Shown here one piece after another: positions 1-64,000 of a stretch of 64,000 bases of DNA (its first letter is position 1; the number at the start of each line of letters is the position of its first letter). The position numbers and the translations under genes are program-made. Below the pieces are notes generated by a model that saw nothing but the letters and a program-made list of their open reading frames with translations, did no database searches and had not been told where the DNA came from. Source of the stretch: Thalia democratica (taxonomy: Eukaryota); assembly GCA_965202585.1 (NCBI GenBank), contig OZ241828.1, forward strand, positions 4,464,001-4,528,000, written 5' to 3'.

Positions 1-109
1 TTCCCAGAATTGACTTTTTTACTAAAGTAATGTTAACTCTGCTGTTTTACAAAAACAAAATTGTATATGTTTTTGGTTTAGTTTTTGGTTTTAGTTTATG
101 ACAAAAACG

Positions 110-750
110 CTTTTTGTAGATAGTAGTGATAATAAGTTATGTTGTTACTGATAGTTAGTAAGTTATAACTATTATCGAATAAATGCCAAATTTAAAAAAA
201 AAATCTTTTTATTTAAACCTTGCGTTTAAAACAATTATTTCAAAAAAAAAAAACTGTTGAGAGCTAGTTAAATCTAAACAGAACTTAAAAGATTGTTTTT
301 TTTTTCTATACTTAAAAGCTTTAGGTTTTTTGATAAAAATAACATAGGTGACTAAATTTACTTTTATTTGATTTATGCTATACAATACTTTACAATTTAT
401 TGTATTTACGTTTGTTTAATTTCTAGTCAATTTTTTTGTATGAAAAGCTTAAAATTATAACATAATTATATAAAAACTTTACTTTTAGCGCCTATAGTAA
501 GATAATATTTTCACAATAACAAAGATTTGTCTTATTCAAATTAAGTATAATCTTTCTTTTTGTGTTTTAATACATGTAAAATCTTTAGAGTCGCGCTAAC
601 CTGCTTAAGGGTAGTAAAGTATTATTAAATGCTAGGTATTTTATTTTATGTGAAATTTGATTAACTAAATTCTTTTACTCTTCTCAATAATTAAAGACAC
701 TTCGAAAAGGTTGTTATTTAATTACTAACTTCAAAAAAAGTTATTTACTC
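110..750. repeat. Upstream module, copy A (paralogous to 5325-6335 and 32925-33965)
   Basis: Shares ordered anchors with the other two copies: gttgttactgatagtta, cataggtga, tagtaagata, aaagacacttc-aaaaggtt. More diverged than copies B and C. Confidence 0.7.
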
Positions 751-3654
751 TTCACAAAATGTTGCACACAGTTTAATGGTTAAATAATTTTTACACTATC
801 GAAGTTAGTTTAGAAAATATATAAGTTTATTTAAAATTAAAGGTTGTTTTTAGTAATCTATATCATGTTTAACTTTTGAAAGTTTATATTTCAATGAATA
901 ACATTTTCTTATTACTAAACTATTTAAAAATATATATACGTACATAAAAAACTAAATAATAAACGTTCATTTCGTGGTGTGTTTGAAATAAATCATTTAC
1001 TTATTTCATCGACTTTCAATTATTTAAAAAGAATTAAGTTCTACCATCTGTAGAATTTAAAAAAATTATTTTTTTTTAAAAAACCTTGTCAATATTTAAA
1101 TGCGTTTGATCTACTTCACAAACTTTAGGCATAAATTAGATAACAATTTAAACTAAACGAACTATTTTAATATGTTCAACAACAGTTCAATAACAGTTTG
1201 TTTTATGTGAAGCTAGAAATAAATATATACTTTTTTTCAATTAATTTTGTTTTGATTTATAAAAAAATACATAGTTATATGTTTGTATTAGAATGTTCAA
1301 ATTTCAGTAAGTTAAAGCAAACAATTTCTTAAATTTTTTTACAACGGTTAGTAAATAAAAATTAACAAAAAATCAGCAGTAGTGTCTATTATTTTTGTTT
1401 TTTAAGAATAATGTATAAGACTTACTTCATTAAAACTTTACAGGTTATAAAATAAAATAAAAACAAAAGACTATAATCAAAAAAAAGTTTAATTTTATTA
1501 AATTTAGTAAGATTTACTTTCAGTATCTTTTGTAATGGATTTGTTTGATAGAAAGTGTTTCAGTAAACTATTTGTTTATATTTAATAAAATTAGTTGAAT
1601 TAATATTGATTTCTGAAAAAACCTTGTTTTATTTTGTACCTTTCAAAACAATAAAACTTTGAATAAACGTCAGTGTTGCTAACAAAAACTATATGTAGTT
1701 GTTTTAATAAAAATAAAACTATTTTGAACAAAAAAACTTATAATTAAATTTACATAACTTATGTTATGATTATATATCTTTTTTCTGTTGAAAAATTAAA
1801 AAGTATCAATTAAAAGTTTTTAACGAATTTTACATGAAGTAAATCATAAAATACAATTTATAAACCAATAAATTTTACAAATATTATTCTAATTTTTCAA
1901 TTAATTTTGTATAGTGCAAACTTTTTATCTTTTTTAGTATTTTTTATGACTTTATATATTCACATAAAGATTTATATATTCAAGTCTTCAAGAAAAAAAT
2001 TCAAAAATGATATAATCAATGTTTGGATTGCTTTTCATTTTCAACCACAGGGCATCAATATTGCAAACAGCTTAGATAAAAATCACATTCTATTTAATTA
2101 AAATAAAAAGTTAATAATTTTTGTTAGTTTAGTTTAAACCTCATCAACTTTAAAATTCAACTTGTGGCATATATTTCTCTTGTTTTTGTTTGTTTTTATG
2201 AAATAAAAAATATGTCAATTTATAAATATAACACGAGTAGATAACTTGCAGATAACACATGTTTTACTAATATGTAGTATAAACAAGATAAAAATATATA
2301 TAAATTTATTTAATTTTAGTTTTTATTGCTTAAAGTCAGCATCGTAAATTAACAATGTTTTGCTACTTTTATTACGAATATGAATTACTTATAATATAAT
2401 TAAATAATGTTACTACAATTTACTTTACAGTTACATTTACTACAAAACAGTTAAATTTTATACTTTTTTGCTATAACTGAATAAACTTAATTAAAACTTT
2501 ACTTGATATAGATTTTTATACGTTTTTCTCATAGCTAACAGAACTATATAGCTTTTTTATGAGCTACATGGTTAATCACTATTCAAGTACTTTTCTTCGA
2601 ATTTGAAGCTATAAATAAAATAAAACAACATGAAGACATTATTTCTTATGTTCATTGGCGAAACACACTTATTTGTACATATGCAAAAAAAAAAAATTAT
2701 AGTTATTTTGTACTTAAGGATAGATATACCAATTTAAATAGAAACATGTCATTTTGCTTTTGTTAAAACAAATAGCAGACTTTTACTCCAAATAAAAGTG
2801 GTTTTTATTAAACATTTACACTTTTTTTAGCACGGAAGTTTCACATTTTACAACATTTGATTAAGGACAGTGCTATGTAAATATAAATTATTTTTCGTAA
2901 ACATTCATTTATTTTCAAAGGTGAAGTCGTTTAGTTTCCTAGATTTAATAAAATTGTTTGACATTTAAAAAGCAGTTAATTTTTGTTTTGAAGTACTTAA
3001 GTGTTGATCGTTTATCGCATTATTTGGAACAATACTTTGTAGTCAGCATATAACATTAAATTAATAATCTGATATTTCTTTTAAAATATAGAAAATAATG
3101 AGACAAAAAGAAAATTGTTGGAAATAATTAAACAATTTGATTTGTTTTACTTTTATTACTATTGGAAACATTTTACTTTAAAAAATGTAAATAACGAGCA
3201 TTCAAAATACGCAATGTATTACTGTAAATAAAAAATAACAAAACTGTTTTTTTATGAATTTTTATTATGCTATACTAGTTATTAAAGTATATTTAAAGTT
3301 ATATTATTAGTAAAATTATTTGGTATATCATTAAATAAGTTTATAAAGAAGTCAGGGTTGAAATTGTTAGCTTTAATATTTCCTAAATATTTTATCGAAA
3401 GTTGTTTAAATTTTATATTAAGATAAATATAATTTATTTCATAAATCTGTAAAACTGTAAAGTATAAATCATACCTAGATTTTGTTATACTAAAGATTTT
3501 TGTTTGTACACATTCAAAAATTCTATTTATAAAGTAACATATAAAAGACCTAACGAGACCTTAAGTACAATTTTTTAAGTGTATAAGAGTATTTAAGAAT
3601 TAAGTTCACAGTTACATGTTTTAAATTGCAAGAAGTAGAAGAGCTAAAACCAAA

Positions 3655-4368
3655 TTATTTCTGATGAGTAAGCAAATGCCTATTTCTACTGGAACTTTGC
3701 GTAAATCTTCTTCCACAAATATCACATCTAAACGGTCTATCACCAGTGTGAATTCTGATATGAGTGTTTAAACTATGTTTTTGTGTAAATCTTCTTCCAC
3801 ATATATCACATCCAAATGGTCTATCTCCAGTGTGAATTCTATTGTGAGTGTTTAAACTTGATTTCAGTAAAAACTTTTTTTTGCAAACTTCACATTCATG
3901 AGGTTTTTCTTTAGTGTGAACCAACATGTGACGATTCATTACAAATCTTCCTGCAAACTTCTTCTGACAAACATCACATTGAAACTCTTTCTTACCATTA
4001 TGTATCAACATGTGTCTTGTCAAGCTAGATATTTGTGTAAAACATTTATCACACTGTTCACATTTAAAAGGCTTATCATCAGTGTGAACTATTGCATGTT
4101 GTTTTAAATTACTTCTTTTGGCAAAACATCTTTTGCAAACATCACATTGATAAATCTTCAAACCAGAATGAGTGAGCTGATGTTGTGTCAAATTACTTTT
4201 CTGAACAAAACTTTTATCACAAACATCACATTTATAAGGTTTTTCTCCTGAATGAATTCTTTTGTGACGAATCAGGTGAGATCTATTTATAAAACTTTTT
4301 CCACAAATATCACAAACAAGCTGTTTATTATTGTTTGAAAACTTTGAGCTAGTTTGAGCAGTATTCAT
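3655..4368 (-). CDS. C2H2 zinc-finger protein, 8 fingers, intact (ZF locus 1)
   Basis: ORF 3655..4449 has 8 complete C-x2-C-x12-H-x3-H fingers. Likely start is MNTAQ at 4368, because paralogs start at the equivalent Met and an acceptor (ttttctag) lies just upstream. Ends HQK-stop like its paralogs. Confidence 0.93.
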   Translation of the reverse strand: MNTAQTSSKFSNNNKQLVCDICGKSFINRSHLIRHKRIHSGEKPYKCDVCDKSFVQKSNLTQHQLTHSGLKIYQCDVCKRCFAKRSNLKQHAIVHTDDKPFKCEQCDKCFTQISSLTRHMLIHNGKKEFQCDVCQKKFAGRFVMNRHMLVHTKEKPHECEVCKKKFLLKSSLNTHNRIHTGDRPFGCDICGRRFTQKHSLNTHIRIHTGDRPFRCDICGRRFTQSSSRNRHLLTHQK

Positions 4369-5324
4369 ACTTTTACAACTAGAGCTAGAAAAATATTTTA
4401 AATAGTACTGAAAAGTTTGAATAGAAATAAACCTGGTATATATAACCATTTAGACAATACATTTATGTAATTTTTTTAAAAAGGAAACTAAAACCAGTAG
4501 ACTCTCAATTAAATTAATTGAAATATATAATATAATTTATATACACAAAAATTTCTAGTATAAATATCTTAAATCTATTCTTAAACAGAAAAATATGTAT
4601 AAACAACTGTTTAAATGTTTGAGTATACAGGTTATTCAGAGTTATAAACATAACATAATCAAACTTTCACAAATTTTGAAAACTTGTTTCTTGCTTACCA
4701 AGATTAGCTTATTAAAATTAATTTGATGGCTCTATATTAATTATAATATTATTTTTTTATTTTATATAATAATTATAAACAAAACTTTTTGTATTAAATA
4801 TAAATTTATTAGTTATTTGTATGATAAACGTTTATAGTTAAATGCAATATAGAATACACTATTTTAAAAAGTATATTTTTATTAGTTTATTACTTATCTT
4901 TATGAGCATAAATTATTGATGTATTGACATTGTAGTCTAAAAAAATTAAAAACTAACTTTTTATTTTCATAACTCGGATGTTACAAGGTATCTTAACTTT
5001 TAAAATGTCGCTTAAGTTTAAAAAAAAAAAACTGAGAAAACAAAATATTCAGAGCATATTTTACACTATATTAAATTTACAGGGTTCCTTTTTTTTTAAA
5101 AGTATAAATTACATCATTCACAAAAAAAAATAAATTAAAATTATTCAATTAAAACAATAAGTTTGATTTGTATTCATTTAGATTTTATTTTATCATACAA
5201 GTTAATTAATAATTATAAAATAGGAAAAATTTTTAGAAGACAAAACTTGTAAACTCTCTATTTCAATAGCAGAGAGTTGCAATATGTTGAGTTTAGTCTT
5301 TAGTTATAGATATAAATACAACAT

Positions 5325-6335
5325 TCACTTATTATAGATAGTAAATTTAATAAGTTTTGTTGTTACTGATAGTTAAGGAGTTAAAACTAAATTTGAATTA
5401 TTACCAAATTTAAAAACTTGTTATAGATTTTTTTATCATAAAAATAATTTTTTCAAACAGACAACACATTAAGAGCTAATTAGTTTAAAATTTAACAAAA
5501 ATTAAAATTTAGGTTATTGTGTTGGAAACATTTCCTTTTATTTCATAAGTATTTATAAACTTACTAGCCTATTTTCAAACAAAATAAATACCATAGGTGA
5601 CTAAAAGTACTTTGATATTTTATAATTTATCGTGTTTAAGTATGTTTAATTTTTAGTTAATCTACTTATAATTTAATATTTTAAAGGTATAACTACAACG
5701 AAAATTAAATAGCATTAAATAAAATTATATTTACGACGGTTGTAGTAAGATACTATTTGCCCAATAAGAATATTTTATTTTAATCAAACTATATTAAATT
5801 GTAAAAATTATTAATGTCGAGAAAATCCGCTTAAAAAAAAGTTTTTGCTAATATTAAACGCGACACATTTTAATTTTTATTTGAAGTACAGTCAACTAAA
5901 TACTTTTACTGTTCTTAAAATTTAAAGACACTTCAAAAAGGTTATTATACATTGGCTAGCTTAAAAAATAAAGGTAAAACCGTTTATTTTGATTGTAATG
6001 TTTTAATTTTAAGAAAAATAATTTGTCAACAACATCTTATAACATATTTTACACCTTGATCGTTATTACTTAAATATAAATTTTTCTTAGCTGTTTGTTG
6101 GACAAAACAACAAAATTTAAAAACGGTCATCTAAATAGTTATAAAAATTTAAATTTCAATATGTACAAAAACTGCTTAACAACATTTAAAAACTATTTAT
6201 CAGCAAAAAGTATTTTAAATTACTTAAGTACTGTAATTTAAGTTAAAGTATCTTTTATTTCAAACTAATTTATTTAAATAGTTTAATTGTTTCACTAAGC
6301 ATCAAGTTATATGATGTATAGCTACTATAATAATC
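5325..6335. repeat. Upstream module, copy B, about 1-2 kb 5' of ZF locus 1
   Basis: Colinear with 32925-33965 over about 1 kb: aggttattgtgttggaaaca, ccataggtga, gaaaatccgct, aaaaccgtttatt, ttgatcgttattac, tatagct-ctataataat. Confidence 0.85.
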
Positions 6336-8629
6336 TTATTTTTTTAAGATATTAAAAAATTATTAATTTAAAATAATAATGTAAAATACTAACAAGCTTG
6401 TGATGAAAATGACATATAGTTTCATAAAATAGTTTGTAAAAGTAACTAATAGCATTTAACTAGCGTTTAATCTAATAATTTATCAATATATATTTATATT
6501 ATATAATTATATTATATTAATTAATTATTTATAATTATATTTATATTGTAAATTCTAAACATTTATTGCAGATACTTTTTAAACTATAATTCTTTTTTTT
6601 TGTAAATCATTACTAATAATATGTAAAGGAAGTTTTATCTTATTAATATTCTAAATCAATACAAAAACTATTACAAAAACTGAGTTATATATTTAAAAAA
6701 TGTTTTCAAATGTAAAAGTTTTTCAAATTTTAGAATATAATCGTAATAACTTTTATCTTTTTGATTTTGTTAAAAATAAAAACTAAATTTAAAACTTAAG
6801 TTTATTAAATATAATTTAATACTTAAAAACTTACTTGTTATCACAGTACACTTAGTAATATAAGTTGTTCGAAATTAGTTCAGCAGTATACTTTAGCAAT
6901 TAACATTATCAAACTTAAAAATTAATGCTTTCTAAACTTCTGTAAAAATATTATCATATAAAGATTATTTTAATGTTAGCTAAAGCACCTGAACACAACA
7001 TTAAAACTATACAGTGAAGAGGTATTTTTAAAGATATTACTTTAAAATTTAGTAACGAAAATAAAGTAATTAAAGTAAGTTAATCTTTTTTTAAAGCAAA
7101 ATGCAACAAACAACTCAATTTTATATCTCTATGACAAATAACTGCATTTGGATGTAGATAAAACTATGTTTTTACATGTTAACTTTAACAAAATATTTTA
7201 TAACTAAATATTGAGCTAAATATTTCACAAATATAACAAAAACAAAAGATAATAGAATATATAGTTGAGTAACGCCATTTTTGGAACTAGACCAATATCA
7301 TGAAAATTATACCAATGATGTCAATTAAACAAGAGATACTTAAAATATTACAACAAGAACCTTTTAAAGTGTATGATCGCAGTATAAGTCGCTGTTGGTA
7401 AAATTCATGAAATTTTAATGTAAAATTAAAATAAAGTAGTTTAATTATTACCTTAATAATTTTTCTTAAAGTTTTTGAATTCTTTTGATATAAATGTTGT
7501 ACTAAATACGTACTTTAAATTTTTTAGTTATCGAATACTAATTTTCGTGATCTATGCTTTAAACCAACTGTTTTTAAATTCACATACTATTTCGTTAAAA
7601 TTTTATGACTTTTGATTTTGTTTTTCAATCAAGGGGCTCGTCAAAATTGATATACAAACACTAAATTTAAAGCTTCTTTTAAATCTTAAAGCAAGTGTTA
7701 CTTTTTATTTTATAAACTTTATACTAAAAACTAATCATTTTGTATCTTTGATTTAATTATTTTGTAATATTCTTCGAGGTATTTATTAAAGCAAAATAAA
7801 ATTACAAGATTTATAATAAAACTATTTACAGTAAAAACTATCTTTAATAATTTAATAAAGTAAACTAAAAATAAAAAACTAAAACTATAAGCGCCATTAT
7901 TTTCTAGCCTTTCATTACTTTTTCACATTAACACACAAACTCATTTCATGTATATCAATATTAATATAACTGTATTAATAAATAACCTTTAGTTATTTGT
8001 ATTTTACATATTTTTTTACAAGCCACTTTTTGTTCTTATACATTGTTTTGTTTTTTACTAAACTTTTTACTATATCTCTCTTACTCTTTTATTTGTTAAT
8101 TTTCTAGTTTGAATGATAGGTCAAGTTAGATAGATCAGATACCCGTGCTTTTTACCTACTACGCCGAATAGATTAATATAGAGGATAACTACTCCAGGTT
8201 TAAGCTTGGCACAAAACCTTGTTGATTTATTTTTTAAATTTTAACTTTTATATTGAACACAAGTTCGTAATTCATAATATTTTTCAAAAATTTGTATATT
8301 TTTTTTAACTTTAACACCTTTCTGCTCTTTTCTAAAGCAATATCTTATTATCTACTTAGAATAAAATAAAAATCTAGCTAGATCTCGAAAAATTTAGTAG
8401 TAGTTTGCAGTTTGAAACATAATTTTTTTCTTTTAAGCTCGTTATAAAAATATTTTGGTTTTTTATTACTCAACATGTATAAAAATTAAGCAATCAAAAT
8501 CTACCTACTGTAGTATAAACTTTACGTCTTTACTGTAAATTAGATAAAAATCTGAGATGATATTCTTATGCTTTTTCATACATCAAAAAAGTTTTGCAAC
8601 TTAGAAATAACTTATCTGAGTATGTACTA

Positions 8630-8750
8630 GTTTTTACTCTGCACCATTTTACTTATAAATTTGTTACCGTACAAAACAGTTTTCTTCGAAGTTTTGATAA
8701 ATTTTGTTGCTCTCTTAATCTGAAATGCGACTGAAATTGTTTACCTTGGA
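8630..8750. repeat. About 120-bp dispersed repeat, diverged copy 1 of 3
   Basis: Aligns with 9185-9305 and 11966-12110 (tacttataaatttgttac ... aaattttgttgc-c-cttaatc). Confidence 0.55.
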
Positions 8751-9184
8751 AAACGTTAATGCATGTAACTTTTATTAAATTATTATCTTGTTCTTGCACA
8801 TTTATTTAAAAAGCTTGGACATAATGTACATTATTTTTTTTGTTCTAAAAAAACTTTTAGGGCATTTTAAAAGTGAGTACTAAGTGGGAACTGCATACCT
8901 AAGAAATAACAATCTAAATGGTAAATTACAGTTTGAAAATCAAATTCTATTTTCTCAAAAGTGCTTGCTAATAAGGTTTGTACTCAACAGAAAATACTAA
9001 AAAATACACAATAAAGAATTTGATCATTGTAACTGAATTTTTATTATTTTCATAAAGCATTAAATGGAAGTCTAATTACTTATTAATCAACAGTTTGGAT
9101 GACCGTTTTACACGGTCTAAAAATAATGTTTATATATAGTTTTTTAATCGATCGCGCGCAATTTATCAAATTTAACTCTGAATA

Positions 9185-9305
9185 TGTATTTTATTACTTT
9201 GCAGAATTCTACTTATAAAATTTGTTACGTCACCAAGCATTTTTCACGCAAATTGTATAAAATTTTATTGCGCGCTTAATCATTAGATCTACTTAAACTA
9301 AATTA
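9185..9305. repeat. About 120-bp dispersed repeat, copy 2 of 3
   Basis: ttattactttgcagaattctactta ... acgtcac ... ttgcgcgc matches 11972-12058. Confidence 0.75.
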
Positions 9306-9644
9306 CTTTTCTTATTGTAAGGTATTAGGTTTAAACGTTTTTCTACATATGTTTTTTTCTTTTACATTACATATCACTTTTATCTTTACAAACAGAACTT
9401 TAAAAATGTCTAATTATAGCAAGGCAACTGATACATAAACTGATATTAAAACATTTTAGTTTGTTTTTAATGACATCAATTAATACAGTAAATCTGTAAG
9501 GAAAAAAAATATTTATATTCTTACTTGACAAACTTAATTTCAATTTGCTCTTATATGATAAAATAGCTTTAAAAACTTAGTTTATTTATTTTAATTGGAA
9601 ATAAGCCTATGATTTATTAATATCGTTTTAGACCACCGTCTTAC

Positions 9645-11376
9645 ACGGGTGGGTGTTAGAATGACAGAGAGAAAAAATGACACGGTGTGTCACTTTGGCA
9701 CAGCAACAAATGACACGGTGTGTCACTTTGGCACAGCGACAAAATGGCATGTGCGTCACCTTGGCACGGTGCGTCACTTTGGCACGGAGTGTCACTTTGG
9801 CACGGCGACAAAATGACACGGTGCGTCACTTTAGGACAGCGACAAAATGAGACGGTGCTTCACTTTGTCACAGAGGGTCACTTTGAAACAACGACAAAAC
9901 GACACGGTGCATCACTTTGGCACAGAGGATCACTTTGGCACAGCGACAAAACGACACGGTGCGTCACTTTGGCACGAAGGGTCACTTTGGCATAGCGACA
10001 AAATGACACACGTCACTTTGACACAGCGACAAAATGACACAGTGCGTCACTATAGCATGGATTAACAAACTTATAAGCAAAACTTAACTTCTTTAGTAAT
10101 ATAACTTTTATTTGTAAAATTTTGATAGTAAATAGTTAAACAAAATATTTATTATACTTTTTCTAAACTATAGTAGCTTGATACATTTGAAACTATATAT
10201 GATACAATGCTTTAAAATTTAAGTCATAGTATAAAAACAAAAATATTCTTAAGTTTTATTTTTTACGTTTCACGAATTTTCATATTTATGTAATAGGTAA
10301 AATTTAGTACTTTTTGTCAAACGTTTAATTAATTATTATCAGGAATTGTTATAAAAAATAACTAACATTTAATTTAACACAGAGTTATTTCGTTCTAAGA
10401 ATAATTCATGCGTGTTTTAACTCTAGTTTTTAAAAATACAGAGTTAAGCTGCTTTTGAAGTAACTAGCCAGTTATATTAAATATGTTTTATTATTTAACC
10501 TAGTAGTTTGTTAAACATAAAAATTTTTTTTACTGTTTTTTAAACGACGAAAGGTTATCGCTCGAAAAGTTATATTAAAGAACATTTCAGTTGTTAAGTC
10601 GTAAATCACATGCTTTAAAAATCTATTACGAGCAGTTAAAAATATTTTTTTTTAATGTTAAGTCCTAAATTTCCAAAAACATACAAAAAAATTTTCAACA
10701 AAAGTTAATAAGTTAGGATGTTTACTTAAAACTCTGTATTGAAAATGTATAACAAACTTGTCTAAAAGCAAATAATTAAAATAAACAGTCCTGGAGCCTA
10801 AATTTATACAAAACTAAAAATAGTAATATTAACAATTGAGAGAAAATTAAGAGACTGATGAAACCATTCATGCGCATTTATATATTGATCACTTTTAAGA
10901 AAATTAGGCACTAGAGGTTATACAACTTAAGTCCTAATAAATCACAATTAGTTGTTCTTAAAAATAGTGTATTAAATGTTAAGTTTATTGTCAATTTAAT
11001 TAATTCTATTAAAGTTAATACTCTAAGTGTTTTTTTATTTTTACCAAACTTTGTAGCCTAAAATATAAAGAATTTAACTTAAGAGTATGACAGATATTAT
11101 AATATTTATTATAATATTACAGTACGTGTTTCATTTTATTTTATGAAGTCACAATTAAAAATTCCTGCGGTTTTTGTTTTTAAAGTTGATCAATGTGATT
11201 GTTGCTGATTCTACAAAACCGGTTAGAAGACAGGAAACCGAAAAGTGATGCACCGTGCTAAAGTGACGCACCGCGCCAAGGTGACGCACCGTGCCTTTTT
11301 GTCGCAGTGACAAATTGACGCACTGTGTCTATTTGACGACCGTGTCAATTTGTCGCTGTGTCATTTTGACCCGCTT
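9645..11376. mobile_element. Non-autonomous Mutator/foldback-like DNA element with internally repetitive TIRs
   Basis: Left arm 9647-10052 and right arm 11240-11378 are inverted copies of the same modular repeat. An exact 9-bp direct repeat CCGTCTTAC flanks it at 9636-9644 and 11377-11385. The AT-rich interior has no ORF. Termini are uncertain by about 2 bp. Confidence 0.72.
9660..10052. repeat. Modular tandem array, 14 copies of a TCACTTTGGCAC-type core in 17-18 bp and 33-34 bp units
   Basis: Units such as aaaatgacacggtgcgtcactttggcacagcgac, interleaved with shorter ggtgcgtcactttggcac subunits, are directly visible. Confidence 0.92.
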
Positions 11377-11472
11377 CCGTCTTACTAGGCTTATAAATAA
11401 CGTCATACATTATTATATACGTCACTAAAGTCTAGCAAATTAGAAATTTCTTTTCTGAATGTATATTTCATG

Positions 11473-11965
11473 GGAACGGGTTTAAATTTCACGGAGGAAC
11501 AAAATTACACGAAGACGATTTTGCACCAAGGGTAAGTTTTGCACGAAATTAATATTTTTAAGACAGTAAAAAATACAGATAAAATAAAAATAAATAAAAA
11601 CTTGAATAAAAACAATAGGTTACTGACTGAGGGTAATGGTTAGGGGTAACATTTACAGTGAAAGTTTAAAAAAATTTCTAATATCATTAATAAAAAAAAA
11701 TAAAACGAAATAAAAAAAATAAAATAAAAATAACTTACAGACCGAGGGTATAGGTTAGGGGTAACAGTGATAGTATGGTAAATAGCTAAAAAATTAAAAT
11801 TAGTAAAAAAAAAAGTAAGTTCAAACAGTGCAAAAATGTCTGCTCGTTTCAAATTTTGTCGTGCAAAAAAGACTTTTGTTGTAAATTATCTTCGGTCAGT
11901 TTTATGCCCTCGTGCAAAAATGTCGTTGTGCAATTTTGTGGCCTTGTGAAATTTTGACAGCTTCA
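11473..11965. mobile_element. MITE-like element, 493 bp, with imperfect TIRs of about 60 bp
   Basis: Left end ggaacgggtttaaatttcacggaggaacaaaattacacgaagacgatttttgcac aligns with the reverse complement of the right end, tgaagctgtcaaaatttcacaaggccacaaaattgcacaacgacatttttgcac. CATG lies on both sides (11469-11472, 11966-11969). Two internal gagggta-ggttagggg-taaca repeats. Confidence 0.7.
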
Positions 11966-12110
11966 CATGTTTTATTACTTTGCTGAATTCTACTTACAAT
12001 TTTTTTTACGTCACTAAACGTTTTTCGTGCAAAATGTACGAAATTCTGTTGCGCGCATACTCAGAAATACGACTTAAATTTTGTAACTTAATAATTGATA
12101 ACGCATTAAG
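11966..12110. repeat. About 120-bp dispersed repeat, copy 3 of 3, abutting the MITE
   Basis: Matches 9185-9305 and begins immediately at the MITE right junction. Confidence 0.72.
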
Positions 12111-12375
12111 TTATAAATAGTTTTTAACTTGTTGTTGCTCACTATTCTTTATATAAACAATGCATTGAAGACACAATTTACAGCTGAAAAAATTGAAATG
12201 CCTAAAGCATATTGACTGATGTGGAAGAAACTATCATCCAGCTACTATCATGACTAAAGGATTAAATTAAAATATTATTATTTTCTTTTTTTGAATAAAT
12301 AATTTTAATATTACCTACTTTTAAAATAAGCAAATATTCCTATGAGAATATTCACATGATAATGATGTTATTAAT

Positions 12376-12980
12376 TTAGTAATAATTAAATTTAAAGCTA
12401 GTTTTTCTATAAAAAAAAACATCACAACTAAATGGTCTATCTCCAGTGTGAATTCTAATGTGAGTATTTAAACTTGATTTCTGTGAAAACTTTTTCTTAC
12501 ATATGTTACTCTCATGAGGGTTTTCTTTAGTGTGAGTCAACATGTGACGCTTTAGAGTACTACTTTGAGTAAACTTCTGCAGACAGACATCACAATGAAA
12601 ATCTTTCTTACCACTATGTATCAACATGTGTGTTGTCAAACTAGATTTTAGAGTAAAACACTTGTCACACTGTTCGCATTTAAATGATTTATTGTCAGTA
12701 TAAACTACTGCATGTAGTTTTAAACTACTTCTATGTGAAAAGCATCTTTTACAAACATCACATTGATAGATCTTCAAACCAGAATGAGTAAGCTGATGCT
12801 GTGTTAAATGACCTTTTTGAGCAAAATTTTTGTCACAGATTTCACAACTAAAAGGTTTTCACCTGAATGAACTCTTTTGTGTGTAAGTAATGCAGACTTC
12901 AATTTAAAGTTTTTTCCACAAGTATTACAAACATGTTGTTTTGAATCATTCAAAAGTTTTAAGCAGTGATCAGAATTCAT
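12376..12980 (-). pseudogene. C2H2 zinc-finger pseudogene (ZF locus 2)
   Basis: Starts MNSDHCLKLLNDSKQHVCNTC at 12980. A 1-nt deletion in the GEKP linker (about 12856-12860), His-to-Tyr in finger 3, Cys-to-Ser in finger 6, and the last finger truncated after CDV at about 12419. Confidence 0.85.
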
Positions 12981-15900
12981 TATTCATTGTTTGGAACAAA
13001 TAAACTGTAGCAAAGTTAAATTAATGATATTAAATGTCATTGTTGGCCATAAGGTTATAAAAAGTTTTTTTTAGCATTTGCTTTTAGTTACTTCACAAAA
13101 GATAATTGCATTACAATTTATAAGAAAAAAAAAATTCTATTATTTATCCTTACATTTTATTATTAACAAAACAGTGTTTCACTCCTATATTGGCATAGAG
13201 GAGATCATCAGTTGTAACATAAATCTAAAAAATATATTTTAAAAAAATAACTGGAATTTGTGTGAAAATATTAAATATAACAAAATGAAAAACAAAGTAT
13301 TGAACTAACTTTTCTTACAAATACAGTCTTACTTAGCCCGGTTTTTTTCTTGCGAAAGATAGTATAGTTTCAGTATTACTGTAAAACCTCTGAATACATT
13401 ATATCTAAAGTTTTTTTAATAAGTATGAATATTTTTTATTTTTTTATTTTGTTTTATCATAATGATACTATAAGTATACTGCTCGATACTTTCAAGCTTT
13501 TGCTTTCTCTTTTCTTTTTTAAACTTTAAAGTTGTTTCAAAGGAAGTAGTTTGTTGTAACTCATGCAGAGTCACACGCACTTAGTATAACTTAAAACAGT
13601 ATAAATCCTTTTAAATTCATAGGATAGTTTGAAAAATGTATTCAATGTTTATTTTTTCATTGAATGAAATTTCATTGTTGTAGTTTCAATTTTATGTTCT
13701 TTTTTTGTCGAAATTCCACTTTTATTAGATAACTTCATTTTTTTACAGTTCAGTTATTTTAAGCATTTATACATGATTTTTTTACAAATACTAAAAGGCT
13801 CAGGATAGTTTTTAGACTCAAAGAGTAACAACCCTGCTCATACTTGTTACTCAGGCTGATTTTGTTTTAGTTTTAAAAAAAGCAAACTTAGCAATTATCA
13901 AAAAACTGCCAACTAGGAATTTCAGTTCTTTTATTTATAAAATTTATAATGGTGATTAAAAATTTGTGATTTATAAATATTATACTTTATGTTGAACAAA
14001 CATTCCTGAAATAGACTAAAAAAGTTTGTTTTTAGTTTTATCATCAGCAATGAAAGTTTTAATATTTGTGAAATATTAATTTAGTTTTTCTATTTTAGTT
14101 AGACTTTTTTAAAAAAGTAGTTTAACTTTTTAAACTTTTCTAAATATTTTACAGTTTTCAATTGTTTGACTTTACTTGAGCTTTAAAGAAAATAAGATAT
14201 GATATCTCTTTTAGCTTTTTTATTATGTATTTGCAAAAATAAAGATAGTTTAAAGGTTTTTTTGATAATCTTATCAAAATTTAAACAAGTTAGGATTTTC
14301 AAAAATATTGATGTTTTTTTAGAAATTTTTTTTTGAATTTCAGGCTAGTTTTAATTTCAATTAACTACCCTATTTGCCTTAAAATTAATGTTTCAAATTT
14401 TCTGTTTGTTAGACTTTGATATTTAAGGTAATTAACAAGTTTGCCACAAATTCAGAATAATCCTGGATATTTTGAAACTTTTGATAATCTCAGTATAACA
14501 CAGGTAAACTCAGAAAATCTAAAATTTGTTTTCTAAACCCAAGCTGGCTCAAGATTGTTTTTTTTTATCTCAATTTAGTTTTAAGATTTCAGGTCAGCTG
14601 TTTTTTATCTTTTAAATGAGATATAGTTAATTTAGTTTCTTTTATGTATAAAAGTTATTTGTATGATAATTTTTTATCACTAAATGCAATATACAATAAA
14701 TCATTATAGAATAAACAAAAAATTATATTAAATTATTAATTTTCTTATTAGCTGTATGTAAGTATGTAATATAACTCTTTTAAAACAGTTTATAAAGTTT
14801 TTAGTTTTTATGTTAAAAGCCGATTCAATATTTTTAAAGCCTTTAAATAAGAAAGCAAAAATAAAAAACAAAAATAATCAGAATGATAAAATTAAATCTA
14901 ATCAAAAGATACAAAATAAAAAACTGTTTTAAATTTAATATAATGTTAATATAATCATATCGACAGTTATTTTCTTATTTAGACCAATAGTTAGATCTTG
15001 GGGCAAATATCCGATATCAGAATATAAAAGAGTAGTAAATGTTTTAAAAAGTTTGCAGAACGCTTAATTAATAACTTTAATTGTACAAGGTGATATAACT
15101 TGAAAAGATTTAATATTATTCAATTTTTTTTTTACATATTTGATTAAATTAAACTTGAGGCTACATATTTGTTTTTTAAAGAAAACCTAAATTGTGTTTT
15201 TTTAATTTAAAATCAACTTCAGTTTGATACAATGAATTGTATGGTGGTGTTTTTTAACTTATGTTATACACAGCATAGTAAAACCTTTATCCATTCAACA
15301 CTTAAATTCAATGCTTGTGTTAAGGTTGTTAGCTAAATGCATTTACAAAAAACTAGTTTACTAATAAAGTGAAAAAACTTATGCTATTTCTACAAAACTT
15401 GTCACCCCTTTTCATTAGCAAAAGTTAGTATTTTTAATATTGATAAAAGAAAAATATGGATGATAAGAAAATTGTAGTTTGTAAGTATTATAAAACTTGT
15501 AACTATTTTTACACACTATAGTTTATATAAAAAAATAAAATTTTTTAAAATTATTACTACTTTATAAAGCTCTTTTTTTTAATACTTCTGAAACATTCTT
15601 CTACGTTTATTATTTGCAAATTAAAAAAATCATATAAATAAACATTAATATAAATTTAAATAGTATTTGTCTAGCAATTAGCAAACAAATTATTTGTCCA
15701 CATTAAAAAAAAACGTCACTTTAAGACTTAAGCGCTTGCTAGTTAGTTTTGCATGTCATTTTATTTACTTAAATTCATTTTCATTTATAAGTACAAAACG
15801 TTATTAGTCCTACTCAAATAGCTTAACATAACACCTGCTCTAAACTATAAAAACGAAATACTAGCATTTACTTAGTTCAAACCATATATTGATTACATCA

Positions 15901-16142
15901 TAATGATATAAGCAATATTATTCAACAATTTTCGATGTACCTTTTAATTAGTTCGATTTAACTTCAGTAGTCTAGTAGTATATTAAGTTATAAATTTTAT
16001 TTAAATCCCTTTGTGTATGGTAATATGTAATTTATTTAGTTTATTCACTTTAAACTGATTATGTATTGAAATCTAGTAGTTTTATGTTCAATACCCAAGT
16101 TAAAGTTTTCATTTTTAAGGTTCAAAACTTTTTATTTAATTT

Positions 16143-16200
16143 TCCGGGACAAGATGTTAAAAGGTTTCCGTGGTGTGCGACTCGATAACCGAAAGGTTCT
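16143..16200. repeat. About 55-bp GC-richer dispersed repeat, copy 1 of 3 (possibly SINE-derived)
   Basis: ggacaag...aaagg-t-ccg-ggtgtgcgactcgataac-g is shared with 17011-17065 and 39010-39062. Confidence 0.6.
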
Positions 16201-17010
16201 AATATTCATTATAGTATTCAAGTTATTTACTTTGTTTTTTTAATTCTATGCCACAATAGTGTTTTATTCAGAGTATAAACTTTTCTACAAAGTTAAAAGT
16301 TTAAAGATTTCTTTTTTTATTAGATAACAGCTTATTCAGTAAAAGTAGTTTTAAAGTATTAAAAAGTTAAATTTTTTGTGTGTTATAGTTTTAATTTATT
16401 TTATTTTTTTATTCTTCAAGCTGGTAATGTTTTATTCAAGTTAAAAGTTATCCATCCAGTATAAGTAAGTTTAAATTAAAAGACTCAAAGGTATCTCTGT
16501 ACATTATAGTGTGTAAGAAAATTGTTTTACACCTTAATATTTGAATCACTAATGTTTTTTTTTTAATAAAACAATCTCACACACAGTTTTTAAATTGCCT
16601 AACCCATAATGTTTATTTAGTATTTTATTCAAGTTATTGATTATTTTTCTAACTAAAATAAATAAGAATTTTTAATTTACTTGTTTTGTTTTGCATTATA
16701 GTATCTTATATGTTTTCGTTTAACTTTAATATTTAGATTTAGTTTACAACTGAAGGTCAGTTAAAGGGTGAAACTTAGTTTTGTAAATAAAAATTTTGAA
16801 CAAGTAGTTTTTTGATTTATTTCCTTAATTTAAATAAGTGAATACTATTTTTGTTCAGTTTAGAACTTAAAATATAAGTTTAGTTGAATGTTGTTGAATA
16901 AGATTTAAGTAAAATCTTTTAAATAATAATGACTCATTTAATTCTTTTGATATAGTGTAAAAACTATAACGTTTGTTATAGTTATTTGATAATGATTCCA
17001 AATTCTTCCG

Positions 17011-17065
17011 GTCGTGGACAAGACGTTGAAAATCTTCAGTTTTCGACTCAATAACCGAAAAGTAT
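17011..17065. repeat. About 55-bp dispersed repeat, copy 2 of 3
   Basis: ggacaagacgtt ... cgactcaataaccgaaa; more diverged than the other two copies. Confidence 0.55.
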
Positions 17066-17714
17066 TCCGTGAACCAGGTCCTAGGACTAAATATATTTAG
17101 CGTTTTTAAAGAAACAAAATTAAATAATATATCACAAAAGAAAATATATCTTTATTAATATTTTCAATGATAATATTTGTTAGCAAAATTATTTCTAGCA
17201 AAGTACATTACAATGACAATTGTTAAACTTTCAACACATTTATTCACTGTATAAAAGATTAAAGCAAATGTAAACATTTAACTAAAAAACGAAAATAAAG
17301 TTTTTAGATCCACTGCATAATCTTATAAACAACGACTAATTTATGTTAAAAAAGAGAATTGAAAATATTATTTTATACGAATTAAACATTTGTTTTGAAT
17401 ATTGCCAAGCAAGACTTATAGTAACAATATTAAAATACAAAATAATACTACAGGAACAATAACAATTGTTACAAAATATTTTATATTGTCAAATAAAGTT
17501 TTAAATTAATATCTAAACTTAGTATCAAATAAAGAATAATATTTAAATTTGTTTAAAATGTCATTACAACATCACCAAAGTTATTTTAAAAATTTGAATT
17601 AACTTTTTATAGACATATAAACATTTTATTTTGGAGCTTAACATAACTAAAAAACAAGTTGTATTCGTAAACTTCTAAAACAAAAGTTTAATTTAAAAAT
17701 TTTATAAAAAAGTT

Positions 17715-18332
17715 TCATTTTTGATGAAGGTGCAAATGTTTATTCCTAGTTGAAAGCTGAGTAAATCTTTTTCCACAAACATCACATCCAAAAGGTCTAT
17801 CTCCAGTATGAATTCTGATGTGTTTGTTTAAATGGACCTTTTGAGAAAACTTCTTTTTGCAAATATCACATTCATGAGGCTTTACCTTAGTGTGAGTCAA
17901 CATATGTTGTTTTAGATTACCTTTTAGATTAAATTTTTTTTGACAAACTTCACAACAAAAATCTTTCTTACCACTATGTATCAACATGTGCGTTGTCAAG
18001 TTAGACTTTTGAGTAAAACATTTGTCACACTGTTCACATTTAAAAGGTTTATCATCAGTATGAACTACTGCATGGGTTTTCAAATGACTTCTTCGTGCAA
18101 AACATCTTTTACAAACATCACATTGATAAATCTTCAAACCAGAATGAGTAAGCTGATGTCTTGTCAAACTATTTTTCTGTGTAAAACTTTGTTCACAAGT
18201 ATCACATTTGTAGGGTTTTTCTCCTGAATGAATTCTTTTATGGGTAATTACTGCTGAAAAACACTTGAAAAATTTCCCACATGTATCACAGACATGCTGT
18301 TTTTTAACATTTAATGACTAATTAGTATTCAT
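17715..18332 (-). pseudogene. C2H2 zinc-finger gene, 7 fingers, single in-frame TAG at codon 5 (ZF locus 3)
   Basis: ATG AAT ACT AAT TAG, then open to the stop at 17715 with 7 intact fingers. The TAG is at 18318-18320. It could be functional if a different 5' end is used. Confidence 0.7.
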
Positions 18333-21300
18333 ACCTCAAATTCCAAAAGCACCTAATAAAAATATACTACTATTACTTGAAAGAAAATTAATCCAAAACA
18401 TTACTTATTTTATTTCGTTACTACCTAAATATAAATTTTAGTTTACTAGGTTATAAAAATATAATTTAATTTAAAAAAAAAAGAAATGACATTTTGTGTA
18501 GTTTAATTATCAATTACATTTCTTGTAGCTAATAAACGAATAAAAAATAATAACTTTATCAGAAAAAAACGCTGCAAGTTATATCAACAAAACTATAATT
18601 AATTGTTTATTTTGGTAATGTTTGTTTAAGTTTTAATGTTAACACTAATAACTAATTTGCTTTAATTGTTATTAATATGGCTTTATTCTTTTCGATTATT
18701 TAATTACTTAATCTTTATAATTTGAAGAGAGATTCGTAAGAAGAAAGTAATCAACATTAATAATAAAAGATAATTGGTCACGTAGTGCTAGAAAAAAAAC
18801 TTCTTCAATTATAATACTGACTAAAGATTAATCAATAGCTGTTTATTTGAATAACCAGTCAAGAACAATATAAAAAGTAAAAAATAAACTATTTGGGTAA
18901 CTATTTACCAAACAGTTTACATTTAACCTACTTTATTTAACAACATAGAAAATCAACGACTCGAAGTTAATTTTTTTACCTAACTTTTTTTTAAAATATA
19001 AGTCAATAATTTGTTTGCTTTAGAAAATTTCATATAAATATTTTGTTCTCGCTTAAAATATATGTTAAAAAGTTGTGTACTGTGTAATTTCTAAATTTTA
19101 GATTACAGTAACATGTACAGTTTTATGTTTATATATATTGAACGTCTTCTAATTAAGCTTAATACTGTAGATCAAGTTAAAAAAAATTACAAAACACATT
19201 TATAATAAAGTATAGAATTGTAAAACTTTAGTCTTTAAACTAATTAGATACCAAATTATAATATTTGGAAGAATTGAAATCTAGTCTACAAAACTTTAAA
19301 CAAAAAATACTTTACTGCTTTTATTTGTGCCTTCCGTTATTCATAGATTGCAACTTATTAGTACAGTCTACAGGTTGAAAAAAAAAAAATCTACTAAGTA
19401 AATAATGTGTTAGCAGTTTAGATCAATAACAAGTAAATGATTATTTATAGTACTCAGATAAACATTGTCTATTGTAATCTTACTATCTTTTTTTACCTTT
19501 AATATTAAAAAAAACTATACTTCTTATTATACAAAACTTTAATCAAATAAAAACTATGTTGGTACTATTCGTGTTCTACTTATCACTACCTGTTTTATTG
19601 TACTATCGTTATAGTGATTTTCAAAAACGGAACTCATGATATTTTTAATTTACGTTGTGCTATAGTTTAATGAGCTCTAGTAACAAGTTATTCCAAAACA
19701 TTTTGTATAAAAAATTGTATGTGATTAAGATACGGCTGAGACAGATAAAACCTCTAGCTAAACTTTTTGAATATAGTAAGGTCAAATGGGACAATTTGAA
19801 AATAAACATGCTTATCAGTTAATCTCAATGGAAAAGAAACGGAAACTTTTTCAAATTATATTTTCATTTTGTTTTTCACTAGGTAGATTAACAAATTTTA
19901 AAATAGTAATCATAAACTATTATAATAAAGAAAACTTTCAGGTTATTATAAAAGCAGTTAGTATAAGTCACAATTTTACACAACATCAACTACAATTACA
20001 AATTTACCAAAAAATAGTTTATACCAAATAATTTATAAAATTAGATTACTTATATTAATTACAAATTCAGAACTAGCAATTTTTGAGTTTCTTTATATGT
20101 CTTTTTTTTTCTAGAATTTTTAATTTTTCTAGAAATATAGGTGTTATTACTTTGAATCTTAATAAGCACTATAACATACAAACTGTAAATTTTTAAAACG
20201 ACTCATACAAATAGTTATATTGTCAGTTCTATAGTTAAGTTTAATTTTTGATGTTAACGTAAATATCTGTTCTTATGAGATCTGTCAACAAATCTTCTTT
20301 CAAAAACATCACACGCAAAAGATAAGACAATTATAAATTCAAGTTCAAGTTCATAAAAGATGTTGAAAGGACTAATATTTATTTTTAAAACTAAAATATA
20401 CTTGAAAAGTATAAAAACATTGGTTGTAGGCTAATTGATAAGATTATGTAGCAAAAAAATATACAATAATTTATAATAAGATTATTTAAGAAATATATCA
20501 AAAATTTAAATTTGAACTTATTTTAACAATATATTTAAGTCAAATATTTTATATGTTTTACAAAATTTTCCGTTAATAAATAATTGATTAAAATTGCATA
20601 AAAATAGGTTTTTTAGAAAAAAAATTTATTAAAAAGTATATTTAAAAGCAATAAAACTTGTAGAAATTGAATTTTCGTGTTAATGTGTGGCCATCTTTTT
20701 TGTAAAACTTTGCACGAAAAAAAATCGAAATATGTTTTTTTACAAGTAAATTTTGTTGAAACTTTTGAATAATTTTTTTTTAATATTTTTCAATGTTCAC
20801 TGTTCAGTACATACTTATAAAGAAGTAAATTTATAAACTAACCGTTTTAAGACTTTTAAAAATAGTCATACTTCGTACAGATTGTATTGATATATGAATT
20901 AAAATATATTAAGATAATACTAAAATTCATTGCAGTTCATTTAAACAATCTAAAAAAGTGCAATCAAATTAGTAAATTTAGTAGTGGCATACTTCTGTGC
21001 ATAAGTTTATATAAAACAAACATTACCACTGGTCTAAATTTACTATCTTTAGACTTTCTATAGACAAAAATTGCTTGTAATGTTTTTTTTTTTTAGTCAT
21101 TAAACAACTTATTAAAAAGTTAATCTAATTAAAAGTTAATTAAATTTGTATGAAATAAATAATAAGGTTGGTGTTCAGTCTTAAAAAAATGTTCTAGTAC
21201 TAACGAAAAAATACGAAGTATAGATTGATTTTAAATTTTAGAAAATCAAACTATGAAAAATACAAATTACATACTAGATATAGCGTTTCAAGTTTTATTT

Positions 21301-22577
21301 TAGTAATAATTTGTTATATATGATGATATAAAACATTATTTAGTCTAGTAGCACACTAGTCATAGAAAATCAAAAAAAAATTGTCTAAAAGAAGTCCTAA
21401 CCTCAAACTTGTGTTGTATAAAATGAGATGATAACATTAAAACTTCTGCTCCTAAATTCATAAAAAAGACTTAAAATTTTTATACGAACTATAGTAAATA
21501 AATAAATTTAAACGACTTTAAAGCTAGTTATATTTCAACTTAATCGCTCGTTTTTTCAAAAGTTTAAAAGGTTTTATACGAATTAAAGAAAATGTATAAA
21601 TCTAAACAATTATCAAACTAAAGTTTGTTTTTAAGTTTATCATTCGGTACTTAAAACTTGTTTATTGTAATATTAGTTAGATTGTTTAATTTTATTCATT
21701 GTTTTTGTAAAAATATATGATTGATCCTAAAATTTAGAAATAAAGTAATTACCAAGTATTCATAACAAAAATTAAACAGTTTAATTATTAATGTAACTTA
21801 ACTAACCCTAAAAAAAAAAACAAGTTTTTTTTTTAGTTTTTAAAATTATAGTACTTAAAAAAACATTTCAGTGCCTACACACAAATCTTCAAAAAATAAA
21901 TTCTTTTTATAAGATTTGTAGCAAATTTTTAAACGACAAATTTAATTTCTATTTTATTTACTGCAAAAACTAAATTAAAAGCTTACTAAAAGAAGTTTAA
22001 GTTCAAAACGACTGAAACTAGTTTTTTGTGTCTTTAACCAACGCAATTAAAAGTTTAAACATCATTCTAAGACTAACTATTATGCTTACTTATTCTGTTT
22101 ACTTAAATTTTCGGTTTTTTTACTGAAAGATCAATAAATTAATAGAATTTACTGTAGTTGGTTTCAATTCAAAAACGACAGAAATTATTTCTTAACCATA
22201 CCATAAATTAGAAATAAATGATATCACATTAAAATAATTTTTTGCAAGCTGTAATAGACCAATATTAACATACGTTCATATAAAAAAATTGAGGCAAAAT
22301 ATTAAAATTTCAAAAATTGTTGTAAAATGAAAAATAAAGATTTATACTCAGAAAACACCCTACATGAACTAAATAACTATTAACATTCATTTTACTCTGA
22401 TATATAAAAAAAGTTACTACTTATAAAACAATACCATACTAACTTACATCGATTAAGTTTATATTTCTGTAAACAAAACTTTTCTTTGGAATTTTAAAGC
22501 TATAAAATATAATATTTACGATATTTCGTTTGTTTCTCAACCTCTAGTACACACTGTTGAACATTCCATAACATAAT

Positions 22578-23206
22578 TTATTTTTGATGAGAACGTAAAT
22601 GTATGTTCCTATTTGAGCTACTTGCAAACCTTATATAACAAACATCACATCCAAAAGGTCTATCCACAGTGACAATTCTGATGTGAACGTTTAAACTTGA
22701 TTAATGTGAAAACTTCTTTTCGCATATTTCACATTCATGAGGCTTTTCTTTAGTATGAGTCAACATATGTCGTTTCAAATGATGATGTTGAGTGAATTTC
22801 TTCTCACAAAATTCACACTAAAAGTCCTTTTAACCACTATGTATCAACATGTGTCTTGTCAAGCTTTTTTTCAAAGCAAAATATTTGTCACACTGTTCAC
22901 ATTTAAATGGTTTATGATCAGTATGAACTACTTTGTGCTGTTTAGATAACCTCTTCTTGCAAAACAGCTTTTACAAATATCACATTGATAAATCTTTAAA
23001 TCAGAATGAGTAACTTGATGACTTTTTAAATGACTTTTCTTTTAAAAATTCTTGTCACAATTATCACAATTGTAGGGTTTTTCAACCGTATGAACTATTT
23101 TATTACATTTCAAGCTATATTTTCTCTTAAATATTTTTCCACAGATTTCACAAACATATTGTTTATTCTCACTTAAAAGATTCAAACTTGTATGGCAAGT
23201 AGTCAT
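22578..23206 (-). pseudogene. C2H2 zinc-finger pseudogene, 7-finger remnant (ZF locus 4)
   Basis: Manual translation from MTTCHTSLN to HLRSHQK-stop shows four premature stops (three TAA, one TAG), a 1-nt deletion in finger 3 and loss of zinc ligands in fingers 1 and 6. Confidence 0.92.
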
Positions 23207-24992
23207 GGTTTAAAATTCTGAAAAATTAGATGTAAATAATATGGTCCGGTTGTTTGAAAAGCCTTAAAGAGATGTTAATTTTATAATAAAAATATGACGT
23301 TAACCAATAAATATCATTAATAAGATTAGTTAACAAAAATTAATATCAAACTAACAAGAAATGATTAATAAAATTAAGTTTCTTGTTTAACTTTTGTTGT
23401 TTTCAGAACTTGAATATATATTTTGATAACACAATCTAAGCAAATAAAAAGAATGTATCTAACTTTACTTTATTTTCTAGGTATGATGTGTTATTTTAAT
23501 TTGGGATTTTTCGATGTTAACCTAAAAATATGAGATAAATTAAAAGTATTAACAAAAAGTTAACTTTCTAAATAAAGTATTTTAAGTTAAACATCTTATT
23601 AAATACTATTATCAAAACAATGTGAACACGATAAATATAATTTTTTTTAGATAAGATCAATAATCAGACAACAAAAATTGTACTAATGTTTTTATATATT
23701 AAGTAAATACTGTAAGTGTAAGTTTTTTTTAAAGTACTTGACAGAATCTTTTTTTATTGTGAAATTACAGATCACTAATATCCTATCTAGCAACTAATTA
23801 AATCTAAAATTTCTAGTAACTAATTAAAGAACCTATTCATTAATTAAAACGGCACTGTACTTAAAAAAATAACTTACAAAAAATATATTCTTAGTATTAA
23901 ATGGTTTAAATTTCTTATATATTTAAGCTTTTAAAAATAGTGTTTTTCAACTAGTAAACTTAAAGGTAAAATATTAGTTTTTTTTCTCGTTATTTTATAT
24001 TTTAATTATTAAATCTTAGTTTTTTATTAATTTTCAATATGTTTGAGTAAGGTGGGTTAGGATAACGGTGTAAATGAAATAGATGAATAAAGAGGTTTTA
24101 AAAAATTGCTAACTTAGCAAATATGCAAATCAGACTGACCTTCAAGACTTTTTTGTTCTAAACTATTCGTTATTTATTTCCTATCAAGATTGAAACAAAA
24201 TATTTTAAAACGCTTTTTCTTTTTTAAAACTCAAAAAGTGTCAATTAAAAAAAAGTTTAGTTAAAGGTTATTGTTAAAAAAAAATCTATTATTAAAACTT
24301 AAATTGTATAAAAGTAAATGTAAAAATATAAATAATTGTAAAAAATAAAATAGAACCAGTTTTAAACTGTTGTTTCTAAGATTTTTTTTAACTCTCAATA
24401 TGTTTGTAAAAACGTTGAATTGAAACTTTTATTTTACAAAACATTTGACCTTAAGTCTTTTAGTTAATTTTAGACTTATTAAAATAATACCTTATTCTAT
24501 TTTTGTGAAGTTGAACTTTCAGAAAGTTTTTTAGCTGTAAGGTTTGCTTAAGAATGTTTACTTGTCATAGTTAAAAATACTTCTTTTTGGTTACTATTTC
24601 AAAAAAATAAGCAAGATTGCCCTAATTTTTATAACTTGTAGATAGATCTATATCATAAGTTTTTAAATTTATAAACACAAACAGGTTTTGTTTAAATTTA
24701 AACCACATTTTTACAAAACAAAAATAACACTTAGAAGTAGATTTTGAAATAAATTTAATTTGAAAAAATCTAGTTATTAATCTTTTTTGAAAGCTTTAGG
24801 AAAAACTCAAAATAGTTGGATAAAAGCGTATACTTTGATTCTAAGTGTAAACAAAAGTTCTTAAAACATGTTTTTTGGTCAAAGCTTTTTTATGAGAAAT
24901 TTCTAAATATAAATCATAAAAAATTAAAATATGTATAAACTTTTAAAATCTCAATCAAAATCAAATATGACAAATAAGTAATTTACATAATG

Positions 24993-25835
24993 CAGGGGCG
25001 TGTCTAGACTTTTTAAAGTGGGGTAGCACACTTACTTTGTGAAAAAACAAAGTATTTTCTGTAGCCTCCAATAAACACTTATGAAATTTTCATGAATGTT
25101 TGTTATATAACTGTTTAAAATTTTCTTAGCTATATACTTTATTTTAAATACTATTCAAACAGAATGAAAAATCCTGATAAGTAATACAGTTTTCTAAATT
25201 TTAGTAAAACAATTGAAAAATACACCTAGGTAATTTATTATTGACTTTTTGAAAGGCTTGCCTTATATTATGAAGCTAACATGAACAGCGAAAACATTTA
25301 TAAATAGTTTTGTTTTTTATATTTTATTACACAAAGCTTTTCAAAACCATACAAGATTTTATTATCAAGTGATAAATTTTAAATGAAAATTTTTAAAAAA
25401 TTTTGTTAAGTGAATAGCTTAAAAAATAACTTTAAATTATGACGTATGAATAAATTAAAATAAATATAAAAATTAGAGATTCAGTAATTAAAAACTAAAG
25501 GTATGTTTATTAATAGATTGTTAATAATTTTGTTTTACCGTGAAATGCTACTTTCGTATTAAGTTAGGTCGCTCTTCCTCAATCAATTTTGATTCCAGGC
25601 TGTAGAGTTCGCTTTTCTTACATCGTTTTAAAACTTTAAAATTTTGAACAATATCAGAGTTTTGACAGGATGTGCAATTAAATAGATGTTCAAATATTGA
25701 TCTGTTTTTATCTGTTCCGTAAAATATAGTTATACTTAAGTATGTTAAGTCTGCGGTTATATAATGCTATAAATGGACAACTTATGCTTTTTTTAGGGAT
25801 GCATAGGATGCAAGAATATATTCCTAACACGCCCT
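24993..25835. mobile_element. Possible non-autonomous DNA transposon relic
   Basis: caggggcgtgt at 24993-25003 and acacgccct at 25827-25835 form a short imperfect inverted pair in AT-rich DNA. No clear target duplication. Confidence 0.3.
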
Positions 25836-26510
25836 AATATTAAGTTCTAATCAGATAATTATCTAGTTAAACTAATAAAGTATTAAAAACACTGAAAATA
25901 TTGAATATTCCTAATATTATTGAAATGTATGAAGAAATAAACTTTGGATTAAAAAATTTCTAAATAGCTTTTGAACAAATCATTTCTTTTAGTGTACACT
26001 TTAAAGAGTAAACACTACTATTACATTTCGTTTTCAATTTTTTTTTAAAACATAAAAAATTATATTTTATAAAATACGTTTTTACAATTAATAATAAAAA
26101 AACGTAATTTAAATTGTTAAGACTTGTTTTGCTTAAAAGAAAAATATTAACTTCAAACAGACAAAACTATTACTTAACTTAATAAATGACATCTGCATTT
26201 CGAGTAATTTATACATTCAATTTATTTCATTGTTAATTTTAGTTTAAAGCGTTAGTTTTCATATTTTTACATAAGAAAACATAACACTAAATAAATAGTC
26301 ACCTTGGAAAAAAAATTATATAAAACAATTAAATCTTTCTTTTTCTACACATCAGTAATTGATCCAATAAAGTATAGTATTTTCAACAGCAGTTAAACAA
26401 AAAACTTTAACAAAGTCTCATATACAGTAATAATAATAAATAATAGTAAGTATGTTTCTTCATTTAGTCAACAAATCTCTAAAACAAGTATGTTAAATTC
26501 ATGATCAGTT

Positions 26511-27212
26511 TTATTTTTGATGAAAACGTAAATGTTTGTTCCTATTTGAACTACTTGCGAATCTTTTATCACAAACATCACATACAAATGGTCTATCTCC
26601 TGTATGAAGTCTGATGTGACAAACTAAAGTTGATTTTTGCGCAAATCTTCTACCACAAACATCACATCCAAATGGTCTATCATCATTGTGAATTCTGATG
26701 TGATTGTTTAAACTTGATTTATGTGAAAACTTCTTCTTGCATGTATCACATTGATTAGGCTTTTCTTTAGTATGAGTCAACATGTGGCGTTTTAATGCAT
26801 TTTTTTGAGCAAACCTTTTTTCACAAACTTCACATTGAAAATCTTTTTTACCGCTATGTATCAACATATGTCTTGTCAAGTTACTTTTTCTGTTAAAATA
26901 TTTGTCACACTGTCCACATTTAAATGGTTTATCATCAGTATGAACTACTGCATGTTGTTTTAAATGACCTCATCTTGCAAAGCATCTTTTACAAACATCA
27001 CATTGATAAATCTTCAAACCTGAATGAGTGAGCTCATGTTGTTTCAAATTACCTTTTTTCGTAAACCTCCTATCACAATCATCACATTTCGAAGGTTTTT
27101 CACTAGTATGAATTCTTTTGTGGTTAGTCAGTTTTGAATTAAACTTAAAACATTTTCCACAAATTTCACAAAAATATTGCTTTTTTTCATTTGAAGTCTG
27201 AGTAGTAATCAT
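26511..27212 (-). pseudogene. C2H2 zinc-finger gene, 8 fingers, single in-frame TGA in finger 3 (ZF locus 5)
   Basis: ORFs 26970..27233 and 26511..26879 are in the same frame, separated only by TGA at 26970-26972 (FAR-stop-GHLKQH). The [11 protein letters not shown] start at 27212 is shared with locus 13. Confidence 0.85.
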
Positions 27213-27596
27213 GCTTAAAAATACAAAATGCATTGTTTATTGATAAACCCATGAATTAATAAAAAACTTTATGTTTAGTTACATATATTTTATTCAGTAT
27301 CGGACCTTGGTAAAACTTTTTAATATAAAACATTAGTGTTAGAATAGATTTAAGATTAGTCAGTTTTTATAGAATACACAATGTGTGGTTATAAATCAAG
27401 ATAAATACTTATTTTAAGTGTATTTTTTTAGAATTCAATAAAAAGATTGAAATACTACTTTTTATTGTGAAAACTATATCAATAGAATATATAATTTTTT
27501 TTTCTTTTTGTTGTGTTAAATAAATATTTATAAAGACTAACAGACTATAAATCATAACTAAAATATAAATGAGCTTGCATTAGTTTTTATTTTTGA
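27213..27596. repeat. 5' flank shared with ZF locus 13 (55926-56311)
   Basis: Colinear similarity from aaaatacaaa through tttatg-ttagttaca, aaacatta-tgttagaata and aaatcaagata to cttgcatta-tttttatttt. Confidence 0.8.
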
Positions 27597-28536
27597 TTAA
27601 TGAAAAGTGTAAATTTAACAAAAACGCTTTGTTGTCAACAGAAATTTATTTACTTGATACAGAAAGTTACTTAGATAGTACTATATTTTTAGAGAATTTA
27701 AACATATGTACTAGTTTTACTTACTTACTTAAGATAAAGCAGTAACTGTTAATTTGAATTATCTTGGTAAAGATTTGAATAGTTAAACTTAGTTTTTAAT
27801 GAAATTGTGTCGCACTGTTTACAATTTAGTTTCCTAAAACTTTACTCTGTGAAGAAAGTTTTTTATAATATACAACGTTGAATATAAAAAAATAGTTGTT
27901 AGCATTATACATTAATATTCTAGTTTGATATATTTATTAATATTAAATGTTCTTTTAATTCATACCAATAGAAAAAAATATACAGTTTGCATTTTTAATA
28001 TTTTGGAAAAAAGACGACAAATAAATGTTTAATCAACACTTAATGTACTTATAATAATTTGAAAGTAGTATGTTTTAATTTGTAAACATAATCTAATCTA
28101 AAATAAAATAAAAACTGTTTAAAATAATTTAACTTCAAAAGATATTCTTAATATTGTTTTTTAAAAATAAAATTTATTTAAAGTTGTTTTTAGAGTTGTT
28201 TAATTTAAAATACTTCAATTTATTTTTGTGAACTTGCAAGGGTTTACTACGATTAAAAAAACTTGTACCAATATTTTTTAAAAAAACATTTTAATAATTG
28301 CATATACATTGAACGCGACTAACTATCAACTTATTAATAGATAGACACACTTATTAATAACTTTGTTTTATGTAGTTCGAATTAAAAATACTAATGTATA
28401 ACACAGTTTTTAAAACAAAGCCAATATCTCAACGCAATAAAATCTTAAACCAAATTAGAATTTTGTTTATAACAGAAGTAATGAAATTTTTTTTCTAGTG
28501 TTTTTAGATATTTGCAAAATATTTAAACAATACTCT

Positions 28537-31500
28537 AAGTGTTTGAAGTCAGACAGTTTAAAACAGGAAATACAATATAATAAACTAACTATAAAAAATT
28601 AGTAAAATTTGACAAATTTGCTAAAAAACTAATTGTATAATTTAAAAACTTGTTAAAATTAAATTAAATTTAACTAAAAAAAATAAATAACATACTTTTC
28701 AATAAATTGGTATATATTTTTAACCTTAAAATACGGATAAAACCTTGCTTAGTACTATGTTTTAAATTTTATAAATAAAATAATTAAACTTTACTAATAC
28801 CTTGTTGCCGAGGTCTAAATTTTTTTTTATTTAATTAAACTGAAGCTTTTTACACTTCAATTTTTTTTAACTATTTTTTCTAAATTAGGAATACTTTGTT
28901 TTTAGTTAGTTTATGAATGTAGGAATACTTTTTGTGTTTTTTAATGTAGTTAATAAGTTTTAAAAGTAGGGTTATTTTAATTTTTTTCAGGCTCTCAATA
29001 AACTTTTAGATTTTAGATTTTATGGACTCGTTTTGGATAATTATGATATAAATTTTTTATTTATTAATACAAAATTTACAAACAATTATATTTTATACTA
29101 TTTTGTGTTAGTACTTTACTTTAGTCTATGTTTGTATTTTGAAAAACTAACAAAAAATATTTTTTATCATAACAAATCAATAAAACATTGTGACAGATAA
29201 CATAATTTAGCATGTATTAAACAAAACTTTGTGTAAAATAAATAAAACTTAAACTATTTTTAACGTTGACGTGTCTGATATTTAAAAGATTAGTTGAATT
29301 AAAACTTTTTTCCAGGTCTGTTTAATTTGTTAAGTTTTTATAGTTTTACTGAAAGAGGAAGTCATCGGGTGAAACTACTTTAGTTTACTTAGAATCATTT
29401 AAAAATGATGAAAATAGTTTAATAACTGGCTAATAAAGTTTGCTACTTCAGTACTAGACTCATAATACTTTAAATATAATCTTGAAGTTTTTCAAAAGAT
29501 CGACTTATACAATTAGATAACTAGGTAACTAAACAAACCTCAGAATTTGAGTTTATATTATTAAAATAACTTTGTTTTTACGTCAGGTTTTACTGGTCTC
29601 ACTATTTAACACTAATTATCTGTTAATGTTTTTTTTTTACTTTTTTTAACTATTTATATCAATTAATAAACTAATACACTTATATTGTTACAAAATTGCT
29701 AATCTATTATTTAACTCCGGCATATAAAACTTTATTTTAATTTACTATACAATTTTATAGGGTTTTAAACGTTTAAAGTTTTGAGTTGTTTAATTTATAT
29801 TAGATACGCGTATCCTTATTATACAGTTTAAATATTATTAATTGTATAAAACATGTTAATATTTTTTTAAGAAAAAAACGTTTATGGTTTCAATACTAAT
29901 AACATAAATCGTTTGCTAATATACTAAATACTAGTTTATAATTCAACTGAAATATGAAAACTAGTATACTTATTATTTCATTTATTAATCAAATTAGTTT
30001 TTTGGGCTTTGAATTTGTAAAAATATTTATTGTATTAAAGCGAAAGCGTTTATTATAATTTATTAAAATAATGTTTTATCAAAATAAAATAACTTTAAAG
30101 TTAAACATTTTTTTACGAAGTTGAAATTAGTTTAGTTTTTTATAAATTCTTGGGCACATGTCAATATATTAGTAATATACTTTGCTTACTATTAAATAAA
30201 AAAGCATTACAAGTAGATTTATTTAAAACTGTAAGAGTTGAACGTTACGATATTGTTCAAGTAGTAGTGTAAGCTTTTAAACTCATAAATAACAAAGTTT
30301 AATAAATTTCAATTGCCATTTACAAGTGTTTAACAGAAGAAGTTTTAATTATTGAAAAGAATATAAAACATTTTAGCCGCTTCTTTAAACTATAAATAAA
30401 AGTTTGAAGAGAAAGTTAATTACCAATGGTTTTGAAATACTTTTGTAAACATTAAATCTTGACGCAAAAGCTCTTTAAATCAATTCGCTGCAACTAGGAT
30501 AACTTATGTTGTAAACAGATTTTTTATTTTATTTAAACTCTATGTCCAGTTTGCAGCCCAGTAGGTTATAGTTCTAGAGAACTACGGTGTGGAATTTATT
30601 AGGTGAAAAACAAACATAGGTGTTAGATAATTGAGGATTTTTTACATTTTAGAGGTACAAACTTTATTGATTTAGAGTCGAACTAAAGCAAATAATCACA
30701 AAATTGTTTTTTAATTGAGATATTAAGTTCAATAATATTACTTTTATTTAGTAAAATTTAGTATAAGTTGTAACTTATCAAATGATTAAATATCTTAAAC
30801 ATTATTTTCATTAGACTACTATTCAATAAACAAAATTTAATGATAATCTTTTTAATAAAGTTTTAAACTATCTTTAAAGTTCAAAAGCTCAATACTTTTT
30901 TTTCAAACACCTCATTAAACTAACAATTTTTAAACACCAAGCTAAACAAATTTATATTTTTCTTCTTCCAATTTATAAAATGACATTAAATACAATTTTA
31001 AAGATTGTTTTACTATATAAAACAATACCATTTAAGGCTGTTTTTTTACTTAAATCTTCATCGTTTAAATTATAAAAAGTAATGTCTCCTTAAGTTTCTG
31101 TGAATAAACTTACGTATAAAATTTAATTTGAATCTAGAGATTTTTTTTTGATGAGTGTGAAGTATCTGTTCCTATTTGAACGACGTGAAAACCATTTAAA
31201 ACAAACATCACATCTAAATGGTCTATCTCCAGTGTGAATTCTAATATTATCATTTAAACTTGATTTTCGAGAAAACTTCTTTTTGCAAATATCACATTTA
31301 TATAGTTTTGCTTTAGTGTGAACCAACATATGTTGTTTTAATTGGCTTTTTTGATTAAAATTCTTCTCACATAAATCACAGTGAAAGTCTTTCTTACCAC
31401 TATGAATCAACATGTGTCTTGTCAAGCTTTTTATCAGAGCAAAACTTTTGTCACACTCTTCACATTTAAACGGTTTATCATCAGTATGAACTATTTTATG

Positions 31501-31758
31501 ACGTTTCAAATTACCTCTCTGTGCAAAACATCTTTTACAAACATCAGATTTATACATCTTCAATCCAGAATGAGTTGATTGATGTTGGGTCAAATTACTC
31601 TTCCATTTAAAACTTTTATCACATATATCACAATTATATGGTTTTTCACCAGTATGAACTTTTTTGTGACAAATAAGTAATGAATTACGATTAAAAAATT
31701 TCCCAAAAGTTTTACAAATATGATGCTTTTTATTATGCAAAGTTGTAGCAATATTCAT
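28537..31758. repeat. Segmental duplication unit (3' flank plus ZF locus 6), paralogous to 50401-53871
   Basis: Shared ordered anchors: aagtgtttgaagtcag, cttgttgccgaggtctaaa, tatgaatgtagga, aaaagatcgacttatacaattagataactaggtaact, aacgtttatggttt-aatactaataacataaatcgt, aaaactgtaagagttga-cgttacgatattgttc. Confidence 0.9.
31123..31758 (-). pseudogene. Open but degenerate C2H2 zinc-finger ORF, probably a pseudogene (ZF locus 6)
   Basis: 211-aa ORF, but finger 1 is CxxF, finger 3 has Cys-to-Ser, finger 6 has His-to-Asn, and finger 7 has His-to-Tyr plus a terminal frameshift. The upstream acceptor reads CTG where locus 4 has CAG. Confidence 0.65.
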
Positions 31759-32889
31759 AATTTAAAATCAGAAATATCTTTTTGAAAAACTTTTTACATT
31801 ACTAATAGTTATTTATATTAATAAAGAAGATAAGCTACATACAGTTACGATAGTTAAAATAGATTCAACAAAAAATGTTTAACTTAGTATTTTAATTTGA
31901 TAATGGCTAATTATATGTCGATACTGTAGTCATATGTGGTATCAGAAAAGCAAATGTTGTGTTGTAATTAAAACTCGTAAATATGAAATTACGTCATTAA
32001 TTACATAGCTTATTGTTAAAAGATAAAAGTATGATGTAACATTGATTTTTAAAAGATTTTACTTTTTTATTTCTCAAAAACTGTTGTGCTTACGATAAAA
32101 AAAACTAGCCTTTTAGTTTATAGTAAAATGTTTATAGTAAAATGTTTAGTGTTTTAAAATAAGGTAACTACCAACATTACAACATTGTATTGATAAAGGT
32201 TGATCAAAAAACTCGACTAAGTATTTATACTTAATCTTGTAACTATTAAATATAAAACCAGAGTTTACTATGATTTGACAATTACAGTCAAAAAATCACA
32301 TACTTTTCTAAAATAACCTCACGTTAAATGTTCTTTTAGCGATAAGTAAAGATAAGTATTCTAATTAAAGCTTATATTCTTTCATATTTAAAATACAAAC
32401 ACTATTTAAATAAAAACATCTAGCCTCAAAATCTGAATTTTTACGTTTTTAATTGTGATTGTAGCTGATGTGAGTAATTGCTGATACTGATTAACGATAT
32501 CATTTACTGCTTGATTTTTAACTATAAATGATCAATACTTTTAAACAAAATAGATACTGTAGTTTGTGATAAGGTTAAGATTGCTAACCTTTCTTTATCA
32601 CGTACTTTATAATTTTGTTTTTAATTTTTAATCAAATGTTATAAGTGTTTTAGAAACTTTTTTACTTTTTTACTTACTTAATTTTTTTGAAACTTTTATT
32701 AAATATTTCTTAAGAACACTTTTTTATTACAATCTATGTGTATATTTAGATTTTATTTTAGCATACAAGCTAATTAATAGTTATAAAACAGGAAATAGTT
32801 TATATAATACAAAACTAATACTTGTAAACTCACTATTTTAAAAGCACAGCGTTGGAAAAGTGTTAAGTTTAATCTATTATTATATTTAC

Positions 32890-32891
<2 letters not shown>

Positions 32892-32926
<35 letters not shown>
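32892..32926. repeat. (TA)n microsatellite
   Basis: Perfect alternating AT run of 35 bp. Confidence 0.95.
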
Positions 32927-32928
<2 letters not shown>

Positions 32929-33965
32929 TTATGGTTATAGATAGTAAATTTAATAATGTTCGTTGTTACTAATAGTTAAGGAGTTAAAACCATAGGCAAA
33001 CTAATGCTAAATTTTTAAAAACATTAATATATTATATATAAATTTTTCTAAAAAAATCTTTTTCAAAAACACAACACATTATGAACTAATTAAAAGTTTA
33101 ACAAAAATTAAAATTTAGGTTATTGTGTTGGAAACAATTCTTTTCATTGAATAAGTGTTTCTAAACTTACTAGCTTAGTAGCATATTAAAATATTACCAT
33201 AGGTGATTTACTATACTTAATATTTTTACAACTCATCGTGTTTACGTATGTTTATTTACTAGTTAATCTATTTTTTATTTATCGTTTTATAAGCTATAAC
33301 TACAACAATGATTGAATAGATTTTCAGCATTAAATATAATTTTACTTACGACAGTTGTAGTAAAATACTTTTTGCACAACAAGGATAACTACTATTTGTT
33401 TACTTAAACTATATTAATTGTTTTGATACATCTAAAAGTTATTAAATTATACAGCCGAAAAATCCGCTAAATAAAAAGCTTATACTAATATTTTATTCTA
33501 AGACACTTTATGTTTTATGTGAACGTTAAATAATTAAATACTTTTATTTTTTTAAATTCTTAAACACTTCAAATAGGTTTTTATATAGTGACTAAGTTAA
33601 AAGAAAAAAGTAAAACCGTTTATTACGATTATAATTTTTAAAATAAAGTAAAATATTTTGTCAACAACATGTTAGAACATACTTTACACGTTGATCGTTA
33701 TTACGAAAATGAAAAAAAAAATTCTTAGCTCTTTGTTAGAAAATTAAAAAAATGTGAAAACGGTTAACTTACTAATTATAAAAAGAAAACTAAAACATGC
33801 ACTAAAACTTTTTAATAAAAATTAAATTTTTTTTCATATCTAAAAGTGATTTAAAGACTTCTGTACTGTAAAATTAAATAGCTTTTATTTCTAATAAACT
33901 TTAAAGAAATGTTAACTGTTTTACCGAATTAAAAGTATTACGATTTATAGCTGCTATAATAATTT
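32925..33965. repeat. Upstream module, copy C, about 1.2-2.2 kb 5' of ZF locus 6
   Basis: Colinear with 5325-6335 (same anchors as copy B). Confidence 0.85.
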
Positions 33966-36491
33966 TTCCTTCAAAAATAATAAAAATAATAATACATAAA
34001 ACGTTTATGATTATGACTTTATTTCAAAAATAATTTATAAATGCAATAACTAGACATCCTTTCAACGCCCTATTAAACTAAATAATTTTTTTCTCGACAA
34101 TATTCTACAAGTTTTGTTGATGCTTATAGCTGAAACTGGGGTCACTAATTTTTTTTTCGCAGAAATAGAATTCAAGCCATCCAATTGTACAAAAACCAAA
34201 TTCAATAAATTTCATCCAAAGTTTTGAAGCTATCACTGGATGGTAATTAAGAAAACAACTTTGTCTTGTTTTTTTACAGAACAATTCTACTAAAATAAGA
34301 AAAAAAGTTCATCTCTAAAATTAATAGGGCAATATTAAAATATAAATTGTTGTAGATAAAAGTTTAAACAGAATAAATTATCTGCTTAACTACAAATAAT
34401 ATACAGGTGCATAAAACAGAATAGTTGCGTATTTTTTATTTTTTTATATTATTCACCTTTTAAACTAAAATTGTATAAATGCTTCACAGCTTCGTTTACT
34501 TTAGTACTTGATATTTGTAATTGCTTTTGATTTAGCATGATACATAAATGTTTCATTTTTAAAATAACTTAAATTTTTAATTTTCTTTTTTTTTGTCATT
34601 TGCAAAGGGTAAGTTGTAGTTATTTTTTTTATCTAAAATTAGCTAAATTAATCTACAACTAATCAAATGATCAATAACGTATACAAGTCAAAATAAAAAT
34701 CAAACTTCTTAAAAATTTACAGCCATTAAGCTAGTTTTACAGGTCAGTAGACAATAGTTTTCAATTTTTAAAGTATTTTAAAACATATACATCCAAATGT
34801 ATACAAACAAAATTAGATAATAACTATCGGATGTTTTAAGTTAATTGTTGTTTTCATCTAAAGTTCTAAAGCTATCATTAGACGGTTATTAAAAAGTAAG
34901 TTGTATTGTTTATTTACGACCAATTCTGCTAAACTAAAAAATTAGGTTTATTTGTGATATTTAGAGGACAACATTAAATAACATTTTTAAGTTTGTTAAA
35001 GAATCGTTGTAAGAAAAATTTAGATAAAAATTTAGATTTTAAAAACTTCTACAGCAAGTTATATTTGATTAACAACAATACATCTAAGGAAAAAAATAAA
35101 AGAGCACATACCAAAATGTGTAGAAATCTTTGCCTTTCAGATAAGAAATATGATATACCGGTCAAGATTTTAATGCATCTAAACATTCATCTATAGCAAA
35201 ACACTTATTGAGTAATTCAACTTGTGCAAACAGTTAGAATACAAATAGGCTTAAAATTATAAACATGTAGTAATGTTTTTGATTTGATTAAATTAGAAGC
35301 CAATTGTATTTAATTAAGGAAACCTGTTTTATGTAAGCAAAAAAATTTGACCATACTATTTCTTTATTTTCGTAACGCTTTATAAAAATTGTTTTTATTT
35401 TGTTTTATTTTACTGCAAATCAAATATAACGTAAGTAAACTAATATGAAGTTGAATTTCTAGATGATTCGAATTTAACCAGTCTGGCTAGCCACACGTTG
35501 ATGAACAATTTTTCAAGTAAATGCCAAGATTTGAAAGAACTATTCTTACAAAGAAAAATCATATGTTTGCAATTCAACGAGAAATCGCAGCAATACAAAG
35601 AAATCTCAAACAATTGATGAAAAAAAAAAACTATCTTAGATACAATTAATGGTAAAATTAGTATTATACAGTTGGGACTGAAGAAAAAGTTTAATAGTAA
35701 CTAAAAATGGTAAGTTACATACTTACATATTAGAAGTTCAAACATGAATAGTAAGGGTAAACTAAATATTAATTCTTCATTTCATAACCCTCAAATTTGT
35801 AATGCTCACCAATTTAAAAGTGTTCATGTAATAGTTATCAATAATATTCATTTATTTTTTTTATAGCATGTAAAAATTACTATTACGTTTGATGAAGTTT
35901 TATTAGTATTAACTAAGAATAAACAAATTAAAATCATAATTAAACAAAACATTACCAAAAGTTTTAGTCAATCCTTAATAGTTTAAAAAGTTATACAATT
36001 TTAGAAATACATATTTAGCAAAGTATATTATAAAGATAACTATTAAATGTTCAACAAGTCAATTTGATGCATATAAAGTTAGATTAACTTTAAAACTTTC
36101 AAACCACTTAACTTAAAAACGACAAAAATATCATGGGTTTAATACAAATCATCATAAATTATATATCATCATAGTTAAAATATAAAAATAAAGTTATGGT
36201 AACAATGATACACAATACAAATTATAATTTTCAGCATGGCAGAAAGTTATGATATCAAAAAAAATTATAGTACAAAAAATTAAAAGTATAGCTTTTTTAT
36301 ATAATTAAAAATGAATACTACTTTAAATCATTTTGTGTCTATGGCTAAAACGACTTGAATTAGCTGGTTTTTCAGATATAAAAATAACATTACTTTAGAC
36401 TTACAGCTTAGCAAGCACTAGTTAATACTAACTGCATTTATCCTAAAAAACCTTAAAAAAATAAATAAGTGATAAATTTCATAAATAGTTA

Positions 36492-37121
36492 TTAATTTTG
36501 ATGAATACGCAAATGTCTGATTCTATGGGATTGGTCTGAAAATCTTCTACCACAAAAATCACACCTAAATGGTCTATCTCCAGTGTGAATTCTAATGTGA
36601 GTGTTTAAACTTGATTTCCGTGAAAACTTCTTCTTGCAAACTTCACATTCATGATGCTTTTCTTTTGTGTGAGTCAACATGTGCTGTGTCAAAACGTATT
36701 TCAGAGCAAACATTTTTTGACAGACATCACATTGAAAATCTTTCTTACCACTATGGATCAACATGTGTCTTGTCAAGCTATATTTAAAAGCAAAACATTT
36801 ATTACACTGTTCACATTCAAAGGGCTTATCATCAGTATGAACTATTGCATGGCGTTTTAGATGACTTCTTCGCGAAAAACATCTTTTGCAAACATCACAT
36901 TGATAAATCTTCAAACCGGAATGAGTAACTTGATGTATTTTTAAGTGAGCTTTTCTTTTAAAACGTTTAGCACAAACATCACAGCTATAAGGTCTTTCAT
37001 CTGAATGAACTCTTTTGTGTCTAACTAATGATAATTTTGAATCAAAAATTTTTTTACAATTATCACATGAAACTAGCTTTTTACCGTTAGATAACTTTAA
37101 CCATTTGTGATCAGTATCCAT
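36492..37121 (-). CDS. C2H2 zinc-finger protein, 7 fingers, intact (ZF locus 7)
   Basis: 209-aa ORF with 7 complete fingers and family linkers. Acceptor ctttcaacag 9 nt upstream of the ATG. Confidence 0.94.
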   Translation of the reverse strand: MDTDHKWLKLSNGKKLVSCDNCKKIFDSKLSLVRHKRVHSDERPYSCDVCAKRFKRKAHLKIHQVTHSGLKIYQCDVCKRCFSRRSHLKRHAIVHTDDKPFECEQCNKCFAFKYSLTRHMLIHSGKKDFQCDVCQKMFALKYVLTQHMLTHTKEKHHECEVCKKKFSRKSSLNTHIRIHTGDRPFRCDFCGRRFSDQSHRIRHLRIHQN

Positions 37122-38228
37122 TTTATTAAGCTGTTGAAAGTAATATTTTCCTAATCAACTTCAATTATCTCTTTTAACTAAAGTCAATCATAAAGAAAGA
37201 AAAAAACGTGTTACTAAGTATTTGATATTTACTATTTTTATATCATAAAACTAACAAATTTTACAAAATTACTTAACAGTTTAAAATAATTTCAATCGAC
37301 TGATGTTAGCTATAAACAATAATTGATACTTTCCAAATAAATACAGTAGTTAAAGTATAAACTATTTAAAACTGTATCATTTTCCAAAGAGTTTTTTATT
37401 TTTGTTAGTTTTCAATATAATGATATGTTCATATTTTCTTTCAGGAAACCTTTCTTTTTTGAAGATGTTATAAGAAAAGTATGACAGTAGTTAAACTTAA
37501 GAAATATTAAAAAAAACTGATATTTAAAGTTTGTATTTACTTATTTTTTTATTGGAACATCATGTATTTTAATTTCTAACTTTTAAACATACACTATTGT
37601 CTTATAAATACAGAATATTTTAGTTAATAAACTTTTTAATACTTTCTTAGATGAAATTTAAAATTAGTATAGGTTTTTTTTCTAGTTGAAACTATTACAA
37701 AATATTGTAATATTTAAAATATTTAAATTGTTTTACATTTTATTATACGAAATAATTTTTTAGTAGCTTTAAAAAAGTTCATTGCATATTTAATTTCATA
37801 AAGTAAAGTTCATTATGTTATATGAAATTTATATTAAACGCTTTTGGCTCTAGTCTAAAATAAAATGTAACTGTAATATAGTTTTTAACCACATTAGTAC
37901 TAAGTTACATCTTTAGTTACATATACTGATGTAATTAGTTAATTAATCTAGTTGTTATAACTACTAAGCTCCTAAATAAAGTAAGAATTCGACACGGTAC
38001 AAGTAAAAGTGTTCTCCACAAGGCTGATTTGTGATTAGAATATTAAATGGCAATGTTCTATGATATTATACAGATACGTTTTAACGTTAAATATGAAAAT
38101 TAAACAAAAACATTATATTTACAATTTATTTAGCTTTAAATAGACAATAGTTAAATTTATCTATGTTTCTAAACTTATAAATACTTGTCGTTGTACGTTG
38201 TCAACAAAATTATACTCGATTATAGAAA

Positions 38229-38262
38229 TGGGCCCGCGGCGTGAAAGTGGCCGGCCCGTGAA
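38229..38262. mobile_element. Short remnant with GGCCCG(C/T)G motifs resembling hAT subterminal repeats
   Basis: tgggcccgcggcgtgaaagtggccggcccgtg resembles the GGCCCGCG repeats at 61660-61780. Confidence 0.35.
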
Positions 38263-39009
38263 TATAAATTGATGGTCTGCCATACAGTCAAAAAATTCTA
38301 TAGAATAGGGTCCTCCAGGATCAATATTACTAAAATTGTATAAAAATCATTATTATAGTAACTGTAAATTGACGCTAAAATTATGTTTAAAAGGGCTTTA
38401 TAATTATTGTGTGCATATAAAAATTCCGTTTATCTTTACTTTTCGATCTAACTCAGTTTTAATATTATTTTCATTAATTATCTCAAGCAAAATTAGTGTT
38501 TTTGTTTCATAACGAGTCGACTTCTAGTAGACAGTTTATTTTGATTAAAAATCATTTTGTAAAATAGAAAATTAAAAAAATTATGGGGTAAAACTTTAGT
38601 TAATTGTGTTTAAGTACGTTCTCTAATTTTACTGAACCTGAAACTTCCGCATGATTATGTCGTCTTCTTAAATTCCTTTTATAGAGTGTAAACTTTGAAG
38701 TAATACACTGTAAAAATAGGGCGAACAGTTTTTAATAATATTTAAATGAAGTTGTCAAAGTGACTAGATTTTATATAGTTTAGACGTAAATAGTTAAAGT
38801 TTTAATTATAAGTTTTAATTAATAAAACGTAGGCATTCATTTTTGTTATAATGACTAATTTAAAAATTATAATTTTAAGAAAATTTTTTTTTCAAAACTT
38901 TACTAAAAACTTAAATAAGTATAACATCAAAGACCAGTAAAAATATTAATTTTTATAGTGCTTTTAGTTTTTTTAATGGTTTTTCTTGAATTTTTTCTTA
39001 TAATATTTG

Positions 39010-39062
39010 GTGTCTGGACAAGCCGTTTAAAGGTATCCGCGGTGTGCGACTCGATAACTGAC
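39010..39062. repeat. About 55-bp dispersed repeat, copy 3 of 3
   Basis: ggacaagccgtttaaaggtatccgcggtgtgcgactcgataac is close to the 16143 copy. Confidence 0.65.
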
Positions 39063-40440
39063 CTTTAAGTGCAAGACAAAACATTTCTTTAGTTCCTAAG
39101 ACAATATGTTTCAAGCGATTTTTTTGTCGTTCAATAAAAATATAATTAGCATTTCAATACCATAAACATTACAGATTTAAACATTTAAATTATTTTTCTA
39201 AAGTTTACCATATGCACTTAGTTTAATTCTTCTACTAGTTATAATATATTTTGAAAAACTTTGATTGCAACCAATTTTTTTTGCAAAGTTAAAGTTTTTT
39301 TGCAAAATTGGAGTTCATATGTTTGTGCTTGTCTTATATACTTAGTTAGTTATAATTGCTCTTTGCCACAACTTGGTTATTTATTCTAACTGATAGAACA
39401 AAAGTTAGCTAATTAACTTTCTATTAAGTATATTTTTTATAAATCTAATTTTATTCGTTAAACAAATTTGCTCAAGTTTTTTAAACCAGAACGAAAATTT
39501 AAAAGTTATGTTATTTATTTTTAGTCAATTTAAACATGTTCAAGATTAACCTTTCTTTTTCTCTTAATAAATTTTCTTTATCTTACCTTGTAGTTTTAGT
39601 ACTACATTTACAATTAAAATTTATACATTTCAAATTGAAAAATATTTTATTTGACATAACAGTTCTATTGTTATTCTATCTCATTTATGTAATCATTATT
39701 TCTATATTTTTATCTTATTCATTAAGAAGCAAGTTAACATTAAAAAACAATTTAGGAGTCTCATAGTATAGTTTAGTTTCTAGTAAAAATATAAAAGAGT
39801 AAAAGTAGTAAGTGCGTACTTAATTACAAACAAAAAAAAACAATACTACTTAGTTATACATGTTTATATGAACTTCAGAATTTAATTAAAACAAAAAAAC
39901 TCATCTTACTCTTTGTAAACAACTACAAAGTTTGATTTTATTATATACTTAAAGAACAATAAAACTTCTCGATAATAAAATTGAAAACTAATTTGAAATG
40001 TCATTTAAATTATAAGAACTAAAGCTTTGTTAATGACTAAGTTATTAAATTATTAAGCGCATTTATATGTGTAGATCATTATTATTTCTAGTTTGTAGTA
40101 TGTAACAATAAATTTTCTCAATCTAATCGAATTAACTGTTTAAATGTTAATTGTTTAACAAAACTAATTTTCAACAAAAATAAATTGCTACAAAACAGTT
40201 TAAGAAAAAGTGTTATAACAACCAACAATTTTTCATTATTTAAGTTAAATTAGCAACTTTAAACACTTAATCAAATAGCATTTATACATATACAAATAGA
40301 TAGATATTTTAATCTAAATAGTTTAAGATTTTATTAACAACAAAAATTACACGTCAATGTTTAAAACAAGACCTTGAATATTCCAAGTTGTTGAAATCAG
40401 TCTATTTTTATTATGATTACATTAGTGAACGTTCCTGTAA

Positions 40441-40485
40441 AAATCTTCTTTCACAAACATCACATCCAAATGGACTATCTCCTGT
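40441..40485 (-). pseudogene. Isolated zinc-finger fragment (ZF locus 8)
   Basis: The reverse strand encodes TGDSPFGCDVCERRF, i.e. the family's last linker and the N-half of the terminal finger. Confidence 0.7.
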
Positions 40486-40981
40486 TTAAATGAAACTTTT
40501 AGAAATTGAAAAAATAATGGCTTGTATAAATTAATAAGACCTAAATTCCTTTTTATATTTATTTTTTACTTTATTTAACTTTTTGATATACGGTCTCTTA
40601 AAGACGTTTAAGAATTTGAATTGATATAATTTACTTTGTCCGAATTGTCATGTAACTAATTATTAAAAACCTTGAACTACTAGAATAGTTTTATTCTCTC
40701 AACAAACATCAAGTTAAAAAGTAAACTAAATTTTTAAAACAAATACATTCAAGTTCTAAACAGTTTTAGAATATAAACAAAGATATTTAAAGTTGAAACA
40801 TTTATTTAGTCAGATGAATAAATATAAATTCAGTCTTATAATTCTATTTAATTTATAACTGGCACTTTTATAAAATAACTAATATTCAAATAAAAAAAAG
40901 TAATTAATGAAACTTTACAATGTGTGTCATAAATTAATCTACAAACTAATAACTCTTTGAGTGTTGAATTTACAAGTTTTG

Positions 40982-41290
40982 TTAATAGGTACGCAGATGC
41001 TTGTTCCTATTAGAACTTTGTGTAAATCTTCTCCCACAAACACTACATCCAAAAGGTCTATCTTCAGTATGAATTCTAAGGTAAACAACTAAATTTGATT
41101 TATGTAAAAATGTTTTCTTGCAAATGCTACATTCATAAGGGTTTACTTTAGTGTGAGTCAACATGTGTTGTTTTAGATTACCATTTAGAGTAAATTTCTT
41201 CTGACAAACATAACACTGGAAATCTTTCCTACCTTTATGTATCAACATGTGTAATTTCAAACTAACTTTTTAAGTAAAACGTTTATCAAA
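40982..41290 (-). pseudogene. 5'-truncated C2H2 zinc-finger pseudogene (ZF locus 9)
   Basis: Begins mid finger 4 (DKRFT-stop-KVSLKLHMLIH) and retains fingers 5-7, with His-to-Tyr in fingers 6 and 7. No homology further upstream. Confidence 0.85.
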
Positions 41291-42240
41291 AAAATTATCA
41301 AAACAAAAGTTAAAATTTAATTTTTACCGTGAAAAAAAATAGTTTAAGAAATTTTTATTACACTTATTAGCTTACTTTTCTGAGTTTTACTCTTTGAAAA
41401 AGAATATTTAAAAACCATTTCCTACCTTTAATATATATATAATAATCTAGTTGGACTATTATTTCCATCTTTTAAGAAGTTAAAGTTTTAAGTTGTAAAA
41501 GACCTAAAATTAAACTCAATTAATTTAAGTTTTATTATAATTATTTCGGTGAAAGCCAGAAGATTATTTATATTCTTAAGAATTTTACTTTATTTATTAA
41601 CTTTTAGTGTTTATTATTTATCGGTATTAGCTATAATTACTAGAAGGTACTTTTTTTAAATATAACAAGAGTAAGTATTATAATAAACCCTAAAAATTGT
41701 AACTTTAAAAAGATTTCTGCTATCATTACAATACATAATTTTCCTTATTATTGATCACCAAACTTTAATACTTTTTTCAGCGAATATTTAATTTTGTTAT
41801 ATTCGAGCACAGAATACATAAGTAAAATCATAATTTTAAATAAAGTAACAATAAAAAGTTATAAGTAAATCAAATAATATTCTTTAAACAACACTTATAA
41901 AATAAGGCTAATAATAGAATACAATTACTAAATTAACATATTACAGTCTTTTACATTTGAAAACATTAAAGTATGAATTTTATTTAATCTTCACAGTCTT
42001 GTATAAAAATAAAAATAAAAAAATTAAAGAATTATTATATACGTAAATTAGACTTTCTAGAAAAATGTTAGTTCAGCGTATTAAAATTTTGTATTTAATT
42101 TTACTGAAAATGCTACAGATAAAAAAAATGGTACATTTATAAACCTTAATACAACTATTTTGCCTTTGTTTCCGAGAATTCATTTTTGTTAAATTGATCC
42201 TTATAATTTCTTTTTATTATAAGTTACAAAATCATTGAGT

Positions 42241-42888
42241 TCATATAGAGTCGTTATTTTTTTGATGATGAGTACGCAAATGAGTGTTTCTATGTGAACT
42301 CTGAGTAAATCGTCTTCCACATACTTCACATCCAAATGGTCTATCTCCAGTGTGAATTCTTATATGCTGGTTTAAACTTGATCTTAGAGAAAACGTTCTC
42401 ATGCAAACTTTACATTCATGAGGCTTTTCTTTAGTATGAGTTACCATGTGTTGATTTAGATGAGCTTTTTGAGAAAACTTCATCTGACAAACTTCACATT
42501 GATAATCTTTCCTACCACTATGTGTCAACATGTGTGTTTTTAAATAATGTTTTAGAGTAAAACATTTGTCACACTGTTCACATTTATGAGCTTTATAATC
42601 ATTATGAACAACAGAATGCCGTTTTAAACTACTTCTTCGTGAAAAACATCTTTTACAAACATCACATTGATAAATCTTCAAACCAGAATGAGTAAGTTGA
42701 TGTTGTGTTAAATTACATTTTTGTGCAAAACTTTTGTCACAATCATCGCATTTGTAAGGTTTTTCTCCGGAATGAATTCTTTTGTGATATATCAGGTCAA
42801 AATTTCTTTTGAACACTTTCCCACAAGTTTCACAAACAAGTTGGTTTTTATGTTCTAATAATTCTAAGTCACCTTTAGTGTTATCCAT
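42241..42888 (-). CDS. C2H2 zinc-finger protein, 7 fingers, intact (ZF locus 10)
   Basis: 215-aa ORF with 7 complete fingers and a short extra tail (NNDSI). Acceptor gtattcag 25 nt upstream of the ATG. Confidence 0.94.
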   Translation of the reverse strand: MDNTKGDLELLEHKNQLVCETCGKVFKRNFDLIYHKRIHSGEKPYKCDDCDKSFAQKCNLTQHQLTHSGLKIYQCDVCKRCFSRRSSLKRHSVVHNDYKAHKCEQCDKCFTLKHYLKTHMLTHSGRKDYQCEVCQMKFSQKAHLNQHMVTHTKEKPHECKVCMRTFSLRSSLNQHIRIHTGDRPFGCEVCGRRFTQSSHRNTHLRTHHQKNNDSI

Positions 42889-42925
42889 AGTTTAAACGCA
42901 GTTTATTAGCTTTCTGAATACAGAT
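42889..42925 (-). other. 3' splice acceptor just upstream of the ATG (representative of a family-wide feature)
   Basis: gtattcag then 25 nt containing an in-frame TAA before the ATG. Equivalent pyrimidine-rich-AG sites precede loci 1, 2, 3, 4, 5, 7, 11, 13 and 14. Confidence 0.6.
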
Positions 42926-45242
42926 GTCACAATGTCTAAATACTAAAACGATTAAATATAACTTTCAAATAAATTATGCACATAAAAAAATAGTACTCAA
43001 TTTATAAACAGATTGCAGATTTCATATTCTTAATAAATTTAAAAAGAAGTAATCAGTTACATTAGGATTTGAGATATACTATTGAATGTATATTAGCTAG
43101 TAGAAATGTAGCTTTATTAGATAGAACTGTTTTATTGTTATTTAATAAAATTAGGGTTATAAAGTTAAGTATTTTCACAATTTAAAAAAATTGTCAAATT
43201 GTAATTATTAGCTTTTCTATTACTATTAAATACTTATAAGTTAATTATAAGTAATAATCTTTTATTTTAATAAAAGAAATAATTAGATTTTAATATAACT
43301 ATAACTTAATATTTAAACTATTTTTTAGCTTAAAAAAAAAGTTTATAACACAAACAGAATTGAGCAACAAATTAAATAGTTTCATTTATAAGAGGATTTT
43401 GGCTAGTAAACCTTACAATTTAATAGTTCAATTTCAAAACAATATTAATTCTAGTATTAAATATAGTTTATGCTAAGTTCATAAAAATAACATTTTAAAA
43501 ACTGGCTAAAAAATGCATCTACATCAGTAATAATAATTCTTACATTTTCTCTATAACCATGTAAAGTTTTGAAACGTTATTTGCGGCAAAACAAACTGCG
43601 GTATTTGAGTCTGCAGTGTTATTGTACAATTAATTATGTTTTTGCATAAGGTCCTCACAGTCTTTATTTTTAAGAATCGATTTTTTATAAATGTTATTAA
43701 TTTCTAATATAGTTACATGATTTCACTATTATTAATCTGATGATCAATTCAACGTTCCAGCAGTAAAAACTATATCTAAACTACAGCACTACTTTATAAT
43801 ATAAACTAATTCTTAAAATTATTTAAAGAAAAACGTCAGTTTGTAATAAGATTTAAATAGTATTACATCGAATAATTTTAAGGAAAGGTTTAAAAACTCT
43901 GGAAAAGTAACTCAATTTAAATATCACCTTAATATAGTTAAACCCTACAACATTCAAATAGAATATCTCTACAAAATACGATTATTAATATTTTAAGAAA
44001 CTTTTTTTTTAACGTTTTTCTACAAACTTTATATTTGTACTGATTATTTTAACTATTTCTTGGCGACTAGAAAACACGTTTGTGTTTAGTAATAACTATG
44101 TTTTTAAAAACAATTGACAAAACAAAATTAAGTAAAATGGAAAAGGTAACAAGGTAAAAATGAATTTAAGAAACTTAAGTTATGTAATATTTATTCTATT
44201 TCTTTTTATCTCATAATTAATGTTTTTAATGTTACAGATGTCCATTTCAGAAAACAATATCTAAATGCGATAATTTAAAACATCATAAACTTTACTAAAT
44301 AATAACTGAATATGACTGAACTCTAAAACTATGAGATTTATAAGTTTATTTCAATAAAACTTGTAAAAAAAGGTTAAGAAACTAAAAGTTTTTGAAATAA
44401 TTATATTTTGAGCGATTTGTTTGTATTAAGTAGACTATATAAAAAATAACTGATGTAAAATTATACGTGTTTTATCAATAAATAAGAAATGACACTATTT
44501 GTAATTAGTTATTTATTTTTTATATTGTGATTTTTTATGATAGACAAAATACTAAACTATTAGCTGCTAATTCTTCTATAAAAATGGTGATCTTTCTCGA
44601 AAGTCAGAAGAGATTGAAAAGAAAGCTTCTATGATTTTAATAGGTAGTTTACTTATCTTATATATAACTTATCTTTTAATGGTAAAAAATTTCTTTTTGT
44701 AAGTTTTTCTAAGTCAAGACAAAATTACTCGAAACAGATTTTCTTTTAAGTTTTTATTTGCTGAACTTTGAAATTTTATAAAAAAAGTAGTTATCAAATT
44801 ATTATTTTGATCATAGTTAAGTTAAACTTCATTGCCAGACATTATAGTTTCGAATAAACAATAAAAAATTCTACTTAGTAAAAAAGTATTTTAAGCCAGT
44901 TTTCTTTGAAGTTACGTATGAGAACTTTTTTAAATACTTTTGGTCGTCAATGACACTACAAGTTACCTTTATATTAAAGTGTATATATAAAAAGTGTAGT
45001 TTTAATTAAAACTAAAATAAACTTTTTGAAATTTAATAGTAAAAAAAATCACTTTAAAAAACGTTTGTATAAGGTTTAAACCATATAAATATGTCATTAG
45101 GAAAGTTTAATATAAACATTTTTGTTTTTTAAATTTTGAATTGTCGAAGGATGATTAAGTTTTATGAAGAGCTAAAATTTGTAAAACAAATTAAAAATAA
45201 ATATTTTTAATACATAATTAATTTGATTCTTTTAGAATAGAG

Positions 45243-45290
45243 CAGGGTCCTTAAATTGCAGCTTTTGGGCCAAATACGACTTACGAGGTA
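45243..45290. mobile_element. Decayed hAT-like terminus
   Basis: cagggtccttaaattgcagcttttgggccaaatacgac parallels cagggatcggcaaactgcggcccgcgggccaaatgcggc at 61644. Preceded by gaaTAgag. Confidence 0.45.
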
Positions 45291-46002
45291 TTTGTTAGCT
45301 CAAATAAAAAACTGTAATAGGAAAAGTTTTTTGGTAAAACTTTACAACTAGAATATTACTTGTTAATTACAGTCACCTCTTGAGAACCTACGCACATTTT
45401 GTCTACAGTACACTTATAAAACATTGCCTATTCCTAAAAAATTACTATTAGTTTGTTTATTTATCTTTTTTTGTGTATAACATTTTTTTTGAATTTTGAT
45501 TTGTTATAAAACACTTATTATAAAATATTTAGTACTAGTCATAAGACATTTTTCAAGTGTTCAGCTACTGTTTCATCTACTAGAAAAATATTAAGAAACC
45601 TTAATTACTTCTCAAATAGTTGTTAAAATTTAAAAAGACAAGAAACATAGCTAAACTTAATAAATAACAACTTAAGTTGGAGTAATTTATATATACAATT
45701 TATCTATAATTAGTTTTGAGCGATAAGTATTCACAACCAAAAAAGTTATTAAAAAGTTAAAAAAGCAGTCATCTAAAATAAGTGACATATTTGAAGCATT
45801 GTTTTCTGTAAACATACTAATTGATGAAATAAACAGTATTTCTTCTAACTTATCGTATTACTGTAGTGAAAACTTTAACTAAAACTATAATATTAATCAT
45901 TTTTTTATGTAAACTTATACACAGTAAAATCAAAACTTGATTAAATATATACTCGACAAATCACATAAACAATTATGTTTCTATTCGTGATCAGTTTTAT
46001 TT

Positions 46003-46621
46003 TTAATGAATACGCAAATGTTTGTTGAACTTGCTGTAAATCTTTTTCCACAAACATCACAACCGAACGGTCTATCCCCAGTATGAATTCGAATATGTTT
46101 GTTTAAGTGAGATTTTTGTGAAAACTTCTTTCTGCAAGTGTTACATTCATGAGGCTAATCTTTGGTATGAATCAACATGTGCCGTTTTAGACTACTATTT
46201 TGACCAAATTTCTTTTCACAAACATCACACTGAAAATCTTTTTTACCACTATGTATTAACATGTGTTGTGTCAAACCTCATTTAAATGCAAAGTATTTAT
46301 CACACTGTTCACATTTAAATGTTTTATTGTCAGTGTGAACTATGACATGCTGTTTTAAATGACTTCTTCGTGAAAAACATCTTTTGCATACGTCACATTG
46401 ATAAATCTTCAAACCAGAATGATTTAATTGATGTCTTGTTAAATCACCTTTTCTAGCAAAATTCTTGTCACAAATTTCACAACTAAAAGGTTTTTCACCT
46501 GAATGCAGACTTTGTGAGCAACCAATGCAGACTTAAATTTAAAACTGTTTTTACAAGTTTCACAAACATACTGCCTAGAAGCATTTAAATTTTTTGAGCT
46601 AGTTTGATCACTATTTACCAT
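46003..46621 (-). pseudogene. C2H2 zinc-finger pseudogene (ZF locus 11)
   Basis: Starts MVNSDQTSSK. Frameshift at about 46502-46512, TGA at 46278-46280, TAG at 46155-46157, a deletion in the terminal helix, and TAA at the Gln of HQK. Confidence 0.92.
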
Positions 46622-49298
46622 TATTACTTCATAACAAACAAACTGAAACTATTATAATTAGTCGTTAAAAAAACAAATATAAATAAATTTTAGACATAAA
46701 ATAAAAATTAAAGTATTTTGTAGTTAACTCAAAACGATATTTTGAAACTTTACTTAAGTTATACATTTATTTTTTATAAGATTCTTTCTTTGAATTTAAG
46801 TAACTTAACATGATGTTACTGCTAAAAAAATATAATTTTTTGATAATAAATTGTTTTAAGAATTTTAATTGTATGTCAATAACCTCATTATTCTAAAATC
46901 TAATAATTGAAAACAGTGTTACTTTCTTTTGTTTAAACTAAGATTTAAGTTTTTCAATGGCTTTTAATTCCTTGTCTTTTAAACGTTTATGTCGAAAAAA
47001 AGAATTTGTTTTAAAGATGCTTTAATTGTAAGTATTATAAAATATTTACGTGTTGTTTTGCTAATATAGAAAAATTATTTTTATATCTATAATCCTAAAA
47101 TATTTTCTATAAATGATAAACTTAACTTAAAAACTGAATTTAGAAGAATAAAAATTTTTAAATCAGTTGATATGTTATATTTAATTTTGTTTAAAAAACC
47201 TTTAAAATCTATTTTTAAATTTTAAACTAACATGCAATACAGAAATTAAACAAACATTATAGTTGGGCTATTTCAGGGAAGTAGCTAGCTCAAAAAAGTT
47301 ACGAATCTGCAAAATAAAAATCAAGAATAATGTGTGATGACGTCATAACGGGAATAAAGTAGTTTTAACTACCTTTAATTTTATATGAAATTGTGCAGTT
47401 TTGTTAAAAGTTTAAAATAAATAGAATGTTAAAGTATAATAAAAAATTGATTACCAGGCAAGTTGTACTGCTATTGACCCCCTATAGTTATTATTGTGTT
47501 GAACTTTAATGAGCCTATAAAACGTTTCATTAAAAAAAAATATTGATTAAGAAACTAACGTTAATAGTATTACTGATAGGCCTTAAATATATAACTTTAA
47601 AAACAGTTTCTCCACTTCAGAAAAGATTTGCAAAAATTTTTGCTTTTATTGATTTAAAAATCAAAAATTTTAAGAGTTAAATAAAAAACAAAGAGGATAT
47701 AAAATAAAACAGTTCGCAACATTAGATAAAATTTAGATGTACAACTACTTTATTTTGTCAAAAATAACTCACATAGAACGGAAGAATACACGTCTTTGTA
47801 AATGTTATTACTAGCTTTGGTAGCATAAAGAGTTGAGCTGTAAAAAAAGAATAAAACATTTTGTTATTAAAATAAAATTCTTAAATAGAAGTTGTAAACA
47901 GAATCAAACTTTTTTTTTTACAAAACAAACTTGTTAAATAAAACAACTCAGTTAAAAGACACAAACCTTGAATGTTAAACATTAATATTTTTTAGATACA
48001 ATGTGAAACATATAAATAAATTCAAACATAAAGGTTTTTAAACATAAAATATATTATTTTTTTTTTTTTAAACTTGTTATGAATTTATAATACAACTATA
48101 AACTAGTTAAAAAAATGTTACTAATTTAATCTTTATAATCTTAGATTTAATAAGTTATATAAAATTTATTTTAAAATTTTTTATCATTTATCGAACATAA
48201 ATTAAAGAATTAAACTGATATTTTTTTCAAATTTAGTAAACCACTCTAAAATTTATAAACTTATTTTAAAACAACAGATACAATCCATATTCTTTATACA
48301 TTTAAAGAAAATATATAACACAAAAATCTTTATATTGTAAACAACAATGCTTGTAGAAAAATAAAATTTACAGTAATATTTAAAAACAAGTTGAAACAAA
48401 CTTTGTATTTTACATAGTTGTCTGAAAACATCATTGAAAAAGCTTATATCTTGAAATACTTATCTAGAACTCATTGTAACAAACTACACTTGAGTTTGAT
48501 TGACTTTGTTAATAGCTTTGAGTTTAAATGGCATCAAGTGGATGGTTTTACTTTCAAATGATATTTGCATAATTTTAACCTTAGTAAACTTAACTTTTAA
48601 ACTTAGTTTGAAAAATCTGTGAAACAACTAGATTTGTTAAAATCCACACATAGTGTACCAAGTTTACAGTAGTAATACAAATAAAACTCAAAAACAATTT
48701 TCAAAATGTAAAGCCAACTAGAAAATACAAATGTACTAACTTAAGGTTTTATAATTCTGTTAACTACTTAAAAATTGTTAATATAAAGATGAAAAAAAAC
48801 AGAGATAATGAAAAACCTTTGAAAGTTGGGAATAAAACCAAAAACTCTGAAAAAATTTTAATTTTCATTTAATAAAACAATATGCATAGAAAACAAACTT
48901 ATTGTAAACAAATGATATAATAATACAAGTAAAATAGGTATTAACAACAGCTCTACCCTATGACCAACACCAGTTCCAGGATTTTGTTTTTGAATTTATC
49001 TTCTTATTTTTGAAATAAGACTAACTTTTCAAATTTATCAATGTTTTTTTTACAAAACTGGTTATAAAATAAAAATTCATTAAAACTAGCTAGCAAAATC
49101 TCATTCAAAAATGGAAAAATATCTGTTATGACATTATTAACAAACCTAAAATGTCCTTATTTTTTATAGATAAAAAAACCATACTGAGTTAACCTGAGTT
49201 CAAATATAAAAATCTAAATATCATAGAGTTATACAGAATACTTTGAGTGTTTTGGCTACAATGTACAATTTAAATCTTTTAACTTTGCTAAAAAATAC

Positions 49299-49480
49299 AA
49301 TAAAAACTTTAACTAAGGTAAGCATTTATAAAATCTTAAAACCAGTTTTAATTAAAAAATAAAGTTCTAAAATATAATAAAAACATTATAATTTGTTTAT
49401 ATTAATGTTGAAAAATAAAAACTTTAACTTACTTAGCATTTATAAAATCTTTGAAACAAGTTTTAATTAAAAAATAAAAT
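49299..49480. repeat. Local direct duplication, about 65-bp unit at 115-bp spacing
   Basis: aataaaaactttaact ... agcatttataaaatctt ... agttttaattaaaaaataaa occurs at 49299 and 49414. Confidence 0.8.
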
Positions 49481-50400
49481 CTGTTTATATTATTCTTAAA
49501 AAAATGTTTATTATTCAGTTTTTTAACTTTTCGTTTTGTTGCAAGCTATTTGTCGTATTGTGTTAGTTTTTCTGATTTAATAAATTATAATTTTCTTGAT
49601 AAAACTTCAGGAAATAAAATTATTATAATTTTTTAAAAAGTTTTTCATTTTTGTATATTTGTCAACCACAGGGATTTAATCTTAAAACGTTCAACTCAGA
49701 GAGTCAATTTGGTTTATAACAAAGGTTAATTCTTCATGTTACTTTACTTTTAGGTTCATCTAATCTAAAGATTATCTTTTCATATATCTTCTATCTGTAT
49801 TTGCTCTTTTGTAAGACAAAAAGTGTAAGTTTCAAAAAATGTAAAGTTCTATTTGACTCACAATAAACCTTTCAATAGTACAAAACTTACTTTTTTTTTT
49901 TATTCTCTCACATGATTTAAACCAAATCTACAGCCTCAAAATTGGTTTTTTTACAATAGCTTGCTTTAGATAATAGATTTTTACACCAAGCTATTTGTAT
50001 ACAATTAAATGTATTCAATTTGTTCAATGTTTACGACACTAAAAGTGCTAGAGAATCCGTAAAAATAAAATTATTTCTCAAGAGTGCAAAACTAAGTATA
50101 AACGAATACTTGAAGTTAAAGAAACAAGGTCTTAAAAGCTGAGTAATCGAAAGAAAAGCGAGTTTTTTCGTACAAACTTTTACGTTTCTGTAGATTTGCA
50201 CAAACGTACCAAGCTACGTATCTGGGCTATTTTATTAACATAAACGCTTCCTGAAATGGCAAAAAAATAAAAAGATCTTAAGCATAGTTTAATGGCAGTT
50301 TTTTTAGTTAGAAGGCAATTGCTTGTTTAGTTTTAAAAGGGGGTTTTTATATAATATATTTTTTGTAAACCCTGGTTTAATTTGTTACCCAAACTAAATT

Positions 50401-53400
50401 AAGTGTTTGAAGTCAGGCAGTTTAAAATAGAAAATACTACATAATAAACTTAATATAAAAATTTAATAAAACTTCACAATATTGTTATAAAATTAATTTT
50501 GTAATCAAGAAATTTATTAAAACTAGTCAGATTATCGTTATATATTTTTTACTTTTAAAATATTTTTACTACTTACTTTATGTTTTACTTTTTATTAATA
50601 AAAAATTTAAACTTTTTAGATATCTTGTTGCCGAGGTCTAAAAAGTTTTTTTGTTGTTTAATCAAACTGAAGTTTTTTACATAATAAATTTTTTTTAAAC
50701 TATTTTTTTAAGTAAATTGTATTTGTTTTTAATTAAGCTATGAATGTAGGAGTTTTAATTTTGGTTTTTTAATGTTATTGATAAACTTTATTAGCGTTCT
50801 ACTAAATGCGTTTAATTTTAAGGTTTACAATACAACTTTTAACTTAAGTTTTTGATCACTTGCTTTAGATATGTATTATATATATTTTCTTATTTATTAA
50901 TACTAACATTCTGAAGAATTATATTTTCTAGTATTCTTTTGTTAATTCTTTAATTTAGCCTATGTTTATACTTTGAAAAATTCAAGTTTGTTTTTTGATA
51001 TAATAAATCGATTAAAAAACTGTGACGAAAGACAAATTTTAACATGTATTAACTAAAACTTATAGAGCTATAAAAGGTAAACAATTATTATTAGTTTTCA
51101 TGATGGTAAAATATCATTCACAAATACTTTATAAAGACTTATATTTTTTGACTTAAAATGTATATTTTTAGAAGTTTAGAAAACTTAGTGTACTATAGAA
51201 ATAAAAACTTAAAGTATCTTTAAACCTCATGTTTGTGATATGTAAAAGATCAGTTAAATAAAAACATTTTCGAGGTATAAGGGGAATTCTTTAGGTGAAA
51301 CTTCATTAATTAACTCAATAACGAATTTATATCCATAACGATGAAAAGAGCTTAGTAGCTGTCTAAAAAGGTCTACTACTTAAGTATTAGACTCATTACT
51401 TTTTATATATAATCATGTAGTTTTTTAAAAGATCGACTTATACAATTAGATAACTAGGTAACTTAACAAACCTAAGCGTTTTTATTTATGTTTTTTAAAT
51501 AGTTTCGTTTTACTTTGGGTTTCACTAGTCTCAAACTATTTACTTTTTCAACAATTATACTTTTTTGAACTAGTTATAACAAATAATGAACTAATACTTT
51601 TAAAAGGTTACAATAATATTTATTTTGTTATTAACGTCGGCATTAAAAATTAGTTGTTAAATAACAGTAGATCTATTTAGAAATTTAACATTTTATATAT
51701 CGATTTGTTTATTAAATATGAGAAAGGCATAATAAAAAGAAAATTCGTAATATAGAGTTTAAATAGAATTAAGTTGTGTAGATCATCTACAATAATATTT
51801 ATTTTAAACAACGTTTATGGTTTTAATACTAATAACATAAATCGTTAAAAATGAACTAAAAACCAGTTAATAAAGGCTATTTGTAAAAAAAATGTATTGT
51901 ATTTAAGCGAAAACGTTATTGATAATTAAGTAATTTTTTCTATCAAAACTAAATAAGTTTAATTATAGCTTTTTTTAAGAATTCGTTTAATTTTAAATTC
52001 GTTTTGTTGATATTATTAATATACTTAATATTTTATTAAATAAAGCAGCATTACACGTAGATTGATTAAAAACTGTAAGAGTTGAGCGTTACGATATTGT
52101 TCGAGTGATAATGTAAGTTTTAAAACTCATAAATAACAAAGTTTAATTGGTTTCAATACCCATATACAAGTTTTTAAAAAATAAATTTTTAATTATTCAA
52201 AAAAACATGAAAAAAAACATGAAAAAAAACAGTATTTAATGAAAAATTTCGAATATTTTAACCACCTTTTAAAACTATGAAATATTAATTAAATGAAAAT
52301 GTTATTTAATAATGTTTTTTCAAGTACTTTTGTAAACATTAAAACTTGACCTACGCAATATTCAAATCAACTCGCGCCAACTAGTACAATTTCTGTTGTA
52401 GACGAAATTTAAACTTTATTTGAAACTCATTACTCTTTCCTTTTTGACTTTCATTTCCAAAAAAAATTATTTGTCCGGTTGGTCGGCAATTACGAGGAAA
52501 GATATTAATTATAGAGGTCTAAATTGTGAAATTTATTAGATGATTAACGAACATAGGTACTAAAAAATTTAGTACTTAATATATTTTGATGTTATAAACT
52601 TTATTAACTACATGTCGAATTAAAGCATATAATCATGTATTTGATTTTCATTTAACATAATAATTTAAAAATTATATAGTTATATTTTTGTTAATAACGA
52701 AAATAACTTAAAAATTACTTTTACTACACATGTTTTCACTATCCACAAAGTTAATAATGTTTTTTTTTTTGTTACAGTTTTAAACTACCTCATATTTTCA
52801 TTAACACAATTAGTTTTACTTTTCAAACATCACATTTAATCATGATTAATTAATTTATCTCAAACCCCAAACTATACAAGTTTTTATTTTCACCCCAATT
52901 TAAGTTTTAATCCATGTTTATGAAGTGACATAAAGCACAACTTTAAAGTCTTTTTTTACTGTAGAAAAACAAAAATATTTAAAGTTGTTCTTTTACACAA
53001 GTTAACATCATGTTTAATGTAAAAAGTAATGTTTCCTAAGGCTTCTGTGTAAGTTTTTACAAAATACATTAAATTTGAAACCAAAGAGTTTTTATCTTTG
53101 ATTAGTATGAAGTGTATGTTCCTGTTTGAACGACGTGAAAACTATTTGAAACAAACATCTTATCAAAATGGTCTATCACCAGCGTGAATTGTAATATGAT
53201 CATTTAAATTTGATTTTAAACTCCTTCTTGCAAAAACCACATTCATGAGGATTTGCTTTAGTGTGAAACAACATGTGTTGTTTTAAATGGCTTTTTGATT
53301 AAGATTAAAGATAAAACAAATGGTCTATCACCAGTGTTGTTTCTACTATGATTCTAATGTGTTCGTTTAAACTTGATTTGAGTGAAAACCTCTTGTTGCA

Positions 53401-53871
53401 AATGTCACATTTATGAGACCTATTTTTTGGATAGAGTAAACATGTGGTATTTCAAATGATTTTTTTGTTTAAAATGCTTCTCAAAAACTTCACACTGAAA
53501 ATCTTTCTTACCACTATGTATCAACATGTGTGTTGTTAAGTTTATTTTTAAAATTAAAACCTTTGTCACAAAATTCACAACTTAGTGGTTTGTCATCAAT
53601 GTAAACTAATGTAAAGGCTTTTAAATGAGTTCTATGAAAAAAAAACATTTTATAAACATCAAATTTATATATATTTAATCCAGAATGAGTTAACTGATGT
53701 TGGGTCAAAATATTAATCCTTTTGAAAGATTTTTCACAGATATCAAAACTGAATGGTTTTACACCAGTATGATCTCTTCGTGCCTAATAAGCAATGAATT
53801 CAATTAAAAAAATTTCCTACAAATTTCACAGACATGAAGCTTTTTATGATCAAAGTTGTAGCAGGATTCAT
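50401..53871. repeat. Segmental duplication unit (3' flank plus ZF locus 12), paralogous to 28537-31758
   Basis: Same ordered anchors as 28537-31758. The gene ends also match (MNPATT vs MNIATT; gaacgacgtgaaaac). Confidence 0.9.
53092..53871 (-). pseudogene. Heavily decayed C2H2 zinc-finger pseudogene with internal duplication (ZF locus 12)
   Basis: Multiple frameshifts and ligand losses. The finger 5-6-GDRPF segment occurs twice (about 53150-53310 and 53318-53480). Confidence 0.88.
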
Positions 53872-55307
53872 AATTGAAAATAGGCAAATAGATAATAAAA
53901 ATATTTCTTTTAGTTTTTTATTAAATACTGGGTAACAGCATCAAACAATTTTTTTATATTATAAGAATAAAAGCAGATAATGAAAAATGCAAAAACGACA
54001 CCTTGTGTGGTTCAAAACTATAATATATACTTATATTAACTAAAAAACTTATAAAACTAAACAGAATAAATATTAATAGTGTTAAAAAAAAAGAGAAAAG
54101 CACTTGACTGTTTTGCTGCAAACTATGTCAACAAAACTATTATTAAATTCTTTATTTTATTAAAGTTCGTTCAAGTCTTATTGTTTACTGAATACAATAA
54201 CACCTATTTTAGAAAATTAATTATTCATTAAATGGTCTTATTATTTTTCGACTGTTGGGGTATTTAGAGTTTTAATTCTTTAAGATAGCTTTGTAATTAG
54301 AAAGTAATTAATATTAATCATAAACGATAATTGATCACATACTGTTAGAAAAAGTAGATTAATCTTCAACTTAAACTTAAATTTTTTGATTTTAGATGAA
54401 GCAGTAACTGTTTATTTAATTGATCAGTTTGGATAAACATTTGTGTCAATAAAGTAATAGTTTTAGTAATTATTTTCTTACTAAGTTTAAAGTTGAGCTA
54501 CGTCTGTTATAAAGACGACTGTTGTTTAGGTAAATAAAGCGAAATGAAAAAAAATTTTTTTTTTTATTATCTAGTTGTTTAAAACTTTAAAAACCAATAA
54601 GTAATAAAGAAAATTTCTGTGCTTAATTTAAGATTTACATTAAAAAATGAAGTATTTCGTGATTAAAGTCTAAATTTAAATACAAATTATTAATAATTAA
54701 TTTAGAAGTTTTAATATATTGTCGTATTAACAAATTTTAAAGGTATATTTATTAAGCTTGATAATGCAGATCAAAATCAAACAAAATTATAACTATAATA
54801 TAAAACAGAATTAGAACTTCAGATTATCTTTCTAACAAGTAGTTAGATACTTGTGTTTAAATATTAAAAAAAAATAATAATTTTCAACCAAAACTTTCAA
54901 AATTTGAGTCCATTGAAAGGTGTATGTTCTTGTCATCTTTTTACTTTATGTTTGTTAACAATGTTGTACTACTATTAAAACAGAACTACGAAAGTTTAAG
55001 TTATATGTACGAAAGCTTCGTTAAAATTACAATGTTACACAATTATTAAATATATATATGGTTAAAAAAATATACATCAAACAATTTTTAGTAAAATTAA
55101 AGCATTATAATCATAACAAACTTATACATCTGAAAATAAATAACATTAAGTTTAGTTTAATGTGTCATTACTAAAACAATTGCAGCTATATAATATATCT
55201 GAATTTATAAATAGCATAACTTAGGAGCTTAATCAGCACTAAAACTAACACACTGCATTCGTAAACCGCTTATAGAAAAATAAAATTATCGATTCGATAA
55301 ATAAGTT

Positions 55308-55925
55308 TTATTTTTGATGGTTACGCGTATGTCTGTTCCTATGAGATCTATCTGAAAATCTTCTTCCACAAAGATCACATCCAAATGGTCTATCTCCAGT
55401 ATGAATTCTAATGTGAGTGTTTAAACTTGATTTCTGTGAAAACTTTTTCTTGCAAGTATCACATTCATGGGGCTTTTCTTTAGTGTGAGTCAACATATGG
55501 GATTTTAGATAAGCTTTTTGAGCAAAGTTCTTCTGACAAACATCACACTTTAAATCTTTCCTACCACTATGTATCGACATGTGTATTGTCAAGTTACCTT
55601 TACGGTTAAAACATTTGTCACACTGTTTGCATTTAAATGGTTTATTATCAGTATGAACTATTGCATGCTGTTTTAAATTATATCTTCGTGCAAAACATCT
55701 TTTGCAAACGTCACATTGATAAATCTTCAAAACGGAATGAGTAAGTTGATGTTGTGTTAAACTACCTTTTTGTGCAAAACTTTTATCACAAACATCACAT
55801 TTGAAAGGTTTTTCACCAGTATGAATTACTTTATGATTAGTCAGTTTTGAATTAAACTTAAAATTTTTTCCACAAGTTTCACAAAAGTATTGCTTTTTTT
55901 CATTTGAAGTCTGAGTAGTTATCAT
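55308..55925 (-). CDS. C2H2 zinc-finger protein, 7 fingers, intact (ZF locus 13)
   Basis: ORF 55308..55964. Likely start MITTQ at 55925, preceded by ttttcaag-c. Seven complete fingers. Confidence 0.93.
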   Translation of the reverse strand: MITTQTSNEKKQYFCETCGKNFKFNSKLTNHKVIHTGEKPFKCDVCDKSFAQKGSLTQHQLTHSVLKIYQCDVCKRCFARRYNLKQHAIVHTDNKPFKCKQCDKCFNRKGNLTIHMSIHSGRKDLKCDVCQKNFAQKAYLKSHMLTHTKEKPHECDTCKKKFSQKSSLNTHIRIHTGDRPFGCDLCGRRFSDRSHRNRHTRNHQK

Positions 55926-56311
55926 GCTTGAAAATACAAAGTTCATTTTTAAATGATACACCAAAGAATTTATGAAAAAGTTTATGGTTAGTTACAACTA
56001 TCTTAACTGGTATCTAACCTTTGTTAAGATTTTTAATCCAAACATTATTGTTAGAATACTTTAAAATTAATAATTATTTATAAATTATTACTTTGTGTAT
56101 TATGGTTCGAAATCAAGATAGTTGCTTATTTTATTTCTAAAACTTTTTTAGAGTTCGATATAAAGAACGAAATATTTTTTTCATTAAAACTGTGTCAAAA
56201 AAATATATACTATATATTTCTTTTTGTTTAAGTTTAATAAATTTTTTTAAAGGTTAACAAACTATTTATCATAACTAAATATGCATGAACTTGCATTAAT
56301 TTTTATTTTAG
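55926..56311. repeat. 5' flank shared with ZF locus 5 (27213-27596)
   Basis: Colinear similarity as described for 27213-27596. Confidence 0.8.
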
Positions 56312-57071
56312 CAGCTAAGGTTAAATAATAAAACGACAATTTAAAAAATTAAATATATAAGATAGGAAGGTAATTAGGATTGATTAGTAATACATTGATA
56401 ATTATTTATAAGTATTAGTAACTGTTAAGAAAAAAAAACTTTTAACTAAAGTAAATTTAAATTAAGAATTAACGACGATATAATAAAATATAAAATGAGC
56501 TAAATTAATAAAACGATTAAAAAAGCACAAACTAAAACGCTATAAATAAGGAAACTACTATATAATTGAACTAAACTAACAATGTTTACCCATAGTAATA
56601 TACAAGAAGTTTTTATAATTTATTAGTTTGTGAAAATCCTCAAAACATTAGATAGACTTTAACTCAAATGCTTTTAAATAAAAATTTCTAAAATGAATTT
56701 CTATTAATCTTAACTTGTAAAATAAATATGTAATACATTTAATATATGCCACATACTAGTTGTAATAGTAATCTGACAGTGTTTAATTTGATACCAACAG
56801 TGGCTGTTTTGACTAGTTTATTTCTCATTTTTCCAACACACTTTTAAAACCTTTTTTGATCACAATTTCAGTTGATATCAAAATAGTTTATTAATTACTT
56901 AAAGTATTACTTTAAAAAATACAACTGTTTTAACTTTGTTAAATAAAATATCACGTAAGACTTTTTCAATTTATAACTTAATACTACACTATCAGTAATA
57001 CAGGTCAAATATGGCTAAGAAAACTTTTTGTTATGCTTTATGATTCGGTGGAAATATTCTATAATATATTA

Positions 57072-57395
57072 TAGTTCACAGCGATAAATATTCATAAATT
57101 TATTCAACAAAAGATAAAGTGAAGTAAGCAGTAAAAGTTAGCAGTGAAGTAAGCATTTAAACAACTCTTATATAACAAGCTACATTTTTCGTACACATCA
57201 TAATTTATCGAACAAATAATTTTACTTTCATCTTTGCATTTCTAGTTAAAATTACTGTAATAACAACTTTTACCAATTTTTTTTTTTACAATATATAAAT
57301 CAATATGCAAACTTATGTAGAGTAAAATTAAAACTTTAAATTATTCATTAACTCAACAAATCTCTTTGAAAATTTGTTGCAACTCATAACCAGTT
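57072..57395. repeat. 3' flank shared with ZF locus 15 (61098-61396)
   Basis: Near-identical runs: tagttcacagcgataaatattcataaattta, caacaaaagataaagtgaagtaagcagtaaaagt, tatgcaaacttatgtagagtaaaattaaaac. Confidence 0.92.
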
Positions 57396-58028
57396 TCATT
57401 TTTGATGATAAGTACGCAAATGATAATTCCTACCTGAACTGTGTGCGAATCTTCTTCCACAAATATCACATCCAAATGGCCTATCGTTAGTGTGAATTCT
57501 TAAGTGTGAGTTTAAATTACCTTTATGTAAAAACTTCTCCTTGCAAACTTCACATTCATAAGGCTTTTCTTTAGTGTGAGTCATCATGTGAAGTTTCAGA
57601 TTATCATTTCGAGCAAACATTTTTCCGCAAACTTCACATTGAAAATCTTTCTTACCACTATGTGTCAACATGTGTCTTTTCAAGTCAGCTTTACGTTTAA
57701 AACTTTTACCACACTGTTCGCAACTAAACGGTTTGTCATCAGTGTGCACTATTTTATGCCGTTTTAAAGCATCGCTTGTTGCAAAACATTTATTACAAAT
57801 ATCACATTGAAAGATCTTTAAATCAGAATGAGTAAGTTGATGTCTTTTTAAATTACCTTCGTGTGAAAAACTCTTGTCACATTCATCACATTTGTATGGT
57901 TTTTCACCAGAGTGAACTCTTTTGTGACGAACTAATGCAGACTTGCACTTAAACTTTTTACCACAAGTTTCACAAACGTACTTAGTTTCATCCTTTAAAC
58001 TCATTGAGATAGTTTCATCAGTTATCAT
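57396..58028 (-). CDS. C2H2 zinc-finger protein, 7 fingers, intact (ZF locus 14)
   Basis: ORF 57396..58061. Likely start MITDET at 58028. Seven fingers, the last with H-x4-H spacing (HLRTYH). Confidence 0.93.
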   Translation of the reverse strand: MITDETISMSLKDETKYVCETCGKKFKCKSALVRHKRVHSGEKPYKCDECDKSFSHEGNLKRHQLTHSDLKIFQCDICNKCFATSDALKRHKIVHTDDKPFSCEQCGKSFKRKADLKRHMLTHSGKKDFQCEVCGKMFARNDNLKLHMMTHTKEKPYECEVCKEKFLHKGNLNSHLRIHTNDRPFGCDICGRRFAHSSGRNYHLRTYHQK

Positions 58029-61000
58029 CCTTAATATTTCAAAAACAAATAAAATATACACTAAATGTATTACATTTATAGTAACTATTTTATAATCATA
58101 AAATAAGTTTACAATAACCTTTACAGCCTCTAATCAAGTTTTGAAAAGGTAATTAATCGAACAAATTGTTCTTACATGTAAATAAAATCTTTATTTTAAA
58201 CAATTTTTATAGTCATTTTTTTTAGATATTTTTTTGAAATAACTTGTTTTAATCTTAGGTATAGTTAGTTATAAAGGTTCTATTTTTCTAGTTACTAATA
58301 AAATAATATAAGCTGTTGTTTTTAATAGATTTAAAATTTTTTTTATAAAATACAAGTAGAATAGACTAAGAATTTCTAATCCGTCTAAAACCACTAAAAG
58401 AAATATATACATAATAAATATATTTTATAAAACTAATTAATGAATTTTATTTCAACAACGTTGAAAACTTTAGTTAGATTTTAGAAGAATAAAGGAATGA
58501 AAGTACAATAAAACTTGAAGATTTACTTAGTTTAAACACTTTCTGTTATTACTTGATGACTAGTTCAAATACTTAATCTCAGAAACAAATTGTTTAAACC
58601 TAAATTTAAACCCAATAACAAGACTTAAATAACAGTGAAGTTAGTTTGTTTAGTCTATACAAGTCTATTAGATTTTATGATTTTAGATTGGTAGTAAAGT
58701 TGTTTTATTTTTTTAAGTTCAACACTTCAACCAGTCACTTACTTTAAAACAAAATATAGTAAACTAATAATATTTGCAAAATTAAATATAAAAAAACCAT
58801 ATGACTTTTATATAACTAATACTAATATGTACTATTTGAAATGCCAATAACTACAACCTCAACAAAACATTTATTTAATCACTTAATTTTGTTAAAAGGT
58901 ATTGTAGAAATGTATCTTTGAATCAACTATAATAAAACAATTGAGACTTATTATGCAATATAATTCATACTACGTTAATTTATGACTACAATCAGTAAGT
59001 CTTTGTGTGTTTTATTTTAAAAAGTTCTAAAAAGGTTTTTTTTTTTTCAAATAAATATATTTATCAAAAAAAGTTATGGATCAACGCTTATAATAGGTTC
59101 GAATATGCTTAAAATAAAGTTCTACTAAACTTAAACTTTTCTATAGAAAACCTTGAAAAATAAATTAACTAAAGTGTGAAACAACTTATTATAAAAACAT
59201 ACAGTTTTAAAACAACAAATATTTTTTGCGTGCACTAGGTTCTAATAACTTTTTTACAATGCGTAATTGTAACGATATTTTATAGCTCCTAACAAGTCAC
59301 ACATGTCTCTTATAATTTTAGTTTGCTTGTGTTAGCTAACCGCAGAGAATATATATAACTATAATTTAATATTACATTAATATTTTCTTTTTTTTTTAAA
59401 GTATATTTTCGTAATATTAAAAACAATGTTAAGTTTTTAAAAATACTATTTTTATTTGATTACAATATATTTTATTATTTTTATTATAATCATCTTTAAG
59501 CAATGTTAAACCAAGTTTGTACCCTCTTTTATTGAGTTTTAAAACCTAGCTTTTAATTATACTGAATTTTGTATCATATTCTGTCAGATTTTGTTAAATT
59601 TAATTTAAATCAAACTAGATTGTTTATCTTAAACAGTCAAAAATGACAAGATATCAAAAATTCAGTATAATACTAAAGTAATATATTCAGTAATAAAGAA
59701 AAAAAATACCTAATAAATAAATGTTTGAATAAAAATCCAAAAAAGTTTACTAAGTCTTAAATATTATCAAAATTAGTTTATATAAAAAAAACTGTTTAAA
59801 TTGTATATAACTTTAGGTTAAAAAAAAGTGCGGTAAAGAAAGTAGTTTATTTATTATATTTTCGTTTTGTTTTAAGTATGAACTTAAGATATAAGTTTTC
59901 GGCTAAAACGTATTTATAAAAGAGTCCTTTTTAATTTAAAACTAACGTTTTATTAAAACAGTTTATTTGATTAAATGTTAAAAATTCAAAGAATTTAAAC
60001 ATTAAAAAACCTTAAAAGGATACAACACACAATAGCTTAACTCAATTCAAAATTAACTTTTTTTTCTTTATACAAAGAATTATCAATTTATTTATTTATC
60101 ACGATTACTTTAGCTTTAAATTATTATGAATGTGATATACGTTTTTGGCAATAAAATTCTAGTTAATTCTGGTTTTTGTCTTAAACTACTAAATGTGCAC
60201 AAACATATTTAGTTAAAATAGAGAAAAATCCTGTCTTCAGAATCCTGTTTTCAGACTAGTTTATACATTTCATTTTATATTAAAATATCTTCAAATTAAA
60301 ATACTTCAACCAAATTTTTTTTCTAAACTCATTTTTCTCTCGTGTAAGTACTATCCATTAATTTTTCAAATTCAAACCTTTTTGAAATCACATTCAAATC
60401 GATTCAAACGTAATCTAATTATAAACAGTATTTTTCAACCGAAATCAGTTTTAACCAAAATTAATTGAAACGTCTTTTATTCCATCACATTTTTAGCGTT
60501 ATAAATAAGAATTTTTTGTTACCCTGTTAAAAATTAAATCACAAGCGCCTACCAAAAGTATGTAACTAACAAATCTGACATCAAATTAATTTTACCCATA
60601 CTGATTATGTTAAATTATTCTCCTATCAATAAAGAACTATTTTTTCAGTTAATATCTCTTCTATTTTAATCATCTTTATTTAATTCTCATACTAGTAAAC
60701 GGTGCTCTTTCATCGGGTGAGGATTGGTCGCGGGTTGGAATTAACCGCTTCCCCAGTTTAATATTTGGCAAACTATCAAAAAAAAAGGTTGTTTTAACAC
60801 ATGCGTTTAAAAATAACATTAAACTTAGTTGTAAAATTACTACAAAAACTTCTTTATTTTTTAGTTTGATTTTTTTTTCTTTTTTTTAAACCGTTAAGGT
60901 TTTTAAAAATTACTATTTATTATATAACTTTTTTCTACAGTCTATAGTGAAAATACTTGTTTCAATTATTAGCTGCTCGTTTTATTTACTTATCAAATAA

Positions 61001-61097
61001 ATAACACAATTCGAAAACACAATAAACATCACATAACTTAATATGTAACATCTAAATTTGAAGTAATTAAATACTCAATTAACTAGTTTATTATAAT

Positions 61098-61396
61098 TAG
61101 TTCACAGCGATAAATATTCATAAATTTACTCAACAAAAGATAAAGTGAAGTAAGCAGTAAAAGTGAGCAGTGAAGTTGGCCCTTAAACAACTCTTATATA
61201 ACAAGCTACATTTTTCGTACATATCATAACTTATCAAACAAATAATATTACTTAGCTAAGTATTTTTAGTTAAAATTACTGTAATAACAGCTTTACCAAA
61301 AATTCTTTTACAAATTATAAATAACATCTTATATGCAAACTTATGTAGAGTAAAATTAAAACGTTAGATTAATCATTAACTCAACAAATCCCTTAA
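61098..61396. repeat. 3' flank shared with ZF locus 14 (57072-57395)
   Basis: Near-identical to 57072-57395. Confidence 0.92.
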
Positions 61397-61643
61397 TCAG
61401 TTTTGTTTTTGATAAATACGCAAATGTTTATTCCTATTTGAACTCGTTGTAGATATTTCTCCACAAATTTCACATCCAAATGGCTTATCGTTAGTGTGAA
61501 TTCTTAAGTGTGCGTTTAAATTACCTTTATGTAAAAACTTCTTCTTGCAAACGTCGCATTCATAAGGCTTTTCTTTAGTGTGAGTCATCATGTGAAGTTT
61601 CAGATTACTTTTTCGAAAAAAAGTTTCAGATTATCATTTAGAG
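61397..61643 (-). pseudogene. 3' part of a C2H2 zinc-finger gene interrupted by a hAT element (ZF locus 15)
   Basis: Close paralog of locus 14 (HMMTHTKEKPYEC...FLHKGNLN-HLRIHTND). Homology stops abruptly at CAGGG 61644, within the finger 5 helix. Confidence 0.9.
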
Positions 61644-62413
61644 CAGGGATCGGCAAACTGCGGCCCGCGGGCCAAATGCGGCCCGCGAAGGGTAAATCTG
61701 TGGCCCGCGAGCACGTTAATTTTTTGAACGCGGCCCGCGAAAGAAAATTTTCTGGCCCGCGAGCATGAAAATGTGGCCCGCTGAGCAAAAATTTATTTTA
61801 ACTTTTTTAATATTTTTTTTCATTTAATATATAAATTTGTTTAATTGATTTAGTTTTAAGTCCCTGTATAACATTATAATATAATTAAAAGACTTTACTG
61901 ATTTAGCTTAAAAGTGTGAAAAAGACAGGTTAGCATTCAACCAGGTTATTTTTCTCAATTTCATAATGATTTTATTTTTACAACAGCAAATTAATTTCTG
62001 TAGAAAGAATGTAAAAAGTTCTTTGAATTAGTAAGATAGTTATATAATACCTTTTTAGTAAATAAACTAAATGCAAATGTTTTCGTTTTGTACAAAAGTA
62101 ATGCACAGTAGTTAACTAAAATGTCATTTCTTTACAAATTAACAATTTAGTTTATAATGTAATTTATACCTTTGTTTCTCTCATAGATGTTTTATAACTA
62201 TATGTTATATTTAAATGTGCACGAACACATTAAAAATTACATAATAATAAAAACTTAGGTTTGTTATACTTTGGTTTCGAAACATTTTGATTTTTATTAG
62301 TTTTCTGTGTACATTAAATTAGTTTCTATGCACACAAATGTACTCAGATACTCATTTTTGAACCACTTTTTTATTTAGTACTAAGTTAGAATAAGTTAAG
62401 TTTAAAAATAATG

Positions 62414-62438
62414 TATTATTATTATTATTATTATTATT
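62414..62438. repeat. (TAT)n microsatellite
   Basis: About 8 perfect trinucleotide units. Confidence 0.9.
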
Positions 62439-62479
62439 TCCATGAGTGTGTACAGACATGCTTAAAATGATATATATAT

Positions 62480-64000
62480 AACAAAAACTAAAGTAGTTTT
62501 TGTTAGGTATATATTTTCAATTTTCTAACAATATTTTTCGGCAAATTTTTGTTTCTTTTGCCATTTTTTCCCTTTTTTTTATAAGCTATGGTACTCCATA
62601 ATTTACAAAAAAAGAAAAAAAAACAATCAAGCTATTGCACGTATTAAACTTTGGTTGTAAATGTGCGCTACACTTTAAGAAAATACATTTTTGTGGAAGT
62701 TTTATAGGATCTGAATTTTATTTAATAGTTGATGGTCCGAAAGTTAGTTTGAAAATTCGTCTGATAAGTTGATAATTGCATTGAAAACGTCAACATCTGT
62801 TGTTAGTTTGATGCTTTTAAAGGTTGTGGAATTTTGTATAGTTTTTTTTTTCTTTTATCTGAAACCCGTATAGTCTAACTTTGTTACTCTTAGTTCTTTT
62901 TTTCTGGTAAAACCAAGTTAGGTTTTTAAGTTGCAATGTACGAAATACCAGAAATGCTAAAAATAGTATCAAGTTTTTATCTGTATAAGCAGTAATTTTC
63001 ATATGCTTACTTTTAAGAAAAGATAAAATTTCATTTCTAAACTCATAGACTAATTATCACATCAAACGAATCTTAACCAAAGAACAAGCCAAAAGTAAAC
63101 TAGGTCAACGTATTGACTTTTCGTTTTTCTACTATTTTTTGAAACTGTCGGTGGTAAAGTTTGTTTGACAAAATTGTGTTCACTACTTAAGTTATTAATT
63201 TCATAATTTCTTATGCTTGTTATCTTCGCTCATAATGCTTCCTGGTTTATTACTAAATGAAGTTAATGATAAACAACATAAGTTCAAGATCTGGTTTTAA
63301 ACAAAATCATATTATCATTATGTATCTAGCAATAATTGCAGTAACAACATTGTTTACAAAAACTTAAAATCAACACCCATTATACTGGTGCATTGCACCT
63401 TTGCTAATAAACTAACTTAATCTATTTTTGTGCTTTGCATTGGAATTAAACCTAGAAATTCTTCTAAAATATCAAAGTTAGTTAAAACACCTCTTATAAA
63501 ACTTCTCTAATGAGCAGGATCTGTTGTATCAGTGGTCTTATGTTAACAAATTGATTAAATACTTAATTTGATTATTATTGCTTTATAATCTTCAGAAATC
63601 TTCTAAACACGAATTTTTTTGTTATTGAACAATTAAACAAAAGTGTTTTACTACCGCCAAAACATTTTCTTTAAAAAAGTTTTCAATTCTTAACGGTATT
63701 TTCTTTTTAGTAATCACTTTTGCTACTTTATAACTTGCCTTAACATTTTTTTCTATTAATTCTGTAACTACAAGAAGATAATCATGTGCTTTGTTGAAAC
63801 TGACTTAGGTAGTTTTTTTTTTTATTTCGTTTCTCGCAATAACTCCTAACTAACGTTTTTTTAATTCTTATTGCTCGTTTTATATTTCACATTTACTCTT
63901 TTAAAACCCAATACTTTATTGCAGATAACAAATTGCAGTAATGCTCAATAATAAAATAATTTTTCTACTTCTTTAATGGCTTAATTAATTGTATACTTTA
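62480..64000 (-). pseudogene. Decayed hAT transposase, SPIN/Buster/GTF2IRD2-like
   Basis: Minus-strand remnants occur in the expected order: AIC-IC---VLKE-NVK (BED-like finger), KASYKVAKVITKKKIP, TTDTTDPAH-RSFIRGVLTNFDILEEFLGLIPMQST (first catalytic Asp region), NAP-IMG (DGAPSM-like), HLVINQEAL-AK (C(2)H motif), HRQFQK, SQYVDLVYFWLVLWL (VRWLS-like), FLAFLV (ORF 62817..63002). Many stops and frameshifts. Confidence 0.85.

Follow-up and report, generated by a model that had tools for sequence, protein, structure and literature searches.

Introduction

In tetrapod KRAB zinc-finger proteins (KRAB-ZFPs) the KRAB domain is N-terminal and usually encoded on separate 5' exons, and the proteins recruit TRIM28/KAP1 and H3K9me3 at transposons. 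ZAD proteins dimerise through the ZAD. Across animals, ZNF number tracks retroelement load, and expansions of non-KRAB families are known (PMC10547256, PMC2604467). The FiNZ-ZNFs of cyprinids show positive selection, expression at zygotic genome activation and derepression by morpholino (PMC10547256), expansions of ZF-only proteins in molluscs and arthropods are cited in passages of the same paper (PMC10547256), and Ciona has ~103 poly-ZF proteins in total (PMC2604467). Here, we compare with these systems a tunicate zinc-finger (ZF) array that an earlier note had picked out in a single stretch of 64 kb, referred to below as the window, in whose positions all coordinates of individual features are given.

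Results

A megabase-scale array of zinc-finger loci

When the intact proteins were searched against the window using tblastn, 16 C2H2 ZF loci were found, 14 of them substantial and two tiny one-finger relics, and every one lay on the minus strand. The earlier note had the strand right, but its count of 15 has to be raised accordingly. A 29-nt family signature matched nine times in the window versus zero times in 100 shuffles, which places the original observation far beyond chance, and a search of the 802-Mb genome gave 229 occurrences of the same signature, nearly all of them on contig C4, and none of the control. These occurrences suggest ~350 family loci genome-wide, where locus counts for the wider array are tallies from genome searches; the proposed expansion is thereby upheld at a scale larger than first thought, with the 15 loci a sample of at least 229. 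All of the best 150 genome-wide tblastn matches had E<1e-63 and nearly all lay on C4, at 4.1-5.0, 7.4-10.8 and 21.4-21.7 Mb; an in-frame stop was absent in 86 and present in 64. Between 4.125 and 4.692 Mb of C4 every match listed was on the minus strand, forming a co-oriented run of ~570 kb. Judged by these matches, the window covers 64 kb of a tandem array that reaches megabase scale and is located almost wholly on one chromosome.

Nucleotide similarity between copies (70-83%) was restricted to the coding sequence, and coding-sequence bins were 20-100x deeper than flanks in DNA-like contigs (source organism, a second labelled organism and marine metagenome). Paralogues were 57-88% identical to one another, versus 37-46% or less to the nearest named proteins of other taxa among the matches listed, which were generic poly-ZFs. 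None of the annotated proteins from elsewhere among these matches had the same scaffold, which was common only to unnamed Tara Oceans plankton metagenome fragments among the proteins listed. A profile search of 1.84 billion representatives returned 246,335 matches that were swamped by giant poly-ZF proteins and are uninformative on close relatives, and an ESM Atlas look-up gave generic C2H2 clusters only. Mitochondrial AGR codons encode Gly, which marks the source organism as a tunicate, and its COX1 matched marine catalogue entries best, at 88-92% identity. Judged by the named proteins and the metagenome fragments, the family is tunicate-lineage-specific; lineage specificity as such had been suggested in the earlier note.

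Intact and decaying copies

Five loci carry intact genes and ten are disabled or partial, in line with the earlier tally, to which one more copy that is complete except for a start codon has to be added; intact copies thus make up about one third of the window's loci. The first intact ZF-only gene (3655-4368, minus strand like all that follow; tblastn extent 3658-4449) encodes 237 aa with eight fingers, the additional finger stemming from an 84-nt internal duplication that is present as an 84-nt tandem repeat. An in-frame ATG further upstream, at 4449, would yield 264 aa. The other four have seven fingers and encode 209 aa (36492-37121; tblastn extent 36495-37145), 215 aa (42241-42888; 42244-42942), 205 aa (55308-55925, ATG at 55925; 55299-55973) and 202 aa (57396-58004, ATG at 58004; 57393-58064). 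The Pfam scan covered all of these but the gene at 55308-55925. For the gene at 36492-37121, a paralogue 320 kb distant is 88% identical, with upstream DNA 84% identical, and an AlphaFold2 model of its protein presented seven beta-beta-alpha fingers (pLDDT 81).

The copy that lacks an ATG (17715-18347; tblastn 17706-18434) retains a 200-aa open frame with seven well-formed fingers and has a stop in its leader; it was probably disabled recently. An eight-finger copy at 26511-27233 (26514-27251) is interrupted by one in-frame stop at 26970-26972, and a decaying copy at 31123-31758 (31126-31773) keeps a 211-aa open frame with an aberrant tail and zinc ligands missing in fingers 1, 3, 6 and 7. Pseudogenes were located at 12391-12980 (12391-12962; frameshift between fingers 1 and 2, finger 6 minus a Cys, finger 7 truncated), 22506-23226 (22506-23215; multiple stops and frameshifts), 45993-46645 (46017-46633; frameshifts and in-frame stops) and 53073-53882 (53073-53845; heavily degraded, with frameshifts and/or several stops). 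The remaining loci are a 3' half with fingers 5-7 and no 5' part (40979-41288; 40979-41284), a 3' remnant from the end of finger 5 to finger 7 (61400-61633; 61400-61771) and the two relics identified by tblastn, each consisting of the last finger (20245-20319 and 40423-40491). A ciliate-type genetic code as the origin of the apparent stops was rejected, as TGA, TAA and TAG all occur among the interrupting codons, alongside frameshifts.

Three genome-wide dispersed repeats interrupt the array, one of which truncates a ZF copy. The first (9648-11380; copies elsewhere 86-91% identical, a first look having given 4786 candidates spread over all large contigs) is a non-autonomous element with GC-rich inverted terminal/subterminal arrays made of 17/34/52-nt subrepeats, and it resembles a DNA transposon because of these arrays. 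The second is an unclassified repeat of ~2.95 kb (47274-50225; copies 84-89% identical) in which no TIRs and no ORFs were found. The third, a young repeat with a GC-rich terminal motif (copies 95-97% identical), begins at 61634, where it cuts the remnant at 61400-61633, and runs through 64000 beyond the window end. The loci had been described as interleaved with DNA transposon relics; dispersed repeats are indeed present, but DNA-transposon features were found in the 9648-11380 element and not in the other two. As a link to transposons, the repeat insertions are co-occurrence only. The array as a whole grows by tandem and segmental duplication, with copies lost through mutation and repeat insertion, and the intermixing of intact and dead copies with dS values from 0.03 to ~0.6 agrees with the birth-and-death process invoked at the outset.

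A fixed scaffold with variable DNA-contact positions

Intact family proteins are ~200-215 aa long and consist of a leader and, after it, seven canonical C2H2 fingers (eight in some copies), with the stop directly after finger 7. The fingers are tandem C-x2-C-x12-H-x3-H units with 7-residue H-to-C linkers (seven regular fingers in 24 genes) and match Pfam zf-C2H2 and zf-H2C2_2 with E-values of 1e-36 to 1e-60. This seven-finger scaffold is fixed across the 24 intact genes, with every finger having its own specific linker. The leader, counted from the ATG to the first Cys, is disordered, variable and unlike between subfamilies; it is short, as reported previously, although its length is 10-18 aa and not 12-20 aa. 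Most start codons have an A at -3, and on present gene models the family's genes are single-exon. When four intact proteins were scanned at E<=0.01, only C2H2-type models matched and no Pfam match to KRAB, ZAD (PF07776), SCAN or BTB/POZ was obtained, in keeping with the initial description of zinc fingers only.

Among the 24 intact genes, entropy at the DNA-contact positions -1, 2, 3 and 6 was 2.03 bits versus 0.64 elsewhere. Over all pairs (median dS 0.59), contact positions had an omega of 1.09 and the remaining positions one of 0.23; in seven independent sister pairs, compared with no ancestral reconstruction, the corresponding values were 1.01 (CI 0.82-1.25) and 0.33. Contacts evolve 3-5x faster than the scaffold, with a contact omega not significantly above 1. 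By these estimates the finger scaffold and linkers of surviving copies are under purifying selection, and in each finger the four helix positions that contact bases evolve close to neutrally. A fixed scaffold combined with hypervariable contacts therefore points to genes under selection with diversifying specificity, positive selection not being proven; since contact omega does not exceed 1, relaxed constraint is as good an account of this variability as adaptive change is. For the finger-3 29-mer, which hardly varies, constraint at the nucleotide level was also considered and dropped, as its synonymous-codon identity (0.79 versus 0.46 expected) is equalled or exceeded in several of the other conserved segments.

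Possible functions of the array

The family members are probably sequence-specific DNA binders that would read ~21 bp and differ from one another in specificity, and their variable DNA-contact residues fit a repertoire with changing targets. Fast-changing repeated DNA (transposons or satellites) is the target such a repertoire would most likely track, a proposal we hold tentatively. Because an effector domain is absent, action by occupancy or competition is proposed, or else action via a partner that would recognise invariant parts of the scaffold, for example the finger-3 hairpin and the non-canonical linker that goes with it, or finger 7, which is conserved and atypical. Overall, the best explanation is a tunicate-specific array of minimal seven-finger proteins evolving by birth and death, with a constrained scaffold and a repertoire that tracks repeats, for which the case falls a little short of even. 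Its boldest form, in which a tunicate independently evolved several hundred effector-less ZF-only genes that police repeats by occupancy or a scaffold-reading adaptor, as a KRAB/FiNZ-like defence on a different principle, is doubtful. A role for the array in transposon control is plausible.

The genes could instead be ordinary lineage-specific transcription factors that diversified for host-gene regulation, a course taken by numerous ZF-only poly-ZFs of other animals, and have no special relation to transposons, an explanation we regard as somewhat unlikely. The canonical form of the fingers, the purifying selection on the scaffold and the variation in specificity residues would be the same in either case; nothing links the genes to repeats, and most pairs are old (dS ~0.5-0.6), so there was no very recent arms-race burst. 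However, hundreds of near-uniform paralogues, contacts changing at the neutral rate and a high pseudogene fraction would be unusual for host networks, and the pattern is like that of families elsewhere shown to target repeats (PMC10547256).

Less probable again is an array that is largely neutral or selfish, inflated by unequal crossing-over, in which few members matter and contact variability reflects absent constraint. This account would be comfortable with a contact omega of ~1 and not above, with 10 or 11 of the 16 window loci being dead and with stops in 64 of the best 150 genome matches, but non-contact omega of 0.23-0.33 over many independent pairs indicates selection on individual copies over long periods, and 20/20 intact genes keep their zinc ligands and linkers unchanged.

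It is very unlikely that the family only appears effector-less and that the repressor function comes from a 5' exon that is distant or weakly conserved, or from an adaptor protein with a gene of its own. Tunicates use spliced-leader trans-splicing, and many ATGs have an AG dinucleotide after a T-rich tract within 40 nt upstream. Against a hidden exon, searches of the 1.45 kb preceding each of 24 genes and of every intergenic space in the window found no conserved stop-free coding block, many ATGs have in-frame stops just upstream, and the next gene is only 1.4 kb from one intact gene. A non-coding low-copy repeat at 5166-6358, present in 17 places (71-83% identical) only within the C4 ZF cluster regions as part of the duplicated unit, was rejected as a hidden exon together with similar upstream repeats, as stops crowd all frames. 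An Rfam scan of the window gave no RNA family. The domain and upstream-exon searches thus agree with the original claim that these proteins, ending at finger 7 and preceded by a short leader, have no separate effector domain.

That the ZF frame is part of a transposable element or of a satellite unit and not of host genes is hardly credible despite the very high copy number and uniform units, as similarity ends at the coding-sequence edges with no common termini, copies occupy a few blocks of C4 while the window's true repeats match all contigs, and the copies are under purifying selection.

Discussion

The array shares with tetrapod KRAB-ZFPs, in their chromosome-19-type organization, large same-chromosome tandem clusters, birth and death with pseudogenes and repeats interleaved, and a conserved finger scaffold with hypervariable residues at -1, 2, 3 and 6. 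Unlike KRAB-ZFPs, the tunicate genes, which are known from sequence alone, are single-exon with neither KRAB nor an N-terminal exon, and finger number, highly variable in KRAB-ZFPs, is fixed at seven (or eight). Cyprinid FiNZ-ZNFs (Wells et al. 2023, PMC10547256) are similar in that one subfamily numbers hundreds of copies specific to its lineage, has an origin independent of KRAB and is proposed to act as a transposon-repressing repertoire. They differ in having a conserved N-terminal domain where the tunicate N-terminus has 10-18 variable residues (the absence of FiNZ being read from the lack of any conserved N-terminal segment), and the tunicate side of this comparison consists of genomic data with a contact omega of ~1. 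Insect ZAD-ZNFs are likewise clustered C2H2 genes that expanded within an invertebrate lineage, and the tunicate proteins are set apart from them by having no ZAD (PF07776).

If the repertoire does target repeats, a non-vertebrate chordate would supply an independent case, extending the idea that ZF diversification follows transposon load, and the array would pose the question of how a fingers-only protein silences anything. The rigid seven-finger scaffold, with variation limited to 28 positions, also offers a natural library for study of the recognition code.

The best fit is provided by ZF-only poly-ZF expansions that have no KRAB, SCAN or BTB (Emerson & Thomas 2009, PMC2604467), which show the same lack of an accessory domain, expansion in one lineage, clustering and diversification of contact residues. 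The presentation of an effector-less expansion as a new principle was therefore overstated, as poly-ZF expansions without KRAB are documented (PMC2604467, PMC10547256); on the comparisons made here, the array is a real lineage-specific poly-ZF expansion of a kind already known, with an evolutionary pattern as expected. It departs from other ZF-only expansions in its unusually rigid seven-finger design with finger-specific linkers and in a contact omega that is not above 1. A single family of at least 229 loci, set against the poly-ZF total of Ciona, is of unusual scale for a tunicate, and at present the array stands as a well-characterised gene-family expansion in strong contrast to Ciona.

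Structure and extent of the zinc-finger array

The window is very AT-rich (23% GC), and every long open frame in it is a minus-strand ORF for C2H2 zinc fingers (ZFs). When the intact proteins were searched against it by tblastn, 16 ZF loci were recovered (16/16 minus strand, ~1 per 4 kb), and their state was sorted by frame-by-frame reading. Intact genes occupy 3655-4368, 36492-37121, 42241-42888, 55308-55925 and 57396-58004, accompanied by a start-less copy with seven good fingers (17715-18347), a copy broken by one stop (26511-27233) and an open frame that has lost zinc ligands (31123-31758). The remaining loci are four multiply broken pseudogenes, two 3' halves and two one-finger relics, so that an earlier note's tally of five intact and ten disabled copies was matched to within one relic. 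Nucleotide identity between copies is 70-83% and confined to coding sequence; flanks have diverged, except in recent duplicates.

Copies were counted by tblastn across the 802-Mb assembly, in which the window occupies positions 4,464,001-4,528,000 of contig C4. The best 150 scored matches to one member (E<1e-63) lie almost all on the contig carrying the window (C4), at 4.1-5.0, 7.4-10.8 and 21.4-21.7 Mb, and the few others fall on contigs C6, C5 and C333; 86/150 are free of in-frame stops and 64/150 contain at least one. The same-strand clustering proposed for the window was borne out there and, among the matches listed, reaches further: all are minus throughout 4.125-4.692 Mb, giving a co-oriented run of ~570 kb, and plus at 4.92-5.01 Mb. 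A 29-nt signature in finger 3 had 229 genome matches at ≤3 mismatches (reversed control, 0) and tags 9/14 substantial window loci, which together suggest a family of roughly 350 loci genome-wide.

Protein architecture

An almost gap-free alignment of 24 intact genes revealed a variable 10-18-aa leader followed by seven fingers with finger-specific linkers (HSGEKPY, HSGLKIY, HTDDKPF, HSGKKDF, HTKEKPH, HTGDRPF), canonical H-to-C spacings throughout and a stop codon two or three residues past the last His. The hairpin of finger 3 is invariant, and helix positions 4-5 of finger 7 are Arg-Asn, where usual fingers have Leu-x. Pfam returned C2H2-type models alone for the intact proteins, in agreement with their description as zinc fingers only. 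In an AlphaFold2 model (mean pLDDT 81), seven beta-beta-alpha units are predicted behind a disordered leader, with lower confidence at the finger 2-3 linker.

Internal 84-nt duplications between fingers 6 and 7 produce an 8-finger sub-type, represented in the window by one-finger tandem duplications at 3696-3895 and 26556-26734. The extra finger of the 26.5-kb copy is common to a copy at C4:10.26 Mb, and that of the 3.7-kb copy looks like a separate finger-6/finger-7 hybrid; these differing origins imply that the sub-type arose at least twice.

Relatives outside the assembly

Two unnamed proteins from Tara Oceans plankton metagenome contigs share this family's scaffold, its HSGLK-(I/T) segment included, and near-identical 31-mers are present in a marine metagenome run. 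As the closest named proteins are generic arthropod poly-ZFs with 37-46% identity, the family is, on the evidence of public proteins, lineage-specific.

Contigs of X3, a sequencing run labelled as a different organism, span all of window 54801-60800 at ~90% identity, intergenic DNA included, and give the same 20-100-fold pile-up over coding sequences as runs X1 and X4 on this interval. Together these point to the same expanded family in a related species or population. Correct reading of the mitochondrial COX1 on contig C1833 (L031:1402-2946) requires AGA/AGG as Gly (motifs GGFGN, HLAGVSS, GGGDP), and the gene also has TGA as Trp; this is the mitochondrial code of ascidians/tunicates. Several degraded COX1 copies with many stops (numts) lie on C4 (56.84-56.94 Mb) and contig C757.

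Repeats within the array

Dispersed repeats break up the window at three places. The element at 9648-11380, with 86-91% identical copies on all large contigs, carries GC-rich inverted terminal arrays with 17/34/52-nt subrepeats and no transposase ORF, and its terminal structure appears typical of a non-autonomous DNA transposon. In the arrays (9653-10067 and 11242-11375), a short GTCACTTTGGCAC-type motif recurs at 17/34/52-nt spacing, inverted between the ends, and these look like multiple transposase-binding sites. A 2.95-kb repeat at 47274-50225 (copies 84-89% identical) is unclassified. The third, from 61634 to beyond 64000, is young; it truncates the ZF copy at 61400-61633, whose 5' portion is lost, and was probably active recently, given its 95-97% identical copies; it opens GC-rich against the 23% GC background (five GGCCCGC copies in 61634-61790), and its family has >7000 first-look candidates. 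Interleaving with transposon relics, as originally described, therefore stands in a loose sense only, as co-occurrence and not as functional evidence.

A further non-coding repeat of 1.2 kb (5166-6358) is limited to ZF cluster regions of C4. Six copies of it lie at C4:28.5-29.6 Mb, where tblastn also detected a family pseudogene (28.76 Mb), and this region may be another, more degraded array.

Selection, turnover and possible function

Shannon entropy was 2.03 bits at contact positions (-1, 2, 3, 6) and 0.64 bits at other array positions, with the excess present in every finger. By Nei-Gojobori over all pairs (median dS 0.59), omega was 1.09 for contact codons vs 0.23 elsewhere, and across seven phylogenetically independent sister pairs it was 1.01 (bootstrap CI 0.82-1.25) and 0.33, respectively. 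Fold and linkers of individual copies are thus held by purifying selection, and specificity residues evolve about as fast as silent sites, with no significant signal of positive selection in a contact CI that includes 1. Duplicates differ by dS of 0.03 to about 0.6. The closest sampled relative of each intact window gene is hundreds of kb distant, and multi-kb non-coding blocks are shared inside the array at 79-90% identity, which indicates growth by both tandem and segmental duplication.

These sequences best support a family, specific to its lineage and evolving by birth and death, of minimal proteins made of ZFs only, which would bind DNA sequence-specifically with diversifying specificities. 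Their targets may be fast-changing repeats, though this is less likely than not; the proposal draws on the KRAB and FiNZ families as analogues and on the finding that numbers of ZNFs and of retroelements are correlated across animals (PMC10547256). The leading rival is that they are ordinary host-gene regulators, to be weighed against that same analogy. An array that is mostly neutral and inflated would accommodate the many broken copies and the contact omega near 1, and is to be set against the constraint on fold and linkers.

Search for an upstream effector exon

The last rival, a hidden effector, appears unlikely: no stop-free block common to subfamilies was found by blastn and tblastx in 1.45 kb upstream of 24 genes or by tblastx, with low-complexity masking off, in every window intergenic space. 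The only similarities recovered were of two kinds: 40-500 nt of proximal 5' flank shared inside subfamilies, and segmental duplicates that are non-coding, every frame being interrupted by stops. Intact gene 55308-55925 is separated from the next gene by only 1.4 kb, and in many genes an in-frame stop lies just a few codons 5' of the ATG. The lack of a shared block, the short spacing and these upstream stops argue against a conserved N-terminal exon of KRAB, ZAD or FiNZ style, consistent with the proposed absence of an effector; a 5' exon that is not conserved, or spliced-leader trans-splicing, may still be present. Most start codons have A at -3. The 40-120 nt preceding the ATG are conserved within subfamilies (e.g., 37122-37160 and 55926-55965), one of which has a TTACAAGGTTTATG...ACA-ATG block; these conserved stretches are candidates for core promoter, 5' UTR or trans-splice acceptor sequence.

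Comparison with known poly-ZF expansions

Poly-ZF expansion without KRAB, SCAN or BTB domains has been documented before (PMC2604467), and the family described here accordingly joins a known kind of expansion and does not constitute a new one. What sets it apart is its size for a tunicate, the rigidity of its 7-finger scaffold and a complete lack of sequence other than fingers: the tunicate Ciona has about 103 poly-ZF proteins in total (PMC2604467), compared with 229 signature matches for this one family.

Follow-up and report, generated by a model that had tools for sequence, protein, structure and literature searches.

Lineage-specific expansions of poly-zinc-finger genes were described by Emerson and Thomas 2009, with adaptive change at helix positions -1, +3 and +6 (PMC2604467), and a conserved scaffold that carries variable contact residues has been documented for poly-zinc-finger expansions generally (PMC2604467, PMC10547256). 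For the cyprinid FiNZ and insect ZAD zinc-finger genes, this pattern has been described as one that does not depend on the accessory domain (PMC10547256, PMC7655104). In Ciona, by contrast, poly-zinc-finger genes were reported to number only ~100, with no sign of a large expansion (PMC2604467).

The array that we describe here, which lies in a 64-kb window (the whole stretch of DNA analysed), resembles the expansions of Emerson and Thomas 2009 in several respects: paralogs with canonical C-X2-C-X12-H-X3-H fingers are clustered in tandem, scaffold and linkers are kept while replacements focus on the base-specifying helix positions, and fingers are gained or lost and genes converted. It differs from them in that a site-model omega above 1 is marginal here, where copies are few and old, and in that the databases searched hold no close relative (at most 52% identity). 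Like the tetrapod KRAB zinc-finger proteins, the array forms a clustered, fast-turnover repertoire with hypervariable contacts, and the ZNF568 finger array is its best structure match. Unlike these proteins, its members have no KRAB domain, a leader of just 13-17 residues, only 7-8 fingers and four non-canonical linkers out of six. With the cyprinid FiNZ and insect ZAD genes it shares an independent, lineage-restricted tandem expansion with variable contacts, but it has no ZAD domain, no space for a FiNZ-type N-terminal domain and no conserved exon within 4.5 kb upstream.

A large tandem family of C2H2 zinc-finger genes

The window (22% GC, N count 0) contains 14 recognisable C2H2 zinc-finger loci and two weak fragments, all of them on the minus strand (Table 1). 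Five loci are intact, a single stop interrupts each of two others, and the remainder are decayed. The copies are laid out as a conserved ATG, a leader of 13-17 variable residues, seven fingers of the canonical type and, two codons past the last of these, a conserved stop (HQK-stop), and the positions of both start and stop are kept in the intact copies. A locus comprises 7-8 units of 28 codons, in which the C-X2-C-X12-H-X3-H motif is joined by 7-residue linkers; the non-canonical ones read SGLKIYQ, TDDKPFK, SGKKDFQ and TKEKPHE.

Summed contig depth reaches ~25,000 on the finger-coding parts vs ~50 on unique flank, which implies that family members number in the hundreds genome-wide. With 14 loci in 64 kb and hundreds of copies implied by depth, the array is a slice of a large, lineage-specific tandem C2H2 expansion, and its variable reading residues on a conserved scaffold are the classical pattern for such families. 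Second-organism contigs were dropped as a source of polymorphism; thousands of paralogous contigs stack on the coding parts. A transposon-borne ORF was ruled out because the flanks are not common to the copies, loci 5 and 13 excepted.

Table 1. Zinc-finger loci and associated features in the 64-kb window.
Feature	Position	Strand	Description
Locus 1	3655..4368	-	Intact, 8 fingers; ORF spans conserved ATG to conserved stop
Locus 1 extra finger	3727-3810	-	Chimera of last finger and finger 6 (84-nt tandem repeat, segment identities)
Locus 2	12376..12980	-	Pseudogene: first-linker frameshift, finger 6 Cys lost, last finger destroyed
Locus 3	17715..18332	-	Seven intact fingers; TAG at codon 5 past conserved ATG
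Locus 4	22578..23206	-	Pseudogene; frameshift and several stops
Locus 5	26511..27212	-	8 fingers; TGA at 26970-26972 (helix +1 of finger 3)
Locus 5 extra finger	26583-26666	-	
Locus 5 5' flank	27213..27593	-	~75% identical to locus 13 flank
Locus 6	31123..31758	-	Open frame, but zinc ligand lost in three fingers and last finger frameshifted; decaying
Locus 7	36492..37121	-	7-finger gene, intact
Locus 8	40976..41284	-	Degenerate fragment, fingers 5-7
Locus 9	42241..42888	-	7-finger gene, intact
Locus 10	45990..46607	-	Pseudogene; frameshifts and stops
Further copy	52989..53777	-	Heavily decayed
Locus 13	55308..55925	-	Intact 7-finger gene; 205 aa from conserved ATG
Locus 13 5' flank	55926..56309	-	Common to locus 5
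Locus 14	57396..58028	-	7-finger gene, intact
Locus 15	61403..61678	-	3' remnant, fingers 6-7; ends at GC-rich block; recent duplicate of locus 14

Among Pfam families, the copies matched zf-C2H2 and zf-H2C2_2 (E-values 1e-36 to 1e-60), and the few other families that scored did so under their curated cut-offs. KRAB (PF01352; four intact proteins searched), ZAD (PF07776), SCAN and BTB gave no Pfam match, no conserved coding piece or exon was found within 4.5 kb upstream of the loci, and the 13-17 residues ahead of finger 1 leave no room for a FiNZ N-terminal domain. The other ORFs of at least 70 aa in the window had no match in Pfam, and searching the window for RNA genes in Rfam likewise returned none. 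A protein word search found no close sequence relative above 52% identity, a profile-based locus search recovered generic zinc-finger genes alone (at most 48% identity), and an exact search of metagenome contigs with a degenerate DNA pattern that encodes [16 protein letters not shown] gave no match. The solved structures nearest to the locus 13 protein are those of DNA-bound ZNF568, Aart, CTCF and PRDM9, with the ZNF568 finger array ranking best. Together with the polar composition of the contact residues described below, this likeness to DNA-bound structures suggests that the encoded proteins bind DNA in a sequence-specific manner through helix positions -1, +2, +3 and +6.

Replacements concentrate at the base-contact positions across the family

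We took as contact positions the four canonical base-contact positions of the helix, namely -1, +2, +3 and +6. The original prediction that nearly every copy carries a different helix on near-invariant linkers is borne out: 48 of the 49 helices in the seven best copies are distinct within their finger position, and 7 of 11 loci have exactly the same linker sequence, [15 protein letters not shown]. Whether contact sites differ from other positions had been set as a test, and they do so strongly (likelihood-ratio p 1e-23 to 1e-40). Omega is 0.006-0.04 for zinc and core positions, 0.30-0.39 for other positions and 1.3-1.7 for contact positions, and the gap between the latter two persists when each finger is given its own tree, which allows for recombination. 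Taken position by position, omega is 1.83 at +6, 1.67 at -1, 1.56 at +3 and 1.18 at +2, the next highest value being 0.81 and helix positions +1 and +5 standing at 0.55 and 0.39; the per-position likelihood ratios, computed with fixed branches, are anti-conservative (15.2 for the pooled contact class vs 8.3 when fully re-optimised) and serve for ranking only. The chance that exactly these four positions would top the 22 non-structural ones is ~1 in 7,300.

At the other extreme, the 28 zinc-ligand codons of seven intact and near-intact copies show zero replacements (dN = 0) at a dS of ~0.9. The contact residues themselves are 78% polar, where intergenic base composition predicts 42% (p = 2e-24), and 14% hydrophobic, where 54% would be expected. 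Such an excess of polar residues over what mutation bias would give indicates that the contact sites are not free to drift, and it favours selection indirectly.

Whether contact omega exceeds 1 depends on the synonymous rate

The same sites had been read as evidence for diversifying selection on the target sequence, for which dN/dS above 1 had been named as a test. Measured against the gene-wide synonymous rate, this holds (omega 1.3-2.2, p = 0.002-0.036), but against the contact codons' own rate it does not (0.8-1.3, not different from 1). Contact codons change synonymously at 1.5-2.0 times the rate of other codons. An unsupervised comparison of M1a and M2a gave a non-significant p = 0.11 with seven loci and a marginal p = 0.023 with five, flagging two sites only, both of them contact sites in finger 1, and the pooled Nei-Gojobori omega is 1.02-1.13. 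All selection tests draw on 5-7 usable sequences at a pairwise dS of ~0.6, for which power is low and saturation a concern. Diversifying selection on the target sequence is partly supported; it is suggested, not proven.

Loci 5 and 13 are related in their 5' part

The original prediction started from loci 5 and 13, which it took for close paralogs. Much of what it described is exact: the helix strings of both loci, including the TGA in finger 3, the common leader and finger-1 helix FNSKLTN, the count of 13 helix differences across fingers 2-6 with 11 at -1, +2, +3 or +6, and the shared 5' flank, which spans 381 and 384 nt at ~75% identity and is confined to these two loci. Over their full length, however, the two are not close (74.5% amino-acid and ~81% nucleotide identity). 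Locus 5 is near locus 13 only across the flank, the leader and the first two fingers, and it is a mosaic in which the first ~230 nt are locus-13-like and the last finger resembles that of locus 4 at 22.6 kb (max chi-square permutation p = 0.0004).

The contact concentration seen in this pair is also weaker than it appeared. Although the count of 11/13 is correct, it lies little above chance within the helix (binomial p = 0.038 vs 4/7, and p = 0.14 vs 4/6 if the invariant Leu at +4 is left out) and it ignores the other differences, 35 of the 49 amino-acid differences between the loci falling outside contact positions. Over all seven fingers, differences occur at 14/28 contact positions and at 35/119 of the remaining non-structural ones (odds ratio 2.4, p = 0.046). 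This enrichment is absent from the related 5' segment (2/8 vs 12/36) and is supplied by the rest of the two genes (12/20 vs 23/83, p = 0.009). Since locus 5 is both a pseudogene and a mosaic, the pair is a poor witness for diversifying selection.

Discussion

We consider it probable that the array belongs to a birth-and-death tandem family of small C2H2 proteins, whose repertoire is kept diverse by selection that favours novel or different specificities. The loci in the window show that new copies arise by duplication and that about half of them decay. Unequal crossover within a gene alters the number of fingers, as the chimeric extra finger shows, and recombination between copies gives rise to mosaics such as locus 5. 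Purifying selection holds the zinc-binding residues, the core of hydrophobic positions and the position-specific linkers. Replacements at the four base-reading helix positions keep pace with synonymous change or outrun it, and these positions remain within the polar set typical of DNA contacts. Each intact copy is predicted to read a distinct site of ~21 bp, and such selection may keep the repertoire diverse, as in other expanded poly-zinc-finger families.

Relaxed constraint offers a different account of the fast contact positions. Here, the folded fingers would serve a base-unspecific role, such as nucleic-acid or protein binding, and exposed helix positions would drift neutrally, which is consistent with a contact omega not different from 1 on the codons' own synonymous rate, with the pooled Nei-Gojobori values and with the non-significant M1a/M2a comparison for seven loci. 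We nevertheless regard this account as unlikely. The contact residues lie far from mutational equilibrium in both their hydrophobic and polar fractions, which indicates that many replacements at these positions are rejected, yet on balance replacements still accumulate as fast as synonymous changes. Moreover, the elevation coincides exactly with the four canonical base-contact positions and does not extend to every exposed one, as the low values at +1 and +5 attest.

Concerted evolution of the scaffold, by which gene conversion homogenises frameworks and linkers while helix codons retain an older divergence (either because conversion tracts do not reach them or because selection removes converted helices), appears rather improbable to us. 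On this account, differences would seem to cluster at contact sites although new replacements were not in excess there. Pairwise homoplasy testing gave no significant signal overall (p = 0.33, 0.03 and 0.07; 0.58-0.98 on third positions), and third-position identity reaches just 0.80 in the best-conserved segment, against a median of 0.71. The fact that this peak falls in the F2-F3 linker segment does agree with conversion, as do the mosaic structure of locus 5, the near star-like trees and the raised synonymous rate of contact codons; likewise, finger pairs with 90% or higher identity across their non-contact codons still show a contact pS of 0.36-0.49. However, multiple replacement hits can yield part of the synonymous excess at hypervariable codons, and homogenisation of the scaffold does not argue against selection for diversity, with which it can coexist. 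That the array in its entirety is decaying DNA without function, and its pattern a relic, is extremely improbable: at least seven of the 14 loci are broken or decayed and two more carry a single stop, but the strong purifying selection on the scaffold (invariant zinc ligands, structural-position omega of 0.006) and the start and stop positions kept in the intact copies already contradict it.

Under the birth-and-death reading that we prefer, the array is a further case in which DNA-reading zinc-finger genes have expanded independently within one lineage, here in the group that includes Ciona. If the copies were expressed and bound repeats, the connection of transposable elements with zinc-finger diversification would extend to a family without a recognisable effector domain. 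More speculatively, and with considerable reserve, a repertoire of hundreds of seven-finger genes that lack an effector might act in sequence-directed genome defence or repeat marking without a recruited domain, paralleling KRAB, FiNZ and ZAD proteins; the nucleotide-conserved F2-F3 linker might be a homology patch for swapping finger blocks between paralogs, such that specificities would arise by module shuffling as well as point change.

A separate observation concerns the selection tests, in which the call on positive selection for this array flips with the handling of synonymous-rate variation. That this choice decides the verdict counsels caution for similar claims.

Organization of the zinc-finger array

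A six-frame scan of the 64 kb window (GC 20-29%, zero N) identified 69 C2H2 finger units, all 69 on the minus strand, which fall into 14 recognisable loci, named here by window position, and two weak fragments in a tblastn search with the 55.3 kb protein (see table). Nucleotide alignment revealed a common plan in which a conserved ATG is followed by a variable leader of 13-17 codons and seven fingers of 28 codons, with a stop two codons past the last histidine (HQK-stop) in nearly every copy. Apart from the loci with an intact or once-interrupted frame, the remaining copies are either truncated or disrupted by frameshifts, by multiple stops or by loss of zinc ligands.

The encoded proteins match C2H2 zinc-finger families in Pfam, a search that returned no KRAB, SCAN, BTB or ZAD domain and listed few other families, all below curated cut-offs. 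Among solved structures, the closest are those of ZNF568, Aart, CTCF and PRDM9 bound to DNA. No conserved coding piece was found upstream of the loci. The array is characterized by the absence of an accessory domain, by fixed, non-canonical linkers and by an unusual last finger, in which nearly every copy has Arg instead of the otherwise invariant Leu at helix +4, with Asn next to it at +5 (S-x-R-N-x-H). The 3.7 and 26.5 kb loci carry a chimeric eighth finger, in which the first 30 nt correspond to the last finger (93% identity to that of the same gene in the 3.7 kb locus) and the rest to finger 6 (83%). This indicates that finger number changes by unequal crossover within the gene.

Features of the window
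Feature	Position	Strand	Basis or remark
Intact locus (3.7 kb)	3655-4368	-	reading frame; carries eighth finger
Intact locus	36492-37121	-	reading frame
Intact locus	42241-42888	-	reading frame
Intact locus (55.3 kb)	55308-55925	-	reading frame
Intact locus (57.4 kb)	57396-58028	-	reading frame
One-stop locus (17.7 kb)	17715-18332	-	TAG, codon 5
One-stop locus (26.5 kb)	26511-27212	-	single TGA, helix +1 of finger 3
Locus (22.6 kb)	22578-23206	-	
Locus (61.4 kb)	61403-61678	-	lacks first five fingers
Weak zinc-finger fragments	19.9 kb, 40.4 kb	-	tblastn with 55.3 kb protein
Chimeric eighth fingers	3727-3810, 26583-26666	-	last finger + finger 6
Last finger with R-N (example)	55311-55379	-	
F2-F3 linker and finger-3 hairpin	~55653-55730	-	same segment in every locus
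Minisatellite/reverse-complement array	9674-10041/11242-11295		
GC-rich block	61645-61785		about 140 nt
Similar 3' flanks (57.4, 61.4 kb)	57072-57227, 61098-61253		94% identical
Interspersed repeats, intergenic	29404-29578/51337-51511, 30166-30368/52010-52212, 5478-5683/33084-33289		79-83% identical

Base-contacting positions are the most variable in the family

We used the 55.3 kb gene as the codon frame for 11 alignable loci and classed codons by their place in the finger. The mean fraction of amino-acid differences peaks at the base-reading helix positions (-1, 0.78; +3, 0.78; +6, 0.76; +2, 0.63) and is zero at the Cys, His and Phe positions. In line with the original prediction, almost every copy carries a different helix, 48 of 49 being distinct within finger position among the seven best copies. 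Nei-Gojobori omega, pooled over the five intact copies, was 1.13 for contact, 0.46 for other non-structural, 0.01 for core and 0 for zinc-ligand codons.

Under a codon likelihood of the Muse-Gaut type, with site classes fixed and one set of branch lengths imposing one synonymous rate, contact omega was 1.73 for 5 loci (p = 0.002 versus omega = 1), 1.53 for 7 (p = 0.004) and 1.27 for 11 (p = 0.036), compared with 0.30-0.35 at other and 0.006-0.04 at structural positions. The predicted difference between contact and other finger positions is therefore clear, equal omega being rejected at p 1e-23 to 1e-40. A separate tree per finger, which allows for recombination, changed little (1.55 and 1.51; p = 0.011 and 0.004). 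Per-position omega ranks +6, -1, +3 and +2 highest, followed by helix -2 (0.81) and all others at 0.55 or below, so that the excess is restricted to canonical base-reading positions rather than all exposed helix positions.

Whether contact omega exceeds 1 depends on the synonymous yardstick

The further expectation, a contact dN/dS above 1, was borne out with the gene-wide synonymous rate but not with the contact codons' own rate, which is 1.5-2.0x higher. With their own rate, contact omega was 1.21, 0.95 and 0.80 on a single tree, 1.02 and 0.82 on per-finger trees and 1.30 and 0.99 with class-specific codon frequencies, none differing from 1. Support for the two added rate parameters is borderline, with a 2 delta lnL of 2-3 (5 loci), 5-7 (7 loci, p = 0.04-0.08) and 7.0 (11 loci, p = 0.03). 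Class-specific frequencies with a shared synonymous flux instead raised contact omega to 1.9-2.2 (p about 1e-5), so the outcome is decided wholly by the choice of yardstick. The unsupervised comparison standard in the field, M1a versus M2a, returned p = 0.11 with 7 loci and p = 0.023 with 5, and flagged just two sites, both in finger 1 (-1 and +3). Even where the fingers of a pair are 90% or more identical outside contact codons, contact pN is about 0.35 and contact pS 0.36-0.49; the window copies are thus too old for the informative early phase after duplication.

S, R, Q, N and H predominate among the contact residues, which are polar or charged in 78% of cases, versus 42% expected from intergenic base composition, and hydrophobic in 14% versus 54% (p = 2e-24). 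A substantial fraction of possible replacements must therefore be rejected and, since the net rate at least equals the synonymous rate, we infer that the accepted changes were favoured. Diversifying selection on target sequence is thus partly supported, by a contact omega far above that of other positions and by the polar composition, but an omega above 1 hinges on the synonymous yardstick and positive selection at contact sites is not established.

The 26.5 kb locus is a mosaic

The original prediction centred on the 26.5 and 55.3 kb loci as close paralogs differing mainly at contact positions, an observation that we could confirm in part. All quoted helix strings read as claimed, and 11 of the 13 helix differences in fingers 2-6 fall at -1, +2, +3 or +6; the count is right, but barely above chance inside the helix (p = 0.038 versus 4/7; p = 0.14 with invariant Leu +4 excluded). 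Across all fingers, 14/28 contact and 35/119 other non-structural positions differ (odds ratio 2.4, p = 0.046), and the two loci also differ heavily outside the helices. No flanks are common to different loci except in this pair, whose 5' flanks (381 nt versus 384 nt) share ~75% identity.

The likeness does not hold throughout, as per-finger identities and maximum chi-square analysis reveal that the 26.5 kb locus, a pseudogene, is a mosaic. In the three-sequence comparison its leader and first two fingers are closest to the 55.3 kb locus (84% of informative sites), the part that follows is equidistant, and the last finger resembles that of the 22.6 kb locus (permutation p = 0.0004). The truly related 5' segment has no contact excess (2/8 versus 12/36 others); the excess lies in the remainder (12/20 versus 23/83, p = 0.009).

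A homoplasy (PHI-type) test was not significant overall, and the trees are nearly star-like. Among 16-codon windows, third-position identity is highest in the F2-F3 linker and finger-3 hairpin (0.80-0.82 versus a median of 0.71). The summed depth of contigs in public runs peaks there as well, and the mosaic breakpoint of the 26.5 kb locus lies at its edge; this segment may therefore be a homology patch for recombination. As an alternative account of the variable helices, scaffolds may have been partly homogenised between copies while helices retain older divergence, which, if true, would itself imply selection to keep helices distinct.

Extent and relatives of the family

In sequencing runs containing window DNA, contigs of 85% or higher similarity sum to a depth of about 5,000-26,000 across most finger-coding parts, versus about 50 for unique flank contigs, as would be expected from hundreds of related copies across the genome. 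The search for runs yielded none from RNA. Protein searches found no relative above 52% identity, and metagenome searches no locus above 48%.

The array fits a known kind of lineage-specific poly-zinc-finger expansion, its contact residues being likewise the most variable. In many animals, such expansions concentrate replacements and omega above 1 at -1, +3 and +6, with a caveat on gene conversion, and Ciona is reported to have only about 100 poly-zinc-finger genes (Emerson and Thomas, PMC2604467). Wells et al. (PMC10547256) found base-contacting residues to be highly variable across several metazoans and zebrafish FiNZ genes to be under positive selection, and concluded that ZNF and TE content are linked irrespective of the accessory domain.

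Other features of the window

In public runs, intergenic DNA in 55.2-61.2 kb, the only stretch examined, is covered 5-25x more deeply than unique contigs, indicating that the spacers are repetitive too, and interspersed repeats occur between the loci. A minisatellite built from 17/34/52-nt units, in which GTCACTTTGGCACAG and ACGGTGC are frequent, lies in a region of 27-29% GC versus about 22% elsewhere; with a short array of its reverse-complement unit 1.2 kb away, it may delimit a mobile element. Judging from their 3' flanks, the 57.4 and 61.4 kb loci are the youngest duplicates of the window, and one member is already truncated. A GC-rich block, in which a palindromic GGCCCGCG core occurs six or seven times, coincides exactly with the point at which the first five fingers of the 61.4 kb locus are lost, and looks like an insertion or breakpoint that truncated the gene.
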